From positions 186,001-250,000 of IMG/VR virus record IMGVR_UViG_3300031857_000005: a stretch of DNA of 64,000 nucleotides; one strand, written 5' to 3'. Under the pieces are notes generated by a model. The model was not told the origin of the DNA. It did not search any database and worked only from the letters and a program-made list of their open reading frames with translations. Positions 1 through 64,000 of the stretch are shown piece after piece. The translations under genes and the position numbers were made by a program. The first letter of the stretch is position 1. Every line of letters starts with the position of its first letter.

Positions 1-1
1 T

Positions 2-2095
2 GAATTAAAAATCGCATTAAACGTTGGTGATATATTATATTCGGCAGGAACTGGAACCGACTCAACTGTAAGAGTAGACAATGGAAATTTTGCAAATGGT
101 AACTGCTCAATTGTTGCTGGAGGAAGTGGAAATATTAGTGATAGTCAATATTCAACAATCGGTGGTGGATGTAATAACACAATAAATAATTTTACAACAA
201 ATTCTAACTATTATTCGGTAGTTGGGAATTTAATTGGTGGGGGTAATCGTAATACAATTGATTCTAATACGTTAAATGATGCCGATGTTGGTGGATCAGT
301 AATTGGTGGTGGTTATGTAAATCAATTGATTTCACCTTTTTATGGTTTCAACACGGTTAATGGTGGGGTTTTAAATAGAACATTTTTTGATTATAGTACA
401 ATTGGTGGTGGAGCAATCAATGTTAACTTAGATTCGTTTACAACAATCGGTGGTGGAGCATTTAATACAAACTCAAGTTATACATCAACAATCGGTGGTG
501 GTAATAATAATACAATTGGAACTTTATCTTCTTATTATAATGATCCTATTATTGGTCAAACTATAGGTGGTGGATCTTGTAATACAATGTCATCTTATAG
601 TGCTCAGTATTATAATGGTGGTAGTACAATTAGTGGTGGATATTGTAACACAACAGTTTCTTCATATTATGGAGGGCAAACTATATCAGGAGGGTTTAAT
701 AATATAACATCAAGTGATTATGCAACAGTTGGTGGAGGGGTTAGAAACACATCAAGTGGTTATTATTCAACTGTAAGTGGTGGGATTAACAATACATCAA
801 GTTGTGGTGGTTCATTTATTGGTGGTGGTTGTAACAACACATCAAGTTGTAATTATTCTACCGTAAGTGGAGGTTATAGAAATACATCAAGTTGTTGTAA
901 TTCAACAATAGGTGGTGGTAGAAGTAACACAGTAAGTTCTTGTTATTCAACTGTTAGTGGGGGTCGTAACAACGTATCCGGAATTAGCGGAACTATATCA
1001 GGAATTTATGATCAAACATATAATGGAGGAACATTTAGTGGTTATTATGGGTCATATTCACCAACCTCAACATCTTCAGGGTTTGGTAATGGAGGAACAT
1101 TCTCATTTAATTTTAATACGGGAACATTGTCTAACGTTTATGTTAACACAATTGGTCAAAGTTATGTTCAAGGAGATACGTTATTATTTGACGGTACTTT
1201 ATTTGGTGGATCAAGTGGTACTGATGATGTGACAATTAAAATTAATGTGACATCAAGTGGTAATAATTCTACCGTAAGTGGAGGTTATTGTAATACATCA
1301 ATTGGTAGTAGTTCAACAGTAAGTGGTGGTAAAAGAAACACATCAAGTGGTAGTTATTCAACAATTGGAGGTGGTAATGTTAACACATCAAGTTGTTATT
1401 ACTCAACCGTTGGTGGTGGTAGAAATAACACGTCAAGCGATTATTGTTCAACCATTGGTGGTGGTTTTAATAATAAAATTAATCCAGCATCATCCGATAG
1501 TGGTACTATATACGCATCAACAATAGGAGGAGGATCTTGTAATACAATCGGAACATTATCGGCATATTATGATGTATATGGTGCAACAATAGGTGGGGGA
1601 ACTTGTAATACAGTTGGGACATTATCCTCTTATTGTGGTGTGTATAGCTCAACAATTGGTGGAGGTTCCTTTAATATAATATCATCCTACAGTGGATACT
1701 ATGAAATGTATGGTAATACAATAGCTGGTGGTACTTTTAATACAACGGTATCTTCAGAATACAACGGACAAACAATTGGTGGAGGTCGTGGTAATGTAAC
1801 AAGGTATAATTATTCAACTGTAAGTGGGGGTAGAACTAACACATCAAGTGGTTATTATTCAACAATTGGTGGTGGTATAAATAACACATTAATAAATGGT
1901 TGTTCGGCAATACTTGGAGGAATATGTAATACGTCACAACACGATTGTTCATTTATTGTTGGTAGTGGTATATGTAGTACTGCCGCAAACACAACACACG
2001 TAAATTGTCTACATTTCAGTAACATACCTACATCGTCAGCAGGACTTGCACCAGGTACTGTATATAGTGATTCGTGTGTATTAAAAATAGTATAA
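2..2095 (+). CDS. Gly/Ser/Thr-rich beta-repeat fibre/adhesin-like virion protein (5' end lies outside the window)
   Basis: Frame is open from base 2 (ELKIALNVGDILYSAGTG...), so the TTG at 326 is not the true start. About 15-aa repeats S-T-[IV]-[GS]-G-G-x-x-N-T (YadA/AIDA-like beta-roll). C-terminal IPTSSAGLAPGTVYSDSCVLKIV resembles common phage fibre termini. Confidence 0.7.
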   Translation, partial: ELKIALNVGDILYSAGTGTDSTVRVDNGNFANGNCSIVAGGSGNISDSQYSTIGGGCNNTINNFTTNSNYYSVVGNLIGGGNRNTIDSNTLNDADVGGSVIGGGYVNQLISPFYGFNTVNGGVLNRTFFDYSTIGGGAINVNLDSFTTIGGGAFNTNSSYTSTIGGGNNNTIGTLSSYYNDPIIGQTIGGGSCNTMSSYSAQYYNGGSTISGGYCNTTVSSYYGGQTISGGFNNITSSDYATVGGGVRNTSSGYYSTVSGGINNTSSCGGSFIGGGCNNTSSCNYSTVSGGYRNTSSCCNSTIGGGRSNTVSSCYSTVSGGRNNVSGISGTISGIYDQTYNGGTFSGYYGSYSPTSTSSGFGNGGTFSFNFNTGTLSNVYVNTIGQSYVQGDTLLFDGTLFGGSSGTDDVTIKINVTSSGNNSTVSGGYCNTSIGSSSTVSGGKRNTSSGSYSTIGGGNVNTSSCYYSTVGGGRNNTSSDYCSTIGGGFNNKINPASSDSGTIYASTIGGGSCNTIGTLSAYYDVYGATIGGGTCNTVGTLSSYCGVYSSTIGGGSFNIISSYSGYYEMYGNTIAGGTFNTTVSSEYNGQTIGGGRGNVTRYNYSTVSGGRTNTSSGYYSTIGGGINNTLINGCSAILGGICNTSQHDCSFIVGSGICSTAANTTHVNCLHFSNIPTSSAGLAPGTVYSDSCVLKIV

Positions 2096-2152
2096 AAAAT
2101 AATATCAAAAAACATTTCTTAAGAGGAATAAATAAATAAAAAACAAATAAAA

Positions 2153-2344
2153 ATGGAAAACAGAGAAATTAAATTATTGTTTAAATATGAGACACCAGTT
2201 ACTATTGGTGAACATAAAGTAATTGCAATTAGACAAACACCAAAAGGTATTAGATTTAGAACTGAAAATGGTCCTATTTTAAAGGAGGTTGAACGTAAAG
2301 AAACATGGACTGAACAAGAATTGCATGATTTATTGTTGAGTTAA
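2153..2344 (+). CDS. hypothetical protein (63 aa)
   Basis: ATG with A-rich leader; fills the intergenic gap. Confidence 0.6.
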   Translation: MENREIKLLFKYETPVTIGEHKVIAIRQTPKGIRFRTENGPILKEVERKETWTEQELHDLLLS

Positions 2345-2396
2345 TATTTTAAAAAAAATACATATACTTTTACAAACATATTATTAAAATTGTAAT

Positions 2397-3140
2397 ATGT
2401 TTGTAACTGTATGTAATAAAGAATATCTTATTGGTTTTGAGGTAATGTTAAAATCTCTTGTGGAGAATAACCCAAGAGTTATTGAGGAAGATATCCCATT
2501 CACAATTATTAGTAATGATTTAACATCAGATGATTTAATAGTTGCGAGAAAAATTCATAATAATATTTCATTAAAAACCTATGATTCATCAAAATATTAT
2601 GAAATTGATGAGTTAAAAAAACAACAGATGTCGTTTGGTGATTACGCCAAATATGAAATATTTTCTATTGAGGATGTTGATAAAATCATATTTCTTGATT
2701 CCGATACTTTAATATTAGGGAACATTGATAGATTAATTGACTCTGATTATAATTTTGGTGCTGTTAGAGAATTGTATATTGACCAATACAATACCGGAGT
2801 AATAGTCATTTCAAAGAAATATTTAAACCCTAAAATCACAAATGATTTAATCAATTTAACAAAAGTTTATGGAATAACTGAACATTCCGATCAGGATATT
2901 ATAAATCATTACTTTGAAGACGTTATTAAAGATTTCCCAATTGAATATAATTTTTTAAAAACATACAATAAAAAAGTATTCCAAAACACAGGGTTACCTA
3001 AGTACATCAAAATATTACACTACATAGTTAAAAAACCTTGGCAACAAAAAGAATTAGTGTCTTTAGAAGAAGGGACTTTATGGACTGAAAGATATTGGTT
3101 TGATTATTATTCAAAAATACTTAAACTAAAAAATGATTAA
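2397..3140 (+). CDS. glycosyltransferase family 8
   Basis: IIFLDSDTLI (DxD), YNTGVIVI, SDQDIIN, YNF, ILHYIVKKPW motifs. Confidence 0.85.
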   Translation: MFVTVCNKEYLIGFEVMLKSLVENNPRVIEEDIPFTIISNDLTSDDLIVARKIHNNISLKTYDSSKYYEIDELKKQQMSFGDYAKYEIFSIEDVDKIIFLDSDTLILGNIDRLIDSDYNFGAVRELYIDQYNTGVIVISKKYLNPKITNDLINLTKVYGITEHSDQDIINHYFEDVIKDFPIEYNFLKTYNKKVFQNTGLPKYIKILHYIVKKPWQQKELVSLEEGTLWTERYWFDYYSKILKLKND

Positions 3141-4041
3141 AAGACATTACGATAAAAGTGAGTTATTAAACTACGTTGAGTTAGATAAGGATACAACAAC
3201 ATTAGAGAATAAAGTAATATTATTACATTTAGATTCTTTTTGTTTGGGGGATACTATTTGTTTTGCGTCATTTATTGATTCATTTATAGATTACCACAAC
3301 CCAAAAAAAGTTATTGTATCCACATTTTTTCCTCATTTATTAATATCAAATAATGAAAAATGTGAAATTATTAACGCCAATCAACAAAAAAAATTAACAA
3401 TAGATAAATTAATTGATGTTGGTTATGATAAAAATAATATGTCACATACTTTGGGTGGTATGTTGTATGCAACCAAAGATACAATGATGATACCACAATC
3501 AACCGAACCAAAAAAACCAACATTAATACCAAAATTTAAAAACGTTAAATCAAATAAAATAACTATTGCTCCCGAATCATTAAAATCAATTGCTCAATGG
3601 GATAGAGATGGTTGGCAGTTAGTTGTTGATTCTTTGGTTAATTCTGGTTTTGAGGTTTTTAATGTCTCTTACGAAGATACATTAAAATTAAATAATGTTA
3701 AAGGATATCACGGATTTGATGATATCAACGTCTCGTTAAATCACATATTAGAATCAAGATTGTTTATTGGGCTATCTTCGGGATTATCTTGGTTGGCATG
3801 GGCGTATGATGTTCCAGTTGTTATGATTTCAGGTTTTACAAAAGAACACAATGAATTTGATTGTTTTAGAGTTATTAATAAAAACGTTTGTAATGGGTGT
3901 TTTAATTTATTTCCAAATATTAGCACTAAATGTCCGATATTTTTAAATACAGAAAGAGAAAACGAATGTCATAAAAAAATAACACCAAAAATGGTTATAG
4001 AACAAATAAACAAGGCAATTATGTTTACAAACAATAAATAA
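3133..4041 (+). CDS. autotransporter O-heptosyltransferase-like (TibC/Aah, GT-B) glycosyltransferase
   Basis: LGDTICF; FIGLSSGLSWLAWAYDVPVVMISGFT; four-Cys cluster CNGC-x10-C-x11-C resembling the TibC iron finger. Confidence 0.75.
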   Translation: MIKRHYDKSELLNYVELDKDTTTLENKVILLHLDSFCLGDTICFASFIDSFIDYHNPKKVIVSTFFPHLLISNNEKCEIINANQQKKLTIDKLIDVGYDKNNMSHTLGGMLYATKDTMMIPQSTEPKKPTLIPKFKNVKSNKITIAPESLKSIAQWDRDGWQLVVDSLVNSGFEVFNVSYEDTLKLNNVKGYHGFDDINVSLNHILESRLFIGLSSGLSWLAWAYDVPVVMISGFTKEHNEFDCFRVINKNVCNGCFNLFPNISTKCPIFLNTERENECHKKITPKMVIEQINKAIMFTNNK

Positions 4042-4058
4042 AATATTATTATAAATTT

Positions 4059-4946
4059 ATGGAAAAAAAATATTCAATATTTCATATAGAAGGTGGGTTA
4101 GGAAAACATATATGTGCAACTGCGGTTGCAAAATGTATTAAGAATAATTTCCCTGAAAGAGAGTTGATTGTGGTATGTGCTTACCCTGAAATATTTTTAA
4201 ATTTAGAATTTATTGATAGAGTGTATAGAATTGGTAACACACCATATTTCTACGATGACTTCATTAATGATAAAGATTCAAAAATATTTAAACATGAACC
4301 TTATTTCACTGATGAACACATACATAAAAAATTACCTCTAATTGAGAATTGGTGCAAACTGTTTAATTTGAATTATTTAGGAGAGAAACCTGAATTAGTA
4401 TTTAATCTTAGGCAAAAACAAACAGGTATTAACAAATGGAAAAGAGATAAACCTGTGATGGTAATCCAAACAAACGGAGGACCCTTAAATGATCAACCTT
4501 ATCCATATTCTTGGACTAGAGATATTCCGTATGATGTTGCTCAACATTTAGTTAATTATTTTTCACCACAATATCACATAATTCAAATATGTAGAAATGA
4601 AAAAAATGCAATTGCAGGATGTGAAGTTATTACAGAACAAATGTCTAACATGGAATTGTTTTCACTATTGTTTATGTCTGAAAAAAGAATTTTAATTGAT
4701 TCTTGTTTGCAACACGCATCTGCGGCAATGGGAATACCATCAACTGTTTTATGGATAGGTACATCGCCAGTTATGTTTGGTTATAACACACACAAAAATA
4801 TTATTGCAAAATTACCTAACACGGTGAAATTACCTGATAGTTATTTGTTTGATTATAATTTTAATGGGTTAACACATGAATGTCCTTTAATAGATACCGA
4901 TATTTTTGATATCGACGAAATAATATATAATATAAATAATTTTTAA
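4059..4946 (+). CDS. GT9-like (GT-B fold) glycosyltransferase
   Basis: N-terminal IEGGLGKHICAT; C-terminal LIDSCLQHASAAMGIPSTVLW matches the GT9 DSG..H.A.A.G.P motif. Confidence 0.7.
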   Translation: MEKKYSIFHIEGGLGKHICATAVAKCIKNNFPERELIVVCAYPEIFLNLEFIDRVYRIGNTPYFYDDFINDKDSKIFKHEPYFTDEHIHKKLPLIENWCKLFNLNYLGEKPELVFNLRQKQTGINKWKRDKPVMVIQTNGGPLNDQPYPYSWTRDIPYDVAQHLVNYFSPQYHIIQICRNEKNAIAGCEVITEQMSNMELFSLLFMSEKRILIDSCLQHASAAMGIPSTVLWIGTSPVMFGYNTHKNIIAKLPNTVKLPDSYLFDYNFNGLTHECPLIDTDIFDIDEIIYNINNF

Positions 4947-4947
4947 T

Positions 4948-5769
4948 ATGGTAGAAAAGATATTTTTTCAAAGCTCATTACCAAGAGCTGGTTCAACATT
5001 ATTACAAAACATAATGGGGCAAAATCCTGATTTTTATGTTACACCAACTTCAGGTGTTTTAGAACTTGTATATGCCGCAAGAAACAATTACACTAACTCG
5101 CCTGAATTTAAGGCTCAAGATTCTAAATTAATGAAAGATGGGTTCATATCATTTTGTAAAAATGGTATGGAGGGATTTTTTAATGGTGTAACAGATAAAC
5201 CTTATGTTTTAGATAAAAGTAGAGGGTGGGGAGTTCACTATGGTTTTTTAAATTCTTTTTATCCTGAACCTAAAATAATTTGTATGGTTAGAGATCCAAG
5301 ATCAATTTTTGCGTCAATGGAGAAAAATTTTAGGAAAAGTCAACATTTAGATTCAGGATTGGTTAATCATGCTCAAATGGCAGGAACAACGACTGAAAAG
5401 AGAATTGATATATGGGCTCAATCACAACCTGTTGGTTTGGCTTTAGAAAGATTACAACAAATTTTTAGAGAAGGGGTAAACGACAAAATATTGTTTGTTA
5501 GATTTGAGGATTTAACCTCAAGTCCTAAAACAGAAATAGAAAGAATTTATACCTATTTAGGATTACCGTATTATGAAGGTCATGACTTTAATAACGTAAC
5601 TCAAATTACAAAAGAAGATGATTCAATTTATGGTATTTACGGTGATCATGTCATTAAACAACGAATAGAACCTACCAAAAAAGATTATCGGGATATCTTA
5701 GGTGATGATGCTTCTAATTGGATAAAAAACAGATACAAATGGGTATTTAATCAATTTGGTTATTTTTAA
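4948..5769 (+). CDS. PAPS-dependent sulfotransferase
   Basis: 5'-PSB motif SSLPRAGSTLL; 3'-PB motif MVRDPRSIFAS; VRFEDL. Confidence 0.85.
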   Translation: MVEKIFFQSSLPRAGSTLLQNIMGQNPDFYVTPTSGVLELVYAARNNYTNSPEFKAQDSKLMKDGFISFCKNGMEGFFNGVTDKPYVLDKSRGWGVHYGFLNSFYPEPKIICMVRDPRSIFASMEKNFRKSQHLDSGLVNHAQMAGTTTEKRIDIWAQSQPVGLALERLQQIFREGVNDKILFVRFEDLTSSPKTEIERIYTYLGLPYYEGHDFNNVTQITKEDDSIYGIYGDHVIKQRIEPTKKDYRDILGDDASNWIKNRYKWVFNQFGYF

Positions 5770-5774
5770 TTATT

Positions 5775-6233
5775 ATGGAGAATAAAATTTATTGGTTTAC
5801 CGGTCAGCCAGGTGCGGGAAAGACAGTTTTGTCTTTAATGTTAAAAACGGTTTTAGAACTTGACAATAGTAATAAAGTATTTCATATTGATGGAGATGAA
5901 TTAAGAAGTCTTTTTAATAATCAAAAATACGGTAGAGAAGGTCGTGAAGAGAATATAAAACGAGCACAAGATATTGCTAAATTTATATTAGCTCAAGGAC
6001 ATAGTGTTGTTGTTAGTTTGGTTGCACCATACAAAGAACTTAGAGAAAGTCTTAAACAAGAGTTGGGTAATTTGCTTGTTGAGTTTTATGTTCACACTAC
6101 AGATATTAGAGGTAGAGAACATTTTCACACCGACGAATATGAAAAACCAACAGAAAATTATTTAGATATTAATACAACTAATGTTGACCCACAAATATCA
6201 CTAAACCAAATAATAGAACACATTTCAAAATGA
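5775..6233 (+). CDS. cysC: adenylyl-sulfate (APS) kinase
   Basis: WFTGQPGAGKT P-loop, IDGDELR, R.ENI.R, VSLVAPY, YEKP. Confidence 0.9.
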   Translation: MENKIYWFTGQPGAGKTVLSLMLKTVLELDNSNKVFHIDGDELRSLFNNQKYGREGREENIKRAQDIAKFILAQGHSVVVSLVAPYKELRESLKQELGNLLVEFYVHTTDIRGREHFHTDEYEKPTENYLDINTTNVDPQISLNQIIEHISK

Positions 6234-6694
6234 ATTGGGAAGTAAAAAATCACGGAGGAGAACCTACAACAAACGAAAGTAAAAAATATGCAATATTTGT
6301 TGGTAGATACCAACCATACCATTATGGACATATTGAGTTAATACAACAAAAATTAAATCAAGGAATTCCTGCTCTTATTATGGTTAGGGATATTGAACCT
6401 GACGAAAAAAATCCATTTACCACTGAACAAACGGTAAAGATGATTGAGGAATATCATAACTCAAAAGGTGATGATGTTAAAGTTGTTATTATTCCTGATA
6501 TTGAATCTGTTAATTACGGTAGAGGTGTTGGGTATGAAATAAATGAATTCACACCACCAGATAATATTGGATTCATATCTGCAACAGGAATAAGAAACTC
6601 AATTGCTAAAGGTGACGACAAATGGAAAGATATGGTGGACGAATCAATACAAGATTATATAATTAATTTTTTAACATATGCAAATACAAAGTAA
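6230..6694 (+). CDS. small HIGH-superfamily nucleotidyltransferase (NadM/Sat-like; candidate minimal ATP sulfurylase)
   Basis: GRYQPYHYGH (HxGH) and ISATGIR motifs; ATGA overlap with cysC. Confidence 0.7.
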   Translation: MNWEVKNHGGEPTTNESKKYAIFVGRYQPYHYGHIELIQQKLNQGIPALIMVRDIEPDEKNPFTTEQTVKMIEEYHNSKGDDVKVVIIPDIESVNYGRGVGYEINEFTPPDNIGFISATGIRNSIAKGDDKWKDMVDESIQDYIINFLTYANTK

Positions 6695-7118
6695 AACTTA
6701 TCAAATCAGATTTAACACAGATTCAAAAACTGATGATGAAAGATGGAGATTAATTGAAAACGGTAACGAGACATTAGTTTCAGACATCATTATTGATGGA
6801 CACACTCAAACAACTAAAGATTGGTTACCGGAAATTAATGATTATAAATGGCATGTTAGTTGTGTTGGTTATTGTAGTATTGAGAATAATGTTGCATATA
6901 TAAAAACCATAAAAGAAGAATCTGTATTAATTAGACATATTTTAAAAACAGTTAGTTATAGATTTTTAGGAACCTTAACTACAGTTGTTGTTGCATATTC
7001 GTTAGGGGCAACAATTGAGGTTTCGGCATTGCTTGGTGTTGGTGAACTTATTATGAAACCATTTATATATTTTGGTCACGAAAGATTGTGGTATAAATAT
7101 ATAAGAATTAAAAAATAA
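6678..7118 (+). CDS. N-terminal small beta domain fused to a DUF2061-like membrane domain
   Basis: C-terminus RHILKTVSYRFLGTLTTVVVAY...ELIMKPFIYFGHERLW matches DUF2061 as I recall it; two hydrophobic helices. Confidence 0.7.
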   Translation: MQIQSKTYQIRFNTDSKTDDERWRLIENGNETLVSDIIIDGHTQTTKDWLPEINDYKWHVSCVGYCSIENNVAYIKTIKEESVLIRHILKTVSYRFLGTLTTVVVAYSLGATIEVSALLGVGELIMKPFIYFGHERLWYKYIRIKK

Positions 7119-7146
7119 CTTTCTTTCATTGTATTTATAAGATACA

Positions 7147-7641
7147 ATGGAGCAATCAATTACTATACAAAGTATTAATTATGACGGTGAACTTGCTAAT
7201 ATCTTATTTAAACCAGATATTAGCGAAACCGTATATAATTTAGGTGATCAGTTTTTACCTTTTGTGTTTAATTCAAACACAATTAACCCTAATTTAGAAG
7301 TATTTGGGACATATACTATATTAATTTTATTTAATAAATGCCCATATTTTTTAAATGTCCCAAGACTTACTCCTACACCGACACCTACAAATACGCCAAC
7401 TAGAACACCAACACCTACACCAACACCTACGATTACACCTACACCTACGTTCGATCCTTGTAAGGTACCAACACCAACACCAACGGTTACTACAACGCCT
7501 ACGATTACACCTACAAATACACCAACTCCAAGTGTGACTTGTACAAATCCTTGTGGTTGTCCTGAACCAAGTAAAACACCAAAACCAAGTAAAACACCAA
7601 AACCGACACCTACTTGTACAAGTCCTTGTGGTTGCCCATAA
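7147..7641 (+). CDS. Pro-Thr repeat (mucin-like) virion-associated protein with Cys-rich C-terminus
   Basis: Long (PT)n tract; CTNPCGCP and CTSPCGCP motifs; TATTTATA motif upstream. Confidence 0.7.
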
Positions 7642-7694
7642 ACAATTTAATTTTTGATTAAATGTTTTATTGTATTTATATAATGTAATTTAAA

Positions 7695-9632
7695 ATGATA
7701 CATCAAATTTCAATAACAGGAGTAACAGGAACTCCACCATATTCAATATCGGTATGTGATTCAACATACACATATTGTTATTTGGTTACAGGTTCAACAA
7801 CAATACCACCAACATTTACTTTTGATGTTCCATCACCTTTAGATGGAGTTAATAATTTAATTGTAAAAATAACTGATTCTACAGGATGCGAATACTTTGA
7901 ACCTTATAGTTGTCCTCCTACACCGACACCAACACCTACTCTAACACCGACACCAACACCTACCCCAACCGATTTGTGTTATTGTTTAATGGCAGTTAAT
8001 TCATCCATGATGGATGGTTCGTTTGATTATATAGATTGTGATGGATTATCACAATTAAATATTCATGTCCCAAGTGGAATAACATATTATACTTGTGGAT
8101 CTAACCCGACAAACATAATTAATTTATCAATCGGAATAGGTGATTTATGTTCTTTATCCAGTTGTAATCCACCTTTACCTTCATTATCGGCAACACCAAC
8201 TCCTACTCCCACACCTTCGTCATTACCTTTTGCGTTTATTTCAGTTTGGTCGGCATCAACTACAATTGAACTTCCGTATTCACCAACTGGAACTTATTCA
8301 GGAATAATAGATTGGGGTGATGGTAATACATCTGTTAACTCATATGCAAATAGAACTCATACATATTCGATAACAGGTGATTATACTGTAACAATTACAG
8401 GTACAATTGAGGGTTGGGATTTTAATAATTATGCGACATCTTATAAAAACAATATAAAAGAAATATTAAGGTGGGGTCCACTAAAAGGAGAATCAGGTTC
8501 AAACAATGGCATGTTCTATGGTTGTCAAAATTTAATTATAACAGGTGTAACAGATACTATTAATTTAATTGGAATAACAAATTTGAGTAGTATGTTTTTT
8601 GGTTGTACTAGTTTAACTACCGTAAATAATATGGATAGTTGGGATGTATCATCTGTTAATAATATGTCGGGTATGTTTACATTGACATCTAATTTCAATC
8701 AACCAATAGGAAGTTGGGATGTTTCAAATGTTACAAATATGGCATCTATGTTCTCGTTATCCACAAACTTTAACCAAAACATCGGAAGTTGGGATGTTTC
8801 AAACGTTACCAATATGTTGGCTATGTTTTTAGCCGCGGCAAATTTCAATCAACCAATAGGAGGATGGGATGTTTCAAATGTTATCAATATGTCAGCTATG
8901 TTCGCAGGTTCTCAAAATTTCAATCAACCAGTAGGAAGTTGGGATGTTTCAAATGTTACCAATATGTCGTCTATGTTTGGTAATGCAACAAACTTCAATC
9001 AGACAATTGGGGGTTGGGATGTGTCAAATGTTACCAATATGGGTAATATGTTTGGTAATGCAACAAACTTTAACCAAAACATCGGAAGTTGGGATGTTTC
9101 AAATGTTACCGATATGAATGGTATGTTTTTATCGGCAATAAACTTTAACCAAAACATCGGAAGTTGGGATGTTTCAAATGTTACCGTTATGAATGGTATG
9201 TTTAATAATGCTACAAGTTTTAACAATGGAGGTTCTCCAAGTATAAATTTATGGAATGTTTCAGGTGTGACAAATATGTCATTTACTTTTTATACCGCAA
9301 CAAATTTCAATCAACCAATAGGAGGATGGGACGTATCTAATGTAACAAATATGGAAAATATGTTATCATTGGCAACAGTTTTTGATCAACCAATCGGAGG
9401 ATGGGATGTTTCATCAGTAACTAATATGAGTTTTATGTTAAATGGTACGTCATTATCAACACCTAATTATGATTTACTACTCAATGGATGGGCATCATTA
9501 GGAGGTTCATTACAACCCTCAGTTAATTTTAATGCCGGTACTTCTGTATATACGATTGCAACGGCTGGTGTGAGTAGAAATTATTTGACAGGAACCAAGT
9601 TATGGAATATAACTGACGGGGGAGGAATTTAA
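7695..9632 (+). CDS. virion decoration/adhesin: PT linkers, PKD-like domain and BspA/DUF285 26-aa surface repeats
   Basis: (PT)n tracts; IDWGDG..HTYS..G.YTVTITG PKD-like motif; repeats FNQ[PN]IGxWDVSNVTNMxxMF. Confidence 0.85.
   Translation: MIHQISITGVTGTPPYSISVCDSTYTYCYLVTGSTTIPPTFTFDVPSPLDGVNNLIVKITDSTGCEYFEPYSCPPTPTPTPTLTPTPTPTPTDLCYCLMAVNSSMMDGSFDYIDCDGLSQLNIHVPSGITYYTCGSNPTNIINLSIGIGDLCSLSSCNPPLPSLSATPTPTPTPSSLPFAFISVWSASTTIELPYSPTGTYSGIIDWGDGNTSVNSYANRTHTYSITGDYTVTITGTIEGWDFNNYATSYKNNIKEILRWGPLKGESGSNNGMFYGCQNLIITGVTDTINLIGITNLSSMFFGCTSLTTVNNMDSWDVSSVNNMSGMFTLTSNFNQPIGSWDVSNVTNMASMFSLSTNFNQNIGSWDVSNVTNMLAMFLAAANFNQPIGGWDVSNVINMSAMFAGSQNFNQPVGSWDVSNVTNMSSMFGNATNFNQTIGGWDVSNVTNMGNMFGNATNFNQNIGSWDVSNVTDMNGMFLSAINFNQNIGSWDVSNVTVMNGMFNNATSFNNGGSPSINLWNVSGVTNMSFTFYTATNFNQPIGGWDVSNVTNMENMLSLATVFDQPIGGWDVSSVTNMSFMLNGTSLSTPNYDLLLNGWASLGGSLQPSVNFNAGTSVYTIATAGVSRNYLTGTKLWNITDGGGI
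8590..9440 (+). repeat. tandem 78-bp (26-aa) DUF285 repeats, about 11 units
   Basis: Near-identical units, e.g. aaactttaaccaaaacatcggaagttgggatgtttcaaa near 8765, 9065 and 9141. Confidence 0.85.
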
Positions 9633-9679
9633 AAACATTTATTGAGTTTTATTTTTATTTTTTTATTATTAAAATAAAA

Positions 9680-10927
9680 ATGAAAATTTTCATCCAAATC
9701 GCTTCTTATAGAGATCCCCAACTTATACCAACAATTAAAGATTGTATTGATAAATCAAAAAAACCTGAAAATTTAAGATTTGGTATTTGTAGACAATTTC
9801 ATCCTGAAGATGGTTTTGATAATTTAACAGAATATGAGAATGATGATAGATTCAGAATTTTAAATATTCCATATCAAGAATCAACAGGCGTGTGTTGGGC
9901 AAGAAACCAAGTACAACAATTATATAAAGGAGAAAAATACACTCTACAGTTAGATTCTCATATGAGATTTGAACAAGATTGGGATGATACTTTAATTAAA
10001 ATGATTAAAGGATTACAAAAGAATGGCTATAAAAAACCATTATTAACTGGTTATGTCTCATCATTTGATCCTGAAAATGATCCTCAAGGTAGGGTTACCG
10101 ATCCGTGGAGAATGACATTTGATAGATTTACACCTGAAGGTGTTGTATTCTTTTTACCTGAAGTAATTCCTAATTGGAGGGAATTTAGTGAACCAATACC
10201 TTCAAGATTTTACTCCGCACATTTTGCATTTACATTAGGGGAGTTTTCTAAAGAAGTTCAACATGATCCTGAATACTATTTTCACGGTGAAGAAATTTCA
10301 ATTGCAGTAAGAGCATACACTCATGGATATGATTTATTTCATCCACATAGAGTTGTTATTTGGCACGAATACACAAGGAAGGGTAGAACTAAACAATGGG
10401 ACGATGATAAAGAGTGGTATAAAAAAAACGAATCTTGTCATAAAAAGAATAGACAAATACTTGGTATTGATGGAGAATCTTATGAAGGGGATTTAGGTAA
10501 ATATGGTTTTGGTACCGAAAGGACAATTAGAGATTATGAAAAATATTCAGGTATCCTATTTTCTAAAAGAGCAATACAACAATATACAATAGATAAAAAT
10601 TATCCTCCTAATTCATACGATTATGAAACTGAAGAACAATGGTTAGATAGTTTTACAACAATATTCAAACATTGTATTGATATATCATTTGATGGAGTTC
10701 CTGAAAATGATTACGATTTTTGGGTTGTTGCATTTCATAATGAAAAAGATGAAACTTTATTTAGACAAGATGCCGACTCAAACGAAATAAATAGAATGAT
10801 GCAAGATCCTGACAGATACTGTAAAATATGGAGAGAATTCCACACAAAAGAAAAACCTAAGTATTGGGTTGTGTGGCCGTATAGTAAATCAAAAGGATGG
10901 TGTCCAAGATTAACAGGTAATTTATAA
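9680..10927 (+). CDS. GT60 / GlcNAc-transferase family protein (Skp1-hydroxyproline/polypeptide alpha-GlcNAc transferase-like)
   Basis: IFIQIASYRDP, G.CWAR, LQLDSHMRF (DSH), FHGEE, AYTHGYD, WHEY motifs. Confidence 0.8.
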   Translation: MKIFIQIASYRDPQLIPTIKDCIDKSKKPENLRFGICRQFHPEDGFDNLTEYENDDRFRILNIPYQESTGVCWARNQVQQLYKGEKYTLQLDSHMRFEQDWDDTLIKMIKGLQKNGYKKPLLTGYVSSFDPENDPQGRVTDPWRMTFDRFTPEGVVFFLPEVIPNWREFSEPIPSRFYSAHFAFTLGEFSKEVQHDPEYYFHGEEISIAVRAYTHGYDLFHPHRVVIWHEYTRKGRTKQWDDDKEWYKKNESCHKKNRQILGIDGESYEGDLGKYGFGTERTIRDYEKYSGILFSKRAIQQYTIDKNYPPNSYDYETEEQWLDSFTTIFKHCIDISFDGVPENDYDFWVVAFHNEKDETLFRQDADSNEINRMMQDPDRYCKIWREFHTKEKPKYWVVWPYSKSKGWCPRLTGNL

Positions 10928-10932
10928 TTTAT

Positions 10933-11643
10933 ATGGTAACATTTAATGATGTAAAAATAGCTGATGTTGGGTATTATATAAATTTGGATAGTAGGGTTGA
11001 CAGAAAAGATAACCTTGAGTCACAGTTTAATAAATTTAACATAAAGGGGGTTAATAGATTTTCGGCATTTTCAAGTTACCCAAGTAATCCCTCAAATTGT
11101 AAAAAAAGTCATTATCAATTATTTGAATTGTTTTTACAATCAAATTACAATACTATGTTAGTATTAGAAGATGATTGTAAGTTTTTAGATTTTTTAAAGG
11201 ATGAGTCAACCGAAATTTTTGATAAAATTTTAAATACTGATTGGGATTTATTTTGGTTAGGATGTAGAAATAGAAAACCACCAAAAAATTATATTAATAA
11301 TTGTTATTTTACCTCATCAACTTCCGGAGCTCAATCTTACATTATAACAAAAAGATTTGTTGAGTATCTATTATCTACTTTCCCTATTGAACCTAACGAT
11401 AATTTAAGGAACACATCAATTGATGAACTACTGTGTTTATCAATATATGATATTGATGTGGTTAATAACCCAAATAAATATAATTTTTATAATTTAGATC
11501 AACCTTTAGATAATCTACAAACTAAATTTAAATCATTGTGTTATGAAAAGGCACTTACAACACAATATCTTTCATATAGTGATTTATGGGGTACTACTAC
11601 CGATTTAGAATATTATATGATATCATCACACCCAAAACAATAA
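10933..11643 (+). CDS. glycosyltransferase family 25
   Basis: YYINLDSRVDRK, CKKSH, LVLEDD, AQSYII motifs. Confidence 0.8.
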   Translation: MVTFNDVKIADVGYYINLDSRVDRKDNLESQFNKFNIKGVNRFSAFSSYPSNPSNCKKSHYQLFELFLQSNYNTMLVLEDDCKFLDFLKDESTEIFDKILNTDWDLFWLGCRNRKPPKNYINNCYFTSSTSGAQSYIITKRFVEYLLSTFPIEPNDNLRNTSIDELLCLSIYDIDVVNNPNKYNFYNLDQPLDNLQTKFKSLCYEKALTTQYLSYSDLWGTTTDLEYYMISSHPKQ

Positions 11644-11647
11644 TAAT

Positions 11648-12241
11648 ATGAACGGACACTTTATTTACAAAAATTTAATTATTAGTCAACATCCAAATGT
11701 TGGGGAAAAGTTTAAAACACTTATTGACGAATACAAACCATCAAGAGTTTTAGAAATAGGAACTGCGGATGGCGGATTAACATTATTAATAAGAGATTTA
11801 TTAGATAGTGTGGGATTAACTAATACAATAGTACGAACTTATGATGTTAATGAACAAAAAAATTTAAAGTTAAAAGAAAGAAATATTGAGATAATCACAA
11901 AAGATGTTTTTAATTATCCATATTCAGATTTAGAATATCCTGATGAAATCAGAGACTTTATACAAAGTAATGGTAAAACTTTAGTTCTTTGCGATGGAGG
12001 GAGTAAAAAAAATGAATTTAGATTATTATCTCAATTTTTAAAATATGGTGATATTATTATGGCTCACGATTATGCACCAAATGAAAATTATTTTAATGAA
12101 AATATAAAAGATAAAATATGGAATTGGTTAGAAATACAAGATTTTGATATTAATGAAAGTTGTTTAACTTATAATCTTAAACCATATATGGAAGATGAAT
12201 TTCGTTCTGTTGTATGGGTATGTAAAATAAAAGAACAATGA
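11648..12241 (+). CDS. class I SAM-dependent methyltransferase (CmcI/sugar O-methyltransferase-like)
   Basis: VLEIGTADGG motif I; LVLCDGG; IIMAHD. Confidence 0.75.
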   Translation: MNGHFIYKNLIISQHPNVGEKFKTLIDEYKPSRVLEIGTADGGLTLLIRDLLDSVGLTNTIVRTYDVNEQKNLKLKERNIEIITKDVFNYPYSDLEYPDEIRDFIQSNGKTLVLCDGGSKKNEFRLLSQFLKYGDIIMAHDYAPNENYFNENIKDKIWNWLEIQDFDINESCLTYNLKPYMEDEFRSVVWVCKIKEQ

Positions 12242-13920
12242 TTACATTAGTAACTGGTTTATGGGATATTGGTAGAGGTGATTTACAGGAAGGTTGGTCA
12301 CGATCATATCAACACTATTTAGGTAAGTTTGAAGAACTACTAAAAGTAGATAGTAACCTTATTATTTTTGGTGATAAAGAGTTACAAGATTTTGTATCTC
12401 AAAGAAGACAGGTTGAAAACACTCAATTTATTTTGAGGGATTTGAATTGGTTTAAAAATAACGAATATTTCCAATTAATACAAACTATACGAACAAATCC
12501 TGATTGGTTTAACCAAGTTGGGTGGTTAAAGGACTCAACTCAATCTAAATTAGAAATGTATAACCCTTTGGTTATGTCTAAAATGTTTTTACTTAATGAT
12601 GCAAAAATTTTAGATAAATTTAATTCAGATAAACTATTTTGGGTTGATGCCGGTTTAAGTAATACCGTACATATGGGTTATTTTACGCATGATAAAGTTA
12701 TGGATAAAATAGATAAATTATCTGACAAATTTTTATTTATTTGTTTTCCATATAACGCAGAAACTGAAGTTCATGGATTCAAGTATGAAGAAATGAAACG
12801 ATTAACAAACTCAACACCTGATATTGTTGCTCGCGGAGGATTCTTTGGTGGGGATAAGGATTTAATATCACAAATGAATAGTTTGTATTATGGGATATTA
12901 ATTGACACCCTTAAACGAGGTTTTATGGGTACTGAAGAAAGTTTATTTACAATATTAACATACCAATACCCTAACATAATTGATTACTGTGAAATAGAAT
13001 CTAATGGATTAGTTTATAAATTTTTTGAGGATGTTAAAAACAATTTAGTTGTAATAAAAAACTTTGACTCAAAACCAACAATCGTTAAAACTAATTTAGA
13101 AATTAACTCAAATGGGATTGGTTTATATATTATAACATTTAATTCACCAAATCAATTTGAGACATTAATCCAATCAATGTTGAACTATGATACTGATTTT
13201 ATCACAAGAACCAAAAAGTTTTTACTTGATAATTCAACAGATACATCAACAACCCCAAGGTATTTGGAACTTTGTGAACAATATGGTTTTACTCACATAA
13301 AAAAAGATAATATTGGTATAACTGGTGGAAGACAATTTATTGCGGAACATTTTAATGAACAAGAAGATTTAGGTTATTATTTCTTCTTTGAGGACGATAT
13401 GTTATTTCACTCAGGTAAAACCGATGTGTGTAAAAATGGTTTTGGTAGGTATGTTAAAAAACTATTTACCAAATCTTTAAACATACTAAAAAGAGAATCT
13501 TTTGATTTCTTAAAATTAAATTTTACAGAATTTTATGGTTCTAATGATAAACAATGGTCTTGGTATAATGTTCCCCAAGATTTTAGACAATCCCATTGGC
13601 AGAACAATCCAAGGTTACCACAACAAGGGTTGGATCCAAATTCACCAAACACAGAATTCAAATATATTAAATCATTACAGGGGTTACCATATGCGAGTGG
13701 AGAAATCTATTTGTGTAACTGGCCGATTCTAATGTCAAAAGAAGGTAATTATAAGTGTTATTTAAAAACAAAATTTGATCATCCATTTGAACAAACTTTA
13801 ATGTCCCAATGTTTCCAAGAAACCATTAAGGGTAATATCAATCCGGGTTTATTATTAATAACCCCAACTGAACACAATCGTTTCGATCATTATGAATCCT
13901 CATTAAGAAAAGAATGTTAA
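12238..13920 (+). CDS. HtrL/YibB-like domain fused to a GT-A (GT2-like) domain
   Basis: N-terminal TLVTGLWDIGR, FWVDAG, GGFFGG, TEESL; C-terminal domain with GITGGR and YFFFEDD. Confidence 0.7.
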   Translation: MITLVTGLWDIGRGDLQEGWSRSYQHYLGKFEELLKVDSNLIIFGDKELQDFVSQRRQVENTQFILRDLNWFKNNEYFQLIQTIRTNPDWFNQVGWLKDSTQSKLEMYNPLVMSKMFLLNDAKILDKFNSDKLFWVDAGLSNTVHMGYFTHDKVMDKIDKLSDKFLFICFPYNAETEVHGFKYEEMKRLTNSTPDIVARGGFFGGDKDLISQMNSLYYGILIDTLKRGFMGTEESLFTILTYQYPNIIDYCEIESNGLVYKFFEDVKNNLVVIKNFDSKPTIVKTNLEINSNGIGLYIITFNSPNQFETLIQSMLNYDTDFITRTKKFLLDNSTDTSTTPRYLELCEQYGFTHIKKDNIGITGGRQFIAEHFNEQEDLGYYFFFEDDMLFHSGKTDVCKNGFGRYVKKLFTKSLNILKRESFDFLKLNFTEFYGSNDKQWSWYNVPQDFRQSHWQNNPRLPQQGLDPNSPNTEFKYIKSLQGLPYASGEIYLCNWPILMSKEGNYKCYLKTKFDHPFEQTLMSQCFQETIKGNINPGLLLITPTEHNRFDHYESSLRKEC

Positions 13921-13956
13921 AATAGATTATTGATATATTTATAGTAAAAACTATAG

Positions 13957-14373
13957 ATGGAATTCTACATTAAAAAAAATGCAACTCTTCCTGTTTTAAA
14001 GATACAAGTTGTAAAAGACGGAAGAAGTGATTATAATAATTTTATGGAGATGATTGAGGAATCTGCCATATTTTTTTCTATGGTAAATGTAGAAACTGGT
14101 ATCCCTAAAATAACAACAAGACCCGCAGGATTTGTGGAAAAAATTCAAATAGAACCAAACGCAACTCCCGAATATTATATCTACTATAGATTTACCTCAA
14201 AAGACACAAGTAAAGTTGGTAGATATGAAGCACAATTCTTATTGAGAAATAATGACGGAACTTTAATTTTACCAATAAGAGAAAGATTATTTATAAATGT
14301 CCAAGAGAGTTATATTGCGGATGATTTATTATATCAAAATCCTTATATAGTAGATTTCCCTTGTTGTGGGTAA
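13957..14373 (+). CDS. small Ig-like virion protein (BppU N-terminal-like)
   Basis: beta-rich; YYRFTSKDTSKVGRYEAQF pattern; late motif upstream. Confidence 0.5.
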   Translation: MEFYIKKNATLPVLKIQVVKDGRSDYNNFMEMIEESAIFFSMVNVETGIPKITTRPAGFVEKIQIEPNATPEYYIYYRFTSKDTSKVGRYEAQFLLRNNDGTLILPIRERLFINVQESYIADDLLYQNPYIVDFPCCG

Positions 14374-14402
14374 TTGACATTAATGTAATAATAAGATATA
14401 TT
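14374..14402 (+). promoter_or_regulatory. sigma70-like promoter for DNA polymerase (TTGACA-17-TATATT)
   Basis: Near-consensus -35/-10 with exact 17-nt spacer. Confidence 0.6.
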
Positions 14403-14465
14403 TAAGAGTGTAAGGTAAATGTCGTTACATACGGCAGTTAATAAACCAAACTTAAATATATACAA

Positions 14466-17399
14466 ATGATATCAGAAGAAGAAATTAAATCCTTCTTAGA
14501 AGGTGCCGACCCAGAACAATTCATAGTGTCGGTAGAGTATGATTACGCTGCTAATTGCGTTTATAAAATCAAAGAAACACCAGGAAAAGGAAAATCAATA
14601 CATAAAGAATCTTTTAGTTCTTTTGGTTGGGTAGGTGACTTGCGTGGTATGAATTTTTACCAAGGTTCTAAAGAATTACAAAAAGAGGCAATGACTAAAT
14701 ACGGTATTATCATTGAGAAACTAAGGACTGATGGTAATGAAAGATTAGAAAATGGACTAACATTCTTAGTTAAATCAATCAAAGGATATAGAGAACTAAT
14801 TCAATTTTTTAGAGACGGTGGTATAGATCCTTGGGGTGAAAAAACCAAAGATAAAATAATGATTCTACCTCCTGTAGAACAATACCTCATCTCAAAAGAA
14901 AAACGACTATTTAAAGGATTTGAAGAATACAATGATATTACAAGACTTGTATTTGACTTGGAGACGACTGCTTTAGAACCTAAAGACGGTCGTATTTTTA
15001 TGATTGGAATTAAGACAAATAAGGGACACTTAAAAGTAATTGAGTGTAAAGATGCTGACGAAGAAAGACGAGGTATCGTTGAATTTTTCAGAATCATAGA
15101 TGAGATAAAACCTTCAATCATTGGGGGTTACAACTCAGCAAACTTTGACTGGCATTGGATTTTTGAGAGATGTAAAGCTCTTAACATTGACTTAAAGAAA
15201 ATCCCAACCTCATTAAACCACTCAAAACCTATTGCACAAAAAGAGTCAATGTTAAAATTGGCAAATGAAGTTGAGCGATATAACCAAGTACAAATGTGGG
15301 GATACAATGTTATTGATATCATCCATTCAGTTCGTAGAGCTCAAGCAATCAACTCAAGTATTAAAGAGGCGGGACTTAAATATATTACCAAATATATTGA
15401 TGCCGAAGCGAAAGATCGTATTTACATCGATCACACAAAAATTGGTCCGATGTATGCAAACAAGGACGAATATTGGTTAAATACCGAAAACGGTAAATAC
15501 AAGAAGGTTGGTGTTGATCAAAAAATTGATGAGGTATGTTTTAGACGAGGTGACATTTATCTTAAAACCACAGGTGATAACATTGTTGAGAGATATCTTG
15601 ACGATGACTTGGAGGAAACCTTAATTGTTGACGATGAATTCAATCAAGGATCATTCCTACTTGCATCACTACTCCCAACAACATATGAACGAGTATCAAC
15701 AATGGGTACCGCAACATTATGGAAAATGTTAATGTTAGCTTGGTCATATAAACATAAATTGGCGATACCTCAAAAACAAGAAAAAGGAAACTTTGTTGGT
15801 GGTTTATCAAGACTATTAAAAGTTGGGTATTCAAAAGATGTACTGAAACTTGACTACTCATCACTATACCCATCAATTCAGTTGGTTCACGATGTGTTTC
15901 CTGAATGTGATATAACAGGAGCAATGAAAGGATTATTAACTTACTTTAGAAATACTCGTATCAAGTATAAAAATTTGGCATCAGAATTTAAAAGTAAGGA
16001 TAAAAAACTTTCCTTATCTTACGATAGAAAACAATTACCAATTAAAATCTTTATCAACTCATTGTTTGGTGGTTTAAGTGCCCCACAAGTATTCCATTGG
16101 GGTGATATGAACAAGGGGGAACAGATTACCTGTACGGGTAGACAATATCTTAGACAGATGTTAAAATTCTTTAGTAAAAGAGGATATAGTCCTTTGGTGT
16201 GTGATACTGATGGTATGAACTTCTCATTGCCTGAAGGTGGTGTAGAAGATAGAGTATACATTGGTAAAGGATTAAATTGGTTGGTTAAGGAAGGTAAAGA
16301 ATATCGTGGTTATGATGCGGATGTTGCCGAGTTTAATGATTTATTTATGAGAGGTGCGATGGGTCTTGATTGTGACGGTACTTGGGATTCTTGTATTAAC
16401 TTAGCTCGTAAAAATTACGCAACTATGGAACAAAACGGTAAGATTAAACTTACAGGTAATAGTATCAAGTCCAAAAAGATGCCAAAGTATATTGAGAAGT
16501 TCTTGGATAAAGGGATTAAACAATTACTTAAAGGTGAGGGTAAAGAATTTATTGAGTGGTATTACGAATACATTCAAAAGATATTTGATCAAAAGATTCC
16601 TTTGGCGGAAATTGCGTCTAAAGCAAAAGTTAAATTGAGTGTTGATGATTACATTAAACGCAGTAAACAAACTACCAAGGCAGGTTCGTTGATGTCAAGA
16701 CAGGCACATATGGAACTTATTATAAGAGATGGGATTCAGTCAAATCTTGGTGATATGATTTTCTATGTGAATAACGGAACAAAGGCTTCACACGGAGATG
16801 TTCAGAAAGTTAATAAACCAAAGAAAGGGTGGACAGAAGAACAAATAAGTTTGTTCTTTTCGGATAGTTCAAAAAATAATTTAGATTATAAACAGAAAGA
16901 AAAATTTTTAATTAACAACGGTTGGGAAACTTCTTGGTCTGATGATAATTGGGTAAGAAGTGATTCACCGTACAAAGAAGCAAATACTGGTATACCGACA
17001 GATGTTGCATATAAAGTCGCTAGTTCAGATTCTGTTATACAACTTAATTGTTATCGTATTGAACCTTCGGATTTGGAAAACAATCCTGAGATGTTAGGTG
17101 AGTACAATATCCAAAGAGCGATTGCAACATTCAATAAACGAGTGGAACCTTTATTAATTGTTTTTGACGATGAGGTAAGAGATTCACTATTGGTTAAAAA
17201 TCCTGAAGATAGAAATTTCTATACAACAGAACAATGTAAATTGATTAATGGAAAACCATTCAGTCCTGAAGATCAAGATGATGTATATGAAAATCTATTA
17301 AAGATGGAACAAGGTGAGGTTGAATTTTGGAACCGTGTTGGTATCAACCCTGATTATATTTATGAGTTAGCAGATGAGGGATGGGAGGAGTTAATTTAA
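14466..17399 (+). CDS. family B DNA polymerase
   Basis: ExoI FDLETT, ExoII GYNSANFD, ExoIII YLDDD; motif A LDYSSLYPSI, motif B KIFINSLFG, motif C CDTDG. Confidence 0.95.
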   Translation: MISEEEIKSFLEGADPEQFIVSVEYDYAANCVYKIKETPGKGKSIHKESFSSFGWVGDLRGMNFYQGSKELQKEAMTKYGIIIEKLRTDGNERLENGLTFLVKSIKGYRELIQFFRDGGIDPWGEKTKDKIMILPPVEQYLISKEKRLFKGFEEYNDITRLVFDLETTALEPKDGRIFMIGIKTNKGHLKVIECKDADEERRGIVEFFRIIDEIKPSIIGGYNSANFDWHWIFERCKALNIDLKKIPTSLNHSKPIAQKESMLKLANEVERYNQVQMWGYNVIDIIHSVRRAQAINSSIKEAGLKYITKYIDAEAKDRIYIDHTKIGPMYANKDEYWLNTENGKYKKVGVDQKIDEVCFRRGDIYLKTTGDNIVERYLDDDLEETLIVDDEFNQGSFLLASLLPTTYERVSTMGTATLWKMLMLAWSYKHKLAIPQKQEKGNFVGGLSRLLKVGYSKDVLKLDYSSLYPSIQLVHDVFPECDITGAMKGLLTYFRNTRIKYKNLASEFKSKDKKLSLSYDRKQLPIKIFINSLFGGLSAPQVFHWGDMNKGEQITCTGRQYLRQMLKFFSKRGYSPLVCDTDGMNFSLPEGGVEDRVYIGKGLNWLVKEGKEYRGYDADVAEFNDLFMRGAMGLDCDGTWDSCINLARKNYATMEQNGKIKLTGNSIKSKKMPKYIEKFLDKGIKQLLKGEGKEFIEWYYEYIQKIFDQKIPLAEIASKAKVKLSVDDYIKRSKQTTKAGSLMSRQAHMELIIRDGIQSNLGDMIFYVNNGTKASHGDVQKVNKPKKGWTEEQISLFFSDSSKNNLDYKQKEKFLINNGWETSWSDDNWVRSDSPYKEANTGIPTDVAYKVASSDSVIQLNCYRIEPSDLENNPEMLGEYNIQRAIATFNKRVEPLLIVFDDEVRDSLLVKNPEDRNFYTTEQCKLINGKPFSPEDQDDVYENLLKMEQGEVEFWNRVGINPDYIYELADEGWEELI

Positions 17400-17750
17400 C
17401 TTCAACCCATCACTGCTGATAATGTACCAATTTCCCTCAACAAAACTTAAATGAACACAAGCACCTTTTTCAAGTAAAAGTTCATCCCATTCTTCATCAA
17501 TTAAACCAATATCAGGTTTAATTAAAACGGTAGTCAAAGATTTTATGGTTACCGTTTTATTTTTTTCTGAACTTAAAGTAACTTCTGAACTTTCAATATC
17601 TTTAACAATAACTAAAATTTCTTCATCAACTTGATGTGTCTCTGTTGTTACAATTTTGTCCTCAACAATTTTAGCTGGTGTAGGCGGAATGTGTGTTCTG
17701 TATCTAACCACATTTTTTCTCGGTGAAATATTTTCAATTTTAAAACTCAT
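17391..17750 (-). CDS. hypothetical protein (119 aa), probably structural
   Basis: ATGA overlap with the upstream neck gene; beta-rich C-terminus. Confidence 0.6.
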   Translation of the reverse strand: MSFKIENISPRKNVVRYRTHIPPTPAKIVEDKIVTTETHQVDEEILVIVKDIESSEVTLSSEKNKTVTIKSLTTVLIKPDIGLIDEEWDELLLEKGACVHLSFVEGNWYIISSDGLKLN

Positions 17751-18877
17751 ATAACATAAATTTGTCTAGGCATTGCCCTGAACTTTAAAGATTTGTTAAG
17801 ATTCTCCGCAAGTAAAGCCTCTCGTTCTAAAACTTTATCAGGTCTTAATCTTGTTAACTTACCTTCAGCCCCTGTTAATTCTTCTATTAGTTTAGTTTTT
17901 TCGTCTTTACCTTCAGTTGCTAATGACTGATAATCCATTGTAAGTTCTGAATCCGGTGTTTTGATATTACCACTAAATTTACCTCTAACTTTTGATAGAG
18001 TTTCTTTACAACTTGCGATAAACCAATTTCTAACCCAAACTTGTGCGGGATGATTTAAATCAACCCAAGAAAGTTTATCAATCGGAACATCAGATGGTAA
18101 TTTAATAATATCAGGATTATCTTTTAAACATTTGTCTCTACCTCCTTCAGTAGTATCATAGTACCAATACCATACTTTTCCTTTAGTCATTGTTCCATTA
18201 CCAAAATCAAACTTACCACCAGGAGTGTTCATTAAATGTATAGCTTTTTTACCACCTGGTAATGCGGTAATTCTATATGTTAAATCACCAGCAATAATTC
18301 TTCTTTGAATGTTTATTTCTTGCATTCTCAATAACATATCAAAAGCCGGCATCATAAAATATGAACCTGCCATATTACCACCCATTTGTGCGAGACCTCC
18401 ACCTCCACCAAGACCTCCACCATATCCTAATGAACCAAATGACCATGGATCAAACATTGTGTTGTTTAGTGTTGCAGGAGTAAACCATAGTAGTTCATTA
18501 ATTTCTCTTCCTTCAGGTATTTCGTATATTTGTTGGTTTTTGACTAATTGGATGTAATCCTTTTTAAGTTCCCACTCTCCACCCGCTTGTAACCCAACGA
18601 TTTTAGAATATGCGTATGTGTATCTTGTTTCGTAATCTAAACTTTTTGTTACAAAGGCTCTTGATAACGATTGAGTTTCAAGATTCAAATTCCATAAACT
18701 TGTCCATTGAGATTCAATCAACCAATCATTAACTTTTTGAGAATACTCATCTATTGAGAATTCAAGAAGGGTATCCATTTGTTCGTCCTCTAATTCAACA
18801 CTCCTTAACGGTGCTCCGAGTATGTGTCTAATTTTAGTGTATAATTCACTTCTTTGTGGTTCTGGTATAATTCCCAT
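17747..18877 (-). CDS. neck/head-tail adaptor protein (T4 gp13-like)
   Basis: N-terminal LGAPLRSVELEDEQM resembles gp13 LGAP..VE; C-terminal helical G..L motif; late motif upstream. Confidence 0.7.
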   Translation of the reverse strand: MGIIPEPQRSELYTKIRHILGAPLRSVELEDEQMDTLLEFSIDEYSQKVNDWLIESQWTSLWNLNLETQSLSRAFVTKSLDYETRYTYAYSKIVGLQAGGEWELKKDYIQLVKNQQIYEIPEGREINELLWFTPATLNNTMFDPWSFGSLGYGGGLGGGGGLAQMGGNMAGSYFMMPAFDMLLRMQEINIQRRIIAGDLTYRITALPGGKKAIHLMNTPGGKFDFGNGTMTKGKVWYWYYDTTEGGRDKCLKDNPDIIKLPSDVPIDKLSWVDLNHPAQVWVRNWFIASCKETLSKVRGKFSGNIKTPDSELTMDYQSLATEGKDEKTKLIEELTGAEGKLTRLRPDKVLEREALLAENLNKSLKFRAMPRQIYVI

Positions 18878-18900
18878 AGTAATAGTTTTATTATAAATAT

Positions 18901-19992
18901 TTATTTCTTCATTCTTAATTCGTATAACTCATTGACGAATTCCCAATTAACACAATTCCAAAAGTTTTTAATGTACTGATCCCTCTTGTTTCTGTATCTC
19001 AAATAATAAGCATGTTCCCAAACATCAAGTCCAAGAAGTGGATAACCACCACCCTCAACAACATTCATTAATGGATTGTCTTGATTTGGGGTTGACATAA
19101 TTTTTAATCTACCTGTTTTAGTTAATACTAACCAAGCCCACCCTGAACCAAATCTATCTAATGCGGTTTTATTAAATTCTTCTTTAAATTTGTTAAATGA
19201 ACCGTATTGTTTTTTTATTTTCTCAAAAACAATACCTTTAGGTGTTTGTTTTGTTGGGGATAACATTTTCCAAAATAATGCATGGTTGAAAGCTCCTCCA
19301 GCATTGTTTCTAACTTTAGTATCAAATTTACTAATGGATTTAACAATGTCCTCAAGTTCCATATCACCTTTTCTACTTGATAAAGCGTCGTTTAATTTTT
19401 TTACATATCCTTTGTAGTGTTTGTTATAATGAATATCCATTGTCTCAGGATCTACAAATTTTTTAATTGCTGAATATGAATAAGGTAATTTCTCAATACC
19501 TATTTTTTTCATTTCAGTTAAAAACTGTTTTTGGATGTTTTCTTTTTCTTTAAGGACTATCTGTTCTGATATGATATCTAATTTATTGGATATTGATTTA
19601 AACCCCTCAAATATTGTTTTTTCATAATTTGGATAGTCTTTCTCAAACATTTTAACAATTTGACCCGCAAACGCATTTGCTTCATCTTCATTTTTCCCAC
19701 CAATGTCCGGACCTTTATCTCTATCTAAAACTCCGTGTTGATATTCGTGAACCCATTCGTGAGCAAGAGTTCTCATAATATCTCTATTTAATCTATTTTT
19801 TGCGAGTATCTTTAATATATGTTTGTTAGTCCTACTACCAGTACTCATTTTACCATATCTTTCACCCGTAAAAACTATTTCTATATCATCAACCAACGGC
19901 AATTTTTTACTTAAGAATTTTATAAAATCCTCAAATAATTTGTAATCTTTTTTTGGGATATCCGATTTAAGATATTTTATTGAAACTTTCAT
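18901..19992 (-). CDS. sodA: zincin-like (HExxH) domain fused to Mn/Fe superoxide dismutase
   Basis: SOD: HYNKHYKGY, NNAGGAFNHALFW, FGSGWAWL, TPNQDNP, DVWEHAYY. N-terminal RTLAHEWVH...EDEANA. Likely start ATG at 19992. Confidence 0.9.
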   Translation of the reverse strand: MKVSIKYLKSDIPKKDYKLFEDFIKFLSKKLPLVDDIEIVFTGERYGKMSTGSRTNKHILKILAKNRLNRDIMRTLAHEWVHEYQHGVLDRDKGPDIGGKNEDEANAFAGQIVKMFEKDYPNYEKTIFEGFKSISNKLDIISEQIVLKEKENIQKQFLTEMKKIGIEKLPYSYSAIKKFVDPETMDIHYNKHYKGYVKKLNDALSSRKGDMELEDIVKSISKFDTKVRNNAGGAFNHALFWKMLSPTKQTPKGIVFEKIKKQYGSFNKFKEEFNKTALDRFGSGWAWLVLTKTGRLKIMSTPNQDNPLMNVVEGGGYPLLGLDVWEHAYYLRYRNKRDQYIKNFWNCVNWEFVNELYELRMKK

Positions 19993-20020
19993 TAACAATA
20001 AATATCTTCAAATGAAAGTT

Positions 20021-21784
20021 TTATCTTCTCTTGTTAATTGAATTGAGTATTTCCTCTACAACATCTCCACCATTTTCAAGTAAGTCATCACCCATCACGG
20101 TATTTATGATTTGTTTTTTTCTAGTAAGAATATCATATATTGCGCCCTCAATTGAGTTATCAAATAATGGGTAATAAACAAGAACATTATTTTTTTGTCC
20201 GTAACGATACGCTCTATCCTCAGCCTGTGCGTGTTCCGCAGGGACAAATGATAAGTCATTCATTATTACCACTTCTGCCGATGTTAATGTTAAACCAACA
20301 CCTGCCGCTTTAAGGTTACCTACAAATACTTTAATTTTTTCATTATCTTGAAACTGATCTACGGCATATTGTCTTTGAGGTTTAGTACAACTACCATCCA
20401 AGTAAACAGACTGTTTCCCAAAATGATTATGTATCATTTGTAATGTATCCGTAAAATTTGTGAATATGATAACCTTTTTACCTTGTTCAATTATGTTCTC
20501 AACAAATTCAATTGTGTGTTTGATTTTTTCGTTTGCAATAATTTTTCTAACTTTCATCAATTTACTAAACTGAATAGTCAAAGATGATGATTCGTCAGAT
20601 TTGTTTTCATACCAATCATAATATTCTCCCATCATTTCTTCGTAGTCTTTAGAAACTAATCTTAGATATATTGGTGAAATAATTTTATCTGGTAAATCAA
20701 GGACATCTTCTTTCAATCGTCTTAACATCTGTTTTGAAGTCCTGTCTCTTAATTCCTCAAGATTTGATGCTCCTTGTACATTCCATACTTTTCTTTTCCC
20801 TGCCATGAATTGATATCCCTGACAGTATCGGATAGCATAAGCCATCCAATTCTGTGCTACGGGACTTTCGATGATACTCAAAAGATTATAGTAATTCATG
20901 GGACGAGATGTCATTGGTGTTCCTGTCAACAACCACACTCGTTTAATATCTTTAACGAATGAATTAATAATTTTAGTTCGTTGAGCTTGTGGATTTGATA
21001 TCATATGTGCCTCATCCAAAATAACCAAGTCAAAATTTGAATTATGTATGATTGAATTGTCTTTATTTTTTGTATCGTAGAAATTTTTAAGAATGTCGTA
21101 ATTAACAATCGTAAAGTCTTCTTCTGTAGAGAATTTTTTACCTTCACTAATATAAACACTACGATCAGTATAATTTTCAATCTCTCGTTGCCAATTTATT
21201 TTTAATGATGCGGGACATACAATTAAAATTCTTTTTGCACCTGTTTCTAAAGCGGCAATTATTGTGGAAGTTGTTTTACCAAGTCCCATATCATCCGCAA
21301 GAATAAATCTTTTAGAACCAACTAATTTCTCAATCGCTTCTTTTTGGTGGGTAAGTGGTGGTCTATGTTCGTATTTAGAATAATCAATATCAACTTTCTC
21401 TATTGTGTGGGTTTTAATTAATGCGGATTTAGGAACCCAAAATTCAGTTAAATCATCCTTCTCAAAAAATTTACCCCAAATATGATATGACTTTTCTTTT
21501 TCCACTAAAAGTTTCTCAACATAAACAGTTTCAGGAACTTCTAATAGATATTTTTCTTCAGCAAATTTCTTTGCGAAGTATGAATCCAAGTCAACCCATT
21601 TACGAGCAACTTTTGGTTTTACATCATGATAAGTATTTATATAATCTGATTGTGATCTAGTAGGAAAGAATTTTTTACTCTTTTCTTTTTTAGTTTTTAA
21701 AGATAAAATATAGTTATTCGCACCTGAATATACCTCAAGTACTTCTAATGCTTTTTGCTCTATCGTTTTCGTTAGAATATCCAA
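20021..21784 (-). CDS. SNF2/SMARCAL1(HARP)-like helicase/annealing ATPase
   Basis: LADDMGLGKT, DEAH, LLTGTP, AAGVGLTL, QAEDRAYRYGQ. Confidence 0.9.
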   Translation of the reverse strand: MDILTKTIEQKALEVLEVYSGANNYILSLKTKKEKSKKFFPTRSQSDYINTYHDVKPKVARKWVDLDSYFAKKFAEEKYLLEVPETVYVEKLLVEKEKSYHIWGKFFEKDDLTEFWVPKSALIKTHTIEKVDIDYSKYEHRPPLTHQKEAIEKLVGSKRFILADDMGLGKTTSTIIAALETGAKRILIVCPASLKINWQREIENYTDRSVYISEGKKFSTEEDFTIVNYDILKNFYDTKNKDNSIIHNSNFDLVILDEAHMISNPQAQRTKIINSFVKDIKRVWLLTGTPMTSRPMNYYNLLSIIESPVAQNWMAYAIRYCQGYQFMAGKRKVWNVQGASNLEELRDRTSKQMLRRLKEDVLDLPDKIISPIYLRLVSKDYEEMMGEYYDWYENKSDESSSLTIQFSKLMKVRKIIANEKIKHTIEFVENIIEQGKKVIIFTNFTDTLQMIHNHFGKQSVYLDGSCTKPQRQYAVDQFQDNEKIKVFVGNLKAAGVGLTLTSAEVVIMNDLSFVPAEHAQAEDRAYRYGQKNNVLVYYPLFDNSIEGAIYDILTRKKQIINTVMGDDLLENGGDVVEEILNSINKRR

Positions 21785-21802
21785 ACTAATTAGTTTTTTA
21801 TA

Positions 21803-21831
21803 ATAATAATCAATATTTAGATATTTATCAA
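21803..21831 (-). promoter_or_regulatory. sigma70-like promoter for the SNF2 helicase (TTGATA-17-TATTAT)
   Basis: Reverse-strand match with 17-nt spacer; its -35 overlaps the divergent TATTTAT motif at 21822-21828. Confidence 0.45.
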
Positions 21832-21844
21832 TAAAACTGTTTTT

Positions 21845-22357
21845 ATGTCAAATAAAGTACCTATTACAAGACTGGGTAAGTTTTTCGGAGAAAATGATTT
21901 TAACCTTGATATCTCAATGGGAGAAGAATGGTTAGTCGGGGATATGAACTTTACTTGTGTTCTTTATCGTATTGATAGATATAAAACAAAAACTGATGAT
22001 GTTTATGGTGAGACTGTTGAGGACGGAATTAAATTCTTACCTCCTGTTGAGTTCAATGCGTTTGTACAAGTATCGGCACCTGAAAATAAAATGATGGGAA
22101 CTACAAGAATTGATCAGATGGAACCTGGTAATATTAGAGTGTCTGTTTATCAAAAAACATTAGATGATTTGGAAATTGATATAAATTTTGGTGATTATAT
22201 AGGTTACTATGAAAGTGAAACTTTGGTTAGATATTATACGGTTAATAACGATGGTCGTGTAGTTTCTGATAATAAACATACATACGGTGGGTATAAACCT
22301 TTTTATCGTACAATATCGGCATCTCCTGTTGGACCTAATGAATTTAGAGGATTATGA
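21845..22357 (+). CDS. neck/head-closure protein (T4 gp14-like)
   Basis: D.YGE....KF..PVE motif; position among head-tail joining genes. Confidence 0.6.
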   Translation: MSNKVPITRLGKFFGENDFNLDISMGEEWLVGDMNFTCVLYRIDRYKTKTDDVYGETVEDGIKFLPPVEFNAFVQVSAPENKMMGTTRIDQMEPGNIRVSVYQKTLDDLEIDINFGDYIGYYESETLVRYYTVNNDGRVVSDNKHTYGGYKPFYRTISASPVGPNEFRGL

Positions 22358-23358
22358 GAAAAATGAAAATAATGTTGTCTGAGTCACAATATTTTAAAGT
22401 GATGAGGTTAGTGAATGAAGAAGAAGAAATTGATATCATTGATGAACCAACAAAATATACTTATTTGAGTGTGAATCCTTGGCAGAAAGGAACTACCAAA
22501 AAATATTTTTTTAATAAGGTAAGATCAGTACCTGATAAATCACCAATACCAGGAAAAATTAAATTGGTTGGTAACCGTGGGGAGTTTATTTTCAATAAAA
22601 GTGATTTAAGATTTAATGTTGAAAAAGAAACCATAAGTGTTGATCAATGGTTATTAGATAAAGATTTTAATTTGGGGGAAGGCGCTAATGAACCTCAAAA
22701 TATGGGAATTACTCCGAATAATATTAGAAAGGCATTGAGTTTGGCGTTTCCTAATAATTGGATGTCTGAGGATGATATATATAGTGCGGGTTTAAGAGGT
22801 GTTTACACTATTGGTGATAAAATTAATGATCAAACAGAAGATTGGTCTATTATGAATTATTTTGATACCAAGCCCGAAATTCATGATTTGATATTTTTAA
22901 GATATAAAGAACAAGACAGTAATGAAGATATTATTGATTGGATGATAAATTTATTTAAAAATGATGATGCATTCACACAACTTTTAGTTGATAGACAATG
23001 GCAGTCAATTGAAAATGGGTTAAAATTAGAGAGGGATTCCGTTAAATACCTTTTAACCAAACTTAAAAGTGCTTCTATTACTTTTTATCCTCACGGTTCT
23101 AAAATGGATAGATGGTACGGTATTGATGTAACAATTAACGGGATTAATTGTCAAGTTAAACCATTAACATCATATTTTGAAAAAGATGGAGTTTATACCG
23201 TTTATACTTACGGTATGAGAGATTATTCATCTAAAAAAATGGTAAATAAAATAATTTTTGCAAATAATAAAGAAATACTAATATTTGATAATAAAAATTA
23301 TTCTGTTAACTCAAGATCAAAAGCAACTTTTAATGAACAACCAAAAATAGTAAAATAA
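22354..23358 (+). CDS. hypothetical protein with possible PD-(D/E)xK-like nuclease domain
   Basis: MDRWYGIDV...CQVKP; N-terminal MLSESQY...LVNEEE. Confidence 0.45.
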   Translation: MRKMKIMLSESQYFKVMRLVNEEEEIDIIDEPTKYTYLSVNPWQKGTTKKYFFNKVRSVPDKSPIPGKIKLVGNRGEFIFNKSDLRFNVEKETISVDQWLLDKDFNLGEGANEPQNMGITPNNIRKALSLAFPNNWMSEDDIYSAGLRGVYTIGDKINDQTEDWSIMNYFDTKPEIHDLIFLRYKEQDSNEDIIDWMINLFKNDDAFTQLLVDRQWQSIENGLKLERDSVKYLLTKLKSASITFYPHGSKMDRWYGIDVTINGINCQVKPLTSYFEKDGVYTVYTYGMRDYSSKKMVNKIIFANNKEILIFDNKNYSVNSRSKATFNEQPKIVK

Positions 23359-23359
23359 A

Positions 23360-24397
23360 ATGCCGATACCTAAAAAAATAAAAAAAACATTACCACTTAC
23401 TCAATCTAAAACTTTATATCCAAGAAGAGAGGAACTTAAAGAAATGATTGAAAGGGATGGTACTTACCTACCAAAGTCGTTACTCCATGCGGATTTGGAT
23501 AGAGGTTTTTTAGATTTTGTACGAGATGAATTAAAATGTGTCGTTGAGGGTAAAACGGTACCAATGGTTGATATACTAATCTCAACTCAAAATTGGAGTC
23601 AGTTTGTTGAAACATGGGATTTCCAAAACATTGATAAAAATGCGGAACCCCCATTTATTACAGTAATTAGAACACCTGAAGTTAAATACGGATCAAATCC
23701 TGCATTAAGATGGAACATTCCAAATAGAAGACAATATTATTATGCTCAAGTACCAACATGGGATGGACAACGACACGGAATGGACATTTATAAAATTCCA
23801 CAACCAGTACCTGTTGATATAAAATATACGGTTGCGATCATTTGTAACAGAATGAGAGAACTAAATAAGTTTAATCAGATTATACTTGAGAAGTTTTCAT
23901 CAAGACAAGCGTATCAAAATATTAAAGGACATTATATTCCAATTGTTAATGATGATATTACTGATGAATCAGTTTTAGATCTTGAGAAAAGAAAAGTTTA
24001 TATTCAGAAGTATTCATTCACTATGTTAGGATTTCTTATTGATGAAGAGGAATTTGAAGTACAACCTGCGGTTACAAGGATATTCCAAATGTTTGAAGTG
24101 GACACTCAAACAAGAAAACGAAAACCAAGAAGAGAAGAACCGGCACCACCTTCATTATATACAACAACATATCCTGACGGAGTCACTGAAACGATACAAA
24201 CTTTTGAGTACACTGCAAACCTATATTTAACCGATACTTATAATGTTGATAATTTTAGTGTGTATATAAATGGTGATTATTATGGTGATACTTTGGAGGA
24301 ATTTCAAATAAATACTAATGACATTTTAACCTTATTAGTGAATAAAATTAATCCATTGGAAGAGAGTAGAATATCATATACTCAAACATTATTATAA
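23360..24397 (+). CDS. tail terminator/sheath stabiliser (T4 gp15-like)
   Basis: PVPVDIKYTV..C..M.E.N.I.E.I motif; lies just before the sheath gene. Confidence 0.6.
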   Translation: MPIPKKIKKTLPLTQSKTLYPRREELKEMIERDGTYLPKSLLHADLDRGFLDFVRDELKCVVEGKTVPMVDILISTQNWSQFVETWDFQNIDKNAEPPFITVIRTPEVKYGSNPALRWNIPNRRQYYYAQVPTWDGQRHGMDIYKIPQPVPVDIKYTVAIICNRMRELNKFNQIILEKFSSRQAYQNIKGHYIPIVNDDITDESVLDLEKRKVYIQKYSFTMLGFLIDEEEFEVQPAVTRIFQMFEVDTQTRKRKPRREEPAPPSLYTTTYPDGVTETIQTFEYTANLYLTDTYNVDNFSVYINGDYYGDTLEEFQINTNDILTLLVNKINPLEESRISYTQTLL

Positions 24398-24559
24398 CTA
24401 CTCCCCGTATATATCCTTTTTTTCTTTACACTTTTCTGTAATTAGATTTTCTAAAAATCTATACATTTTAATTCCGCGCTTATCACAATACTTTTTTAGT
24501 ATATCGTGAACCTCAACAGAAATCTTAAGATTCTTTATTTTTTTAGGTGTTTCTTTCAT
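24398..24559 (-). CDS. ribbon-helix-helix (CopG/Arc-like) DNA-binding protein
   Basis: KNLKISVEVHDILKKYCDKRGIKMYRFLENLI shows strand-helix-G-helix pattern; likely start ATG at 24559. Confidence 0.7.
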   Translation of the reverse strand: MKETPKKIKNLKISVEVHDILKKYCDKRGIKMYRFLENLITEKCKEKKDIYGE

Positions 24560-24594
24560 AGGTAGAATAAAGGCAGAATAAAATCTCACCAAAG

Positions 24595-24646
24595 TATAAA
24601 TACTTTATCAGAAGTAAAGTTTTTGCCTAATTCACCAATATTTATA
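24595..24646. promoter_or_regulatory. divergent pair of TATTTATA late-type promoter motifs with an overlapping inverted repeat
   Basis: Minus-strand motif 24595-24602 toward RHH; plus-strand motif 24639-24646 toward sheath; AAAGTA-TAAA-TACTTT at 24591-24606. Confidence 0.55.
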
Positions 24647-24681
24647 TATAAAAAATAAATCTATAAACAAAAAAAAACAAA

Positions 24682-27600
24682 ATGGCAACTAACAGTAAAG
24701 TATTTGTATCACCAGGTGTCTATACTTCAGAAGTTGATTTGAGTTTCGTTGCTCAAAGTGTGGGTGTTACCACATTGGGTATTGCGGGAGAGACTTTAAA
24801 AGGACCTGCATTCGAACCGATATTCATTAGAAACTTCGATGAATTCACGACATACTTCGGTGGTACTTCTCCTGAAAAATTTGTAAATACTCAAATTCCT
24901 AAATATGAAGCAGCATACATCGCAAAGGCGTATTTACAACAATCAAATCAATTATTTGTAACAAGAATCCTTGGATTATCGGGTTATGATGCGGGACCAT
25001 CTTGGTCAGTAGTTACAGTTGCAAATGTTGATCCAACGACTGTTGGGTTTGATTGTGCAAGTGGTGTAACCGTTGATTGTGTTTTTGAATGTACTTCAGC
25101 TAATACTATTGATTTTACGGTACCTTTTAGTGGATGTAACAGTACTGACGGGACAGTTAACTTTTTAAGTGATTTTCCTACAGTAATACAAAGTATGTTA
25201 ACAGAATCATACCAACAATTTGACGGAGGAACCTCATCAATAGATGCTGATATTACAAGTACAATTTTTAGTATTATCTCTTTAGATGATCCAACTACAG
25301 GACAGACAGTAATTGATTATTTTGGTTCTATTGATCCTGATGATTATTCAGGATTTACTAATCCTACTTTTTCTGCGGGAACTCAAAACAATAGATTTGA
25401 TGTACCTTCAGTTGATTTAGCTCAAACTGATTTAACATCACCATTAAATGATTCTTGGTATTACGCTTTATTTGATAATACAGGTAATGGTAATTACACA
25501 GGATTCTCATTTTACTCATATGTAACAGGAGTTACTGCAACTACAACAACAAGTAATTGTGCATCATTCTACGACTATTCAATTAGTGGAACATCCGCAA
25601 GTATAAACTATAATACTAATGTTATTAGTGTTTGTTTACCATCAGGGTTTACAGGTAATTTATCGGCATTAACTCCGACATTCAGTGCGTGTACAACAGG
25701 GGTTAGTGTTAATAGTGTTACACAGGTAAGTAATTCCACAGTGGTAAACTTCTCAGCAGGTACTGTGGAATATGTGTTAACATCGGGAGATGGATCAGTT
25801 ACAACAACTTGGACTGTAAATGTTTATGAATACGATCCTTGTTTAACTTGTCCTGGTTCTAACGGTGGATCACAAAATGTTGGTGAATTTACAACTTGTT
25901 ATTCAGGTAATGTCGTTGGTAAAATTTATCTTTACACAGGTAATTCATTCACTGATTACGATGATTTAGTCGTAACAACATTAAGATCAAGAGGTGTATC
26001 TAATTATACTGATGGAAATAACCCAACTTGGGAAGTGACAGGAATTACTGACGTAACTCTTGATATGACAGGACCTTATTCAGGGGTTTCTAAAAATCCT
26101 TATTTACCATTTGTGGTTAATGTTACCAACTACCAAGGAGATTCATTCTCGTTTGAAACATCAATGAGTATATCAGACGCTAAATATGTAACTAAAGTAT
26201 TTGGTACTAGTAATTTTGGTAAACCTAGAACAACAGTTCCATTAATGGTTGAGGAAAGATTCCAATCATTATTAAATTACGCATATAGAAAAGGTTATAT
26301 TAGAGGATTAAATTCTGAGTTAATTTCACTTGATTCCGCTCAAAGTCAAAGTTCTACATCTATTGGGTGGTACTTAGATAGATATCAATCACCAAGTTCC
26401 CCTTGGGTTGTATCCGAAGTAAGAGGTAGTAAAGTTTATAACTTATTCAAATTCTATACAATTGCTGACGGTAATGATGCAAACACAAGTGTAAAACTTT
26501 CAATTACAGATATTTCATTCGCTAATCAAACATTTACAGTGTTAGTTAGAGATTATTTTGATACAGATTCTGCACCTACAGTTCTTGAGAAATTCACTAA
26601 CTGTTCAATGGATCCAAGTCAAAATAGTTTTATTGCTAAAAAAATTGGTACATTAGATGGTGAATACGAATTGAACTCTAAATATGTTATGGTTGAAATG
26701 AATGAGGATGCTCCTATTGATTCACTACCTTGTGGATTTGAAGGGTTTAACTTCAGAGAGTACTCAGGTGCTAGATCTCCATTCCCAATCTTTAAAACAA
26801 AATACGATTTCCCTGGTGAAGTAATTTATAACCCACCATTTGGTTTACCAACAGGAGGAGATAACGCAACTACAACAGGTGGTGATAATGTTAGAAGAAC
26901 ATATTTGGGTATGTCTAATTTCTGGGGTTACGATCCTGACTTCTTTGAGTATGTTGGTAAAAGAAATCCAATTTCTACTTGCGACATTGAGGGAGGACAG
27001 TGGTCTTACAGAACAAGAGGATTCCACATGGATAAAAACGCAAGTGGTATTACTATCGGAAGTGCGTTCTCAACAAGTGGAACACCAAGATTCTATGTAG
27101 GTGATGCACCGTTTGCTTCAGAACCTATAAATGAAACAAGTCCTTACTACAGATTGTTCTCAAGAAAATTCACTTTGTTTGTACAAGGAGGGTTTGATGG
27201 ATGGGACATATATAGAGAAAGAAGAACAAATAGTGATAGATATGTTTTAGGTAGAATCGGATTCTTAAATGGTTCTTGTCCTACAGATAGATATCCTGAT
27301 GCTAAAGGATGGGGAGCGTTTAAACAAATTTCTATCGGTGACGGTACAAGAACTTGGGCAAATACTGACTACTACGCATATTTGTTGGGTATTAGAACAT
27401 TCTCTAACCCTGAAGCGGTAAACATTAATGTATTCGTAACTCCTGGTATTGATTATGTAAATAATTCAGACTTGGTTGGTGATGCGGTTGAGATGATTGA
27501 GTTTGAGAGAGCTGATTCATTGTATATTACAACAACACCTGACTACGATTTATTATTACCGACAACGACAGGAACTGATGGTTTAATCTATCCTACTGAA

Positions 27601-28254
27601 GCGGTTGATAATTTGGAGACTGCGGGAATTGACTCTAACTATACTTGTACTTACTATCCTTGGGTATTAACTCGTGATACTGTTAATAACACACAAATCT
27701 ATATCCCAGCAACAGCTGAGGTAACTAGAAACTTGGCGTTGACAGATAATATCGCATTCCCTTGGTTCGCCGCGGCGGGTTACACTCGTGGTATTGTTAA
27801 CTCAATCAAAGCTCGTAAGAAGTTGACTCAAGAAGATAGAGACACATTATATGTAGGTAGAATCAACCCAATCGCAACCTTCTCTGATGTTGGTACAGTA
27901 ATTTGGGGTAACAAAACTCTACAAGTTAGAGAGTCAGCACTTGACAGAATCAATGTTAGACGATTGTTACTACAAGCTCGTAAATTGATTTCAGCGGTTT
28001 CTGTGAGATTGTTGTTCGATCAAAACGATGAACAAGTTAGACAAGACTTCTTAAATGCGGTTAACCCTATCTTGGATTCAATCAGAAGAGACAGAGGTTT
28101 ATATGATTTCCGTGTGACAGTTTCAAGTGATACTGCAGACTTAGATAGAAATCAGTTAACAGGTAAGATTTATGTGAAACCTACTCGTTCACTTGAATTT
28201 ATTGATATCACATTCTACATTACCCCAACAGGAGCGTCGTTTGAGAATATCTAA
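24682..28254 (+). CDS. tail sheath protein (T4 gp18-like) with a large insertion
   Basis: FVSPGVYTSEVD; PWFAAAGYTRG; RINPIATF; WGNKTL; RINVRRLL; PTRSLEFIDITF. Confidence 0.95.
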   Translation: MATNSKVFVSPGVYTSEVDLSFVAQSVGVTTLGIAGETLKGPAFEPIFIRNFDEFTTYFGGTSPEKFVNTQIPKYEAAYIAKAYLQQSNQLFVTRILGLSGYDAGPSWSVVTVANVDPTTVGFDCASGVTVDCVFECTSANTIDFTVPFSGCNSTDGTVNFLSDFPTVIQSMLTESYQQFDGGTSSIDADITSTIFSIISLDDPTTGQTVIDYFGSIDPDDYSGFTNPTFSAGTQNNRFDVPSVDLAQTDLTSPLNDSWYYALFDNTGNGNYTGFSFYSYVTGVTATTTTSNCASFYDYSISGTSASINYNTNVISVCLPSGFTGNLSALTPTFSACTTGVSVNSVTQVSNSTVVNFSAGTVEYVLTSGDGSVTTTWTVNVYEYDPCLTCPGSNGGSQNVGEFTTCYSGNVVGKIYLYTGNSFTDYDDLVVTTLRSRGVSNYTDGNNPTWEVTGITDVTLDMTGPYSGVSKNPYLPFVVNVTNYQGDSFSFETSMSISDAKYVTKVFGTSNFGKPRTTVPLMVEERFQSLLNYAYRKGYIRGLNSELISLDSAQSQSSTSIGWYLDRYQSPSSPWVVSEVRGSKVYNLFKFYTIADGNDANTSVKLSITDISFANQTFTVLVRDYFDTDSAPTVLEKFTNCSMDPSQNSFIAKKIGTLDGEYELNSKYVMVEMNEDAPIDSLPCGFEGFNFREYSGARSPFPIFKTKYDFPGEVIYNPPFGLPTGGDNATTTGGDNVRRTYLGMSNFWGYDPDFFEYVGKRNPISTCDIEGGQWSYRTRGFHMDKNASGITIGSAFSTSGTPRFYVGDAPFASEPINETSPYYRLFSRKFTLFVQGGFDGWDIYRERRTNSDRYVLGRIGFLNGSCPTDRYPDAKGWGAFKQISIGDGTRTWANTDYYAYLLGIRTFSNPEAVNINVFVTPGIDYVNNSDLVGDAVEMIEFERADSLYITTTPDYDLLLPTTTGTDGLIYPTEAVDNLETAGIDSNYTCTYYPWVLTRDTVNNTQIYIPATAEVTRNLALTDNIAFPWFAAAGYTRGIVNSIKARKKLTQEDRDTLYVGRINPIATFSDVGTVIWGNKTLQVRESALDRINVRRLLLQARKLISAVSVRLLFDQNDEQVRQDFLNAVNPILDSIRRDRGLYDFRVTVSSDTADLDRNQLTGKIYVKPTRSLEFIDITFYITPTGASFENI

Positions 28255-28271
28255 TAAAAGAATAATAAAAG

Positions 28272-28299
28272 AAAAGGGAGATAAATTCTCCCTTTTTTT
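28272..28299 (+). terminator. intrinsic terminator after the sheath gene
   Basis: AAAAGGGAGA-TAAAT-TCTCCCTTTT followed by T tract. Confidence 0.85.
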
Positions 28300-28320
28300 A
28301 TTTATTGAATATTTATTAAT

Positions 28321-29220
28321 ATGAATTATAGTGTTTTAACAAGACAAATCATCAAAGAGATGGTTAACGAAGTTGAGGAAAAAAAATACGGTGTGAAATA
28401 TTATGCATTTGACTGGGATGATAATCTTATGAAAATGCCAACTCAAATTATTTTAATGAGTGAAGGTGGTGATGAGGTTGGTATGTCAACTGAAGATTTT
28501 GCGGAATATAGAACTGACATTGGAAAAACTCCTTTTGAATATGACGGGGAGACTATTGTTGGTTTTGCTGAAAACCCGTTCAGATTTTTTGGAACTCAAG
28601 GGGATTCAAAGTTTATGAGGGATATTGAAAACGCCCCGTTAGTTAGAGGACCTTGGTCGGATTTTATTGAGGCAATTAATAACGGTTCAGTATTTTCAAT
28701 CATTACCGCAAGAGGACATCACCCAAATACACTTAAAAAAGGTGTGTTAAAATTAATTTTGATGGGTAGAGGTGGACTTGATAAAGAAAAACTTGTGGAG
28801 AGTCTTATTAGATACAGGGAGATTATGGGATTAAAACCAATTAAAGATGAAAATTGGTTAATCAGAGATTATCTTGATAGATGTAAATTTTACCCTGTGA
28901 GTTATGGTGCGGGTTCCGCGACTAATCCTGAAGAAGGTAAAGTTAAAGCAATGGAGGAATTTATTAATTATGTTAAAAGAATGTCAATTAGATTACAGAA
29001 AAAAGAATATCAATTCATAAATGATGTAAGTAATAACTTTGTTCCTAAAATGCCTATGGTAGGTTTTTCAGATGATGATATAAGAAATGTAGAAGTAATG
29101 AAAAAACATTTTGAAAAGAAACCAGATAATATATTAAGAACTTATCATACAAAAGATGATGAAAAAACTATGATGGAGCAACTAGTTAAAAGAACAATAT
29201 TGAAAATTAAATCAAAGTAA
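28321..29220 (+). CDS. HAD-superfamily phosphatase-like protein
   Basis: Motif I FDWDDN, motif II IITARG, Lys (EGKVK), motif IV FSDDD. Confidence 0.7.
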   Translation: MNYSVLTRQIIKEMVNEVEEKKYGVKYYAFDWDDNLMKMPTQIILMSEGGDEVGMSTEDFAEYRTDIGKTPFEYDGETIVGFAENPFRFFGTQGDSKFMRDIENAPLVRGPWSDFIEAINNGSVFSIITARGHHPNTLKKGVLKLILMGRGGLDKEKLVESLIRYREIMGLKPIKDENWLIRDYLDRCKFYPVSYGAGSATNPEEGKVKAMEEFINYVKRMSIRLQKKEYQFINDVSNNFVPKMPMVGFSDDDIRNVEVMKKHFEKKPDNILRTYHTKDDEKTMMEQLVKRTILKIKSK

Positions 29221-29285
29221 ATAGAAAAAATTTTACAACGATATATTTATAAATAAAAATAAACAAAAATTTAAAAGAAAAAATT

Positions 29286-29774
29286 ATGGCTGATTTGTTA
29301 ATGAAAATGCCAGTTCCTTACGAACCGAAAAGACAGAACCGATTTATATTAAGATTCCCATCTTCATTGGGTATAAATGAGTGGTTTGTAGAGAGTGCGT
29401 CTAGACCATCTATCAAAATCGGTTCAACTGAGATACAGTTCTTAAATACTTCAACATTCGTTGCAGGTAGATTCAACTGGGATCCAATTACAGTTAAATT
29501 CCGTGACCCTATCGGACCATCTGCATCACAAGCATTAATGGAGTGGGTTCGTTTATGTGCGGAGTCTGTAACAGGTCGTATGGGTTATGCTGCTGGTTAC
29601 AAAAAGAATGTTGACATTGAGATGTTAGATCCAACAGGTGTTGTTGTTGAGAAGTGGATTTTGGAAGGTACATTTATGACTGATGTAAACTTTGGTTCAT
29701 TGTCTTATTCACAAGATGCGTTGGCAGATATTTCGGCAACACTTCGTATGGATCGTTGTATCCTTGTGTACTAA
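29286..29774 (+). CDS. tail tube protein (T4 gp19-like)
   Basis: EPKRQNRF, AGRFNWDPITV.FRD, GYAAGYKK, L.MD motifs; follows sheath. Confidence 0.9.
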   Translation: MADLLMKMPVPYEPKRQNRFILRFPSSLGINEWFVESASRPSIKIGSTEIQFLNTSTFVAGRFNWDPITVKFRDPIGPSASQALMEWVRLCAESVTGRMGYAAGYKKNVDIEMLDPTGVVVEKWILEGTFMTDVNFGSLSYSQDALADISATLRMDRCILVY

Positions 29775-29796
29775 AAATATATTTTATATGAAATAC

Positions 29797-29830
29797 ATCC
29801 CATATGGTTTATTCCGTATGGGATTTTTAT
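29797..29830 (+). terminator. intrinsic terminator after the tube gene
   Basis: ATCCCATATGG-loop-CCGTATGGGAT followed by T tract. Confidence 0.8.
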
Positions 29831-29873
29831 TTACAAAAAATATAAGTAAAGTATCTTTATAATAAAAAAGATT

Positions 29874-30638
29874 ATGGAAAACAATGTTGCACAATATGGA
29901 CAAATGGATTTTAACTTACCACACGATGTGGTTAAATTACCATCAGGAGGAATTTTTTATAAATCTAAAAAGAAGAGTGTTAAAGTTGGTTATTTAACTG
30001 CGTCTGACGAAAACATTTTGTCAAATATTAATCCTAATAAATCAATTAGGGAAAGTATTATTCTACCTTTATTAAGAAATAAAATTTACGAACCTGATTT
30101 AAGACCTGATGAATTATTAGATGGTGATATTGAAGCGTTAATGATATTTTTAAGGAACACTTCATTTGGACCTGAATATAACATATCAATAAAGGATCCT
30201 GCAACAAACAAAGGATTTGAAACAACTATTTTATTAGATGAATTAAACATTAAAAAAACAGATGTTGATCCTGATGAAAATGGGTATGTTACAACAACAT
30301 TACCAAGAAGCGGTAATTCCGTTAAACTTAAATTTTTAAATGTTAGAGATTTAATTGAAATTGAAGAAATTATTGATCAATACCCTGCAGGTAGAATACC
30401 ACCGTCACAAACAATTAGATTGAATAAAATGATTGTTTCCATTGACGGAAATGAAGATAGAAGTCACATTTCTAAGTTTATTGAGTCAATGCCAATTATG
30501 GATTCAAAACATATTAAAAAGTTTGTTTTAGATAATGAACCAAGATTAGACTTAACAAAACAAGTAATAGCCCCGTCAGGAGAAAAGGTAATGGTTAACA
30601 TTGCGTTTGGGGTTGAATTTTTTCGGCCTTTTTTCTGA
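29874..30638 (+). CDS. baseplate hub / tail assembly chaperone (T4 gp26-like)
   Basis: V.LPS.G.FY, TASDE.IL, L..GD..A.M..LR..SFG.EY, IPFG/IAFGVEFF-type C-terminus; lies between tube and tape measure. Confidence 0.75.
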   Translation: MENNVAQYGQMDFNLPHDVVKLPSGGIFYKSKKKSVKVGYLTASDENILSNINPNKSIRESIILPLLRNKIYEPDLRPDELLDGDIEALMIFLRNTSFGPEYNISIKDPATNKGFETTILLDELNIKKTDVDPDENGYVTTTLPRSGNSVKLKFLNVRDLIEIEEIIDQYPAGRIPPSQTIRLNKMIVSIDGNEDRSHISKFIESMPIMDSKHIKKFVLDNEPRLDLTKQVIAPSGEKVMVNIAFGVEFFRPFF

Positions 30639-30777
30639 TTACACAAAAATTTTACTTGACGAATATTATATCCTTGCAAAAATTCTGAGAACATCATATT
30701 CAGACTTTCTATCTATGCCAACATATATCCGAAGATATTTAATTAATAAAATTATTGAGGAACATAAAAGTGAATAA
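30619..30777 (+). CDS. start-less +1-frame extension of the chaperone (T4 gp51-like / GT-type tail chaperone domain)
   Basis: Frame open 30592-30774: FFGLFSDYTKILLDEYYILAKILRTSYSDFLSMPTYIRRYLINKIIEEHKSE; not in the ORF track; fills the gap exactly up to the next late motif. Confidence 0.7.
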   Translation, partial: FFGLFSDYTKILLDEYYILAKILRTSYSDFLSMPTYIRRYLINKIIEEHKSE

Positions 30778-30805
30778 TTAATATTTATATAGAAATACAA
30801 TTTAA

Positions 30806-32638
30806 ATGTTAGCAACAAACGATTCTGGTGATGTAGATAAAGAAGAAACAGGTGCGGGTAGTTACGGGTTTACAGGTATTGATGTTGCCACACAATTATC
30901 TACTGCCGCCAAAGATTTATCAGGAATACCTGCTCAAATAGGTTCGTTAATTAGTACTAATTTAGGTTTAACTGCAATGTTTAGAGCAGCAACTGACTTA
31001 GATAAAAAGAGTGCGGATATCGTAAAAACATTAGGGACTGGATTCGAAAGAAGTATAGAACTTCAAAGAACTCTCACACTTGCAATCCCACAATTTGTTG
31101 GGATGGGTTTGAAGGCGGATGATGCATCTGCTCTTTATGAAAACCTAATTAAAAAATTCAATATTAATTTAAAACTAAGTGACAAACAATTAGTTGAGTT
31201 GGCGGCGACAAGTAAAGTTACTGGTGTTGCGGCTGATGAATTAGCACTTAATTTTAAAGATGTTGGTTTTAGTATTGAATCTGTTGGTGACAATATGTTG
31301 GAGGTTGCAAAAATTGCTAATCAAGCGGGGGTTACCGTCGCTAGTGTTGCGGGTGCGGTAAGTAAAAACCTTGAAAAACTTAATTTGTTTAATTTTGATA
31401 ATGGTGTTAAAGGACTTGCTAAAATGGCGGCGCAAGCATCAAGATTAGGTGTTGATATGGAAAAAATATTTGCCAAATCTGAAGACCTATTAAGTCCCGA
31501 AAAAGCAATTGATTTCGCAGCATCATTACAAAGATTAGGAGTCACCTCAAGTGAGTTATTAGATCCGTTAAGAGCAATGGATTTGGCTCAAAATGATCCT
31601 GTTGAGTTACAAAATCAAATTGTTAATTTAAGTAAAGATTTTGTTAGATTTAATGAACAAAATAATCAATTTGAAATTTTACCTGGTGCAAAAAGGAGAA
31701 TGAGGGAAGTTGCGACTGAATTAGGTATGTCTGCGGCTGAATTCTCAAAAATGGCAATCAACGCCGCATCATTTGATGAAAAATTAAAAAAGATTAAATT
31801 TAGTCCTGAAGTAAATGAAGACGATAGAGAATTGGTGGCGACAATGGCTCAGTTTAGTAAAAGTGGCGTTGCTCAGGTTAAAGTTAAAACATTTGATGAA
31901 ACAACAGGTAAATTAACAGGTGACGAAGAATTAGTTGATGTTAGTAAATTAACTGCGGAACAAATAGAATCACTTAAGGCGGAACAAGCATTACAAGGTA
32001 AAACCATGGAAGAAATTGCGGTTGATCAATTAAGTGAAATGTCAAAAACAAATGCAATACTTAATGAGAGATTGGCAGCGTATCAATATGGTATGGCACA
32101 AGGAGCTGCTCAACCTATTTATAGCGGTGCATTATCTAAAACAAGAGATCTTGTAAAAGAACTCCCAACCGACCCTATGGTTTATATTAAAACCATAGAA
32201 GATGTTGAAAAAAAAGTGGGAGAAATATTAAAAGATTTAGGTGTTGATTTTGGAGTTGTAATTGAAGAATTTGGGAAGGCTAAAGATGTTGTATATAATT
32301 GGTTTAGTGATGCTGCAACAACTATTAAAGATATTTATAATTCTGTTATTGGTACAACAACTTCCTCCGCAACATCAACTGCAACACCATCGGCATCAAA
32401 TGTGGTATCATCAACTGCAACAACAACAGTAGGTGGAGGAGGTACTGAAACCGCCTCAACCAATACACAACCAACAAATATGAACATAACCCACACATTT
32501 AATTTTTCAAATATGCCAAGTTATGTAACATCAACTGAGGTTGAACGAATATTAAAAGAATATACTCAAAATTCTCAAAATGCTCTTGCAATGGTAATGG
32601 CGGCAGGAAAAATAAATGCCGGATTAACAACAACATAA
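30806..32638 (+). CDS. tape measure protein (T4 gp29-like size)
   Basis: Ala/Leu-rich helical 610-aa protein directly after the chaperone pair. Confidence 0.75.
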   Translation: MLATNDSGDVDKEETGAGSYGFTGIDVATQLSTAAKDLSGIPAQIGSLISTNLGLTAMFRAATDLDKKSADIVKTLGTGFERSIELQRTLTLAIPQFVGMGLKADDASALYENLIKKFNINLKLSDKQLVELAATSKVTGVAADELALNFKDVGFSIESVGDNMLEVAKIANQAGVTVASVAGAVSKNLEKLNLFNFDNGVKGLAKMAAQASRLGVDMEKIFAKSEDLLSPEKAIDFAASLQRLGVTSSELLDPLRAMDLAQNDPVELQNQIVNLSKDFVRFNEQNNQFEILPGAKRRMREVATELGMSAAEFSKMAINAASFDEKLKKIKFSPEVNEDDRELVATMAQFSKSGVAQVKVKTFDETTGKLTGDEELVDVSKLTAEQIESLKAEQALQGKTMEEIAVDQLSEMSKTNAILNERLAAYQYGMAQGAAQPIYSGALSKTRDLVKELPTDPMVYIKTIEDVEKKVGEILKDLGVDFGVVIEEFGKAKDVVYNWFSDAATTIKDIYNSVIGTTTSSATSTATPSASNVVSSTATTTVGGGGTETASTNTQPTNMNITHTFNFSNMPSYVTSTEVERILKEYTQNSQNALAMVMAAGKINAGLTTT

Positions 32639-32674
32639 AAACATATTTTATGTATTTATAGGAAAAGATAAAAT

Positions 32675-35600
32675 ATGTCAGAGAGTGTATTATCATTTGC
32701 ATCGTCATCTACATTTAGAAATACTTTAATTGCTAGAAATTTAGCACCTTATCAAGTACAAGGTGTGTACACACCTCCTGCAGGTAATGTAACATATGAA
32801 GTATCACCACTTAGTAACAGTAATGTAATTGATTCACCTGATACATTAATATCTACAAATCAAGGTGCTAATCAACTTTATTCATTAAATGAATACGGAC
32901 CTGAAGGTGGTTTCATTGGTAAATATACTATACCTGGAGCTCCATATCCCGTTGAATCAAATAAAGGACCTTATGACCCAGGAGACACAATTTTAGATTT
33001 GGTTAATGAATTCTATATTGATGCGGCATATATACAAAATAAATACGGACCTGAGAGTGGGTTTAAAGATTTATATGTTATTACAGATGTAATCACATCA
33101 AATAAGATGTACCAACCTTATTGGGATCCATCAATATTTGTACCATCATTTTATAGTCCGTATGAGATATTAACAAGTACCAACCCAACAGGATCTGATG
33201 GTTCTTTATCACAAGATTCGTATTTAGCTAAGATTGGTGCGGCACAACTTAAAGGATATTTTGAAGATAGAATTGCATCAGAGTTAGAACAGTTAACAAT
33301 AGGTTCTATTAACCTTGATACATTATCTGATCCATTTAGTGCGAGTTTATTAGCATCAGGACAACAACCATTCTTTATTAAGAATTGGAAAATTACTGTA
33401 CCTGAAAATCCTTTATTAGCTGCGGTATCGTTTGCAAATAGATTATCAGGAACTTATTTTCCTGTATCATTTATTCCTGGTGATTATTTTGATGAAAACA
33501 ATCCTGAAGGTAATGTATCGGGAGCATTAAATACCGCAAACAATTTAACGGCAGGTGCATTAGGTGGAATTTTAAATAAATTTAGAAATCCTTCTGAATT
33601 ATTTTTGGCAAATACAGGTAATGGACAACAATCAGTTTTATTTGGTAACTTAAATTATAACTTATATAGACCTGTATATCAAAAAAATCTAATACAAGGA
33701 GCGTCACAAGCAATTAATAACCTATTCAACGGGGATAACGGTGGAGGAGGTTATTATATCGGTAGTGAAAATGCGGAACCTGGATTAATAACAAACCCAT
33801 CTAATGAGGTTGCAACCGATAGATTTGGTAAACAACAAGGAACACTTGTTTATGGACCTGACGAGTTAGGTAAATTGTATGAAGGTAATGATGGTAAACT
33901 TAATTTTGGATTAGGTGGTAAATCACATCACGATGGTGATGGTATAGATGGTAGATTCGTTTGGACATCACCAAAGTATAGACCAAATGCGGGATTCAAA
34001 GTAGGTAGAGGTGGAGAAACCTTCCAACAGGACGCTGAATTTAATATTGTTGAGGCTCAATACAGTCAAGATCAATCAATTGATGTTGAATTTAAGGGGG
34101 GTTCTATATTAGATAATACGCAAAGAATTATTAATGCTGCCGATAATGTTCAAGGGGCAAAACGACTTAAACACGTCGGTAACGCAATAAATCAAGTGTC
34201 AAAAGTTTTTAATGATGGTTATAAAGAATTAACAAAAGGTTCTCAAGTAATTGCATATTACGACTCAAGTACAGGTAGTAATGTAATTGGTGAAAGTGGA
34301 TTTGAAGTTGGTAGAGAATATTGTAGAATCTTCCAAAAAGATACTCCATATTACACTTACGCTGATTTACAAAAAACTGATGGTATAACTACTTCAGGTA
34401 GAAGATTTAATAATTCAGTATTTGATAATACTTACAATTTAAATATTGCACCTTTAAGAAACCCTGGATCAACTAACATTGTTGATAATAAAGTGAAAAA
34501 ATATATGTTCTCACTTGAAAATTTAGCTTGGAGAACATCAAGTGAACCTGGGTTTAGATATGATGATTTACCTGTTTGTGAGAAAGGACCGAATGGTGGT
34601 AGAATTATGTGGTTTCCACCATATAATATAACATTCAGTGAAGACAGTAAGGCAGGTTGGAACCCTACATCATTTTTAGGTAGACCTGAACCAATATATA
34701 CATATAAAGATAGTACAAGAACGGGTTCATTAAGTTGGACAATAATTGTGGATCATCCATCAGTTATGAATACAATTATTAGAGAACAACTTAAAACTAG
34801 AACACCACAAGAAATTAATTCAATAATGGATTCATTTTTTGCGGGTTGTGTTAAATATGACATATATGATTTGGCAATAAAGTTTAATAACATACCAACA
34901 TCTGATTTATATACATACCAACAACTTTTAAATGAACCAAGAAAAACTCAAGAAGAACTTCAAAATATATTAACAAAAATCCCAGTCGACAATTCAATAC
35001 CTGGGGGTAATAGTACAGGTACTCAAGGAGATGCTGAGGTTAGTCAAACAACTAACACCACAAATGATGTTAAACCCGGACCTACAGTTGAAGAGGTTGT
35101 TACTTCTTCAGAACTTAATGATAATTTTTCAGAATATGCGTTTTATTTTGAAAACGATTCACCATATTTTAATAATCCAATAAAAAATCCTTCAGATCCT
35201 GCGGAATGGAAAGTTGCGGGTGCGGCATCAAGAGATTTCCCTAATTTAGGTAATAATGCAAATTGGGATTATGATAATTATTACGATTTTTATATAGGTT
35301 TAAGAAATCAAAAATATGTAACTAATGCACCTGCAAAATGTTTTGCTCAAGGACAAACTGATCCTTTCTTAAAGGAAGGAGTACAAAACTTTTTTGATAA
35401 TGTTGTTGTGGACAATTTTAGTGTAATTAAAAATGAGTTATTACCAAAAATTAAAGAATTTATTGTTGACAAAAAAGGACAAATAACAATTGAATTAGTT
35501 GGTTCAGCATCACCAATACAAGCTAGTTTACAATATAATGAATATCTTTCTGATAGAAGAATTGATTCTGTTGTAAAATGGTTTAAAAAACAAAATGTTG

Positions 35601-37813
35601 CTGGAGAAAATTTCCAAAAGTTTTTTGATGAAGGAAAATTAATTGTTAAATCAGCATCTTTAGGTGAAGTTGCTCAAGTTTCACCAAAAAGTAAAGATGG
35701 TACAAATTTCTCAATAAACTGTAATGTAAACATACTTGATGGAGCTACTTTAGCAACTGCTAAGACTAATGATTATGGTGGTGAATGGTATTCAGTACCC
35801 GCAATGGCTTGTAGAAAAGTTAGAATTGCGTCAATAATTGCAACATATGTACAAGAAGTTAAACCTGAAGATCCAATTCAAGAACCAATAATAGATGTTG
35901 TTGTGATACCTAATCAGTCAGGAACAACAGGAACAACAACTATTGAAATACCTCCACTTAAAATTATAGAACAACCAGATCCGATTCAAAAGGTTAAAGA
36001 CGGTATTTCCAAAAAAATATTAAGACATCTATTTTCTGAATGTGATTATTTTGATGTGTTAAAAGAAAGTGATCCTATGGTATTTGAAAGTATTAAAGAT
36101 AGGATAAAATACTTTACACCGGCATTTCACTCAATAACACCTGAAGGATTAAATGCAAGACTTACATTCTTACAACAATGTATGAGACCGGGACAAACAA
36201 TTCCTGTTATTGGACCTGATGGTAAACCAAAATATAATGATGCTCAAAATACTGCGTTTGGAGCACCACCTGTATTGGTATTAAGAATTGGTGATTTTTA
36301 TCACACAAAAATAATTCCTAATACATTAGGTATACAATATGATCCTTTGGTTTTTGATATAAATCCTGAAGGAATTGGGGTACAACCAATGTTAGCCAAA
36401 ATTTCATTAGGATTTGACTTTATTGGTGGACATGGATTAGCTGGACCAGTTAAACAATTACAGAACGCATTATCATTCAATTACTATGCGAATACTGAAA
36501 TATATGATGAAAGATCAGTTGCAACAGAAAGTACAGAAGAAAGAGATAAACAAATGGTTGCTAAAATAGTTAAAGGTGCGGGAACATCAACACCTACGGT
36601 TGGATCTAATACGGTTGCTAACCAACAATCACAAAAAGGTGGAGGAACTATTGGAACTATATTGTCAACAAACTACGAAAATAATAATGAAGTTGAAGTT
36701 GGTGACATGGACTATTCAGGATTAATTAAAGAATTATCTGAAGGGACTAAAAATTATTTTACAACAATAACAAATCAACTTAAAACAATGACAAGTACAA
36801 CTAATATGGGTATTGTCGGATTAGCAAGTAGTGAAAGAAAATTTAATAATGGTGAGTTAAATGAATATGATGTACCATTACCTGATGTTCCATTGTATGG
36901 TAGATCATTAGAAATTGAAAAAAATGTAAGTAAATTAATTAAAGAAACATTATCAGATGTTAAAAATGATAAGGATCCAATTTCATATTATGTTAATAAG
37001 GATTCTAACCAATATAGTGCGGTAAATTCTGAGTTAAGAGAATTAAGAGCAAAATTAGAAGAAGAGGTAACCAAAATGGAAACTGAAATAAATAATATTG
37101 TTATTGAACCTGCTAACACAATGACTTCATATCAAGAAAACTATAATTATACTTTAAGAAAAATGGATATGATTTGTGGTAAAATTGATGGTATCAAATT
37201 AGGTACCGGAGATTACAAAGTTTACACATTAAGTGGTGACAACATTGATAATATTATTAAAGTATATACCACTAATACAAATCCTGTTTCCGTAGGATTT
37301 AAATTAACGGATTATAATAATAAAATATTAGATGTTGATTCTAATAGTATCTTAAAAAAGATTAACTATCAGGATAATAATTTTGATCCAATAACTAAAG
37401 TTTTCTCTGGTTTTGGTGATGATACGGCAACTAGAAGGTTCTATATGACTATGTCCCCAATATTTTTGGATGATAATAAATTTAACGCTTTTGTCACTAA
37501 TTTAACTTCTGGGCCTAAAATATCTAAAAATCAAAAATTAATTGATGGTATTAAAAAAATATCAAATGAATTTAAAGGGAAATGTAAAGAAGAATATGAT
37601 GCCGAATTAAAATTCTTTGATACTTTAATGAATGGTAGTGATTATCAAACATATGAAAAATATGAGATAACTGAATTTGATTCCAAAGTACAATACACAA
37701 CGGATAATGTTGGTAACAACCTACAAAAGAAGAATAGATTAAAAGATTTGTATTTAGATGTAAATGTAAAAACAAGTAATAAAACTTATAATGGAAAAGT
37801 AACTTTCACTTAA
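32675..37813 (+). CDS. large baseplate/tail-tube-initiator-like virion protein with an OmpA-like domain
   Basis: gp48/gp54-like segment WFPPYNITFSE...W.P...LGRPEPIYTY...RTGSLSW; OmpA-like IELVGSAS...YNEYLSDRRIDSV. Confidence 0.6.
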   Translation: MSESVLSFASSSTFRNTLIARNLAPYQVQGVYTPPAGNVTYEVSPLSNSNVIDSPDTLISTNQGANQLYSLNEYGPEGGFIGKYTIPGAPYPVESNKGPYDPGDTILDLVNEFYIDAAYIQNKYGPESGFKDLYVITDVITSNKMYQPYWDPSIFVPSFYSPYEILTSTNPTGSDGSLSQDSYLAKIGAAQLKGYFEDRIASELEQLTIGSINLDTLSDPFSASLLASGQQPFFIKNWKITVPENPLLAAVSFANRLSGTYFPVSFIPGDYFDENNPEGNVSGALNTANNLTAGALGGILNKFRNPSELFLANTGNGQQSVLFGNLNYNLYRPVYQKNLIQGASQAINNLFNGDNGGGGYYIGSENAEPGLITNPSNEVATDRFGKQQGTLVYGPDELGKLYEGNDGKLNFGLGGKSHHDGDGIDGRFVWTSPKYRPNAGFKVGRGGETFQQDAEFNIVEAQYSQDQSIDVEFKGGSILDNTQRIINAADNVQGAKRLKHVGNAINQVSKVFNDGYKELTKGSQVIAYYDSSTGSNVIGESGFEVGREYCRIFQKDTPYYTYADLQKTDGITTSGRRFNNSVFDNTYNLNIAPLRNPGSTNIVDNKVKKYMFSLENLAWRTSSEPGFRYDDLPVCEKGPNGGRIMWFPPYNITFSEDSKAGWNPTSFLGRPEPIYTYKDSTRTGSLSWTIIVDHPSVMNTIIREQLKTRTPQEINSIMDSFFAGCVKYDIYDLAIKFNNIPTSDLYTYQQLLNEPRKTQEELQNILTKIPVDNSIPGGNSTGTQGDAEVSQTTNTTNDVKPGPTVEEVVTSSELNDNFSEYAFYFENDSPYFNNPIKNPSDPAEWKVAGAASRDFPNLGNNANWDYDNYYDFYIGLRNQKYVTNAPAKCFAQGQTDPFLKEGVQNFFDNVVVDNFSVIKNELLPKIKEFIVDKKGQITIELVGSASPIQASLQYNEYLSDRRIDSVVKWFKKQNVAGENFQKFFDEGKLIVKSASLGEVAQVSPKSKDGTNFSINCNVNILDGATLATAKTNDYGGEWYSVPAMACRKVRIASIIATYVQEVKPEDPIQEPIIDVVVIPNQSGTTGTTTIEIPPLKIIEQPDPIQKVKDGISKKILRHLFSECDYFDVLKESDPMVFESIKDRIKYFTPAFHSITPEGLNARLTFLQQCMRPGQTIPVIGPDGKPKYNDAQNTAFGAPPVLVLRIGDFYHTKIIPNTLGIQYDPLVFDINPEGIGVQPMLAKISLGFDFIGGHGLAGPVKQLQNALSFNYYANTEIYDERSVATESTEERDKQMVAKIVKGAGTSTPTVGSNTVANQQSQKGGGTIGTILSTNYENNNEVEVGDMDYSGLIKELSEGTKNYFTTITNQLKTMTSTTNMGIVGLASSERKFNNGELNEYDVPLPDVPLYGRSLEIEKNVSKLIKETLSDVKNDKDPISYYVNKDSNQYSAVNSELRELRAKLEEEVTKMETEINNIVIEPANTMTSYQENYNYTLRKMDMICGKIDGIKLGTGDYKVYTLSGDNIDNIIKVYTTNTNPVSVGFKLTDYNNKILDVDSNSILKKINYQDNNFDPITKVFSGFGDDTATRRFYMTMSPIFLDDNKFNAFVTNLTSGPKISKNQKLIDGIKKISNEFKGKCKEEYDAELKFFDTLMNGSDYQTYEKYEITEFDSKVQYTTDNVGNNLQKKNRLKDLYLDVNVKTSNKTYNGKVTFT

Positions 37814-37815
37814 TT

Positions 37816-38139
37816 ATGGCATTACAATACTATAACAGATATAATCAGTTTTTACAAAATGGACAACAAACAGTTGTTCCTTATGTAGAATTACCCGTAA
37901 AAACTTCTGATAAAACATATATCTATAAAGTTGGTACATCAAGATTGGATAAAGTATCACAACAATTTTATGGTTCACCACTGTTTGGGTGGTTAATAAT
38001 GTTGGCGAATCCACAGTTTACTGGGTTTGAATTCAACATACCTGATGCTGCTATATTGACTATACCGTATCCTTTACTAACTTCATTACAAGACTATAAA
38101 TCAACATTAGAAACACATTTCTTCTACTATGGTAGATAA
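37816..38139 (+). CDS. LysM-like baseplate wedge protein (gp53/gpX-like)
   Basis: RLDKVSQQFYGSPLFGWLIMLANP ... LTIP pattern. Confidence 0.75.
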   Translation: MALQYYNRYNQFLQNGQQTVVPYVELPVKTSDKTYIYKVGTSRLDKVSQQFYGSPLFGWLIMLANPQFTGFEFNIPDAAILTIPYPLLTSLQDYKSTLETHFFYYGR

Positions 38140-41100
38140 CGGAGAAAACATATTGGTAGAATTTGACTACCAAAACATATCGGTAATTGATCCAAACAAA
38201 GTGATTGATGAAAATGGTATGGCTAGAGAACGACTTGTCAATCAAGAAGACTTGGTGTTCTATGCAAATTTAGAATGTTCGGTTTTACCGAGAACAAAAT
38301 TGGCGATAGGTGTTCCATTGGAAGATTCTGTTAGAACAATATCTGTGGGTAAAATTAATTTTTTGAATCCTGGAGATAGTAAATTTTTAGAAGAAATTTA
38401 TGTTGATGAAATAACAGGTAAAGATTCATTACAGGGTAAAGGTATTAATCAACAAAAAATAGATAAAATTACTAATCCTAATCAGAGTGATGACTATTTT
38501 TATAGACAAACAACATTAACTAATGGTAATCCTGGTTCAACAGATACAGGAATGTTAGGTATAACTCAAATTAATATCTCTTATGGTACGGACTTCTTAC
38601 CTGTTATTGATATTACAATGGAAGATGTTAAGGGTAGAGCATTATTTGAAGCAGGTAGTAATTCACCATATGCCGCATTCTTCCAATTACCGTATCCATT
38701 ATTTTATCTAACAATAAAAGGATACTTAGGTAAAGCGGTTAGATTACCATTGATGTTAAGAACCTTTAATGCAAGTTTTGATCCTAGCAGTGGGAATTTT
38801 AGGGTTCAACTACAAATGTACACATATAAGTACACGATATTATCTTCAGTGAATTGGCAGGCGATGATGTCAACTCCATTGATGTTCCAGTCAGCAATAG
38901 AGACAGTACCACAAACAACAACAGGAAACGGAAACAAAAATGACAAAGTTGAAAGTGGTTGGTCAAGTAAAGGATATTCTAAAATAAAAGAATTGTATGC
39001 TGAGTATAAATCAAAAGGGTTGATATCAGATAATTTTCCTGAAATAACCATTCAGGAACTACAGATAAATTTAAATACTTTTTTAAAAAATATCATTGAT
39101 AATTACCCTAAAACTAATTTAGACACTCTTAATAGTTTATCTGACTACTCAAAAGTATTAGATAGATATGAACAAGAAGTTTATTTGTATTCGGGTGTGG
39201 ATTCTTGGTATGGAAAATATTTGGACACCAAAAACCCATTTGTTACATTCCCACCTACGGGACAAAAAGACGGGTATGTGTTATACCAATTTAAAGAAGA
39301 ATATAAATCATCTCAAAAACAACAAGAAGCATTAACCGAATTATCGGGTATTGTTAAAAGAAATAACGAATCATTGAGAGGTAATACTGTTTTAGGTGAT
39401 GGTAAACCAAACAGTATACCTGTAGATATTTTTGTAGATTTACAAAAAAATACTAGTACATTTTTTTATAATACTGATGTAAATAATATTGATATAAATA
39501 AAACTTATGCTCAGAGAAACGGTAAAGAAATATCATTTACCGCAACCACTTCAGTTCAGAACCAAATAAGAACACAGTTTGATTCCTCACCAAAATTCTT
39601 TTTTAAGGGTACGGCATCTTTTATTGATAAAACAACTACAATAAGAGAAAATTATCAAACAAAAAAACAGGCAATAGAAGAACAATTATCTAAAGATTTA
39701 ATCTTAAATATAAGTAAAAGTGCTAGTGAAGGTGGAATTGGATTTTCACCAACAATAAGAAATGTATTAGCGGTATTTTTTGCTCAAGGAGAGGCGTTTT
39801 TAAGATTACTTGATGAGGTTCATGCAAAAGCTTGGGACTTAAGAGATGATACAATTAGAAAGGCTGCGGTTTTATCAACCTCATCAGGTGCGAATAGTGT
39901 TGATTTAAAAGATTTAACAGTTTTAGAAACACCAATATATCCTTGGCCTCAAGTTATTGTTGAGAACAATCTAAAAGAAGGTGAACGATATGAATTGAAA
40001 TACCCTGGAGATACGAGTATTGCAACTAAAATTAGGGCTTATCAACCTGAAATATGGCCGGAAGTAGAATTTGTTGAAGATTTTATAAAGGCGACATACG
40101 AAAGAAAAGTTCCTGAAAAATTCCCAACCGACACTAACAATCAACAACTTAAACCAAATAGATTAAGTTTTAATGCAATTGAATTTCCAATTAATAATCA
40201 AGTATATCAAAATGTTGAAGAAGTTAAATTTTTCTATGAAATATATGAAAGATTATTAATTAATGCTTTCTATAGTAAATTAAGTAGGGATTCTAATAAA
40301 ACATTTAATATGACTGAATATTATTCTGAGTCAGAAGTGTTAAATATGTTAGAATCATTAGGTGATGATAATCCATTCCTAACTAAGAAGTTAAAAGAAT
40401 ATAATTTAAACTCAGGAATTTACTTATCATTTTTAAGACACATTTCAAATGGGGGAACTGGAGAATCTTGGCAAAATTATATCAGAGGAGAATTTAACAC
40501 ATCATATATTAAAAATGATGTTAGTACATCATTCAAGTTGTACAATCAAGATATTCTAACTAATGAAAAATCACAACCATTATTATCCATTAAAGATAAT
40601 TCATATGCTAAAGAATATTTTGGTAATGCAAACATTGTAGAGAATTTTGATTTTACTGACACATATCCAATAACTAATTTGAGTTGGATAAAAAATTATT
40701 TAGCGGACGGAAAGGACATTCAAAAGAAAGAAGATGTTTTTAAAACTAATCAAGTTTTAGAATATAATACAATTATAAAAAGTATAACAAATTATGATGA
40801 TACTGTAGATGCTAAAGACAAACAACCTGTAACAAGTTTTAATTATAAATCAAACAATAGTGGGACATTTAATCAACCAATTATTTTGGCGGATTTAAAA
40901 ACTTTTTATAATACGAGAACAATAAAAAATCAATACACTACTGAAGGTAACATTTCATATTTTGATTATGACAATAAATTGGTGTCAGAACAAACGACAT
41001 CAATTCTAAATACACCTTATTTTATTAATGCAATTCAAAAAGGGGTGTATGATTTTAGATATACAGATAACCTATATCCGTTTAAATCCGCATCATATCT

Positions 41101-44100
41101 ATTCTTGAATAGTTTACCATTGGCAACTTTAAGAGAAAAATATAAAGAAGATAATGATGGTAGTTTTTCAGATTTAAATTACATTATATCCACATTTAAA
41201 AAATATGGTGGAATCCATAAAATACCATATGCGTGGGTACTTAAATATGGATCTATCTGGCATAGATATAAAACTTGGACAGAAGATGGGGTTGATATTC
41301 TTGATGATGCGTGGACTAATTTTAATTATTCAGATAATTATGATCCCCAAAATAGTGCGGTTACTAAAACATATTCATTAGTTATTGATGGAATACCACA
41401 AGACATCGTTTTACAAGACACTATTATTAATGGGTTAAGTGAACAAACAAGAATTAATACAGGATTTTATCCTAAGTTAATTGATGACTTTAATGTATTT
41501 TACCAAGGTAAAAGAGTATTTGAAACTCAAGTACAAATTTCAGGTACTGCAACAATATTGGGTAATGTATTAACTGTTAGTACGGTTAGTGGTAATGATT
41601 TATTTGATGGTGCTATTCTATCAGGTAATGGTATTACTTTAGGCACCACAATTACGGGACAAACTAGCGGTACTTTGGGTGGTGTTGGTGTTTACGGTAT
41701 TAATATACCACAAACCGCAACAACGGCAATTAGTTTTTATGTCACTAACCCACCGGCACAGTCATATTCAAATAGTGAGATACAAAGTGTTTTAGATGAT
41801 AATATTTTATATTTAAAATCCGCAGCAGGATCAACAATAAATAAATTACCAGGATTTGATTTAAGTAATTTAAATCGTTCTTTAAGTTTGAAATCTTGGA
41901 GTTGTTTTGTTACAACATCAGATGGTAACAATATATTCCCAATACCATCATTTGGATCTTCAGTGAATCAAACTAAAGATGAATGTTTTAAAATTAATGG
42001 TGATTTAGCAACAGAAGTTGTTGATAACCCCGCAGTTTATAATGGTTCAGTTAGATTATTTTGGAAAGCACCAAATTATGGATATTTTGATAATGATAGA
42101 TTAATTAAACCATCACCAAACAGTTATTTAAAACATATTAAAAATGACGAATCAATACAACAGGCATTCTCAATTAATGGGGTATCGTCTGAATATACAA
42201 AAATAAGTGAGTTATTTACAACATTTGAAAAAGATATTTTAGACATAATGGAGAACGAGTTTTTAAATTTTAGCCGTTCTGTATATGATTATAACTCAAA
42301 TATAAAATCAACTCTTGGGGTTGATACTGACACTGAAATTACAAACAATAATTTCCAATCTCTAATGAGATCGTTAATGAAAGTTCCAAAACCAAAAGAT
42401 AACATAAATGGATCGGTTGTTATTAATGAAATACAAGAATCACAAATTAGTAACTTCAAACAAGTGTTAGGAACATTTATGGATTATAAAGTTACCATGA
42501 AATACGGTAACCCATCAAATTTTGATAAGAAATTGTTTTACACATATTCAAATCAAATCTTAATTGATACATATAGTTTCCAAGGGTATAATGTCGGTTC
42601 ACCAAATAGTTTACCAAGTGCTGGCGGGTCAATAACTTTATCACAGTCTAAAGCACAAAATCCTGAAACTTGGAAAACTTTAGAAACTTATGTAGGATTT
42701 TCTGAGATACCGGAATTAGTTTATAGTGATAACGGTTCATACATTACCGATTTCTTTTTAGATATGAATATTGAATTTACTGAAAATTCAATTAAGACAT
42801 TATCACCGTTAATTAAAATATATGCCACTCAAAAATTAGAAGACAACAATTTTAATTCCACAAAGTTTAGGACTTTAATGGATGGTTATATTAATAAAAG
42901 TAATACATATATTAATACTTTATTAGATTTAGAAATGACTAGATTGAGGAAAGAACTTCCTGATGTTAATATTAGTCAAACAAACACTAAAGTTAGGGCG
43001 GATTATGAAGGTGATCAAACTAGATATGAATTATGGGAATTATTTAAAACCATTAACGACACATGGATTTCAGGTACCGACTTTAAAAGTAAGACTTTAT
43101 TTGAAGATGTACTTTTAATGGACAGAGCCAGTAGAGATGTAGGACAACAAATATATGTGGACATCTTCAAATTAAAAACATTAATTGATAGTTCTCTTGT
43201 TAAAAATAATATGTTGGATATTGTACAAACAATATTGACTGAAAATAATTTTGTTAACTTTGTTATTCCCGCATTTGCGAATTTTTATAATGTTAGAGAT
43301 GTTAGTAAAAATGCGGTACCAAGACCTGAAGGCACTTTAGAATTTGCCAATACTTTATTTGGTACTTATTTAAATGTTGATTATAGAGAAACAGGTTCAA
43401 AGTTTGTTTGTTTATATGCTAATAAACCAAGTGAACATTTAGCACTTAACGATAATGTTGATTACAGATATAGAGATGATGCGTTTGATTTGAGAAGAGC
43501 AACTGACAATCCGTTATTAGAAAATCAAGAAAACAAAACAAATTGGGCAACATCAAATAAAGTTGTTGGATTCAATGTTGATATTGGACCACAAAATCAA
43601 CAAATTTTTAAACAAATTGATGTATCTCAAGATCCTGGATTACCAACTACCGAATCATTGGAAGTTCTAAACCAAATGGCTAATCAGGATAGAAACAGAG
43701 GTAGTTATACTCAAAGTGTTTCATTATATAATCTATATAAAAATAGAAGTTATAAATGTTCTATTGATATGATGGGTAATGCGTTGATACAACCTATGAT
43801 GTACTTTAATTTAAGAAATGTTCCTTTATTTAGTGGACCTTATATGATATTAAAAGTAAGTCATAGAATTTCTCAAAATGGGTTTGACACGACATTTGAA
43901 GGGCAAAGACAACCTTTTTATAGTATACCTAAAATAGAAAGTTTCATACAATCAATCAGTACTAAAATACTAAAAGATATTCAAGAAAGGATTAAACAGA
44001 ATGAAGAAACAAAGACACAACAATCTGTGAATACATTATCTCAAACGGCAACTAAATTGGATAATGTTAGTGAAACTAATACCACTCTTAATGTTAATCA

Positions 44101-45088
44101 AGCTTGTTCTTCGGCACTTAATGAGTCATATAAAAACTTTACAAATGCTACTGGTGATCCATTAATGATAATGAGTTCTAGTGAAATAAATAAAAAAGAT
44201 GCGGCAAATAAAATAAACGAATTAATTATTGCGAACGGTTCTTATAATAGTAATGACTCAAAAACTTTGGCATCATTTATATATAGTATTATGACGGTTG
44301 CCACAAAACCATCTGAGATTTTTAAGACTTATGGTAATAATTATGGGTTAATACCTTTGAATACTAATTATGGTGGTTCTTTTGTTTTATTTGAAAACAA
44401 ATACTATTGTAATAGTAAGAACATACCTATGGCGGTATTTTCATCATTTGATCAATTTGTGAATTTTATGATTGCCAAGTATGGACCTCAATTAGGTACC
44501 ATAAAAAATTATGTATCAACAAATAATAATATTTCCGATCAAATCAAATATGGTAAGGCATTTGCAACATTCTATATGGACAATTACCCAACCAATGAGG
44601 GACAATCATTATTTGATACTTTAATTGAAGAAAATAAAAATAAATTAGAAAAACTTTTTGGTAATGCTTATACTGATTATGTTAGTTCACAAAGACAATT
44701 TACATCACAATCAAGTACTACCACACCAAAACCTGCTAAACAAGTTGTCCAAGCCAATGGTGATCAGTTAATTCAAATGCAAATAGTAATATCACCTAAT
44801 TCAGGAAAATGGAATATTGATTCGGCTGAAATTATATTTAATAAAAAACCTGAAGAATGTACTGCAACAATAGGTGTAAAAATTAATGTACCAACATTCA
44901 TTGCGACGAATAAACAGTCGTTTACAATGACAGCACAAGATTTACTTACTACGATAGGATGTACCCAAAATGGATCATACAACATTCAATTCAATGTTAA
45001 CTCTATTCCAGTATTAGAAGATGGAATTACTACGGATACGACAAGAGCAATAGTTCCACAATCGTTTTTAATTAAATGTCTTCTTTAA
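38129..45088 (+). CDS. very large baseplate hub protein (gp27/gpD-like segments)
   Basis: MMGNALIQPMMYFNLRNVPLFSGPYMILKVSHRISQNGFDTTF resembles hub/late-control D C-terminal barrel; sits in the baseplate operon. Confidence 0.55.
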   Translation: MVDNGENILVEFDYQNISVIDPNKVIDENGMARERLVNQEDLVFYANLECSVLPRTKLAIGVPLEDSVRTISVGKINFLNPGDSKFLEEIYVDEITGKDSLQGKGINQQKIDKITNPNQSDDYFYRQTTLTNGNPGSTDTGMLGITQINISYGTDFLPVIDITMEDVKGRALFEAGSNSPYAAFFQLPYPLFYLTIKGYLGKAVRLPLMLRTFNASFDPSSGNFRVQLQMYTYKYTILSSVNWQAMMSTPLMFQSAIETVPQTTTGNGNKNDKVESGWSSKGYSKIKELYAEYKSKGLISDNFPEITIQELQINLNTFLKNIIDNYPKTNLDTLNSLSDYSKVLDRYEQEVYLYSGVDSWYGKYLDTKNPFVTFPPTGQKDGYVLYQFKEEYKSSQKQQEALTELSGIVKRNNESLRGNTVLGDGKPNSIPVDIFVDLQKNTSTFFYNTDVNNIDINKTYAQRNGKEISFTATTSVQNQIRTQFDSSPKFFFKGTASFIDKTTTIRENYQTKKQAIEEQLSKDLILNISKSASEGGIGFSPTIRNVLAVFFAQGEAFLRLLDEVHAKAWDLRDDTIRKAAVLSTSSGANSVDLKDLTVLETPIYPWPQVIVENNLKEGERYELKYPGDTSIATKIRAYQPEIWPEVEFVEDFIKATYERKVPEKFPTDTNNQQLKPNRLSFNAIEFPINNQVYQNVEEVKFFYEIYERLLINAFYSKLSRDSNKTFNMTEYYSESEVLNMLESLGDDNPFLTKKLKEYNLNSGIYLSFLRHISNGGTGESWQNYIRGEFNTSYIKNDVSTSFKLYNQDILTNEKSQPLLSIKDNSYAKEYFGNANIVENFDFTDTYPITNLSWIKNYLADGKDIQKKEDVFKTNQVLEYNTIIKSITNYDDTVDAKDKQPVTSFNYKSNNSGTFNQPIILADLKTFYNTRTIKNQYTTEGNISYFDYDNKLVSEQTTSILNTPYFINAIQKGVYDFRYTDNLYPFKSASYLFLNSLPLATLREKYKEDNDGSFSDLNYIISTFKKYGGIHKIPYAWVLKYGSIWHRYKTWTEDGVDILDDAWTNFNYSDNYDPQNSAVTKTYSLVIDGIPQDIVLQDTIINGLSEQTRINTGFYPKLIDDFNVFYQGKRVFETQVQISGTATILGNVLTVSTVSGNDLFDGAILSGNGITLGTTITGQTSGTLGGVGVYGINIPQTATTAISFYVTNPPAQSYSNSEIQSVLDDNILYLKSAAGSTINKLPGFDLSNLNRSLSLKSWSCFVTTSDGNNIFPIPSFGSSVNQTKDECFKINGDLATEVVDNPAVYNGSVRLFWKAPNYGYFDNDRLIKPSPNSYLKHIKNDESIQQAFSINGVSSEYTKISELFTTFEKDILDIMENEFLNFSRSVYDYNSNIKSTLGVDTDTEITNNNFQSLMRSLMKVPKPKDNINGSVVINEIQESQISNFKQVLGTFMDYKVTMKYGNPSNFDKKLFYTYSNQILIDTYSFQGYNVGSPNSLPSAGGSITLSQSKAQNPETWKTLETYVGFSEIPELVYSDNGSYITDFFLDMNIEFTENSIKTLSPLIKIYATQKLEDNNFNSTKFRTLMDGYINKSNTYINTLLDLEMTRLRKELPDVNISQTNTKVRADYEGDQTRYELWELFKTINDTWISGTDFKSKTLFEDVLLMDRASRDVGQQIYVDIFKLKTLIDSSLVKNNMLDIVQTILTENNFVNFVIPAFANFYNVRDVSKNAVPRPEGTLEFANTLFGTYLNVDYRETGSKFVCLYANKPSEHLALNDNVDYRYRDDAFDLRRATDNPLLENQENKTNWATSNKVVGFNVDIGPQNQQIFKQIDVSQDPGLPTTESLEVLNQMANQDRNRGSYTQSVSLYNLYKNRSYKCSIDMMGNALIQPMMYFNLRNVPLFSGPYMILKVSHRISQNGFDTTFEGQRQPFYSIPKIESFIQSISTKILKDIQERIKQNEETKTQQSVNTLSQTATKLDNVSETNTTLNVNQACSSALNESYKNFTNATGDPLMIMSSSEINKKDAANKINELIIANGSYNSNDSKTLASFIYSIMTVATKPSEIFKTYGNNYGLIPLNTNYGGSFVLFENKYYCNSKNIPMAVFSSFDQFVNFMIAKYGPQLGTIKNYVSTNNNISDQIKYGKAFATFYMDNYPTNEGQSLFDTLIEENKNKLEKLFGNAYTDYVSSQRQFTSQSSTTTPKPAKQVVQANGDQLIQMQIVISPNSGKWNIDSAEIIFNKKPEECTATIGVKINVPTFIATNKQSFTMTAQDLLTTIGCTQNGSYNIQFNVNSIPVLEDGITTDTTRAIVPQSFLIKCLL

Positions 45089-45127
45089 TTTTTCATAATG
45101 TTATGATATTTATAAATAAAAATAGAT

Positions 45128-45355
45128 ATGAGTAATACTAAATTAATTTTGGATAACTACTTGGGTAAAAACACAAGAGTTACGGAGAAAGATAAAGGAA
45201 ATGGGTATAAAGAAGTTTGTGATTTGGATACTGGAGACTGTTATACTATCAGAATGAAAGACGGACTAATAGAAAGAGTTGATAATACAATGAACACTAA
45301 TAAAAAAATCCAAGTGGAAACCAAAACAGGTATAAAACAATTATTAAATGGTTAA
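45128..45355 (+). CDS. hypothetical protein (75 aa)
   Basis: ATG after a TATTTATA motif. Confidence 0.65.
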   Translation: MSNTKLILDNYLGKNTRVTEKDKGNGYKEVCDLDTGDCYTIRMKDGLIERVDNTMNTNKKIQVETKTGIKQLLNG

Positions 45356-45356
45356 T

Positions 45357-46013
45357 ATGAAAATAGATAAAAAAATATTAGAAGAAATTAACAGATATAA
45401 GTCAATTAATAATTATATAATGGAACAAGACGCTCCTGTTGAACCAGACCCTGCGGCGGCTCCACTACCGGCACCTGATGCTGGATTACCACCTGCACCT
45501 GGAGCTGAGACACCTGCTCCCGGAGCTTTACCTCCACCACCCGCACCTGAAGCTGAGACACCACAACCAATTGATGTGGCGCAAGACCCTGATGTTGAAG
45601 AAGTTGGTAAAGATGAAGAGGATAAAGAAGAACTTGAAATCACTGACTTAGTAAATAGTCAAAAAAATATTGAAACAAAACAAGATGAATATTTTGACAA
45701 TCTATTTAAACAACTTGAAAATTTAGAAAGTAAATTGGGTGAAATGGATAATTTAATGTCTGCGGTTAATTCATTAGAACAAAAAATTGAAAAATATCGA
45801 CCTAAAACACCTGAAGAAAAACTTGAATTAAGAAGTTTAGATTCTGGTCCTTTTAATCAAAAACTATCTGATTATTTTGAAGATAAAGAAGATCAGTTTG
45901 AAAAACAAGGTAGAGAAGAATATATTCTAACAACTGATGAGGCTGAAGATTTTTCACCAAAACAAATTAAAGATACTTTTGATACATACGATGACGATGA
46001 TATGATGCCTTAA
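45357..46013 (+). CDS. acidic Pro/Ala-rich coiled-coil protein (possible head-internal/scaffold protein)
   Basis: MKIDKKILEEINR..IMEQ start, PAP-rich linker, coiled coil; likely start ATG at 45357. Confidence 0.55.
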   Translation: MKIDKKILEEINRYKSINNYIMEQDAPVEPDPAAAPLPAPDAGLPPAPGAETPAPGALPPPPAPEAETPQPIDVAQDPDVEEVGKDEEDKEELEITDLVNSQKNIETKQDEYFDNLFKQLENLESKLGEMDNLMSAVNSLEQKIEKYRPKTPEEKLELRSLDSGPFNQKLSDYFEDKEDQFEKQGREEYILTTDEAEDFSPKQIKDTFDTYDDDDMMP

Positions 46014-46019
46014 TTAAGG

Positions 46020-46039
46020 GAGGGACATCCGTGTCCCTC
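46020..46039 (+). terminator. GC-rich hairpin (probable terminator) ahead of the SSB promoter
   Basis: GAGGGACA-TCCG-TGTCCCTC; T tract is offset (TCAAAATTTTT). Confidence 0.5.
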
Positions 46040-46059
46040 TCAAAATTTTTGAATACATA

Positions 46060-46088
46060 TTGACTGCGACACTTTTTTAATTTATACT
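46060..46088 (+). promoter_or_regulatory. sigma70-like promoter for SSB (TTGACT-17-TATACT)
   Basis: Near-consensus -35/-10 with 17-nt spacer. Confidence 0.65.
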
Positions 46089-46119
46089 TCCTATTGTAAA
46101 CTTTTAATAACACAAATAT

Positions 46120-46983
46120 ATGGCGACAAACAATGTTTTAGATGCAGTTTTGGCTCAGTACGAGAACTCAAAACAAGGTAGTTCATCTTCTACCTCAAAA
46201 ATGACACAAGATGAGAGAATGAAAAAATATTTTGCTGCAATTCTTAAAGACAGTGAAAAACAAGGTCAGAAACGACTACGAATTCTACCAACAACCGATG
46301 GATCATCTCCTTTTAAAGAGGTTTGGTTTCATGAAGTTAAAGTAGATGGAAAATGGGTTAAACTTTACGATCCAGGTAAAAACGACAATGAGCGTTCACC
46401 ATTAAATGAAGTTCACGATGATTTAATGTCAACAGGTAAAGATTCCGATAAGGAAATTGCCAAACAATATAAAGCTCGTAAATTTTATATCGTTAAAGTT
46501 ATTGATCGTGACAACGAACAAGACGGTGTTAAATTTTGGAGATTTAAACACAATTACAAACAAGAAGGTATTCTTGACAAAATCATTCCTATTTGGAAAG
46601 CAAAAGGTGATGTTACCGATGCTGATAAAGGTAGAGATTTGATTTTGGAGTTGACAAAGGCAAAAACAAATGCGGGAATTAACTATACTGTAATTCAAAC
46701 TGTTATGTATGATGATCCAGCACCACTTCACGAAGACACGGACACTATGAAAGAATGGGTTAGTGATGAATTGACTTGGGAGGATGTCTACTCTAAAAAA
46801 CCTGTAGAATATCTTGAAGCAATTTCTCGTGGAGAAACACCAAGATGGGATTCTGATAAAGGTGGGTATGTTTATGCTAATGATGAGGTTGCTGAAACTT
46901 CTATCGGAGGTACTAAATCAAAACCAACACCTGTTGTTGATCCTCAACAAAATGAGGAAATTGACGAAGAGTTACCATTCTAA
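46120..46983 (+). CDS. single-stranded DNA-binding protein (T4 gp32-like)
   Basis: RILP, E..FH, ARKFYIVKVIDR, G.DLILEL, acidic tail ending DEELPF. Confidence 0.85.
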   Translation: MATNNVLDAVLAQYENSKQGSSSSTSKMTQDERMKKYFAAILKDSEKQGQKRLRILPTTDGSSPFKEVWFHEVKVDGKWVKLYDPGKNDNERSPLNEVHDDLMSTGKDSDKEIAKQYKARKFYIVKVIDRDNEQDGVKFWRFKHNYKQEGILDKIIPIWKAKGDVTDADKGRDLILELTKAKTNAGINYTVIQTVMYDDPAPLHEDTDTMKEWVSDELTWEDVYSKKPVEYLEAISRGETPRWDSDKGGYVYANDEVAETSIGGTKSKPTPVVDPQQNEEIDEELPF

Positions 46984-47002
46984 AAAAAAGAACCTATAGT
47001 GT

Positions 47003-47037
47003 AGGTAGTGATTTACAAAGTCACTACCTTTTTTTAT
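47003..47037 (+). terminator. intrinsic terminator after SSB
   Basis: AGGTAGTGA-loop-TCACTACCT followed by T tract. Confidence 0.8.
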
Positions 47038-47058
47038 CTTTTAACAAAACAAACTATT

Positions 47059-48048
47059 ATGGCAATTAAAAAGAAAGAAGTATCATTTGATAGTATCAAA
47101 AGTAAATTTTCTACAAAGACAAAATACAAACCTGAAAGTTTTTATAACTGTGGTGAGGCGTTTATGGAGGCTTGTGGATTACCAGGTCCTGTAATGGGAG
47201 GTATTAATATGTTCTTGGGACACTCAAACACATCAAAAACAACGGCAATGATTCTTGCTGCTGCTGATGCTCAAAGAAAAGGACATTTACCTGTTCTTAT
47301 TATTACTGAAAAGAAATGGTCATGGGAACACGCAATTGAACTTGGATTACAAGTTGAAAAAACTGAAGATGGTGAATATGATGGTATGTTCATTTTTAAC
47401 GATTCTTTTGATGTGATTGAACAAGCAACTGAGTTCATTAATGATATCCTTGACGCACAAGAAAAAGGTGACATCCCTTATAGTTTATTATTCCTTTGGG
47501 ATAGTATCGGATCAATCCCTTGTCAAATGACATTTGATGGTAAAGGTGGTGGAATGCACAATGCGAAAGTATTAGCGGACAAAATTGGTATGGGAATCCA
47601 TTCTCGTATCTCTAAATCAAAAAAAGAAGATTACCCATATTACAACACTTTAGTGGTGTTAAATCAACCTTGGGTACTACTTCCCGATAATCCATTCGGA
47701 CAACCTGAGATTCAAGCAAAAGGAGGAACTGCAGTATGGTTAGCAAGTAGTTTAGTATTCTTATTTGGTAATCAAAAGAAAGCGGGTATCAGTCATATTG
47801 ATGCAACTAAAAATGGTAGAAAAGTATCATTTGCAATTAGAACAAAAATCTCTATTTTGAAAAACCATGTTAATGGTATTGGATATAAAGATGGTAAAAT
47901 AATTGCAGTACCTCATGGATATATAACCGATACAAAAGATTCTTTGGATAAATATAAAAAAGAATATTCGGATTATTGGGTACAAAAAATGGGGGATTCA
48001 AACTATACATTAGATGAGTCTGTTGCATATGATGAAGAAGTAGAGTAA
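47059..48048 (+). CDS. RecA/UvsX-like recombinase
   Basis: P-loop-like GHSNTSKTT, FLWDSIG, VVLNQ, KGG; likely start ATG at 47059. Confidence 0.8.
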   Translation: MAIKKKEVSFDSIKSKFSTKTKYKPESFYNCGEAFMEACGLPGPVMGGINMFLGHSNTSKTTAMILAAADAQRKGHLPVLIITEKKWSWEHAIELGLQVEKTEDGEYDGMFIFNDSFDVIEQATEFINDILDAQEKGDIPYSLLFLWDSIGSIPCQMTFDGKGGGMHNAKVLADKIGMGIHSRISKSKKEDYPYYNTLVVLNQPWVLLPDNPFGQPEIQAKGGTAVWLASSLVFLFGNQKKAGISHIDATKNGRKVSFAIRTKISILKNHVNGIGYKDGKIIAVPHGYITDTKDSLDKYKKEYSDYWVQKMGDSNYTLDESVAYDEEVE

Positions 48049-48076
48049 TATTGTAGAACGAATTAATCGTATTAAA

Positions 48077-49093
48077 ATGACCAAGACACTTATTGTTGAT
48101 GGTAACAATTTATTAAAAATAGGTTTTCACGGAGTTAAAGATTTCTTTAATGAAGGAGAACACATTGGAGGAACTTGGCATTTTCTTAATACTTTGCGCA
48201 AATTCTTAGAAGAATCCAATTTTAACAAAGTAGTTGTTTTTTGGGACGGTGATGAAAATTCGTCCCAAAGAAAATTACTTTATCCGAAATATAAGGGTAA
48301 TAGAAAATCATCTTATACTGAAGAAAAAACATATTCATTTAATACCCAAAAACAGAGAGTAAAACAATATCTTGAAGAGATGTTTGTTAGACAATTAGAA
48401 GTTGATAATTCTGAAGCGGATGATTTAATTGCTTATTATTGTCAAATATCTGAAGATGAGGATAAAACAATATTTTCATCAGATAAGGATCTTACACAAC
48501 TTATTTCCGAAAAGGTGACAATATATTCACCACAACAAAAAAAATACTATAAAAATGGGGATAAAATAAAAATCAAAGATTATAGTATTCCACATTATAA
48601 CATAATGACATTTAAGATAGTTGCTGGTGACACCTCAGATAATATTGATGGTATCAGTTTACTTGGTGAGAAAACTTTAGTCAAATTATTTCCTGAGATA
48701 CTTGATTCGCAAGTATCATTTACCGATATTTTAAACAAAGGTAGGAAGTTGTTAGAGAATCAAAATAAAAGTGTAGTTTTGAATAATCTATCAAGTGGAA
48801 AAACCAAAGAAGGGGTACTTGGGGAAAAGTTCTTCAGCGTGAATCAAATATTAGTTGATTTATCCAACCCGTTAATAAATGAAGAAGGGAAAAAGTTAGT
48901 TGAATTATATTATTCAGAAACTTTGGATCCTGATGGGAGAGGATACAGAAACTTAATAAAGATGATGATGGAAGATGGATTCTTTAGGTATCTACCAAAG
49001 GGTGATGATGCTTGGGTAAATTTCTTAAAACCATTTTTAAAATTAACAAGAAAAGAAAAAACAAATTACAGAAACAAAAAAACAAATTTATGA
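48077..49093 (+). CDS. 5'-3' exonuclease / RNase H (FEN-like)
   Basis: IVDGNN, FWDG, YKGNR, EADDLIAY, SSDKDLTQL, GDTSDNIDG. Confidence 0.9.
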   Translation: MTKTLIVDGNNLLKIGFHGVKDFFNEGEHIGGTWHFLNTLRKFLEESNFNKVVVFWDGDENSSQRKLLYPKYKGNRKSSYTEEKTYSFNTQKQRVKQYLEEMFVRQLEVDNSEADDLIAYYCQISEDEDKTIFSSDKDLTQLISEKVTIYSPQQKKYYKNGDKIKIKDYSIPHYNIMTFKIVAGDTSDNIDGISLLGEKTLVKLFPEILDSQVSFTDILNKGRKLLENQNKSVVLNNLSSGKTKEGVLGEKFFSVNQILVDLSNPLINEEGKKLVELYYSETLDPDGRGYRNLIKMMMEDGFFRYLPKGDDAWVNFLKPFLKLTRKEKTNYRNKKTNL

Positions 49094-49539
49094 AAGATTT
49101 AGATTTTACAAAAGTGGAATTCCTATTGAAATGTAACGAAAACATTATCGTTCAGAGATTCTTTAATGTTAGGGGATTTAATCCTAAGTCAAGAAATTCG
49201 TTTAATGTATATGAATACATTGGAGATTTGTGTGACAAATTGAAAAGCGATTTAAAGATGAGAACGATTGTTTATATGTTAGACAATCAGTATGAAATTC
49301 AGGAGAATCCTGATGTTCTTAACACATCAAATACTGATGGTGATGAGAACTTTCACATGATAATTAGAGTTGGAGATATGACAATTTGTCATAGAGTGTT
49401 TGAGGCTAAAGTATACCCTCCGAAGGTAAGATATACCGTGGACCTACGCCCACAACTAAAAGGGATATTATCCGACCTAACTGACATTTTTTCAGGTAAA
49501 AAATTTAATATTGAGTATGCTGGATTTAGTTTAGTTTGA
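49090..49539 (+). CDS. hypothetical protein in the replication module
   Basis: Likely start ATG at 49090, overlapping the exonuclease stop (ATGA). Confidence 0.65.
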   Translation: MKDLDFTKVEFLLKCNENIIVQRFFNVRGFNPKSRNSFNVYEYIGDLCDKLKSDLKMRTIVYMLDNQYEIQENPDVLNTSNTDGDENFHMIIRVGDMTICHRVFEAKVYPPKVRYTVDLRPQLKGILSDLTDIFSGKKFNIEYAGFSLV

Positions 49540-49572
49540 TACTATTTATCTTAACAAACAAATTAAAAAACT

Positions 49573-50952
49573 ATGGCGACACACAAAAACTTTGATTATT
49601 TAGGTAACAATTTTCAGATTCAATTGCTGAATCAAATTATTTTAGACAAGGATTTTTCACACTCAATTATTGATGTGATTGAACCAAGTTATTTTGAAAA
49701 CAAGTATTTCAAAATCATCATTCAAATGGTGAAAGAGTATTATAAAAAATACAATCATACACCATCATTTGATACATTAGAACAAGTTACAAAATCAGAA
49801 CTACAACAAGAAATGGCATCTAAAGTTGTTTTGGATATGATTACCAAAATTAAGGATGCACCTATCGAGGGAGGGGATTTTGTACAAGAGAAGGCTCTTA
49901 AGTTTTGTAAACAACAAGAGGTAGTAAAAGTAATGAGTAAGGCTCAAAAAATCATTGACGGTGGTGAATTTGAAAACTATGACACCATTGAAGAAATGTT
50001 TAGAGGAGCGATTCAAGTAGGAGAGAAAGACACAAGTACTTCAAGTGTTTTTAGTAACTTGGATCAAGTCTTGGATGACGACTATAGACATCCAATCCCA
50101 ATGGGAATTCCTGGTATTGACAGACTGTTAAAAGGAGGTTTAGCAAAAGGCGAAATCGGTGTTGTTTTGGCACCAACTGGTGTTGGTAAATCAACCCTTT
50201 TAACTAAGATTGCGAACCATGCATTTAACATGGGAAACAGTGTACTTCAAATATTTTTTGAAGACAACCCAAAGATAATTCAAAGAAAACATTTTACTCT
50301 TTGGACTAAAATACATCCTGACGATTTGTCAGAAAAAAGAGATGAGGTAACATCTAGGGTTAGGGAAATTGAAGAGACTATGCCTAACAAACTAATTATG
50401 AAAAAATTGCCATCAGATACTGTGACGATGTTGCAAATTAAAAATCAAGTTAGGAAAATGATTGCTGATGGGACAAAAATTGATATGATTTTATTAGATT
50501 ATATTGATTGTGTTGTACCTGACAAAAATTTAGGTGATGAGTGGAAAAGTGAGGGTTCTGTAATGAGAGGTTTTGAGGCGATGTGTCACGAACTTAACAT
50601 TGTAGGATGGACTGCTACTCAAGGTAATAGAAATTCCATTTCTTCTGAAGTTGTAACAACTGATCAAATGGGTGGTTCTATTAAAAAGGCACAAGTAGGT
50701 CATGTTATTATTTCTGTGGCTAAGACATTACAACAAAAAGAAATGAAATTAGCAACAATCGCCATAACTAAATCAAGAATTGGTGATGACGGTATCGTAT
50801 TTGAAAACTGTAAATTTGATAACGGTATGTTAGAAATTGATACCGAAAGTTCAATGACTTTCTTAGGAGTTGAGGAACAAAAAGAAGAAAGACAGCGTCA
50901 GCGTGTTAAAGAGTTGATGGAGAAAAGAAAACAAAAAGAACAAAATAATTGA
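49573..50952 (+). CDS. replicative DnaB-like helicase (T4 gp41-like)
   Basis: LAPTGVGKS Walker A, LLDYID, TATQGNR, SRIG. Confidence 0.9.
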   Translation: MATHKNFDYLGNNFQIQLLNQIILDKDFSHSIIDVIEPSYFENKYFKIIIQMVKEYYKKYNHTPSFDTLEQVTKSELQQEMASKVVLDMITKIKDAPIEGGDFVQEKALKFCKQQEVVKVMSKAQKIIDGGEFENYDTIEEMFRGAIQVGEKDTSTSSVFSNLDQVLDDDYRHPIPMGIPGIDRLLKGGLAKGEIGVVLAPTGVGKSTLLTKIANHAFNMGNSVLQIFFEDNPKIIQRKHFTLWTKIHPDDLSEKRDEVTSRVREIEETMPNKLIMKKLPSDTVTMLQIKNQVRKMIADGTKIDMILLDYIDCVVPDKNLGDEWKSEGSVMRGFEAMCHELNIVGWTATQGNRNSISSEVVTTDQMGGSIKKAQVGHVIISVAKTLQQKEMKLATIAITKSRIGDDGIVFENCKFDNGMLEIDTESSMTFLGVEEQKEERQRQRVKELMEKRKQKEQNN

Positions 50953-51012
50953 AAATTTAAGTAAGTTAGTGATATTAAAAATATATTTACCTGTATTTAT
51001 ATTATAAAATCT

Positions 51013-51744
51013 ATGGATATGGAAAAAATATTTATATATGGGATATATAACCCTGATGAACCTGAAATAATAAGATATGTCGGTAAAACTAAAAAAAATG
51101 TTAATAAAAGATTAAAAGAACACATTTATTTAGGTGAAAAAAAAGTTAAAAGACCGTTATATTTGTGGATAAATAAATTATTGAAAAAGAATAAAAAACC
51201 TGAAATAATAATAATTGAGGAAACAAATAATAAAGAATGGGCCAATAAAGAGATTTTTTGGATAAAAAAATATAAAAAAACTAATAATTTATTAAATTTA
51301 ACCGATGGTGGGGAATCAAATCTTAATTACATACCTAATGAAGAGACAAGAAAAAAAATTTCATTAAATAATATTGGCAAACATAGTTATTGGAAAAATA
51401 AAAAATTAAGTAAAGAACATAAAGATAATATCGGCAAATCTTTAGTTGGGAAAAAAAGAAGTGATAAAACTAAAAAAAATATAAGTGAGTCGTTAAAAGG
51501 AAGAAAACTTTCTGAAGAACATAAATTAAAATTAAGCGTTTTAAGTCCTAATAAGGGTAAACCGGCTAAAAATATTAAATCGGTTAATAAAATATGTTTA
51601 GAAACTGGTAATATTATTGAAACATATATGTCTTTAGAAATAGCAGCAAAAGAAAATAATATAAAAAATAAAGGTAACATTGTTATGGTCTGCCAAGGTA
51701 AAAGAAATAAATGTGGTGGATTTTTATGGAAATATGTAAATTAA
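51013..51744 (+). mobile_element. free-standing GIY-YIG homing endonuclease with NUMOD3 and NUMOD1/HTH DNA-binding modules
   Basis: IYGIY...RYVGKT, E..WI, NLTDGGE, two LS.EHK..[IL]S repeats, C-terminal I..VC.GKR..CGGF.WKY; very A/Lys-rich. Confidence 0.9.
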
Positions 51745-51750
51745 AAAAAA

Positions 51751-52701
51751 ATGGAAGAGAAAATTTTAAAAACTAACCCCTCAAGATTTGTTATATTCCC
51801 TATTGAGCACAACGATATTTGGGAATATTACAAACAACATCAAGCGGCATTTTGGACTGCTGAAGAAGTTGATTTAACCAATGATATTCGTGATTGGGAA
51901 AAATTAACTGATAATGAAAAATATTTTGTTAAAAATGTATTATCATTCTTTGCAGCATCTGATGGTATTGTTAACGAAAACTTGGCGGAAAATTTCTACC
52001 GAGAAGTACAATATCCTGAAGCAAAATTCTTCTACGGATTCCAGTTGGCAATGGAAAATATTCACTCACTAATGTACTCATTGTTGATTGATACCTATAT
52101 CAGTAACGCTAAAGAAAAAGACGAATGTTTCAATGCAATTGACAGATTACCTGCAGTTCAGAAGAAAGCAAAATGGGCGTTGGATTGGATTGAAAATGCG
52201 TCATTCCAAGAACGATTGGTAGCATTCGCAGCGGTTGAAGGAATTTTCTTCTCAGGTTCATTCTGCTCAATCTTTTGGTTGAAATCAAGAGGTATCATGC
52301 AAGGATTATGTAATGCGAATTCATTAATCTTTAAAGATGAAAACTTACATTGTGATTTTGCAATTCACTTGTTGAATAACCATTGCGAAAACAAACCGTC
52401 TGAAAAACGAATTAAAGAGATTTTATTATCGGCACTTGAAATTGAAAAAGAATTCATCACAGAATCACTACCAGTATCACTTATCGGTATGAACTCTAAC
52501 TTGATGAAACAATACCTTGAGTTTGTTGTTGATGGATTATTGGTTAAGTTTGGATGTAAGAAACAATTTAATGTTGAACAACCATTCAAGTTTATGGAAC
52601 AAATTGCGGTTGAAACAAAAGGTAACTTCTTTGAATCAAGAACAATGGAATACCAAAAAGCAAAATTGAACGAAACAATTTCATTTACAGACGATTTCTA
52701 A
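51751..52701 (+). CDS. nrdB: class Ia ribonucleotide reductase beta subunit
   Basis: [23 protein letters not shown] (radical Tyr), [15 protein letters not shown]. Confidence 0.97.
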
Positions 52702-52715
52702 AAAAATAAAAAATT

Positions 52716-55145
52716 ATGTCATTAAAAATTATTAAAAGAGGTGGGGATTCGGTTGCATTTAACCCACAAAAAATTTACAATCGTGTAAAACGAGCATCAA
52801 AAGGTTTGAATGTTAATTCGGACGAAATATTCATTAAGGTTATTACCTCGGTACCAACTGAAGGAGAAATAACAACAAAAGAATTAGATAAACTTGTATA
52901 TGAGATTGCTGCGGCTTATACTGGTAGTCACCACGACTATTCAAGGTTAGCATCTTCAGTTGCAATATCTTCATATCATAAAGAAACTAATGATAGTTTT
53001 TCACAAACTATGGAATTGTTGTATGATGATGGAGTGGTTAATGAAAAATTAATTAACACAATTAATGAATATGGTGCTGAGATTATTGATGCGGTAATCA
53101 ATCACGATAACGACTATAACTTTGATTATTTTGCTTGGAGATCATTACAAGAAATGTATTTGTTGAAACGACCAACAGGTAAGGTAATTGAACGACCACA
53201 ACATATGTATATGAGAGTTGCGTTGTGGGTAACCAATACAATGGAAGAGGCTTTTGATTATTATAAGTCGTTGTCTGAACAACGTATATCACCCGCAACA
53301 CCAATTATGATTAATTCAGGAACAAAAATTCCTCAATTGGCGTCTTGTGTGTTACATTACAACAACTCTGACTCAAGAATGGGATTGTTGGAAACATTGA
53401 ATGATATCTCAACTTATTCTGCGGATGCTGCGGGTATTGGATTGTGTATGTCAAATCAAAGAAGTAAAGAAAGTCGTATTAATAGTTCAGGTGGTTATGC
53501 TGGTGGTTTATTGAAATACCTTAAAATTGTTAACGAATCTTTACGATTCTTTAATCAACAAGGTAGAAGACCTGGGTCGGCAGCAATTTATTTAGAACCT
53601 TGGCATAAAGATATTATGGATCTTCTTGACATCAAAAAGAATACAGGTGCTGAAGAATTAAGAGCGAGAGATTTGTTTACCGCACTTTGGATTCCTGATA
53701 ACTTTATGAGAGCCGTTAAAAATAATGGTGATTGGTATTTGTTCTGTCCTAACGACATTAATAAATCTGGACTTAAACCATTACAAGAATGTTATGGTGA
53801 TGAATATGAAAGTGTTTATCGTGAAGCGGTGGCACTTGGTTTAGGTAAAAAAGTTAAAGCTCAAGATGTTTGGACTAAAATTATTGAATCACAAGTTGAG
53901 ACTGGTGTTCCTTATTTATGTTCTAAAGATAGTGCTAATAGAAAGACTAACCACCAAAATATCGGTGTGATTAAACAGTCAAACTTGTGTAATGAAATAT
54001 ACCAATATACTGACGAAGAGACTACTGCAATTTGTACATTGTCCTCAATGGTATTGAAGAACTTCATTCAAGGTAATAAGTTTGATTTCCAATTACTTTT
54101 TACTGAAGTTAGAAAAGTGGTTAGAGCGTTAAATAAAGTCGTTAACATTAATAGTTACTCAACAGACAAAGGGTTAAAAGGTGGGTTAGAACAACGAGCA
54201 ATTGCAATTGGAACTCAAGGATTGGCAGATGTATTTTATCTACTTGATTTAATATTCACCGAAGAAGAAGCAAGAATCTTAAATAAACAAATTTTTGAAA
54301 CCATTTATTACGGTGCTATCTATGAAAGTAATAAACTTTGTAAAAATGGGGAGTATCTACCATATAAATTCTTTGAAGGATCGCCAATGTCACAAGGTAT
54401 ATTCCAATTTGATATGTGGGGATTGAATGAAAGTGATTTATCAGGATACTGGGATTGGAACCAACTTAAAGAAGATGTAAAAGAATTTGGGGTATGTAAT
54501 TCATTATTCACGGCACAAATGCCTGTAGCATCTTCAGCGAAAATTACAGGTTCATTTGAAATGACAGAACCCGCACATTCAGCATTGTTTAACAGAAGAG
54601 TGGTAGGTGGTGAAATTATGATTGTGAATAAATACCTCATTAATGACTTTGAAAAAATGGGTATTTGGTCTGAGGATTTGAAGAATGAAATTATTATCAA
54701 TGAGGGATCGATTCAAAACATTAACTTTAACAATTATTTAGATACTGAAGATAAACACTACAATAAGAAAGTTAAACGAATTGAGCATTTGATTCCAAAG
54801 TATAAAACAATTTGGGAGATTTCACAAAGAGAATTGATTGATATGGCGGCAGACAGAGCACCATTTATTGATCAATCACAATCAATGAATATCTATATGG
54901 CGAACCCAACATTGTCAAAGATTACATCATCACATTTCCACTCGTGGGAAAAAGGTTTGAAAACTCTTTGTTATTATGTTAGAACCAAGGCAATTTCCAC
55001 AGGGGCAAAACACTTGGCGGTTGATATGTCAAAAGTAGAAAAACCAAAAGCAACACCATTTGTTCCCAAAGTGGACTATTCAAACATGAATCTACCACCA
55101 AAACCTGAAAATAGTGAATTTGATTGTTTTGGATGTTCATCCTAA
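52716..55145 (+). CDS. nrdA: class Ia ribonucleotide reductase alpha subunit with ATP cone
   Basis: ATP cone; SPATP, QLASC, SNLCNEI, PVASS, KTLCYY, C-terminal CFGC. Confidence 0.97.
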   Translation: MSLKIIKRGGDSVAFNPQKIYNRVKRASKGLNVNSDEIFIKVITSVPTEGEITTKELDKLVYEIAAAYTGSHHDYSRLASSVAISSYHKETNDSFSQTMELLYDDGVVNEKLINTINEYGAEIIDAVINHDNDYNFDYFAWRSLQEMYLLKRPTGKVIERPQHMYMRVALWVTNTMEEAFDYYKSLSEQRISPATPIMINSGTKIPQLASCVLHYNNSDSRMGLLETLNDISTYSADAAGIGLCMSNQRSKESRINSSGGYAGGLLKYLKIVNESLRFFNQQGRRPGSAAIYLEPWHKDIMDLLDIKKNTGAEELRARDLFTALWIPDNFMRAVKNNGDWYLFCPNDINKSGLKPLQECYGDEYESVYREAVALGLGKKVKAQDVWTKIIESQVETGVPYLCSKDSANRKTNHQNIGVIKQSNLCNEIYQYTDEETTAICTLSSMVLKNFIQGNKFDFQLLFTEVRKVVRALNKVVNINSYSTDKGLKGGLEQRAIAIGTQGLADVFYLLDLIFTEEEARILNKQIFETIYYGAIYESNKLCKNGEYLPYKFFEGSPMSQGIFQFDMWGLNESDLSGYWDWNQLKEDVKEFGVCNSLFTAQMPVASSAKITGSFEMTEPAHSALFNRRVVGGEIMIVNKYLINDFEKMGIWSEDLKNEIIINEGSIQNINFNNYLDTEDKHYNKKVKRIEHLIPKYKTIWEISQRELIDMAADRAPFIDQSQSMNIYMANPTLSKITSSHFHSWEKGLKTLCYYVRTKAISTGAKHLAVDMSKVEKPKATPFVPKVDYSNMNLPPKPENSEFDCFGCSS

Positions 55146-55150
55146 AATAT

Positions 55151-55177
55151 AATCCCGACTTATGTTGGGATTTTTTA
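55151..55177 (+). terminator. intrinsic terminator after nrdA
   Basis: AATCCCGAC-TTAT-GTTGGGATT followed by T tract. Confidence 0.8.
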
Positions 55178-55213
55178 TTTATATAAAACTTCCCAACATT
55201 ATATTTATTAGAT

Positions 55214-55672
55214 ATGGCAAATGGAGTAACATATGGAATAAATTTCCCCTTTCAAAATTCGTATGTGGGAAAGTATTTAGATTGTTCTGATACAACAGAT
55301 GAAGAAGTGAGGAGTAATCTTATTCATTTACTTTTAACAAGAAAAGGTACTAGGTATTTTTTACCTGATTTTGGTACTAGACTATATGAATATATTTTTG
55401 AACCATTGGATGGACCTACATTTTCGGAAATAGAATCAGAGATTAGAGATTCGGTATCAACTTATATGCCAGGTTTAACTGTTACTAATGTTAAAATAAC
55501 AGATGCCTCAATGGAAGAAGAAAATAAAGGAACATACATAAATGGTGAGGATAAAAGAGAATATACTGTCTCAAATATATCACAATTAGAACACACGGCA
55601 AAAATTAGAATTGATTATAAAACGACTAATACCGCTTTTGAATCAAGTGATTTTGTTATTATTAATATTTAA
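55214..55672 (+). CDS. baseplate wedge protein (T4 gp25-like)
   Basis: NL.HLLLTRKG.R...PDFGT.L....FEP motif. Confidence 0.9.
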   Translation: MANGVTYGINFPFQNSYVGKYLDCSDTTDEEVRSNLIHLLLTRKGTRYFLPDFGTRLYEYIFEPLDGPTFSEIESEIRDSVSTYMPGLTVTNVKITDASMEEENKGTYINGEDKREYTVSNISQLEHTAKIRIDYKTTNTAFESSDFVIINI

Positions 55673-55678
55673 TAGTAT

Positions 55679-57517
55679 ATGGCAAATAAAAAAATATCGT
55701 ACACAACGAGAGATTTTCAGGGGATAAGAACTGAGTTAATAAATTTTACAAGAACTTATTATCCTGATTTAGTTCAGAATTTTAATGATGCTGGAATATT
55801 TTCGGTAATGTTAGACTTAAATGCCGCAGTAACCGACAACCTACATTTTAATATTGATAGAAGTATCCAAGAAACCGTATTACAATACGCACAACAAAAA
55901 TCATCAATCTATAATATTGCAAGAACTTATGGTTTAAAAATACCTGGGTTGAGACCTTCAGTTGCATTGGTTGACTTCTCAATTACAGTTCCTGCGTTTG
56001 GGGATAGAGAAGATTTAAGATATTGTGGTATTTTGAGAAGAGGTTCACAAGTTAATGGTGCTGGACAACCTTTTGAAACTGTATATGATATTGATTTTGC
56101 ATCGGCAATTAATGCTGAAGGATCACCAAATAGATTAAAAATACCTAATTTTGATGGTAGTGGTAAATTAGTTAACTATACAATTGTAAAAAGAGAAGTG
56201 GTAGTTAATGGAGTAACAAAAGTATTTAGAAGAGTTGTAACTCCAAATGATGTTAAACCATTCTTTGAACTTTTCTTACCTGAAAAAAATGTATTGGGAA
56301 TCACAAGTGTATTATTAAAAGATGGTACACAATATTCTACGGTACCAAGTCCACAGGAGTTTTTAGGTTTAGAAAATAGATGGTATGAAGTACCTGCTTT
56401 AGTTGAGAATAGAGTGTTTATTGAAGACCCTACAAAGGTATCTGATCAACCAGGAGTTAAAGTCGGTAAATACATAACCACAGATAATAAATTAATTACT
56501 GAATATACACCTGAAGGGTTTATGAAATTAACTTTTGGTGGTGGTAATGTTTCTGCAGACGAACAATTAAGAGATTTTGCAAGAAATGGATATCAATTAG
56601 ATTTAAGTAAATATATTAATAATTTAGCTTTGGGTGCGGCTTTAAAATCTAACTCAACACTATTCATACAATATAGAGTCGGTGGTGGACAAGGAACGAA
56701 TTTAGGTGTTAATATTATAAATCAAATAGGTACCGTTTCATTTTATGTGAATGGACCGTCACAATCCGTAAATACTACTGTTATTAATTCATTATCATGT
56801 AATAATGTTACTGCGGCAATTGGAGGGGCAAATGCTCCATCAACAGAAGAAGTTAGACAATATGTGACATATAATTTTGCCGCACAAAATAGAGCGGTAA
56901 CTATAAATGATTATGAATCCATTTTAAGAAATATGCCGTCACAATTTGGGGCACCTGGTAAAGTTGCAATTACGGAAGAAAACAACAAAATTAAAATTAA
57001 AATGTTATCTTACGACGCTGAAGGTAAATTAACTGAAGTAATATCAAATACATTAAAAAATAATGTCGCCAATTACCTTTCTAATTATAGAATGATAAAT
57101 GACTATATCTCAATTGAAACTGCAAATGTTATTGACTTAAGTGTTAATGTTGATGTAGTATTAGATGCGAGTCAAAATCAAGGTGCGGTAGTTACTAAAA
57201 TAATTGATATTATATCAAACTATTTTAGTCCATTACAAAGACAGATGGGTGAGAATGTTTATGTATCCGAAATAAGACGATTAATTCAAAATGAAAATGG
57301 GGTTATTAGTATTTCCGATATAAGTTTTATTAATAATGTTGGAGGACAATATTCATCATCACAAACATCACAACCTTACTCTGATTCGGCAACTAAAGAG
57401 ATTGGATTAATTACTGACACTATATTTGCAGAACCAACTCAAATTTACCAAATTAGATATCCAAATAAAGATATTAATGTTAGAGTTCTTAATTTAAAAA
57501 CGGTGAATTTCTCTTGA
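55679..57517 (+). CDS. baseplate wedge protein (T4 gp6 / baseplate-J-like)
   Basis: YTTRDF...R..L, YRVGGG, AAIGG, AQNRAVT..DY motifs. Confidence 0.9.
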   Translation: MANKKISYTTRDFQGIRTELINFTRTYYPDLVQNFNDAGIFSVMLDLNAAVTDNLHFNIDRSIQETVLQYAQQKSSIYNIARTYGLKIPGLRPSVALVDFSITVPAFGDREDLRYCGILRRGSQVNGAGQPFETVYDIDFASAINAEGSPNRLKIPNFDGSGKLVNYTIVKREVVVNGVTKVFRRVVTPNDVKPFFELFLPEKNVLGITSVLLKDGTQYSTVPSPQEFLGLENRWYEVPALVENRVFIEDPTKVSDQPGVKVGKYITTDNKLITEYTPEGFMKLTFGGGNVSADEQLRDFARNGYQLDLSKYINNLALGAALKSNSTLFIQYRVGGGQGTNLGVNIINQIGTVSFYVNGPSQSVNTTVINSLSCNNVTAAIGGANAPSTEEVRQYVTYNFAAQNRAVTINDYESILRNMPSQFGAPGKVAITEENNKIKIKMLSYDAEGKLTEVISNTLKNNVANYLSNYRMINDYISIETANVIDLSVNVDVVLDASQNQGAVVTKIIDIISNYFSPLQRQMGENVYVSEIRRLIQNENGVISISDISFINNVGGQYSSSQTSQPYSDSATKEIGLITDTIFAEPTQIYQIRYPNKDINVRVLNLKTVNFS

Positions 57518-57589
57518 TGATTTATTTTTAGAATAAAAGAATTATTTTTTGAAAATAGGAAATAAACTATTTATCAAAAAAAGAATTTA

Positions 57590-60500
57590 ATGCCAAAATC
57601 ATATAGAATTAGAACCGAGCCAGGTGTAGATAAATCCATAAAAATACAATTAGATCAGGATTTTGAATACTTGGAGATTTTATCTTTGAAGATATTTCAA
57701 AATGATATATACACTCGTATGTGTTCTGATTACGGTGTTGTTGTAGGTAGAGTATTAGTTAACGGAGGTTTTGGGGTACCAAACGCTAAAGTATCGGTGT
57801 TCATCCCAATAACTGACGAAGATGAACAAAACCCAATTATTTCTCAATTATATCCATATAAAAACATTGATGATTTAAATGACGATGGTTATAGATATAA
57901 TTTATTACCTTATGAACCTTCATATCAAGGACATTCAGCAACAGGTACATTTCCAAGTAGAGAGGATGTTTTAACCGATGCAGCATTAGTTGAGGTATAC
58001 GACAAATATTATAAGTTTACTGTAAAAACAAATGAAAGTGGTGACTATATGATATTTGGGGTACCAACTGGAGAACAAACAATATTTATGGATGTTGATT
58101 TATCCGATATTGGGTGTTTCTCATTATCACCACAAGATTTAATTAACTCAGGATTAGCAACAGAAACTCAAGTTGATGGGAACAAGTTCAAAACTTCAAC
58201 CAACTTACGAGAATTACCACAAGTTAAAACATTAAATAAAATAGTTCAAGTACAACCATTATGGGGTGAACCTGAAATTTGTTTATTGGGTATCACAAGA
58301 GTTGATTTTGATTTAACGGCATCTGCTAATGTAAACATACAACCGACTTCTGTGTTTATGGGTTCAATGTTCTCAACAACAAATGAGGATGCGGTTAAGA
58401 AAAGTTGTAAACCAAAGATTAACACAGGAAATATGTGTGAACTAATTGCGGGTCCTGGACAAATATTGGCAATTAGACAAACAATTAATACTGATGATAA
58501 TGGATATCCTGTTCTTGAACAATATAGATTAGAACAGGATGGTAAGATAATTGATGGTGAGGGTACTTGGTTGGTTAATTTACCAATGAATTTGGATTAT
58601 GTAACAACAAATGAATTTGGTGAACAGGTATTATCTAACGATCCAAAAGTGGGAATACCAACCACTTCAAAGTACAGATTTAAAATTAAGTGGCAAAACG
58701 AAGAGGGTTTGCAAAATAACTTTATGAGAGGTAACTATTTGGTACCTAATATTAAAGAACACGGATGGAATAGTACTGATGAGAATAATGATCCATTTAA
58801 AAATTCTGATACATATACAAGTGAATATCAAGCGTCAATACCTGTTGGATCAACATCATTGTCTGTTGGACCAATACCTAGAGGGGGGTTCTTTCTTAAT
58901 AGTGTGGTAAATACACAACAATTAACAATTGAAGTAAACGGAGTTCCATATTATGGTAGTTTGGATAGTGTACCATTACCCAATGTCAACAATATAATTA
59001 CATTTAATGCAATACCAATAGATAATACACAACCTATTGATATTGTGTTCACAATATATGACGAACCACTATTTAACCTATTAAGATCTTACGCATTCAG
59101 TTTAGATTGGGATGATTATTATGATACTCAAGCGGCAATTGATTGTGAGGATAGTTTTTATAAATTTCATTACAATAAAGTTTATACCGTAAGTTCATTT
59201 ATTGATAGGTATAAAAATGGTAGCAATAGAGCCAGACATCTTGGGATTAAAGAAATTACAAATAGAACTTGTCAGAGTGAAAATAACAAATTACCTGTTA
59301 ATGATTTAGTTAGGAATTTTGACTTCATATTCTTCTTATTCACTTTGTTACTTGCAATAGTATCACCAATGATTGTTATTATAATAGTTGTAAATCACGT
59401 ATTGGCATTAATATATCCAATAATAGTTGCAATAGCTAACTTTGTTATAAAATTAGTTAATGGTATTGTTTATAACATATGTAAAATTGTTAAAAATTTA
59501 GGAGGTAATGTTGAATGTAAAAAAGAAACATTAGAACCAATGAGTGAAGATAACCCATTCAAAAGGTTATCATTACCAATGATGACATATCCTGATTGTG
59601 AGGCTTGTTCTTGTCCTGATGAGAGTTTGGTAACATCAAGTTCTGTTGCGGGTTCTTGGAATGCCGCGGCGTTAGGTATTAATATATCAATATTAAGTGA
59701 TTTAGGTACTTTAGGTAGTTATAGTACTTGGACATTGAATCCCACAAACAATCCTTGCGGATTAACCTTTTCCTCAACTCCGGACCAAACGGCTTGGGAT
59801 CAAGGTTCTCAACAATTATTTGCTGGGGCAGTTAATCCCGCTAGAGTTTATTATAAAGTACCAATATGGGAGGAATTAGGTCCTGATGGTGCTAGTGCTA
59901 ATTCGGGACAATTGTTTAAAAGATTTGGTGATGGTATGACATTGGCTCAATCAATGAACATGGCTAATCTTAGATCGAGATACTTTGATATTACCGCTAG
60001 AAACAGAATCACAGTAACACCAAACCCAACATTGGTTGGTACAACAACTTTAGGTGTTGGTGGTAATTCATATCAAGATTTATCAATGATAATGTTAGCG
60101 GATCAGGGCACAATTAGTCAGTTAGTGGGTAAAGTAATTTCTTTTACTAATCCGGTGAATACTAATGACTTTAATGTTACAGGTGGTACCGAAAATCAAT
60201 TTGGGGGAAATGCAATAACAGGGACTACATTAGGGGTTGGCACATATACAGTACCTTTAACTTATATGAATGACTTAGGTGTTAATATAACATCAGATAT
60301 AACTGTTGTTGGTACTGAAAGTGAAAAGGAATATTTATATAAATCAGGTATAGAGTATTTCCAAGTAGTTGCCGGATATACATGGGATGAACTTGTATCC
60401 ACAGGTCCATTACAACCACAAGGTACCTATGTTGGATCAACAGTAACTAATTCAGGAGTGTTGTGGAAGTACTTCTTTCAAAATAAAATAAGCTATTTAA

Positions 60501-62854
60501 ATCCAACGGCAAGTTCTCACACACCACCTTGGTTTTGGTTTAATGATTATCAACAACAAGAAATTTTAATATTAGTTAGAGGTGTTGATCCATATACTGA
60601 AAAACAAGAAATAAAATACGATTTATCTGAATTATTTGGACAACCATTGGGTACCACAACAGTTACGGGAGAATATTTTTTAAATATTCCGATACAACAA
60701 AATTCTGGTAACCCGACATATTATTATGATCAACAAACACCTGAATCACATAGTTTAGCAACATCAAACTCAAATACATTTTTATTTCATCAACCAATAG
60801 GATTTACGGTAGATACCTCGGCGTTTACTGCATTCACAACCGATTCACCACGATATTACATATCAACAGATAAATCAACAATATCTTATATTCACGGTTC
60901 GTATGATGCGGGGTATCCTATGTCAAACTGGATAGAGGCAAATGGTAGAGTTGAGAATGGTAATGGACTACCTCAAATTTTTAGATGGAAAAGTACTATT
61001 GGTGCAACAACAATATTAAGTGATTTTATAGGTAGAGTTGATGGTGGCTCATTTACGGTTACAAATGCAATTAACTATATTTGTTATGATGGAGGACTTG
61101 GACTTATTGGTCCACCGGTATTCTCAACAACCAGCCCATTAGCAAGATGTTACGCACCTGCATATCATGTGAGTGCAAATGGTAATATACCATTAACAAC
61201 AAATATAACCCCAAGTCAAAATTTAATATTTAGATCAGATAGGTTACCTACATCTGACTCAACAGATACTGTTGGATATAACTCATTCCCATTACATCAA
61301 AATAATAACTTTACATTCTACGCAATTGATGAACAAGGACAGGTAACTAACTTTAACGCTTCAGGTGATGGAGTACAAGGATTAAATGATTTAGATGCGT
61401 TTAGTGAATTAGGAACAGGATCTACGTCAACAATTGTGGAAACATTTAGTTGTGAAGGAATGGTTCCATTAAAATGTTATTCAGGTGCGGGAATTAATTT
61501 TGGTGTTTCAGATCCTTGTACTTTTAATCAAACAGGAGAAAATGGTGTAAATAAAAGAGTTAATGGTGGATGTTATTATTTTGTTGATGACAAATTAGTG
61601 AAAACTATTAAAGATGACATTAAGTATTTAGCGGAATGGAGAACAAGATTTAGAATCATATTTGGAGCTTGTAGAGGAGTGTTTGGGCATATGTTCCAAA
61701 ACAATTGGATTAACGGTACATTATATATGCCAACATTCAATAAACAAACAACGTATAATATAATAGGACAACCTAATTATAATTTCTGTGAAGATATTGT
61801 AATGTTTAATGATATTAGTAATAACTTCTATTATAGAAGTACTCCATATGCGGATAATATAGGTGAATTTATTGGTGGACCTCAACCAACCATAAGTAAC
61901 TTCTTCACTAATTTGACAGGATATCAACCACAAGATGATTCACAAAATACAAGACAAATTCTATTCCCAACTACAATTATGGATTTAGGAAAAAGAGACG
62001 AATTTATATCAGAGATTTGTGGGGATCCGGACTTCAGTGGTAAATATTTAGCGAATACAATAAAAAGTACTTCATATCAAGATAGTTCAGATGTATTACA
62101 GTTAGCAATAATCTCAAGAATAGTAAACTCAACATTCTTAGAACAAGTACTATCTATCCAAAATGGTGGTATTGAACAATTCTTTAATCGACCTGGAGAT
62201 AGAATTGATGGAGATATTGCACAATCCTTCTCAATAAATTCGGAATATCAAGTCAATCCGTTTATCGGTGGTAACTATCCTGATGATTATATATGGGTTG
62301 CACAAAATACAAATGGGGAACCTGTTTTTGGGATATTCTATAATACAAGTGAAAACGAATATAGAAATAGGAGAGCATTGTCACCTGGGTATAATATTTA
62401 CAGTTTCCAAACCAATCCTCCATTACAAACATATATAGGATACCCTGATACACAAGAAGTTCCATTATATAAATGGAAAATTGACACAAGTAACGCCAAT
62501 AGTATTTTTGGAAATCAAGACAATACATGGTATACCGATAGTAGTGGTGGTGGTTTTTATAAAAGAGGATATCAAGATTTAGACGCAGTATCGGACGATT
62601 ATTTTAAGACTTCTGATATGTCTCAGACATTCCCTAACATTTATTATGGGTTTATTACAAATTTTGCGGTACCGCCAGCACCACCCGCAATACCACCCGC
62701 AGTACCACCCGCACAACCTAACCCATCTACCGTATTACCATCGGCTAATGGAGTTTTAGTTGGTTCACCAAACCATTTCTATTTTGGATTAAAAAACGGA
62801 AAAACCGCATTAAATAGATTTATAAAAATATATATAGATACAGAATTAGACTAA
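57590..62854 (+). CDS. large baseplate/fibre-associated virion protein (gp7-like position)
   Basis: N-terminal carboxypeptidase-regulatory-like beta domain (GVVVGRV...VPNAKVSVF); follows the gp6-like gene; internal hydrophobic segment. Confidence 0.6.
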   Translation: MPKSYRIRTEPGVDKSIKIQLDQDFEYLEILSLKIFQNDIYTRMCSDYGVVVGRVLVNGGFGVPNAKVSVFIPITDEDEQNPIISQLYPYKNIDDLNDDGYRYNLLPYEPSYQGHSATGTFPSREDVLTDAALVEVYDKYYKFTVKTNESGDYMIFGVPTGEQTIFMDVDLSDIGCFSLSPQDLINSGLATETQVDGNKFKTSTNLRELPQVKTLNKIVQVQPLWGEPEICLLGITRVDFDLTASANVNIQPTSVFMGSMFSTTNEDAVKKSCKPKINTGNMCELIAGPGQILAIRQTINTDDNGYPVLEQYRLEQDGKIIDGEGTWLVNLPMNLDYVTTNEFGEQVLSNDPKVGIPTTSKYRFKIKWQNEEGLQNNFMRGNYLVPNIKEHGWNSTDENNDPFKNSDTYTSEYQASIPVGSTSLSVGPIPRGGFFLNSVVNTQQLTIEVNGVPYYGSLDSVPLPNVNNIITFNAIPIDNTQPIDIVFTIYDEPLFNLLRSYAFSLDWDDYYDTQAAIDCEDSFYKFHYNKVYTVSSFIDRYKNGSNRARHLGIKEITNRTCQSENNKLPVNDLVRNFDFIFFLFTLLLAIVSPMIVIIIVVNHVLALIYPIIVAIANFVIKLVNGIVYNICKIVKNLGGNVECKKETLEPMSEDNPFKRLSLPMMTYPDCEACSCPDESLVTSSSVAGSWNAAALGINISILSDLGTLGSYSTWTLNPTNNPCGLTFSSTPDQTAWDQGSQQLFAGAVNPARVYYKVPIWEELGPDGASANSGQLFKRFGDGMTLAQSMNMANLRSRYFDITARNRITVTPNPTLVGTTTLGVGGNSYQDLSMIMLADQGTISQLVGKVISFTNPVNTNDFNVTGGTENQFGGNAITGTTLGVGTYTVPLTYMNDLGVNITSDITVVGTESEKEYLYKSGIEYFQVVAGYTWDELVSTGPLQPQGTYVGSTVTNSGVLWKYFFQNKISYLNPTASSHTPPWFWFNDYQQQEILILVRGVDPYTEKQEIKYDLSELFGQPLGTTTVTGEYFLNIPIQQNSGNPTYYYDQQTPESHSLATSNSNTFLFHQPIGFTVDTSAFTAFTTDSPRYYISTDKSTISYIHGSYDAGYPMSNWIEANGRVENGNGLPQIFRWKSTIGATTILSDFIGRVDGGSFTVTNAINYICYDGGLGLIGPPVFSTTSPLARCYAPAYHVSANGNIPLTTNITPSQNLIFRSDRLPTSDSTDTVGYNSFPLHQNNNFTFYAIDEQGQVTNFNASGDGVQGLNDLDAFSELGTGSTSTIVETFSCEGMVPLKCYSGAGINFGVSDPCTFNQTGENGVNKRVNGGCYYFVDDKLVKTIKDDIKYLAEWRTRFRIIFGACRGVFGHMFQNNWINGTLYMPTFNKQTTYNIIGQPNYNFCEDIVMFNDISNNFYYRSTPYADNIGEFIGGPQPTISNFFTNLTGYQPQDDSQNTRQILFPTTIMDLGKRDEFISEICGDPDFSGKYLANTIKSTSYQDSSDVLQLAIISRIVNSTFLEQVLSIQNGGIEQFFNRPGDRIDGDIAQSFSINSEYQVNPFIGGNYPDDYIWVAQNTNGEPVFGIFYNTSENEYRNRRALSPGYNIYSFQTNPPLQTYIGYPDTQEVPLYKWKIDTSNANSIFGNQDNTWYTDSSGGGFYKRGYQDLDAVSDDYFKTSDMSQTFPNIYYGFITNFAVPPAPPAIPPAVPPAQPNPSTVLPSANGVLVGSPNHFYFGLKNGKTALNRFIKIYIDTELD

Positions 62855-64000
62855 TGGGTATTGATAACGAAACAAGAATTATTTTAGGATCTCTGAGAAA
62901 TAAAGTTTCTCCTAATGTTGATATGCTATCTAATATAACATTAGAACAGACACAAAGAGAAAATATTGAATTTGATAGAACTGCGGATGTAAATTTACAA
63001 CAACTTTATATTAATGAAAGGGAAGCGTCTCAAATTTTTAGACCTACTTGTAAATTTTCATTCATATTTAAAAATAATTATGTTGGATCTACAAACTATA
63101 CTCCGTTTAAAAATAATATGTTTTATGCAAACGCAATACAAAATGCGGTTACCGCAACTGTAAACCCAAATTTACCTTGGGATGGTTATCCTCAGTATTT
63201 TGAATTTGATTTTATTAGAACGGATAATAATAATCCTGGATACACACAACCCCCAAATAATCATTTGACTTTTGTTAATAAAAGTGCGACTACATATAAT
63301 TGGACTCATTACATGAGTTATGCTTATGATAATAACCCAAACAAACAATTAGAAGCGGTTGATCAACAAACAACAACATCTTGGTCGTGGGTGGCATCTG
63401 ATGGTATCCCATTTATTATTGTTGTTGGAAGTAATGACAATACAAGAGTTATATCTTTTAGATGTGTTATGCCACATGGGTTAAATATAGGGGATTATGT
63501 TTATTTATCTTTTGATTATTTTGGAGATCAGTTGTTTTTAGTATCTAGTTTAGGTGATACGGGGTTTGGTAGTGAAGAGTACATTTTCAACATAGACAAC
63601 ATAGGTTATATCGGTACAACATTTAATCAGGGAGTTACTGGTACTTTTAAAAAAGTATTGGATGATGCGAATTCAGGGGAAACAATGTCAACTTATTATG
63701 TGAGAAGACATAAAATACTCACAAGTTCTGATAACGCAGTGTTGGTTAAAGCCGGATTTGAACAAAATATATTTACATCAAAAAGTAAGTTAGAACCTGC
63801 AGTTTTAACCCCAAATAATCTTGTAAGAACATCTGTTAAGGAAGGTAATCAATCTTACACATTAACATTTAATTCTGACATTGATATAACAGGATTAATT
63901 GATAATCAAAAACGACCTTTAAGTGAATTATACTTCACTACTATATGGAAAGGTTATTTTGGGTGGACAAACCCATTAAAGGAAGGATTTACATTCAACC
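62854..64000 (+). CDS. baseplate-region structural protein (3' end lies outside the window)
   Basis: ATG overlaps the upstream TAA; frame MGIDNETRIILGS... stays open to the window end; absent from the ORF track because it has no stop. Confidence 0.75.
   Translation, partial: MGIDNETRIILGSLRNKVSPNVDMLSNITLEQTQRENIEFDRTADVNLQQLYINEREASQIFRPTCKFSFIFKNNYVGSTNYTPFKNNMFYANAIQNAVTATVNPNLPWDGYPQYFEFDFIRTDNNNPGYTQPPNNHLTFVNKSATTYNWTHYMSYAYDNNPNKQLEAVDQQTTTSWSWVASDGIPFIIVVGSNDNTRVISFRCVMPHGLNIGDYVYLSFDYFGDQLFLVSSLGDTGFGSEEYIFNIDNIGYIGTTFNQGVTGTFKKVLDDANSGETMSTYYVRRHKILTSSDNAVLVKAGFEQNIFTSKSKLEPAVLTPNNLVRTSVKEGNQSYTLTFNSDIDITGLIDNQKRPLSELYFTTIWKGYFGWTNPLKEGFTFN

What the first reader, a model, noticed from the sequence alone, without database searches (positions are those of the whole stretch)
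2..4041. TibC/Aah-type heptosyltransferase next to a fibre carrying AIDA-like STVSGG repeats
Seen: ORF 3133-4041 has the SSGLSWLAWA motif and a four-Cys cluster. The fibre has at least six STVSGG and many STIGGG repeats. Established: Aah/TibC heptosylate serines in strand-loop-strand repeats (TVNSGG-like) of autotransporter passengers. Inference: the phage has a cognate enzyme-substrate pair for fibre O-glycosylation. No ADP-heptose synthesis genes are in the window, so the sugar donor is unknown.
Basis: partly seen in the sequence, partly recalled or inferred. Interest (0 to 1): 0.65.

Follow-up and report, generated by a model that had tools for sequence, protein, structure and literature searches.

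The report
TibC-like glycosyltransferase beside phage fibres
A 304-kb freshwater jumbo phage encodes a stripped-down relative of the bacterial enzymes that sugar-coat adhesins, placed next to two serine-rich fibre genes; such pairings recur across many phages, so phages probably glycosylate their own fibres, though the sugar is unknown.

Summary
ORF 3133-4041 carries SSGLSWLAWA and a four-Cys cluster. The adjacent ORF, cut at its 5' end, has 6 STVSGG and 9 STIGGG motifs.

The enzyme is a true TibC/Aah homologue: TIGR04414 E 2.5e-35, and TibC is the best fold match (TM 0.76-0.79). The catalytic Asp, W305 and all four metal-finger Cys are kept.

It is not an equivalog. It scores 122 bits against a cut-off of 200. 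It lacks the N-terminal beta-barrel and the thumb tip. Three of the four ADP-heptose contact residues are replaced. It belongs to a phage-only clade of ~300-aa proteins.

The fibre is not AIDA-like. Its period is 15 residues, it gives no TIGR04415 hit (an E. coli control gives 676 bits), and it resembles trimeric-adhesin-head or ice-binding beta-rolls.

The complete 304-kb phage has no GmhA or HldE-type kinase, so heptose is unsupported.

The enzyme-fibre link is supported by position. Large Gly/Ser/Thr-rich repeat ORFs lie within 10 kb of BAHT-like genes in 34 of 40 viral records, against 2 of 40 control windows. This includes a distant tier of full-length BAHT domains beside collagen-like giants.

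Most likely this is fibre O-glycosylation within a glycosylation and sulfation island. It is untested biochemically.

The parts
2..2095 (+). C-terminal 697 aa of a 966-aa fibre-like protein built of 15-residue [IV][SG]GGxxNTSSxxYST repeats (beta-solenoid), with one ~100-aa inserted domain. Putative acceptor.
   Evidence: Homologues carry PF21300, PF18792, PF13884 and PF05658. Model residues 685-940 form a beta-solenoid; the match to the UspA1 head is Z 17.1 with 36% identity.
2153..2344 (+). Conserved 63-aa ORF between the fibre and the GT genes. Function unknown.
   Evidence: A 64-aa counterpart sits at the same position in L018.
2397..3140 (+). GT8-family glycosyltransferase. Its stop overlaps the start of the next gene by 8 nt.
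   Evidence: PF01501, 77 bits against a cut-off of 24.3. Conserved in L003, L006 and L018.
3133..4041 (+). Short (302 aa) TibC/Aah-like GT-B glycosyltransferase. It is the catalytic core plus the Cys4 finger, without the N-terminal barrel or thumb tip.
   Evidence: TIGR04414 E 2.5e-35, 122 bits, profile positions 77-373. TibC 4rap by sequence E 1.8e-16. Model pLDDT 89. Foldseek to TibC TM 0.76-0.79. Residue mapping.
3250..3252 (+). Asp40, equivalent to the TibC catalytic base Asp110.
   Evidence: Invariant in 20 short and 40 fused viral homologues.
3775..3804 (+). SSGLSWLAWA motif. It includes W220 (TibC W305, a heptose O4 contact) and S215 (TibC P300 / Aah S294 position).
   Evidence: Residue roles from PMC4358343.
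3889..3969 (+). Four-Cys cluster C253, C256, C267, C279, equivalent to the TibC iron-finger C339, C342, C358, C370.
   Evidence: Residue roles from PMC4358343.
4059..4946 (+). Virus-specific GT9-like protein (295 aa) that follows the TibC-like gene in most relatives.
   Evidence: PF01075 E 0.088 and phrog_8954. Atlas clusters are 100% viral, some with PF01075. Synteny.
4948..5769 (+). Sulfotransferase.
   Evidence: PF13469, 83.6 bits.
5775..6233 (+). APS kinase.
   Evidence: PF01583, 69 bits.
6230..6694 (+). Small HIGH-motif nucleotidyltransferase (cytidylyltransferase-like). It is the only one in the genome. It is not RfaE-domain-II-like.
   Evidence: PF01467, 32.7 bits; best matches are NMN adenylyltransferases.
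6678..7118 (+). DUF2061 membrane protein. It travels with the sulfation genes.
9680..13920 (+). Further glycan-building genes of the island: GT60-type GlcNAc transferase, GT25, a CmcI-like methyltransferase and an HtrL_YibB-like protein.

Best explanation
ORF 3133-4041 encodes a phage-specific, minimal member of the TibC/Aah (BAHT) glycosyltransferase superfamily. It keeps the GT-B catalytic core with the Asp base and the Cys4 metal finger. It has lost the N-terminal beta-barrel and the thumb tip that build the bacterial dodecamer.

The gene sits in a co-directional island of about 12 kb. The island holds GT8, this enzyme, a GT9-like partner, a sulfotransferase, an APS kinase, a nucleotidyltransferase, GT60, GT25 and a methyltransferase. 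It starts immediately downstream of two paralogous fibre genes.

Most likely the enzyme works in the infected cell's cytoplasm. It would attach the first sugar to Ser/Thr hydroxyls exposed on the turns of the fibres' 15-residue beta-roll repeats, and possibly to two more such proteins elsewhere in the genome. The neighbouring transferases would then extend and sulfate the glycan before virion assembly.

Shown: homology, fold, conserved catalytic and metal residues, repeat architecture, and non-random co-location. Inferred: catalytic activity, the acceptor, and the order of steps. The sugar donor is host-supplied and undetermined. Heptose is not supported.
For: Homology and fold.

Conserved residues: D40, W220 and the four Cys are invariant across 60 viral homologues.

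Gene packing: the genes are tightly packed, with overlapping stop and start codons, and no terminator-like site lies between the fibre and the GTs on the + strand.

Synteny: the enzyme lies next to big G/S/T/N-rich fibres in relatives at 59-79% identity, even where the fibre repeat type differs. These include 17-aa NIAxG repeats and collagen-like GXY repeats.

Neighbour test: 34 of 40 enzyme-centred windows hold such an ORF, against 2 of 40 control windows from the same records (Fisher p 8e-14, paired discordant 32:0). After dereplication at 70% identity, 15 of 20 clusters are positive.

Independent arrangement: in the distant 'fused' tier (34-39% identity, TIGR04414 227-297 bits, above cut-off) the gene order differs and the partner is divergently oriented. 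The partner is still a giant Ser/Thr-rich collagen-like protein. In L137 and L139 it also carries the same 15-aa STIGGG repeats as the window fibre.

Precedent: bacterial BAHTs are encoded next to their beta-solenoid acceptors (PMC4358343). The solved TibA acceptor fragment is among the structural matches of the fibre model (Z 14.8).
Against: There is no biochemical evidence.

In homologues at 55-56% identity (L100, L101) the gene lies among replication genes (GyrB/Toprim, UvdE, DnaJ, RNR, PolB). No fibre or GT9-like partner lies within the held flanks, 5-10 kb a side.

A related 309-kb phage contig with the same fibre type and the GT9-like/sulfation genes shows no TibC-like gene within 10 kb of the fibre.

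Two further STxGG proteins of this phage lie about 70 kb away, with no Pfam-recognisable glycosyltransferase among the ten neighbouring ORFs scanned.

In TibC, deleting the N-terminal barrel abolishes activity (PMC4358343), and this protein lacks the barrel.

The records in the neighbour test are related to one another, so they are not fully independent.
Confidence: 0.55

Rival explanations
1. The enzyme would be a true Aah/TibC equivalog that uses ADP-heptose to heptosylate serines in AIDA-like strand-loop-strand repeats of the fibre.
For: TIGR04414 is the best family match. The catalytic Asp, W305 and the Ser at the Aah S294 position are kept. JGI pipelines already name homologues 'autotransporter strand-loop-strand O-heptosyltransferase'. 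The GT9 relatives WaaC and WaaF are the next structural neighbours.
Against: The score is 122 bits against a cut-off of 200. The beta-phosphate contacts T226 and K230 and the adenine contact R286 are replaced in all 20 short-clade members. The fibres give no TIGR04415 hit at E<=10, while the control gives 676 bits. The fibre period is 15, against 18/36 in the control. The complete phage genome has no GmhA or PfkB kinase, and none of 39 related viral records has GmhA. The host's heptose metabolism is unknown.
Confidence: 0.15
2. The enzyme glycosylates something other than the adjacent fibres. Candidates are other virion or secreted phage proteins, such as the PT-rich and DUF285 proteins at 7147-9632, or a host envelope glycan such as the LPS core. 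Its position near the fibres would then only reflect a general 'surface decoration' island.
For: The island holds at least six other transferases and two Pro/Thr-rich proteins. GT9 enzymes classically act on LPS. In L100 and L101 the gene is not near fibres. L102 keeps the fibres without a nearby TibC-like gene.
Against: TibC is much the closest fold (TM 0.76-0.79), against about 0.5 for WaaC/WaaF. The enrichment for Ser/Thr-rich repeat giants next to BAHT-like genes holds in two deeply separated viral clades with different gene orders.
Confidence: 0.18
3. The protein is a non-catalytic fibre-binding or assembly factor, like Burkholderia BimC. BimC is a BAHT homologue that binds its autotransporter partner but lacks transferase activity.
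For: The BimC precedent comes from PMC6439308. The protein has lost the barrel and three donor-contact residues. The Cys4 finger, which contacts the acceptor helix in TibC (PMC4358343), is fully kept.
Against: The catalytic Asp, the GD motif, W305 and other C-lobe residues (E241, R246) are invariant across the clade. The gene is embedded among sugar-building enzymes.
Confidence: 0.07
4. The protein is a DNA-modifying glycosyltransferase. GT-B enzymes such as T4 beta-glucosyltransferase act on hydroxymethylated bases.
For: In L100 and L101 the homologue lies between topoisomerase/gyrase-like, UvdE, RNR and PolB genes. The phage encodes a thymidylate-synthase-family protein.
Against: The ThyA-family hit looks like an ordinary thymidylate synthase (200 bits), and no hydroxymethylase was identified. 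The closest fold is a protein O-glycosyltransferase. In this phage the gene is in a fibre and sulfation island.
Confidence: 0.05

Closest known systems
TibC / Aah bacterial autotransporter heptosyltransferases (BAHT family, TIGR04414; PDB 4RAP, 4RB4)
   Same: Best sequence and fold match. Shares the GT-B core, the catalytic Asp110 equivalent, W305, Ser at the Aah S294 position, and the four-Cys (iron-finger) cluster. Also encoded beside a Ser-rich beta-solenoid repeat protein.
   Different: The phage protein is 302 aa against 406 aa. It has no N-terminal beta-barrel (residues 1-97), which TibC needs for activity. The thumb tip (F265/V266) is deleted, so the dodecamer ring is unlikely. T226, K230 and R286 are replaced, with an invariant Lys three residues upstream. 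It scores below the family cut-off and sits on a 3.2 substitutions/site branch, separate from all bacterial members. The partner is a phage fibre, not an autotransporter.
Full-length BAHT domains fused to GT4 and methyltransferase domains in other phages (e.g. Microcystis phage Mel-JY01 WWT39291.1, megaphage LR756501, many IMG/VR contigs)
   Same: Viral, with the same catalytic and Cys4 residues. Thumb tip deleted and R286 replaced. Adjacent to giant Ser/Thr-rich repeat proteins.
   Different: These keep the barrel, T226 and K230. They score 227-297 bits (above cut-off). They are C-terminal domains of proteins of about 670 to 1450 aa. The window's enzyme is a free-standing short form, only 32-39% identical.
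BimC of Burkholderia (BAHT homologue without transferase activity)
   Same: An iron-binding BAHT relative encoded next to, and binding, its repeat-protein partner.
   Different: BimC is reported to be inactive. The phage clade keeps the catalytic Asp and lies among glycan-building genes.
LPS heptosyltransferases WaaC/WaaF (GT9, PF01075)
   Same: Same GT-B superfamily. Weak Pfam and NCBIfam hits (E ~1e-3).
   Different: Much poorer structural match (TM ~0.5). They have no Cys4 finger and use a lipid A-core acceptor.
Trimeric autotransporter adhesin heads (UspA1, YadA, BpaC) and ice-binding beta-rolls (Lolium LbR, MpAFP), as comparators for the fibre
   Same: Repeats of 14-15 residues rich in Gly, Ser, Thr and Asn. 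The fibre model aligns to the UspA1 head with 36% identity (Z 17.1). Homologues carry PF18792, PF21300 and PF05658.
   Different: The fibre's own sequence gives no above-threshold Pfam hit. It has no membrane anchor, sits in a phage context, and has an inserted ~100-aa domain. The handedness and oligomeric state of the solenoid are not established.
Mycobacteriophage virion glycosylation (Freeman et al. 2023, cited in PMC12619734)
   Same: Phage-encoded transferases decorate virion proteins with O-linked glycans.
   Different: Those are different enzyme families. Their acceptors are C-terminal tails of capsid and tail-tube subunits, not repeat fibres. No sulfation module is involved.

Membership tests
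BAHT / TIGR04414 (hepto_Aah_TibC equivalog) | HMM score at or above the curated cut-off (200 bits) over the full profile | tested here: not met
   122.2 bits, E 2.5e-35, profile positions 77-373 of 374. The result is the same in the genome search.
BAHT / TIGR04414 | TibC-type GT-B catalytic fold | tested here: met
   The AF2 model has pLDDT 89. The top Foldseek hits are all TibC chains, E 1.5e-15, TM 0.76-0.79. WaaC/WaaF reach only ~0.5.
BAHT / TIGR04414 | Catalytic base Asp110 (GD motif) | tested here: met
   D40 aligns to D110 and is invariant in 60 viral homologues.
BAHT / TIGR04414 | Four-Cys iron finger (C339, C342, C358, C370) | tested here: met
   C253, C256, C267 and C279 align and are invariant. 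Metal identity is not testable here.
BAHT / TIGR04414 | N-terminal beta-barrel (residues 1-97), required for TibC activity | tested here: not met
   Occupancy of reference residues 1-70 is 0.09 in the short clade and 0.96 in fused viral forms. There is no PF21129 hit. The role of the barrel is from PMC4358343.
BAHT / TIGR04414 | Beta-hairpin thumb (F265/V266) that builds the dodecamer | tested here: not met
   The tip residues are gapped in all 60 viral sequences.
BAHT / TIGR04414 | ADP-heptose contact residues T226, K230, R286 and W305 | tested here: not met
   Only W305 is kept. T226 becomes L/I, K230 becomes A/S (with an invariant K at position 227), and R286 becomes A/S. Residue roles are from PMC4358343.
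BAHT / TIGR04414 | Adjacent acceptor with TIGR04415 strand-loop-strand repeats in an autotransporter | tested here: not met
   The phage fibres give 0 hits at E<=10. An E. coli AIDA-like autotransporter gives 676.5 bits in 30 stretches. The periods are 15 and 18/36.
BAHT / TIGR04414 | Heptosyltransferase activity on protein Ser | not testable with these tools
   This needs biochemistry. The phage has no GmhA or PfkB kinase.
YadA/UspA1-type head or ice-binding beta-roll repeat proteins (for the fibre) | Above-threshold match to PF05658, PF18792 or PF21300, or a clear structural match | tested here: inconclusive
   The fibre's own sequences hit only below threshold (PF18792 E 0.039, PF21300 E 0.01). 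Homologues carry these families. The fibre model is confident only at residues 685-940. There the UspA1 head matches at Z 17.1 with 36% identity, but generic solenoids score similarly.
Glycosyltransferase family 8 (ORF 2397-3140) | PF01501 above the gathering score | tested here: met
   77.2 bits against 24.3.

The most novel reading that the evidence does not exclude
Tailed phages may have recruited BAHT-type Ser/Thr O-glycosyltransferases repeatedly, or anciently, to hyperglycosylate their own repetitive fibres. These fibres are beta-roll and collagen-like GTS-triplet giants. The window's clade would be a minimal form with no barrel or thumb, probably not a dodecamer, and with a re-wired donor site. 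It would use a sugar other than ADP-heptose and feed a glycan that is then sulfated by a phage-encoded PAPS module. Sulfated glycoprotein fibres on a bacteriophage would be new.
Probability: 0.35. Interest if true: 0.8.

Novelty: new variant of a known kind. Interest (0 to 1): 0.62.

Why it matters
Virion glycosylation in phages is known from only a few systems. BAHT enzymes are known only as partners of bacterial autotransporter adhesins.

If phages use BAHT-type enzymes on their fibres, this would extend the family to a new acceptor class and a new biological setting. It would give a testable route to how jumbo phages tune host recognition, or shield their fibres from proteases and other damage. 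It would also provide a natural minimal BAHT, without barrel or thumb, for dissecting what those modules do.

The co-located PAPS and sulfotransferase genes raise the possibility of sulfated phage glycoproteins.

The enzyme-fibre pairing is frequent. At least 546 BAHT-like stretches were found in IMG/VR, and 34 of 40 sampled records have an adjacent Ser/Thr-rich giant. It is therefore a general feature of aquatic phages rather than a curiosity of one genome.

Tried and rejected
No binding test was run and none is claimed.
- The full-length fibre fold was poor (mean pLDDT 49). Only residues 685-940 are usable.
- Promoter and terminator scans gave counts equal to shuffles and are uninformative.
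- PADLOC gave no hits for five island proteins.
- PHROGs gave nothing for the enzyme or the fibre.
- tblastn of the fibre against cultured or deposited phages found no match.
- BLASTP of the TibC-like protein against the GT9-like neighbour showed no significant similarity, so they are not recent paralogues.
- Whole-record searches of the JGI contigs behind L102 and L103 were not possible, as the records are not held. The absence of a TibC-like gene in L102 is therefore known only for +-10 kb.
- The apparent short Lentisphaerota ORFs nest inside long-form bacterial clades and were not pursued.
- The careful ML tree did not finish, so the quick IQ-TREE result is quoted.
- Literature searches for phage + TibC/heptosyltransferase, collagen-like + phage + heptosyltransferase, and Mel-JY01 found nothing relevant.
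- Read laying was not used. No alternative genetic code was needed or used.

Full report
WHAT THE WINDOW IS

The window is bases 265-64264 of a 118.6-kb IMG/VR viral contig. An identical stretch lies in a 304,365-bp record that CheckV rates as complete (G001/L005). A tail sheath, a B-family DNA polymerase and an SNF2 helicase mark it as a jumbo myovirus with about 31% G+C. The sequence is held nearly whole in lake and freshwater metagenomes from many studies. The host is unknown. A SprB-repeat protein, DnaJ and a resemblance to recently described aquatic jumbo phages with predicted Bacteroidota hosts (PMC12619734) are only hints.

OBSERVATION

- ORF 3133-4041 (302 aa) carries SSGLSWLAWA at residues 215-224 and Cys at 253, 256, 267 and 279.
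- The ORF at 2-2095 is truncated by both the window and the contig. The whole gene is 966 aa (L005:6063-8963).
- It contains STVSGG x6, STIGGG x9 and ST[IV][SG]GG x17. Shuffles of the same protein give a mean of 0.018.
- The unit is a 15-residue repeat, [IV][SG]GGxxNTSSxxYST, sometimes stretched to 22-24 residues, with one inserted domain of about 100 aa.
- A paralogous 959-aa fibre lies directly upstream, outside the window.

THE ENZYME

It is a real relative of TibC/Aah.
- TIGR04414 is the best NCBIfam hit, at E 2.5e-35.
- TibC is the only significant PDB sequence match, at E 1.8e-16.
- A confident AF2 model (pLDDT 89) finds TibC chains first (TM 0.76-0.79, E 1.5e-15). The LPS heptosyltransferases WaaC and WaaF follow far behind at TM ~0.5.

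I mapped the residues that Yao et al. defined (PMC4358343) through an E. coli TibC orthologue (L013).
- Kept: catalytic Asp110 (as D40), W305, and all four iron-finger cysteines. These are invariant in 20 short and 40 fused viral homologues. Position 300 is Ser, as in Aah.
- Not kept: the beta-phosphate contacts T226 and K230 become L/I and A/S, with an invariant Lys three residues upstream. The adenine contact R286 becomes A/S. The tip of the beta-hairpin thumb is deleted. The N-terminal beta-barrel (residues 1-97) is absent. In TibC, deleting that barrel abolishes activity.

The score of 122 bits is below the curated 200-bit cut-off. The protein therefore belongs to the BAHT superfamily but is not an Aah/TibC equivalog.

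It forms a distinct clade. The word search found 1382 metagenomic homologues; the 120 best listed are mostly about 300 aa and 55-90% identical. In 185,579 bacterial and archaeal species genomes the best relatives are at most 43% identical over partial matches and about 35% or less over near-full-length ones, and they are of the long form, with a median of 433 aa. A quick ML tree separates the clade with SH-aLRT 100 on a branch of 3.2 substitutions per site.

THE FIBRE

It is not AIDA-like in the family sense.
- An E. coli AIDA-type autotransporter, used as a positive control, scores 676 bits in 30 stretches on TIGR04415. The phage fibres give nothing even at E<=10.
- The control repeats every 18/36 residues around a 'VSSGGSA' motif. 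The fibre repeats every 15 residues.
- Fibre homologues carry PF21300 (grass ice-binding beta-roll), PF18792 (UspA1 repeat), PF05658 and the tail-fibre chaperone domain PF13884.
- The confident part of the model (residues 685-940) is a beta-solenoid. Its best sequence-similar match is the UspA1 head, at 36% identity and Z 17.1. The glycosylated TibA fragment also appears at Z 14.8, as do many generic solenoids.

The acceptor hypothesis therefore rests on general architecture, meaning Ser/Thr on solenoid turns. It does not rest on repeat homology.

THE DONOR

The complete genome has no SIS-type isomerase (GmhA) and no PfkB kinase. Its single cytidylyltransferase-like gene (6230-6694) resembles NMN adenylyltransferases rather than RfaE domain II. 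None of 39 other BAHT-bearing viral records has GmhA. Four have sub-threshold RfaE-II-like genes. Together with the altered nucleotide contacts, this means heptose cannot be asserted.

CONTEXT

The genes from 2153 to 13920 are co-directional and tightly packed. In order they are:
- a 63-aa ORF
- GT8
- the TibC-like gene
- a virus-specific GT9-like gene
- a sulfotransferase
- an APS kinase
- a nucleotidyltransferase
- DUF2061
- two Pro/Thr-rich proteins, one with DUF285 repeats
- a GT60 GlcNAc-transferase
- GT25
- a CmcI-like methyltransferase
- an HtrL_YibB-like protein

. This is a glycan-building and sulfation island abutting fibre genes.

COMPARATIVE TEST

Relatives at 59-79% identity keep the enzyme beside large G/S/T/N-rich ORFs even where the repeat type changes. 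Examples are 17-aa NIAxG repeats in L003 and a 1582-aa collagen-like GXY protein in L017.

A profile scan of IMG/VR found at least 546 BAHT-like stretches. They fall into two tiers.
- The short clade, as in the window.
- A 'fused' tier, in which a full-length BAHT domain (227-297 bits, above cut-off, barrel present) ends proteins of about 670 to 1450 aa that, where scanned, also carry other glycosyltransferase domains. Mel-JY01 and a 735-kb megaphage have the same layout.

I then compared 40 records, each at least 60 kb long. For each I asked whether the enzyme-centred window of up to +-10 kb holds a qualifying ORF. To qualify, an ORF had to be at least 400 aa and have either eight or more [ST][IVLF][IVSGA]GG motifs or at least 50% G+S+T+N. 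The control was a 20-kb window half a contig away in the same record.
- All records: 34 of 40 against 2 of 40 (Fisher p 8e-14; paired discordant 32:0).
- Short clade: 13 of 15 against 2 of 15.
- Fused tier: 21 of 25 against 0 of 25.
- After dereplication at 70% identity: 15 of 20 clusters remain positive.

In the fused tier the partner is usually divergently transcribed, from a few bp to a few kb away, and is a collagen-like GTS/GSS-triplet giant of up to 3098 aa. In L137 and L139 it also contains the same 15-aa STIGGG repeats as the window's fibre. Different gene orders with the same kind of partner argue for functional coupling rather than inherited synteny alone.

COUNTER-EVIDENCE

- Homologues at 55-56% identity sit among replication genes, without a fibre or GT9-like partner in the held flanks.
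- A related 309-kb contig keeps the fibres, the GT9-like gene and the sulfation genes, but has no TibC-like gene within 10 kb.
- This phage has two more STxGG proteins about 70 kb away, with no Pfam-recognisable glycosyltransferase among the ten neighbouring ORFs scanned.
- BimC shows that a BAHT relative can be a non-catalytic binder (PMC6439308).

MECHANISM, WITH STATUS OF EACH STEP

Shown: a TibC-fold protein with intact catalytic Asp and Cys4 finger is encoded 1 kb downstream of Ser/Thr-rich beta-roll fibres, inside a transferase and sulfation island. This type of pairing is strongly non-random across viral records.

Inferred:
- The enzyme O-glycosylates Ser/Thr on the fibre turns in the cytoplasm.
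- The other transferases extend the glycan, and the sulfotransferase uses phage-boosted PAPS to sulfate it.
- Without barrel and thumb, the enzyme does not form the TibC dodecamer.

Unknown: the sugar, the sites and the biological pay-off.

NOVELTY

Annotation pipelines already transfer the BAHT name to these proteins. I found no paper connecting BAHT-type enzymes with phages or collagen-like fibres. I rate this as a new variant of a known kind.

NOT DONE

No biochemical inference beyond homology is possible with these tools.

Noticed in passing
window 4948-7118: A sulfotransferase, an APS kinase, a 154-aa HIGH-motif nucleotidyltransferase and DUF2061 form a conserved block, also seen in L018, L006 and L102. 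The complete 304-kb genome has no canonical ATP sulfurylase (PF01747) and no CysD-type protein (PF01507). The small nucleotidyltransferase could be a minimal ATP sulfurylase that completes a phage PAPS pathway.
   Followed up: partly
window 7147-10927: Two proteins with long PTPTPT linkers lie just upstream of a GT60-type (PF11397) GlcNAc transferase. One is 164 aa; the other is 645 aa with DUF285 repeats. In protists this enzyme family O-GlcNAcylates Thr/Hyp in mucin-like stretches, which suggests a second enzyme-substrate pair in the same island.
   Followed up: no
IMG/VR loci L126-L176 (e.g. L143:10893-19097, L164:11561-20854, L175:11608-17784): Full-length BAHT domains (above the TIGR04414 cut-off), fused to other GT domains, are widespread in viral contigs. 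They sit next to giant collagen-like GTS/GSS-triplet proteins of up to 3098 aa, usually divergently oriented. L137 and L139 combine collagen-like and 15-aa STIGGG repeats in one protein.
   Followed up: partly
G003 (record of L104): 11965-12975 and 26832-27653: One phage record carries both a fused full-length BAHT domain (297 bits, in a 1503-aa ORF) and the short form (124 bits). The two types are therefore not mutually exclusive.
   Followed up: no
G001:259133-264934 (outside the window): Two more STxGG-repeat proteins lie in a structural-looking module, with no Pfam-recognisable glycosyltransferase among the ten neighbouring ORFs scanned. One is 1038 aa with 45 motifs; the other is 484 aa with 15. 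A neighbouring protein has SprB repeats, typical of Bacteroidota gliding adhesins, which is a possible host hint.
   Followed up: partly
window 18901-19998 (-): An Fe/Mn superoxide dismutase domain is preceded by an N-terminal extension of about 165 aa with no family match.
   Followed up: no
window 24682-28254: The tail sheath protein is unusually long (1190 aa). Only the C-terminal ~220 aa match sheath profiles. The nearest cultured relative is Microcystis phage Mel-JY01, at ~30% identity.
   Followed up: no
window 2153-2344: A 63-aa ORF between the fibre and GT8 is conserved in position and sequence in a 64%-identity relative (L018:8995-9189). It has no family match.
   Followed up: partly
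L100:10001-10996 and L101:5246-6220: Short-clade homologues with an N-terminal extension of ~25 aa sit between a GyrB/Toprim gene and UvdE, near DnaJ, RNR and PolB. This is a quite different context, and it leaves a non-fibre role open for part of the clade.
   Followed up: partly

What the first reader, a model, noticed from the sequence alone, without database searches (positions are those of the whole stretch)
2..13920. Candidate phage virion glyco-sulfation system: six GT-like genes, a methyltransferase and a PAPS module interleaved with their likely protein substrates
Seen: two enzyme blocks (2397-7118 and 9680-13920) flank two Pro-Thr mucin-like virion proteins and follow a Ser/Thr/Gly-repeat fibre. 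Two of the enzymes belong to families known to glycosylate proteins (TibC/Aah-like, GT60). Others extend or decorate glycans (GT8, GT9-like, GT25, HtrL-GT2, methyltransferase, sulfotransferase). None of the enzymes shows an obvious signal peptide. Established: virion glycosylation is known in some mycobacteriophages and giant viruses. Inference: this phage coats its fibres with a sulfated, methylated O-glycan (shield, mucin mimicry or adhesion). I do not know of a characterised sulfated phage-virion glycan.
Basis: partly seen in the sequence, partly recalled or inferred. Interest (0 to 1): 0.85.

Follow-up and report, generated by a model that had tools for sequence, protein, structure and literature searches.

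The report
Phage fibre glycosylation and sulfation island
A roughly 300-kb freshwater phage carries a variable gene island in which tail-fibre-like proteins sit among sugar-adding, methyl-adding and sulfate-adding enzymes, so it probably decorates its own fibres with modified sugars, which nobody has yet shown by experiment.

Summary
All 16 genes are at the stated coordinates. Six are glycosyltransferase-like: GT8, a TibC/Aah-like GT9, a second GT9-fold enzyme, GT60, GT25 and HtrL. There is also a weak methyltransferase, a sulfotransferase and an APS kinase. The "PAPS module" has no canonical ATP sulfurylase; an NMNAT-like nucleotidyltransferase and a DUF2061 membrane protein take its place.

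Relatives from more than 900 viral contig matches split the region into two modules.
- **Module A:** 15-residue-repeat fibre, GT9b and sulfotransferase, with or without the PAPS genes. It recurs in many unrelated genomic contexts.
- **Module B:** Pro-Thr-linker proteins, GT60, a hypervariable set of glycan-tailoring genes, HtrL, then a baseplate-anchor-like protein. This frame is conserved next to PolB.

None of the enzymes or candidate substrates has a signal peptide or membrane segment. The distant relative XacN1 shares the GT60 and HtrL genes and has Schiff-stained virion glycoproteins.

My best reading (confidence 0.55) is cytoplasmic glycosylation, methylation and sulfation of the phage's own fibres. 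Whether sulfate goes on sugar or on tyrosine is open. The main rival is masking of the host's LPS receptor. I rate it a new variant of a known kind. The island continues at least 13 kb upstream of the window.

The parts
2..2095 (+). C-terminal 698 residues of fibre B. The full protein is 966 aa and starts upstream of the window. It is a trimeric-fibre-like protein of 15-residue beta-roll-type repeats and the candidate substrate of module A.
   Evidence: The full-length ORF is seen in L086:4248-7148. Similar fibres give weak YadA_head/UspA1/LbR hits. Family members carry Peptidase_S74, and one is named a tail fiber domain protein.
2153..2344 (+). 63-aa ORF of unknown role between the fibre and GT8.
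   Evidence: No family hit. In L032 and L057 its homologue lies next to PolB instead.
2397..3140 (+). GT8 glycosyltransferase. It travels with the fibre, GT9a and GT9b.
   Evidence: Pfam Glyco_transf_8 E=1.9e-21. Synteny.
3133..4041 (+). TibC/Aah-like GT9 enzyme (GT9a), a relative of the protein O-heptosyltransferases of autotransporters. It lacks the first ~76 positions of that family's profile.
   Evidence: PDB TibC 4RAP E=1.8e-16 with four aligned Cys. TIGR04414 E=2.5e-35, 122 bits, below the cut-off of 200.
4059..4946 (+). GT9-fold glycosyltransferase (GT9b), the constant partner of the sulfotransferase and of fibre-repeat proteins.
   Evidence: AF2 pLDDT 91.4. Foldseek hits: 3TOV 5.8e-11, WaaF, WaaC, TibC 8.5e-7. 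Adjacent to the sulfotransferase in 46 of 66 distinct loci.
4948..5769 (+). PAPS-dependent sulfotransferase; acceptor unknown.
   Evidence: Sulfotransfer_3 E=3e-23. NoeE E=6e-9. Profile against PDB: TPST1 E=5.5e-11 is the top hit. The PRxGST motif and the VR[DN] block are invariant among relatives; reading them as the PAPS-binding 5'-PSB and 3'-PB motifs is my interpretation.
5775..6233 (+). APS kinase (CysC-like, short).
   Evidence: APS_kinase E=5.4e-19, covering profile positions 4-110 of 152. NCBIfam adenylyl-sulfate kinase.
6230..6694 (+). NMNAT/NadM-like HxGH nucleotidyltransferase. From its context it is a candidate non-canonical sulfate adenylyltransferase.
   Evidence: CTP_transf_like E=1e-7. 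NMNAT hits. Co-occurs with APSK in phage cassettes. In Flavobacteriales it sits as APSK-NT at the head of a locus holding a CysQ-like gene, Wzx, three sulfotransferases and Wzy.
6678..7118 (+). DUF2061 membrane protein, a constant member of the APSK-NT cassette. It is the only protein in the region with a TM-like segment.
   Evidence: DUF2061 E=1.2e-12. Hydropathy scan. Synteny.
7147..7641 (+). PT1: conserved ~75-aa N-terminal domain followed by a Pro-Thr tract with CGCP motifs. Relatives add variable C-terminal domains.
   Evidence: Sequence and relatives. PT tract scan.
7695..9632 (+). PT2: Cys-rich N-terminal domain, PT linker, second Cys-rich domain, PT linker, then DUF285/PARCEL repeats. 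Members of this family lie directly upstream of GT60 in most relatives.
   Evidence: DUF285 E=2e-106. PARCEL repeat. Family architecture. Adjacency statistics.
9680..10927 (+). PF11397 GlcNAc-family glycosyltransferase (the family I know as CAZy GT60, which contains polypeptide GlcNAc transferases). It is the conserved anchor gene of module B.
   Evidence: PF11397 E=1.9e-71. phrog_24687 E=3e-170. 367 matching stretches in viral contigs; the 80 best are 72-100% identical. 45-49% identity in XacN1, Xoo-sp13, CM1 and RAS14.
10933..11643 (+). GT25 glycosyltransferase, in the variable slot between GT60 and HtrL.
   Evidence: Glyco_transf_25 E=2.3e-9. Present in only a minority of relatives.
11648..12241 (+). 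Probable SAM-dependent (CmcI/rhamnosyl-O-methyltransferase-like) methyltransferase, in the variable slot.
   Evidence: RMNT_CmcI E=1.1e-3, below threshold. Methyltransferase families recur in this slot in relatives.
12238..13920 (+). Two-domain enzyme. The N-terminal half is HtrL/YibB-like. The C-terminal half is unassigned, with GT-A-like motifs only. It is the second conserved anchor of module B.
   Evidence: HtrL_YibB E=5e-18. TIGR02192. The C-terminal half has no Pfam hit. XacN1 ORF330 is 41% identical over the full length.
13957..14373 (+). p138: a BppU-N-like baseplate-anchor domain. In most relatives the same domain is followed by PT/Thr-rich linkers and variable distal domains; here it stands alone.
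   Evidence: AF2 pLDDT 76.8. Foldseek BFVD hits to BppU N-terminal, tail and minor tail proteins, and PDB hits to phage NF5 and TP901-1 baseplates. Relatives.

Best explanation
The region is the 3' two-thirds of a hypervariable island of about 30 kb in a jumbo myovirus of about 300 kb. The island encodes virion fibres together with cytoplasmic enzymes that modify them after translation. It has two modules.

**Module A.**
- It comprises fibre A and fibre B, GT8, the TibC-like GT9a, GT9b, the sulfotransferase, APS kinase, the NMNAT-like transferase and DUF2061. A second sulfotransferase-GT9b pair lies upstream of the window.
- A GT9-fold enzyme attaches a sugar to Ser/Thr of the 15-residue beta-roll repeats of the fibres. 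This parallels how TibC/Aah heptosylate autotransporter beta-helices.
- GT8 and the second GT9 enzyme add further sugars or further sites.
- The sulfotransferase then sulfates the sugar, or a fibre tyrosine. It uses PAPS made on the spot by the phage APS kinase, with APS supplied by the NMNAT-like enzyme acting as sulfate adenylyltransferase.

**Module B.**
- It comprises PT1, PT2, GT60, GT25, the methyltransferase, the HtrL two-domain enzyme and p138.
- GT60 starts O-glycans (probably HexNAc) on Thr, or on hydroxy-Pro, of the Pro-Thr linkers. These linkers belong to modular fibre proteins built as a conserved N-terminal anchor, a PT linker and a variable distal domain.
- The conserved HtrL enzyme and a freely exchangeable set of tailoring enzymes then extend, methylate and in relatives carbamoylate or fucosylate the glycan.

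**Shown and inferred.** The gene identities, the linkage and the modular architecture are shown. Every acceptor, every donor and the virion location of PT1 and PT2 are inferred.
For: 1. **Protein-modifying families.** Two of the enzyme families are known protein glycosyltransferases.
   - GT9a is a significant TibC relative with the four-Cys motif.
   - The GT60 gene is a strong PF11397 member.
2. **Recurrence of fibre, GT9b and sulfotransferase.**
   - They recur side by side in very different flanking contexts, including a 411-kb phage and a marine single-virus genome.
   - Fibre-repeat proteins are found only where GT9b is: 30/34 loci against 0/8, and 6/10 against 0/56, Fisher 2e-6 without phylogenetic correction.
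3. **PT tracts are confined to the island.**
   - 66 of 385 genes upstream of GT60 carry a PT tract, against 0 of 92 genes beyond PolB.
   - The gene next to GT60 is a PT-family protein in 45 of 63 loci.
4. **Candidate substrates look like virion fibres.**
   - Relatives of the fibre carry the Peptidase_S74 tail-fibre chaperone.
   - p138 folds like the BppU N-terminal baseplate anchor.
   - All three PT families have conserved N-termini and variable C-termini.
5. **No export route.** No enzyme or substrate has a signal peptide or TM segment, and no flippase, polymerase or exporter is present.
6. **Fused enzymes and a protein methyltransferase in relatives.**
   - Relatives fuse the TibC-like domain with GT4, GT32 and FkbM methyltransferase domains in one 1447-aa protein.
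   - Some relatives place a SET-domain gene between GT9b and the sulfotransferase. SET domains are, to my knowledge, protein-lysine methyltransferases.
7. **Only glycan genes in the variable slot.** The GT60-HtrL interval holds only glycan-building and glycan-tailoring genes, 61 clusters across 80 loci.
8. **XacN1.** It shares GT60 and HtrL and has periodic-acid-Schiff-positive virion proteins. Its authors proposed that the phage glycosyltransferases make them (PMC5852040). Its neighbouring 3313-aa baseplate-adjacent protein has a PT tract.
9. **PAPS supply.** In Flavobacteriales, APSK-NT heads a locus that also holds a CysQ-like gene, three sulfotransferases, Wzx and Wzy. This supports a PAPS-supply role for the pair.
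Against: - No experiment shows that any of these proteins is modified or is in the virion.
- GT9b's closest structures are the LPS heptosyltransferases WaaF and WaaC, ahead of TibC.
- GT9a scores below the Aah/TibC equivalog cut-off and lacks the N-terminal part of the profile.
- Fibre genes and receptor-modifying genes can also be linked for other reasons, such as receptor masking.
- The NMNAT-like protein gives no ATP sulfurylase hit. In a Thermodesulfobacteriota genome checked, of the group labelled Dadabacteria or Thermodesulfobacteriota, it has no sulfur context.
- Conserved Ser, Thr and Asn of the fibre repeats may be structural rather than acceptor sites.
- The window's own p138 has no PT tract.
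- The association counts are not corrected for shared ancestry.
Confidence: 0.55

Rival explanations
1. Receptor masking or host-envelope remodelling. The GT9, GT8 and GT25 enzymes and the sulfotransferase modify the host's LPS core or a surface polysaccharide during infection. Possible purposes are superinfection exclusion or stopping progeny from sticking to debris. The enzymes travel with fibre genes because each receptor-modifying set is matched to the receptor-binding fibre next to it.
For: - GT8, GT9, GT25 and HtrL are classical LPS-core families.
- GT9b's best structural matches are WaaF and WaaC.
- The PAPS genes have close relatives in Flavobacteriales polysaccharide loci.
- Linkage of a receptor-binding protein to a receptor-masking gene is a known pattern, for example T5 llp next to its receptor-binding gene (my own knowledge, not tested here).
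Against: - There is no flippase, ligase, polymerase or any membrane protein apart from DUF2061.
- GT60 and TibC-like enzymes are protein-directed families.
- A SET-domain gene sits inside the module in relatives.
- PT tracts are confined to the island.
- XacN1 virions carry glycoproteins.
- Remodelling newly made LPS would act slowly in a lytic cycle (inference).
Confidence: 0.2
2. This rival concerns the sulfation step only and is not exclusive of the main explanation. The sulfotransferase puts sulfate directly on tyrosine (or Ser/Thr) of the fibre repeats, as TPST and RaxST do. It does not sulfate a glycan, so there is no 'sulfated O-glycan'.
For: - A profile of the phage sulfotransferases hits TPST1/TPST2 first among all solved structures (E=5.5e-11), well ahead of heparan 3-O-sulfotransferase, the one carbohydrate sulfotransferase I recognise in that list (5e-3).
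- Fibre B is 6.3% Tyr. Across the fibre family Tyr is the commonest residue (26%) two positions before the T-[IV]-G-G-G core.
Against: - The single sequence also hits the carbohydrate sulfotransferase NoeE (E=6e-9).
- In my reading of the TPST alignment, the stretch where I recall TPST's catalytic Glu (the GEET segment) is TPTSG in the phage enzymes, so that residue appears not to be conserved.
- The repeat Tyr lacks the acidic neighbours typical of TPST sites.
- A glycosyltransferase (GT9b) is almost always adjacent, which suggests sequential action.
Confidence: 0.35
3. DNA hypermodification. The GT60-to-HtrL array next to PolB builds glycans on modified bases of the phage DNA to evade restriction.
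For: - The array abuts PolB here and lies near the DNA polymerase and RNase H in XacN1.
- Phage glycosyltransferases that build glycans on DNA bases are documented (PMC13326640, title and abstract; Pyle et al. 2024, title as cited in PMC12619734).
Against: - The searches run on the window recognised no hydroxymethylase or base-modifying gene next to the array. Not every ORF of the window was searched against Pfam.
- PT-linker and fibre genes are interleaved with the enzymes.
- The PF11397 and TibC families are protein-directed.
- The paper on glycosylated 5-hydroxycytosine (PMC13326640) does not mention XacN1-like phages.
Confidence: 0.05
4. The PT tracts are plain flexible linkers and the fibres are unmodified. 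The enzymes make a free or lipid-linked sulfated, methylated oligosaccharide, or a small-molecule product, with some other role in infection.
For: - PT linkers occur widely as spacers (general knowledge).
- No acceptor has been demonstrated.
- Relatives carry sugar-nucleotide biosynthesis genes in the array.
Against: This does not explain why PT tracts occur only beside GT60. It also does not explain why fibre-repeat proteins occur only beside GT9b, or why protein-directed enzyme families are used.
Confidence: 0.1

Closest known systems
Aah/TibC bacterial autotransporter heptosyltransferases (BAHT) with AIDA-I/TibA
   Same: - A cytoplasmic GT9 enzyme is encoded next to a long beta-solenoid repeat protein rich in Ser/Thr/Gly.
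- GT9a is a significant sequence relative of TibC and keeps the four iron-finger Cys.
   Different: - The neighbour is a phage fibre with 15-residue beta-roll repeats, not a 19-residue autotransporter passenger.
- GT9a lacks the first ~76 positions of the profile and scores below the equivalog cut-off.
- The constant partner of the fibres is the more divergent GT9b, not the TibC-like enzyme.
- Donor sugar unknown.
Virus-encoded virion glycosylation: mycobacteriophages (Freeman et al. [quoted passage not shown]
   Same: - Virus-encoded soluble glycosyltransferases and methyltransferases lie beside structural genes.
- Relatives carry multi-domain GT+GT+MT proteins. From my own knowledge these resemble the multi-domain PBCV-1 enzyme A064R.
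- XacN1 shares orthologous GT60 and HtrL genes and has Schiff-positive virion proteins.
   Different: - Different enzyme families.
- The acceptors proposed here are fibres and PT linkers, not capsid or tail-tube C-termini.
- A PAPS/sulfotransferase module is added.
- The tailoring set is hypervariable.
- Nothing is shown experimentally for this lineage.
GT60 polypeptide alpha-GlcNAc transferases of protists (Dictyostelium Gnt1 on Skp1 hydroxyproline; mucin-type GlcNAc transferases of Dictyostelium and Trypanosoma cruzi). From my own knowledge of the family.
   Same: - Strong membership of the same Pfam family, PF11397, with a DSH (DxH) motif.
- Thr/Pro-rich mucin-like tracts are encoded next door.
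   Different: - The context is bacterial-virus and cytoplasmic.
- No prolyl hydroxylase was identified.
- No solved structure matches by sequence.
- Acceptor untested.
Sulfated polysaccharide loci of Flavobacteriales (APS kinase, NMNAT-like gene, CysQ-like gene, Wzx, three sulfotransferases, Wzy)
   Same: The same APSK-plus-NMNAT-like gene pair is present (NT 70-79% identical), together with Sulfotransfer_1/Sulfotransfer_3-family sulfotransferases (Pfam hits).
   Different: - The phage cassette has no Wzx, Wzy or CysQ.
- It adds DUF2061.
- It is embedded among fibre genes.

Membership tests
BAHT (Aah/TibC) protein O-heptosyltransferases: gene 3133-4041 | Significant homology to TibC across the nucleotide-sugar-binding domain | tested here: met
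   phmmer against PDB: 4RAP_A E=1.8e-16, query residues 143-294 aligned to TibC 219-385.
BAHT (Aah/TibC) protein O-heptosyltransferases: gene 3133-4041 | Four-cysteine iron-finger motif | tested here: met
   CNGC...KCP...NEC aligns with TibC CYGC...WCP...FEC. It is conserved in the three close homologues.
BAHT (Aah/TibC) protein O-heptosyltransferases: gene 3133-4041 | Full-length equivalog score (TIGR04414 cut-off 200 bits) | tested here: not met
   122.2 bits. The match starts at profile position 77 of 374.
BAHT (Aah/TibC) protein O-heptosyltransferases: gene 3133-4041 | ADP-heptose donor and Ser acceptors in a beta-helical repeat protein | not testable with these tools
   Only the adjacency to a repeat fibre is seen.
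GT9 fold: gene 4059-4946 | GT-B fold most similar to GT9 structures | tested here: met
   AF2 pLDDT 91.4. Foldseek: 3TOV 5.8e-11, 1PSW 1.9e-10, WaaC, TibC. Sequence-level searches are negative. hhalign against GT9a gives only 21% probability.
GT60 / PF11397: gene 9680-10927 | Pfam gathering score | tested here: met
   241.8 bits against a cut-off of 21.
GT60 / PF11397: gene 9680-10927 | Polypeptide (Thr or hydroxyproline) acceptor | not testable with these tools
   Supported only by adjacency to PT-tract proteins.
PAPS-dependent sulfotransferase: gene 4948-5769 | Family score, plus conserved blocks that I read as the 5'-PSB (PRxGST) and 3'-PB PAPS-binding motifs | tested here: met
   Sulfotransfer_3 83.6 bits against a cut-off of 27. 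Both blocks are invariant among relatives.
Protein-tyrosine sulfotransferase (TPST): gene 4948-5769 | Catalytic Glu in the GEET segment and an acidic Tyr acceptor context | tested here: not met
   This is the best solved relative (E=5.5e-11). By my reading of the printed alignment, TPTSG aligns where TPST has GEET; that the catalytic Glu lies in GEET is from memory. The repeat Tyr has no acidic neighbours.
APS kinase (CysC): gene 5775-6233 | Pfam/NCBIfam match and P-loop | tested here: met
   APS_kinase 69.2 bits against a cut-off of 21.1, though only profile positions 4-110 of 152 are matched. It scores below the NCBIfam equivalog cut-offs.
ATP sulfurylase (Sat or CysDN): gene 6230-6694 | Homology to a known sulfate adenylyltransferase | tested here: not met
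   Only NMNAT, PPAT and cytidylyltransferase-like hits by Pfam, NCBIfam and a PDB profile search. The proposed role rests on gene context alone.
Seroconversion-type host O-antigen modification (GtrABC-like) | Membrane-embedded flippase and glycosyltransferase | tested here: not met
   No TM-like segments in any glycosyltransferase. No such families were hit.
BppU-N-like baseplate anchor: gene 13957-14373 | Fold similarity to BppU N-terminal domains or baseplate proteins | tested here: inconclusive
   Model pLDDT 76.8. BFVD hits to BppU-N and tail proteins at E 1e-4 to 1e-3 with TM about 0.5. PDB baseplate hits at E=2e-3, mixed with Ig-like hits.
Phage tail fibre: gene 2-2095 | Family members carry tail-fibre hallmarks | tested here: met
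   Homologues found through fibre A's C-terminal region carry Peptidase_S74, LbR and UspA1 repeats, and one is named a tail fiber domain protein. This protein itself has no Pfam or PHROG hit.

The most novel reading that the evidence does not exclude
These jumbo phages run a self-contained cytoplasmic modification factory. It includes a previously unrecognised NMNAT-derived class of sulfate adenylyltransferase that supplies PAPS. Its product is tail fibres coated with sulfated, methylated glycans. The hypervariable coat would itself be the ligand. It would imitate the sulfated polysaccharides that the presumed Flavobacteriia hosts capture with their outer-membrane glycan-uptake machinery, so the host would pull the phage onto its own surface.
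Probability: 0.1. Interest if true: 0.92.

Novelty: new variant of a known kind. Interest (0 to 1): 0.72.

Why it matters
Virion glycosylation by phage-encoded enzymes is documented for very few phages. I found no report of sulfated phage proteins or of phage relatives of the autotransporter heptosyltransferases.

**Abundance.** The modules are common in viral contig collections:
- 367 GT60 matches.
If they do modify fibres, post-translational coating of receptor-binding structures is a widespread and rapidly diversifying trait of large aquatic phages.

**Consequences.**
- It would bear on host recognition, resistance to proteases and grazers, and stickiness to organic matter.
- It would mean that fibre sequence alone under-determines host range.

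**Testable pairs.** The island offers enzyme-substrate pairs that can be tested directly: fibre with GT9b and the sulfotransferase, and PT tract with GT60.

**Side result.** The NMNAT-like gene paired with APS kinase in phages and in Flavobacteriales would be a new route to APS, if confirmed.

Tried and rejected
- **Family searches.** PHROGs, Pfam and NCBIfam gave nothing for fibre B, PT1 or p138. Fibre A gave only sub-threshold noise.
- **Searches against isolate phages.** tblastn of p138 and fibre A found nothing. The low-complexity filter may have hidden the fibre.
- **Sequence searches of PDB.** Nothing for GT9b, HtrL or GT60.
- **HtrL C-terminal half.** No Pfam hit, so the 'GT2' label is not confirmed.
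- **S-SKS1 context.** The neighbourhood of its distant sulfotransferase homologue is uninformative.
- **NT gene in the Dadabacteria/Thermodesulfobacteriota group.** In the one genome checked (labelled Thermodesulfobacteriota) it has no sulfur neighbours. Three contig look-ups failed because the gene boundaries were not exact.
- **ATP sulfurylase homology of NT.** Rejected.
- **Literature.**
  - Searches for sulfated phage fibres and for phage TibC homologues found nothing relevant.
  - The paper on DNA glycosylation does not mention XacN1-like phages.
  - Two papers were not held.
- **Possible identity with moraphages.** The lineage may be the 'moraphages' (PMC12619734: freshwater, up to 307 kb, PolB, four core glycosyltransferase groups, Flavobacteriia hosts predicted). 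I could not check this because their sequences are not in the tools.

Full report
**What the window is**

The window has about 31% G+C. It encodes a tail sheath, tail tube, baseplate hub and wedge, a family B DNA polymerase, helicases, SSB, a UvsX-like recombinase and ribonucleotide reductase. Identical copies of the region lie on viral contigs of up to 304 kb, so this is a jumbo myovirus. Its polymerase is only about 23-25% identical to that of any isolate.

A published freshwater lineage, the "moraphages", matches this description. Those phages are 200-307 kb, encode PolB, have four core glycosyltransferase groups and are predicted to infect Flavobacteriia (PMC12619734). I could not verify that the two lineages are the same.

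**Checking the observation**

Assignments that pass curated thresholds:
- GT8
- Sulfotransfer_3
- APS kinase
- DUF2061
- DUF285/PARCEL repeats
- PF11397 GlcNAc (the family I know as CAZy GT60)
- GT25
- HtrL_YibB

Other assignments:
- **Gene 3133-4041** is a genuine relative of the autotransporter heptosyltransferase TibC (PDB 4RAP, E=1.8e-16), with the four iron-finger cysteines aligned. It scores below the Aah/TibC equivalog cut-off and lacks the first ~76 profile positions.
- **Gene 4059-4946** has no sequence family. Its AlphaFold model (pLDDT 91) matches GT9 structures first: 3TOV, WaaF, WaaC, then TibC.
- **The methyltransferase** is only a sub-threshold CmcI-like hit.
- **The C-terminal half of the HtrL protein** has no Pfam hit.
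- **Gene 6230-6694** is NMNAT/NadM-like, not an ATP sulfurylase.

Candidate substrates:
- Pro-Thr tracts are found in only two ORFs of the whole window, 7147-7641 and 7695-9632.
- The fibre at 2-2095 is the C-terminal part of a 966-aa protein. It is built of 15-residue repeats, N-T-[AS]-S-G-x-Y-S-T-[IV]-[GS]-G-G-x-x.
- No protein except DUF2061 has a membrane-like segment or a signal-peptide-like N-terminus.

**The island is larger than the finding**

Upstream of the window the same contig encodes, in order:
1. an 818-aa protein with a TPTPTPTP tract;
2. a 1513-aa fibre-like protein;
3. a second sulfotransferase (55% identical);
4. a second GT9b (51% identical);
5. fibre A (959 aa);
6. fibre B, whose C-terminal part is the window's first gene.

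**Two modules, from comparison with relatives**

I fetched 80 loci centred on GT60 (from 367 matching stretches) and 80 centred on the sulfotransferase (from at least 577). I then mapped every gene of the region onto them.

*Module B* is a conserved frame: [PT-family protein] - GT60 - [0-8 variable genes] - HtrL - p138 family - PolB.
- The variable slot holds 61 gene clusters across the 80 loci.
- A Pfam census of 48 of these clusters found only genes for building or tailoring glycans. These were FkbM and other methyltransferases, GT10, GT34, GT25, GT2, a PLOD-type GT, carbamoyltransferase, DegT aminotransferase, nucleotidyltransferase and epimerase.
- The gene just upstream of GT60 belongs to the PT1 or PT2 family in 45 of 63 distinct loci and has a PT tract in 40 of them. 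None of 92 genes beyond PolB has a PT tract.

*Module A* is mobile.
- Fibre, GT8, GT9a and GT9b travel together.
- The sulfotransferase, APS kinase, NT and DUF2061 form an accessory cassette. In some relatives it is inverted and flanked by GT9b and a 1447-aa enzyme that fuses FkbM, GT32, GT4 and TibC-like GT9 domains.
- Among 66 distinct sulfotransferases, GT9b lies within two genes in 46, and a fibre-repeat protein within six genes in 37.
- In the 42 loci with enough flank the counts are: GT9b with fibre 30, GT9b alone 4, neither 8, fibre alone 0.
- The same trio appears in a 411-kb phage among Laminin_G_3 fibre proteins. In a marine single-virus genome GT9b and the sulfotransferase are again neighbours.
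- These counts are not corrected for shared ancestry. The flanking genes differ widely, however.

**Are the candidate substrates virion proteins?**

- **Fibre family.** Relatives found through fibre A's C-terminal region often carry the Peptidase_S74 tail-fibre chaperone, left-handed beta-roll and UspA1-type repeats. One is annotated as a tail fiber domain protein.
- **PT families.** PT1, PT2 and p138 each have a conserved N-terminal domain, then a PT- or Thr-rich linker, then a variable distal part. I read this as the layout typical of exchangeable fibres.
- **p138.** The model (pLDDT 77) resembles BppU N-terminal baseplate-anchor domains and the baseplate proteins of phages NF5 and TP901-1. 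E-values are modest, 1e-4 to 2e-3.
- **This phage's own p138** lacks the linker and distal part.
- **PT1 and PT2** have only this architectural argument.

**Experimental anchor**

Xanthomonas phage XacN1 has GT60 (48% identity) and the HtrL two-domain enzyme (41% identity). They lie in one cluster with a carbamoyltransferase and a GT9 gene, beside baseplate genes. Its virions contain Schiff-positive proteins, and its authors proposed that the phage glycosyltransferases make them (PMC5852040). The neighbouring 3313-aa protein has a PPPSPSPTPTPTTTP tract.

**The sulfation branch**

- The sulfotransferase keeps invariant PRxGST and VR[DN] blocks, which I read as its PAPS-binding motifs.
- Its acceptor is open. 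The best solved relatives are the protein-tyrosine sulfotransferases (E=5.5e-11 with a profile). In my reading of that alignment, TPTSG stands where TPST has the GEET segment, which I recall holds its catalytic Glu.
- NCBIfam points weakly to the carbohydrate sulfotransferase NoeE.
- In the 42 well-flanked loci APS kinase co-occurs with NT and with DUF2061, in 14 of 17 cassettes each.
- In Flavobacteriales genomes the NT homologue (70-79% identical) follows an APS kinase. The pair heads a locus with a CysQ-like phosphatase, Wzx, three sulfotransferases and Wzy.
- I therefore infer that NT supplies APS.
- Against this, it resembles only NMNAT-type enzymes. In a Thermodesulfobacteriota genome checked it stands without sulfur genes.

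**Mechanism proposed**

- **Module A:** a GT9-fold enzyme glycosylates Ser/Thr of the fibre repeats. GT8 and the second GT9 enzyme extend the glycan or add sites. The sulfotransferase then sulfates the sugar or a tyrosine, using phage-made PAPS.
- **Module B:** GT60 starts O-glycans on the PT linkers. HtrL and the exchangeable tailoring enzymes finish them, with methylation in this phage.
- **Shown:** gene identities, linkage, modular protein architecture, and the absence of export signals or export genes.
- **Inferred:** every acceptor and donor, the virion location of PT1 and PT2, and the biological role.
- I suggest the role is a variable surface coat under diversifying selection. I suggest this because the tailoring set turns over so fast between relatives.

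**Rivals**

- **Receptor masking (the most serious rival).** LPS-type enzymes matched to the neighbouring receptor-binding fibre would explain the linkage. They would also explain GT9b's similarity to WaaF and WaaC.
  - This fits poorly with the protein-directed GT60 and TibC families.
  - It also fits poorly with the SET-domain gene found between GT9b and the sulfotransferase in relatives.
  - It does not explain the confinement of PT tracts to the island, or the absence of any membrane or export component.
- **DNA glycosylation.** This is suggested only by proximity to PolB.
- **Direct tyrosine sulfation.** This is a live variant of the main explanation rather than a competitor.

**Novelty and verdict**

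Virus-encoded virion glycosylation is known. I found no report of a phage fibre-GT9-sulfotransferase module, of phage TibC relatives, or of sulfated virion proteins.

I rate this a new variant of a known kind. It is well supported by comparative genomics and unproven biochemically.

Noticed in passing
window 6230-6694; L246:7398-8474 (Flavobacteriales): An NMNAT/NadM-like nucleotidyltransferase is paired with APS kinase in phage sulfation cassettes. In Flavobacteriales the same pair sits at the head of a locus with a CysQ-like gene, Wzx, three sulfotransferases and Wzy. Phage and bacterial copies are 70-79% identical. It may be an unrecognised class of sulfate adenylyltransferase.
   Followed up: partly
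L248:1826-10879 (same contig, upstream of the window): The island continues at least 13 kb upstream. It holds an 818-aa protein with a TPTPTPTP tract, a 1513-aa fibre-like protein, a second sulfotransferase (55% identical), a second GT9b (51%) and fibre A.
   Followed up: partly
L141:8409-8795 (also L136, L144, L147, L160): A 128-aa SET-domain protein (Pfam SET 3.7e-12) lies between GT9b and the sulfotransferase in some relatives. SET domains are, to my knowledge, protein-lysine methyltransferases, which hints that the module's target is a protein.
   Followed up: partly
L050:4167-8510 (also L058, L069, L078): A 1447-aa single polypeptide fuses FkbM methyltransferase, GT32-like, GT4 and TibC-like GT9 domains. 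Shorter versions of 767-1497 aa occur in other relatives.
   Followed up: partly
L081:22186-25344 (XacN1 ORF325): The 3313-aa XacN1 protein lies next to baseplate wedge genes and four genes from the GT9/HtrL/GT60 cluster. It contains a PPPSPSPTPTPTTTP tract and is a candidate for one of XacN1's Schiff-positive virion proteins.
   Followed up: no
window 24682-28254: The tail sheath gene encodes 1190 aa. Sheath homology is confined to about the last 220 residues, so a very large N-terminal extension is unexplained.
   Followed up: no
window 51013-51744: A homing-endonuclease-like gene (phrog_314, 4e-19) sits between the DnaB-like helicase and the ribonucleotide reductase small subunit.
   Followed up: no
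window 2153-2344: This 63-aa ORF lies between the fibre and GT8. Its 83-85% identical homologues sit next to PolB in L032 and L057, so it moves independently of its neighbours.
   Followed up: no
L039:6714-8328, L071:12929-15380, L144:10577-11364: The p138 baseplate-anchor-like gene is duplicated in tandem in several relatives. The copies carry different linkers and distal domains.
   Followed up: no
L082/L083:9414-9995: In the 411-kb phage lineage NT and DUF2061 are 82% and 68% identical to the window's. The APS kinase there (193 aa) is too different to be found by tblastn, and the sulfotransferase is only 34% identical. The cassette is therefore a mosaic of parts with different histories.
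   Followed up: no

Follow-up and report, generated by a model that had tools for sequence, protein, structure and literature searches.

A candidate minimal ATP sulfurylase encoded beside an APS kinase in a jumbo phage

Sulfate activation is thought to be carried out by only two enzyme types, the homo-oligomeric ATP sulfurylase Sat (PF01747), which includes Sat-CysC fusions such as PAPS synthase, and the heterodimeric CysD/CysN, in which CysD has an unrelated fold (a PP-loop ATPase) and CysN is a GTPase that drives the reaction. Sat is an enzyme of about 390 aa with a PUA-like N-terminal domain and a QxRN motif, and it is genetically coupled or fused to APS kinase in both domain orders. The same superfamily fold is also found in two adenylyltransferases relevant here, the NadM-type (archaeal) NMN adenylyltransferase and PPAT (CoaD), whose substrate is phosphopantetheine.

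Here, we analyzed a window of 64,000 nucleotides (IMG/VR record IMGVR_UViG_3300031857_000005) from a tailed jumbo phage of about 300 kb and about 31% G+C, which carries a compact operon including a sulfotransferase (ST), an APS kinase (KIN), a 154-aa HIGH-signature nucleotidyltransferase (NT) and a DUF2061 membrane protein. We propose that NT, a member of an unannotated family, may be a third kind of ATP sulfurylase, a reading that rests on comparative genomics, in the absence of biochemical data for any member of the family, and that we hold with moderate confidence. Literature searches found nothing on this family, on DUF2061 in sulfur metabolism, or on phage PAPS modules.

Gene content of the phage locus

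The genes between 2397 and 7118 are tightly packed (Table 1). The unknown ORF upstream of ST ends 1 nt before it, the ST stop and the KIN start are separated by 5 nt, KIN and NT overlap as ATGA, and NT and the DUF2061 gene overlap by 17 nt. These positions confirm those of an earlier note on the sequence, which had described the four genes from ST to DUF2061 as translationally coupled or nearly so and had inferred that the small ORF is a stripped-down ATP sulfurylase.

Table 1. Features of the locus, with positions in the 64,000-nt window
Position	Strand	Feature	Length	Supporting matches
2397..4041	+	Upstream genes of the same operon: GT8 glycosyltransferase (2397-3140) and a TibC/Aah-like O-heptosyltransferase (3133-4041)		PF01501 1.9e-21; TIGR04414 2.5e-35, below its cut-off
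4059..4946	+	Unknown protein, possibly a GT9-like glycosyltransferase	295 aa	No Pfam hit
4948..5769	+	Sulfotransferase (ST), the PAPS consumer of the module	273 aa	PF13469 3.1e-23; PF00685 5.3e-13; weak NoeE-like match; phrog_27463 9e-40
5775..6233	+	Short-lid APS kinase (KIN)	152 aa	PF01583 5.4e-19, 69.2 bits (cut-off 21.1); TIGR00455 67 bits (cut-off 138.7)
6230..6694	+	Nucleotidyltransferase (NT), candidate ATP sulfurylase	154 aa	PF01467 1e-7, 32.7 bits (cut-off 21); TIGR00125 34.3 bits (cut-off 27.7)
6305..6331	+	RYQPYHYGH, HxGH ATP-binding signature in its NadM-type form	residues 26-34 of NT	
6383..6391	+	VRD, family signature	residues 52-54 of NT	
6515..6535	+	YGRGVGY, family signature loop	residues 96-102 of NT	
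6575..6595	+	ISATGIR, SxTxxR motif of the superfamily	residues 116-122 of NT	
6678..7118	+	DUF2061 protein: unknown N-terminal domain plus C-terminal two-helix membrane hairpin, likely membrane tether of the module	146 aa	PF09834 1.2e-12 at residues 88-138
7147..7641	+	Pro/Thr-rich protein, speculative candidate acceptor of glycosylation and sulfation	164 aa	

The kinase keeps the P-loop, DGD, R44, the REEN..R motif and the S-x-x-A-P motif, which align with canonical CysC sequences, but lacks a lid segment of about 16 aa (KGLYK...FTG) and falls below the NCBIfam equivalog cut-offs. Related phages have a full-length CysC of 190-207 aa in the same position.

Profile searches found no PF01747 in the window's 118.6-kb record or in five related phage records. 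Neither PF01747 nor PF01507 (CysD/CysH) was found in a 304-kb record judged complete that carries an identical copy of the module, nor in two other near-complete relatives, the three genomes being at least 95% complete.

Sequence and predicted fold of the nucleotidyltransferase

NT belongs to the HIGH-signature nucleotidyltransferase superfamily, but it is not a stripped-down Sat by descent, a correction to the earlier note. The family profile finds NadM NMN adenylyltransferases at 2e-17 (1f9a) and no Sat chain in the PDB at E up to 10. NT, which is modelled as a single Rossmann-like domain, reaches a fold Z of 14.5 to NadM (1f9a) and 13.0 to PPAT, against 10.0 or less to Sat, the Thermus Sat catalytic domain (1v47) aligning at Z 10.0 over 130 residues. 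For PPAT there is no sequence-level membership (E no better than 1.7e-5 with the family profile). NT lacks the PUA-like domain of Sat and the Q and N of its QxRN motif, and the family members are about 130-155 aa long. One relative (P0129) has a sub-threshold hit to the last 40 positions of the Sat profile at 1.6e-4.

In an alignment of 31 diverse family members, G25, R26, H31 and H34 are invariant, R53 is near-invariant, G97, R98 and V100 are near-invariant, G101 and Y102 are invariant, S117 and R122 are invariant, and T119 is near-invariant. The parallels to Sat motifs drawn in the earlier note are either superfamily-wide (HxGH, and SxTxxR, which aligns with SGTEIR of NadM and LSGTKVR of Sat) or only weakly supported: hhalign against six Sat sequences aligns YGRGVG with the NYG...GRDHAGVG stretch at E 0.0052 and a probability of 6.9%.

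With NadM, NT shares the motifs GR(F/Y/W)QP(F/Y)HxGH, NPFT and SxTxIR...G..W..lV; the fold and the GRFQPFHxGH signature show shared ancestry and not shared substrate. Comparison with eight archaeal NadM-type proteins shows that VRD replaces the GSAQ motif and that two segments of about 17 and about 8 residues, including the Trp-bearing helix, are deleted, the GRxVGY loop standing where NadM carries about 25 further residues. NadM residues 77-108 of 1f9a have no counterpart in NT; this segment, between the DIE strand and the GYEV strand, probably takes part in NMN binding. We regard NT as a NadM/PPAT-like adenylyltransferase whose large-substrate pocket was cut away.

Linkage, fusions and phyletic distribution

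Four kinds of genomic evidence point to sulfate adenylylation:

(i) Among the 150 best 50%-identity cluster representatives, 36 are KIN-NT and 11 are NT-KIN fusions, with full-length kinase domains that score 126-231 bits on PF01583. Two more representatives are NT-DUF2061; fusions of this kind include P0068, P0167 and P0251.

(ii) In 80 related viral loci the kinase is fused (10) or adjacent (64) to NT despite shuffled gene orders, DUF2061 lies within 1.5 kb of NT in 66, and a sulfotransferase lies within 6 kb in 27. The linkage is not chance. The order GT8-heptosyltransferase-unknown 295-aa protein-ST-KIN-NT-DUF2061 is conserved in 17 of these loci (L007, L008, L016-L019, L022, L023, L026, L030, L031, L038, L039 and L041 in full). 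NT with KIN, or their fusion, also occurs in Omnitrophota (with sulfotransferases on the same contig), Planctomycetota, Peribacteria and SAR11.

(iii) In all 120 genomes available for one GTDB phylum, of which 112 have CysH, NT is present in 78, Sat in 18 and a CysD-type second PAPS_reduct gene in 14, and no genome has two of the three. This exclusion is clade-structured, may reflect as few as two displacement events, and would be shown by any clade-specific gene. Widening the sample from class to phylum returned the same 120 genomes, and in Omnitrophota only 4 of 151 genomes carry NT, so that this second sample was uninformative.

(iv) The complete 1.56-Mb chromosome of one genome of this phylum (G010) has a PiT-type permease with CysH, CysC at 231 bits, sulfite reductase and NadD, but no Sat and no CysD. 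Its NT is 66% identical to the phage NT and is the only gene that plausibly fills the sulfurylase step. The NT-carrying contigs of the phylum are titled Thermodesulfobacteriota or Candidatus Dadabacteria.

Other parts of the distribution fit less well. In an Acidobacteriota MAG the NT-CysC fusion lies next to cysD and cysN, so NT is at best redundant there, and one Omnitrophota genome may also have CysD. In the NT-bearing phylum NT is not clustered with cysH or cysC. NT occurs in 56 of 101 sampled SAR11 genomes, where APS could come from AprAB, and a sulfotransferase-like ORF follows NT in only 1 of 47 loci scanned, most of them SAR11.

DUF2061 is absent from the NT-bearing genomes of the phylum and is found there only as DUF2061-CysC fusions in four Sat-bearing genomes; it is therefore linked to APS kinase and membrane-side sulfation and is not needed for NT.

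Proposed function and alternatives

In the model we favor, NT adenylylates sulfate (ATP + sulfate gives APS + PPi), and the adjacent kinase immediately phosphorylates APS to PAPS, pulling the very unfavourable first step forward. The sulfotransferase would then use PAPS to sulfate a glycan or glycoprotein made by the neighbouring glycosyltransferases, while the DUF2061 hairpin would hold the PAPS-making enzymes at the membrane. That the second substrate of NT is sulfate, that the proteins associate with each other and the membrane, and what the acceptor is remain inferences; a complex prediction for the window's kinase and NT gave no verdict (score 0.00), which is neither support for nor evidence against binding. 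The phage could also rely on host APS and need only the kinase. The central inference of the earlier note, that NT supplies the sulfurylase step of a self-contained PAPS module, is supported, with the further correction that 'sulfotransfer rather than assimilation' holds for the phage, whereas in the bacterial phylum the same family appears to serve assimilation.

It is somewhat more likely than not that the family as a whole is a third, so far unrecognised and independently recruited family of ATP sulfurylase for a known reaction, a one-domain enzyme of 125-155 aa usually coupled or fused to APS kinase. If so, it would be the sulfate-activating enzyme of a lineage of jumbo phages, of a whole bacterial phylum, of several candidate phyla, and possibly of more than half of SAR11 species, where it might run in reverse, after AprAB, to make ATP from APS. 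This would be a clear case of non-orthologous displacement and would show that large phages carry a self-sufficient PAPS supply, apparently to sulfate glycans or glycoproteins during infection. It could also change how sulfur metabolism is read in abundant, streamlined bacteria, as automated reconstructions score these genomes as unable to activate sulfate because the gene is only named 'cytidyltransferase-like'. A tiny sulfurylase naturally matched to a kinase could help in enzymatic PAPS regeneration.

An alternative that we consider unlikely is that NT is a partner of APS kinase but not the sulfurylase, for example a protein that binds or channels APS/PAPS, regulates the kinase, or adenylylates another small anion or the acceptor, with APS coming from the host. 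The Acidobacteriota locus shows that NT can coexist with a canonical sulfurylase, most hosts make APS, and catalytically idle partners may have a precedent in the kinase-like regulatory domain of fungal Sat. However, the conservation of the catalytic HxGH and SxTxxR residues argues for an active enzyme, and this alternative does not explain the exclusion with Sat and CysD or the sulfurylase-less genomes that keep CysC, CysH and sulfite reductase.

Still less likely is that NT is an NMN/NaMN adenylyltransferase for phage NAD+ salvage, its position beside the kinase being incidental or NadR-like (kinase plus NMN adenylyltransferase). This is the alternative closest by homology (PRK01153 at 5.7e-14; PDB 2qjt and 1f9a), phages often carry NadM-Nudix genes, and Salvovirus kinase-NT fusions lie next to a COG3236/NADAR-like gene. 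Nevertheless, NT scores far below the equivalog cut-offs (48.4 bits against 181 for TIGR01527, 52.1 against 127 for PRK01153), the probable NMN-binding elements are lost, the fusion partner is APS kinase and not a ribosylnicotinamide kinase, NadD scores above its cut-off in NT-bearing genomes, and the anti-correlation with Sat and CysD has no explanation under NAD metabolism.

Activation of a sugar phosphate or polyol phosphate for the neighbouring glycosyltransferases, in the manner of HldC (heptose-1-P adenylyltransferase) or TagD, is improbable even though the operon holds a TibC-like heptosyltransferase, and cytidylyltransferase and HldC folds are detectable at Z 5.5-7.3, because the conserved partner is the kinase and DUF2061, many loci have KIN-NT without glycosyltransferases, NT stands alone among housekeeping genes in the bacterial phylum, and HldC and TagD rank well below NadM, PPAT and Sat by fold.

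Among the flanking genes, the unknown 295-aa protein is found beside the sulfotransferase in many related loci, on either strand; its Atlas neighbours carry Glyco_transf_9, which is a lead only, and it shows no pairwise similarity to the neighbouring heptosyltransferase. The Pro/Thr-rich protein directly downstream is conserved in position but varies in length (102-333 aa) in relatives.

Genomic setting and gene content

The window, which corresponds to bases 265-64264 of a 118.6-kb IMG/VR virus record, has about 31% G+C and encodes a tail sheath, baseplate wedge, DnaB-type helicase, UvsX-like recombinase, ribonucleotide reductase and a family-B-like DNA polymerase; it is therefore a large tailed phage. 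An identical copy of the module lies in a 304-kb record that CheckV rates complete, and relatives reach 385 kb in IMG/VR and 411 kb in an ENA assembly.

The four ORFs, a sulfotransferase, an APS-kinase-like protein, a HIGH nucleotidyltransferase (NT) and a protein ending in a DUF2061 hairpin, are where the earlier note placed them. In that order, they are separated by 5 nt, an ATGA overlap and a 17-nt overlap. The same packing continues upstream through an unknown 295-aa ORF, a TibC/Aah-like heptosyltransferase and a GT8 enzyme, so that the four genes belong to a longer unit.

Coordinates of the features discussed in the text, in the window and in related loci
Sequence	Coordinates	Feature	Length (aa)
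Window	2397-7118	Packed gene unit, GT8 enzyme to DUF2061 protein	
Window	2397-12241	Glycosylation cluster surrounding the PAPS genes	
Window	4948-5769	Sulfotransferase	
Window	5775-6233	APS-kinase-like protein	152
Window	6230-6694	HIGH nucleotidyltransferase (NT)	154
Window	6678-7118	Protein ending in a DUF2061 hairpin	
Window	7129-7139; 7670-7680	TTGTATTTATA, possible promoter element	
Window	7147-7641	Pro/Thr-rich protein	164
Window	7695-9632	DUF285/PARCEL repeat protein	
Window	9680-10927	Skp1-type GlcNAc transferase (PF11397)	
Window	10933-11643	GT25-like ORF	
Window	32650; 50991; 55173	One-mismatch copies of the possible promoter element	
L005 (Xylella phage Bacata)	4142-5318	Region with the short P-loop kinase-NT fusion	
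L006 (Stenotrophomonas phage DLP_6)	4590-5321	Short P-loop kinase-NT fusion	
L095	7995-8453	Chromosomal NT of the phylum that contains G010	
L114 (Pelagibacteraceae)	4778-10541	Short kinase and NT pair with organosulfur and one-carbon genes	
L130 (Pelagibacteraceae)	5395-10322	Short kinase and NT pair with organosulfur and one-carbon genes	
L185 (bacterial genome G021)	1916-2644	DUF2061-APS kinase fusion	242
L186 (bacterial genome G021)	1693-2454	DUF2061-APS kinase fusion	253

Descent of the kinase and the nucleotidyltransferase

The kinase keeps the P-loop, DGD, R44, the REEN..R motif and the S-x-x-A-P motif of CysC but lacks about 16 residues of the lid, whereas sister phages carry an ordinary 190-207-aa CysC in the same slot. 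We read the window's form as a short-lid APS kinase.

The only curated families that the NT hits are generic (PF01467, TIGR00125), and the best specific models are NadM NMNATs, which it matches far below their cut-offs. The nearest solved structures by sequence are likewise NadM-type NMNATs, found at 2e-6 with the single sequence and at 2e-17 with a 31-member family profile, with no Sat appearing at E up to 10. A confident predicted model (pLDDT 91) matches NadM at Z 14.5 and PPAT at Z 13.0, followed by NadD enzymes at Z 10-11, Thermus Sat at Z 10.0 and other Sats at Z 6-8. A profile-profile comparison with six Sat sequences is weak (E 0.005, with a low match probability of 7%), although it does line up HxGH with HRAH, the GRGVG loop with NYG...GRDHAGVG, and ISAT.IR with LSGT.VR. 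The motif parallels to Sat drawn in the earlier note, which inferred a stripped-down ATP sulfurylase, are thus not wrong, but they are mostly superfamily features, and the protein is a NadM/PPAT-like enzyme, not a truncated Sat.

Using an alignment with eight archaeal NadM-type proteins, together with the profile alignment to 1f9a, we identified three differences that set the NT family apart from NadM. The family has VRD where NadM has GSAQ, it lacks two segments, about 25 residues in all, between the DIE strand and the GYEV strand, and it carries an almost invariant GRxVGY loop there instead. The deleted part likely includes the Trp-bearing helix that covers the nicotinamide in NadM. The catalytic G25, R26, H31, H34, S117 and R122 are invariant, while R53 and R98 are new near-invariant basic residues, which is what one would expect if the second substrate had become a small anion.

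Evidence bearing on the function of the NT

Three lines of evidence point to sulfate adenylylation as the function of the NT: (i) The family is large, with 2,907 hits in the 90% clusters and 1,234 representatives at 50% identity, and it is repeatedly fused to the kinase. Among the best 150 representatives, 36 are kinase-NT and 11 are NT-kinase, with full-length kinase domains that score 126-231 bits on PF01583, and two more are NT-DUF2061. Fusion in both orders implies independent events and a shared pathway. In P0139 and its cluster (248-249 aa), an NT domain is fused to DUF6717, a family of unknown function.

(ii) In 80 viral loci, the kinase is fused (10) or adjacent (64) to the NT, and three of the five loci with no kinase at all are cut by a contig end. 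DUF2061 lies within 1.5 kb in 66 loci, before, between or after the pair, and a sulfotransferase lies within 6 kb in 27. These loci are relatives (48-100% identity) and are not independent, but the varying gene order still shows that the linkage is maintained. In cellular genomes, the pair or its fusion occurs in Omnitrophota (with sulfotransferases on the same contig), Planctomycetota, Peribacteria and a Moranbacteria MAG, an Acidobacteriota MAG, and many Pelagibacteraceae.

(iii) A standalone NT that is 66% identical to the phage protein, including its N-terminal W..KNHG extension, is a single-copy gene in a bacterial phylum whose records are titled Thermodesulfobacteriota or Candidatus Dadabacteria; this similarity suggests fairly recent gene transfer between that lineage, or a shared donor, and the phages. 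In a search of 120 genomes of this phylum, CysH was found in 112, the NT in 78, Sat in 18 (each next to cysH) and a second, CysD-sized PAPS_reduct gene in 14. No genome has any two of NT, Sat and CysD, and 10, likely incomplete MAGs, have none of the three. The three states look clade-structured, so the number of independent displacement events may be as low as two, and in this phylum the NT lies among housekeeping genes, not with cys genes. A complete 1.56-Mb chromosome of the phylum, G010, has a PiT-family permease directly upstream of cysH (apparently as in the Bacillus cysH-cysP arrangement), a 231-bit CysC, a sulfite reductase and a NadD above its cut-off, but no Sat and no CysD. The one missing step is sulfate adenylylation, and the NT is the one gene with the right chemistry and the right associations elsewhere.

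On this indirect evidence, we consider it more likely than not that the NT is an ATP sulfurylase. The reaction is known, whereas the enzyme family and its minimal architecture would be new: databases call the protein 'cytidyltransferase-like', and our literature searches found nothing on it. The alternative that survives best, though we regard it as unlikely, is that the NT is a partner of the kinase with a role other than that of a sulfurylase. In an Acidobacteriota MAG, the NT-CysC fusion sits divergently next to cysD and cysN, with sulfotransferase-glycosyltransferase fusions downstream, and one Omnitrophota genome also has a CysD-sized gene, so that the NT can coexist with a canonical sulfurylase. 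Redundant sulfurylases are probably common in bacteria, but this co-occurrence keeps the alternative alive, and the phage could simply use host APS. We hold an NMNAT to be improbable and a sugar-phosphate nucleotidyltransferase slightly more so, with some room left for other possibilities.

Related branches, DUF2061 and possible acceptors

In SAR11, the NT is found in 56 of 101 sampled Pelagibacteraceae genomes, paired or fused with a truncated kinase of about 135 aa, and four such genomes lack Sat and real CysD or CysH. A sulfotransferase-like ORF seen downstream is not conserved. The usual neighbours are a GcvT/DmdA-like gene, an enoyl-CoA hydratase and, in one locus, SBP56; across the Pelagibacteraceae loci L114 and L130, the pair lies next to a GcvT/DmdA-like gene, an MTHFR-like gene, an enoyl-CoA hydratase and SBP56-type methanethiol oxidase. 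SAR11 has AprAB, and the NT could therefore run in reverse there (APS + PPi to ATP + sulfate), which is still sulfurylase chemistry; the gene neighbourhood is compatible with the NT acting after AprAB in sulfite oxidation.

The same short-kinase-NT fusion occurs in Alphaproteobacteria and in Salvovirus and Stenotrophomonas phages, where it is annotated 'kinase' or 'adenylylsulfate kinase'. Four of five such alphaproteobacterial genomes lack any PAPS_reduct gene, and we treat this branch as less certain. The cultured Xylella phage Bacata and Stenotrophomonas phage DLP_6 carry a 243-246-aa fusion of a short P-loop kinase with an NT that keeps the GRxVGY signature (phrog_10255); in Bacata, the fusion follows a COG3236/NADAR-like gene, and no sulfotransferase is annotated nearby.

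DUF2061 is not needed for the NT, since it is absent from the NT-bearing genomes of the phylum that contains G010. It does occur in bacteria at the N-terminus of a bona fide APS kinase, as in the two DUF2061-CysC fusions L185 and L186, one of which lies beside a second CysC, an ABC-2 exporter, a UDP-glucose dehydrogenase and an epimerase, and it also occurs as NT-DUF2061 fusions. We infer that the simplest reading is a membrane tether that places PAPS synthesis next to envelope or secreted-glycan sulfation.

The glycosylation cluster that surrounds the PAPS genes holds the GT8 enzyme, the TibC/Aah-like protein O-heptosyltransferase, a possible GT9-like ORF, the Skp1-type GlcNAc transferase, the GT25-like ORF and the DUF285/PARCEL repeat protein, which suggests phage-encoded protein or glycan decoration that is then sulfated. 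The Pro/Thr-rich protein directly downstream of the DUF2061 gene has a long Pro/Thr-rich tract and two C-x-x-P-C-G-C-P motifs, is conserved in position but varies from 102 to 333 aa in related phages, and is a possible mucin-like acceptor. A glycosylated, sulfated mucin-like phage protein or a modified host envelope glycan are both possible.

The element TTGTATTTATA, counting its one-mismatch copies, lies 8-31 nt upstream of five + strand start codons (7147, 7695, 32675, 51013 and 55214) and may be a phage promoter element, although its overall count (17 with up to one mismatch) is not significant against shuffles, which gave 10.6 +/- 3.3. Finally, contigs binned as Bacteroidota (L088-L090, from Flavobacteriales/Bacteroidota MAGs and a single-cell genome) carry a full-length CysC plus an NT 74-77% identical to the phage NT; they may be phage contigs in the bins or infected cells, which hints at a Bacteroidota host for this low-GC phage group.
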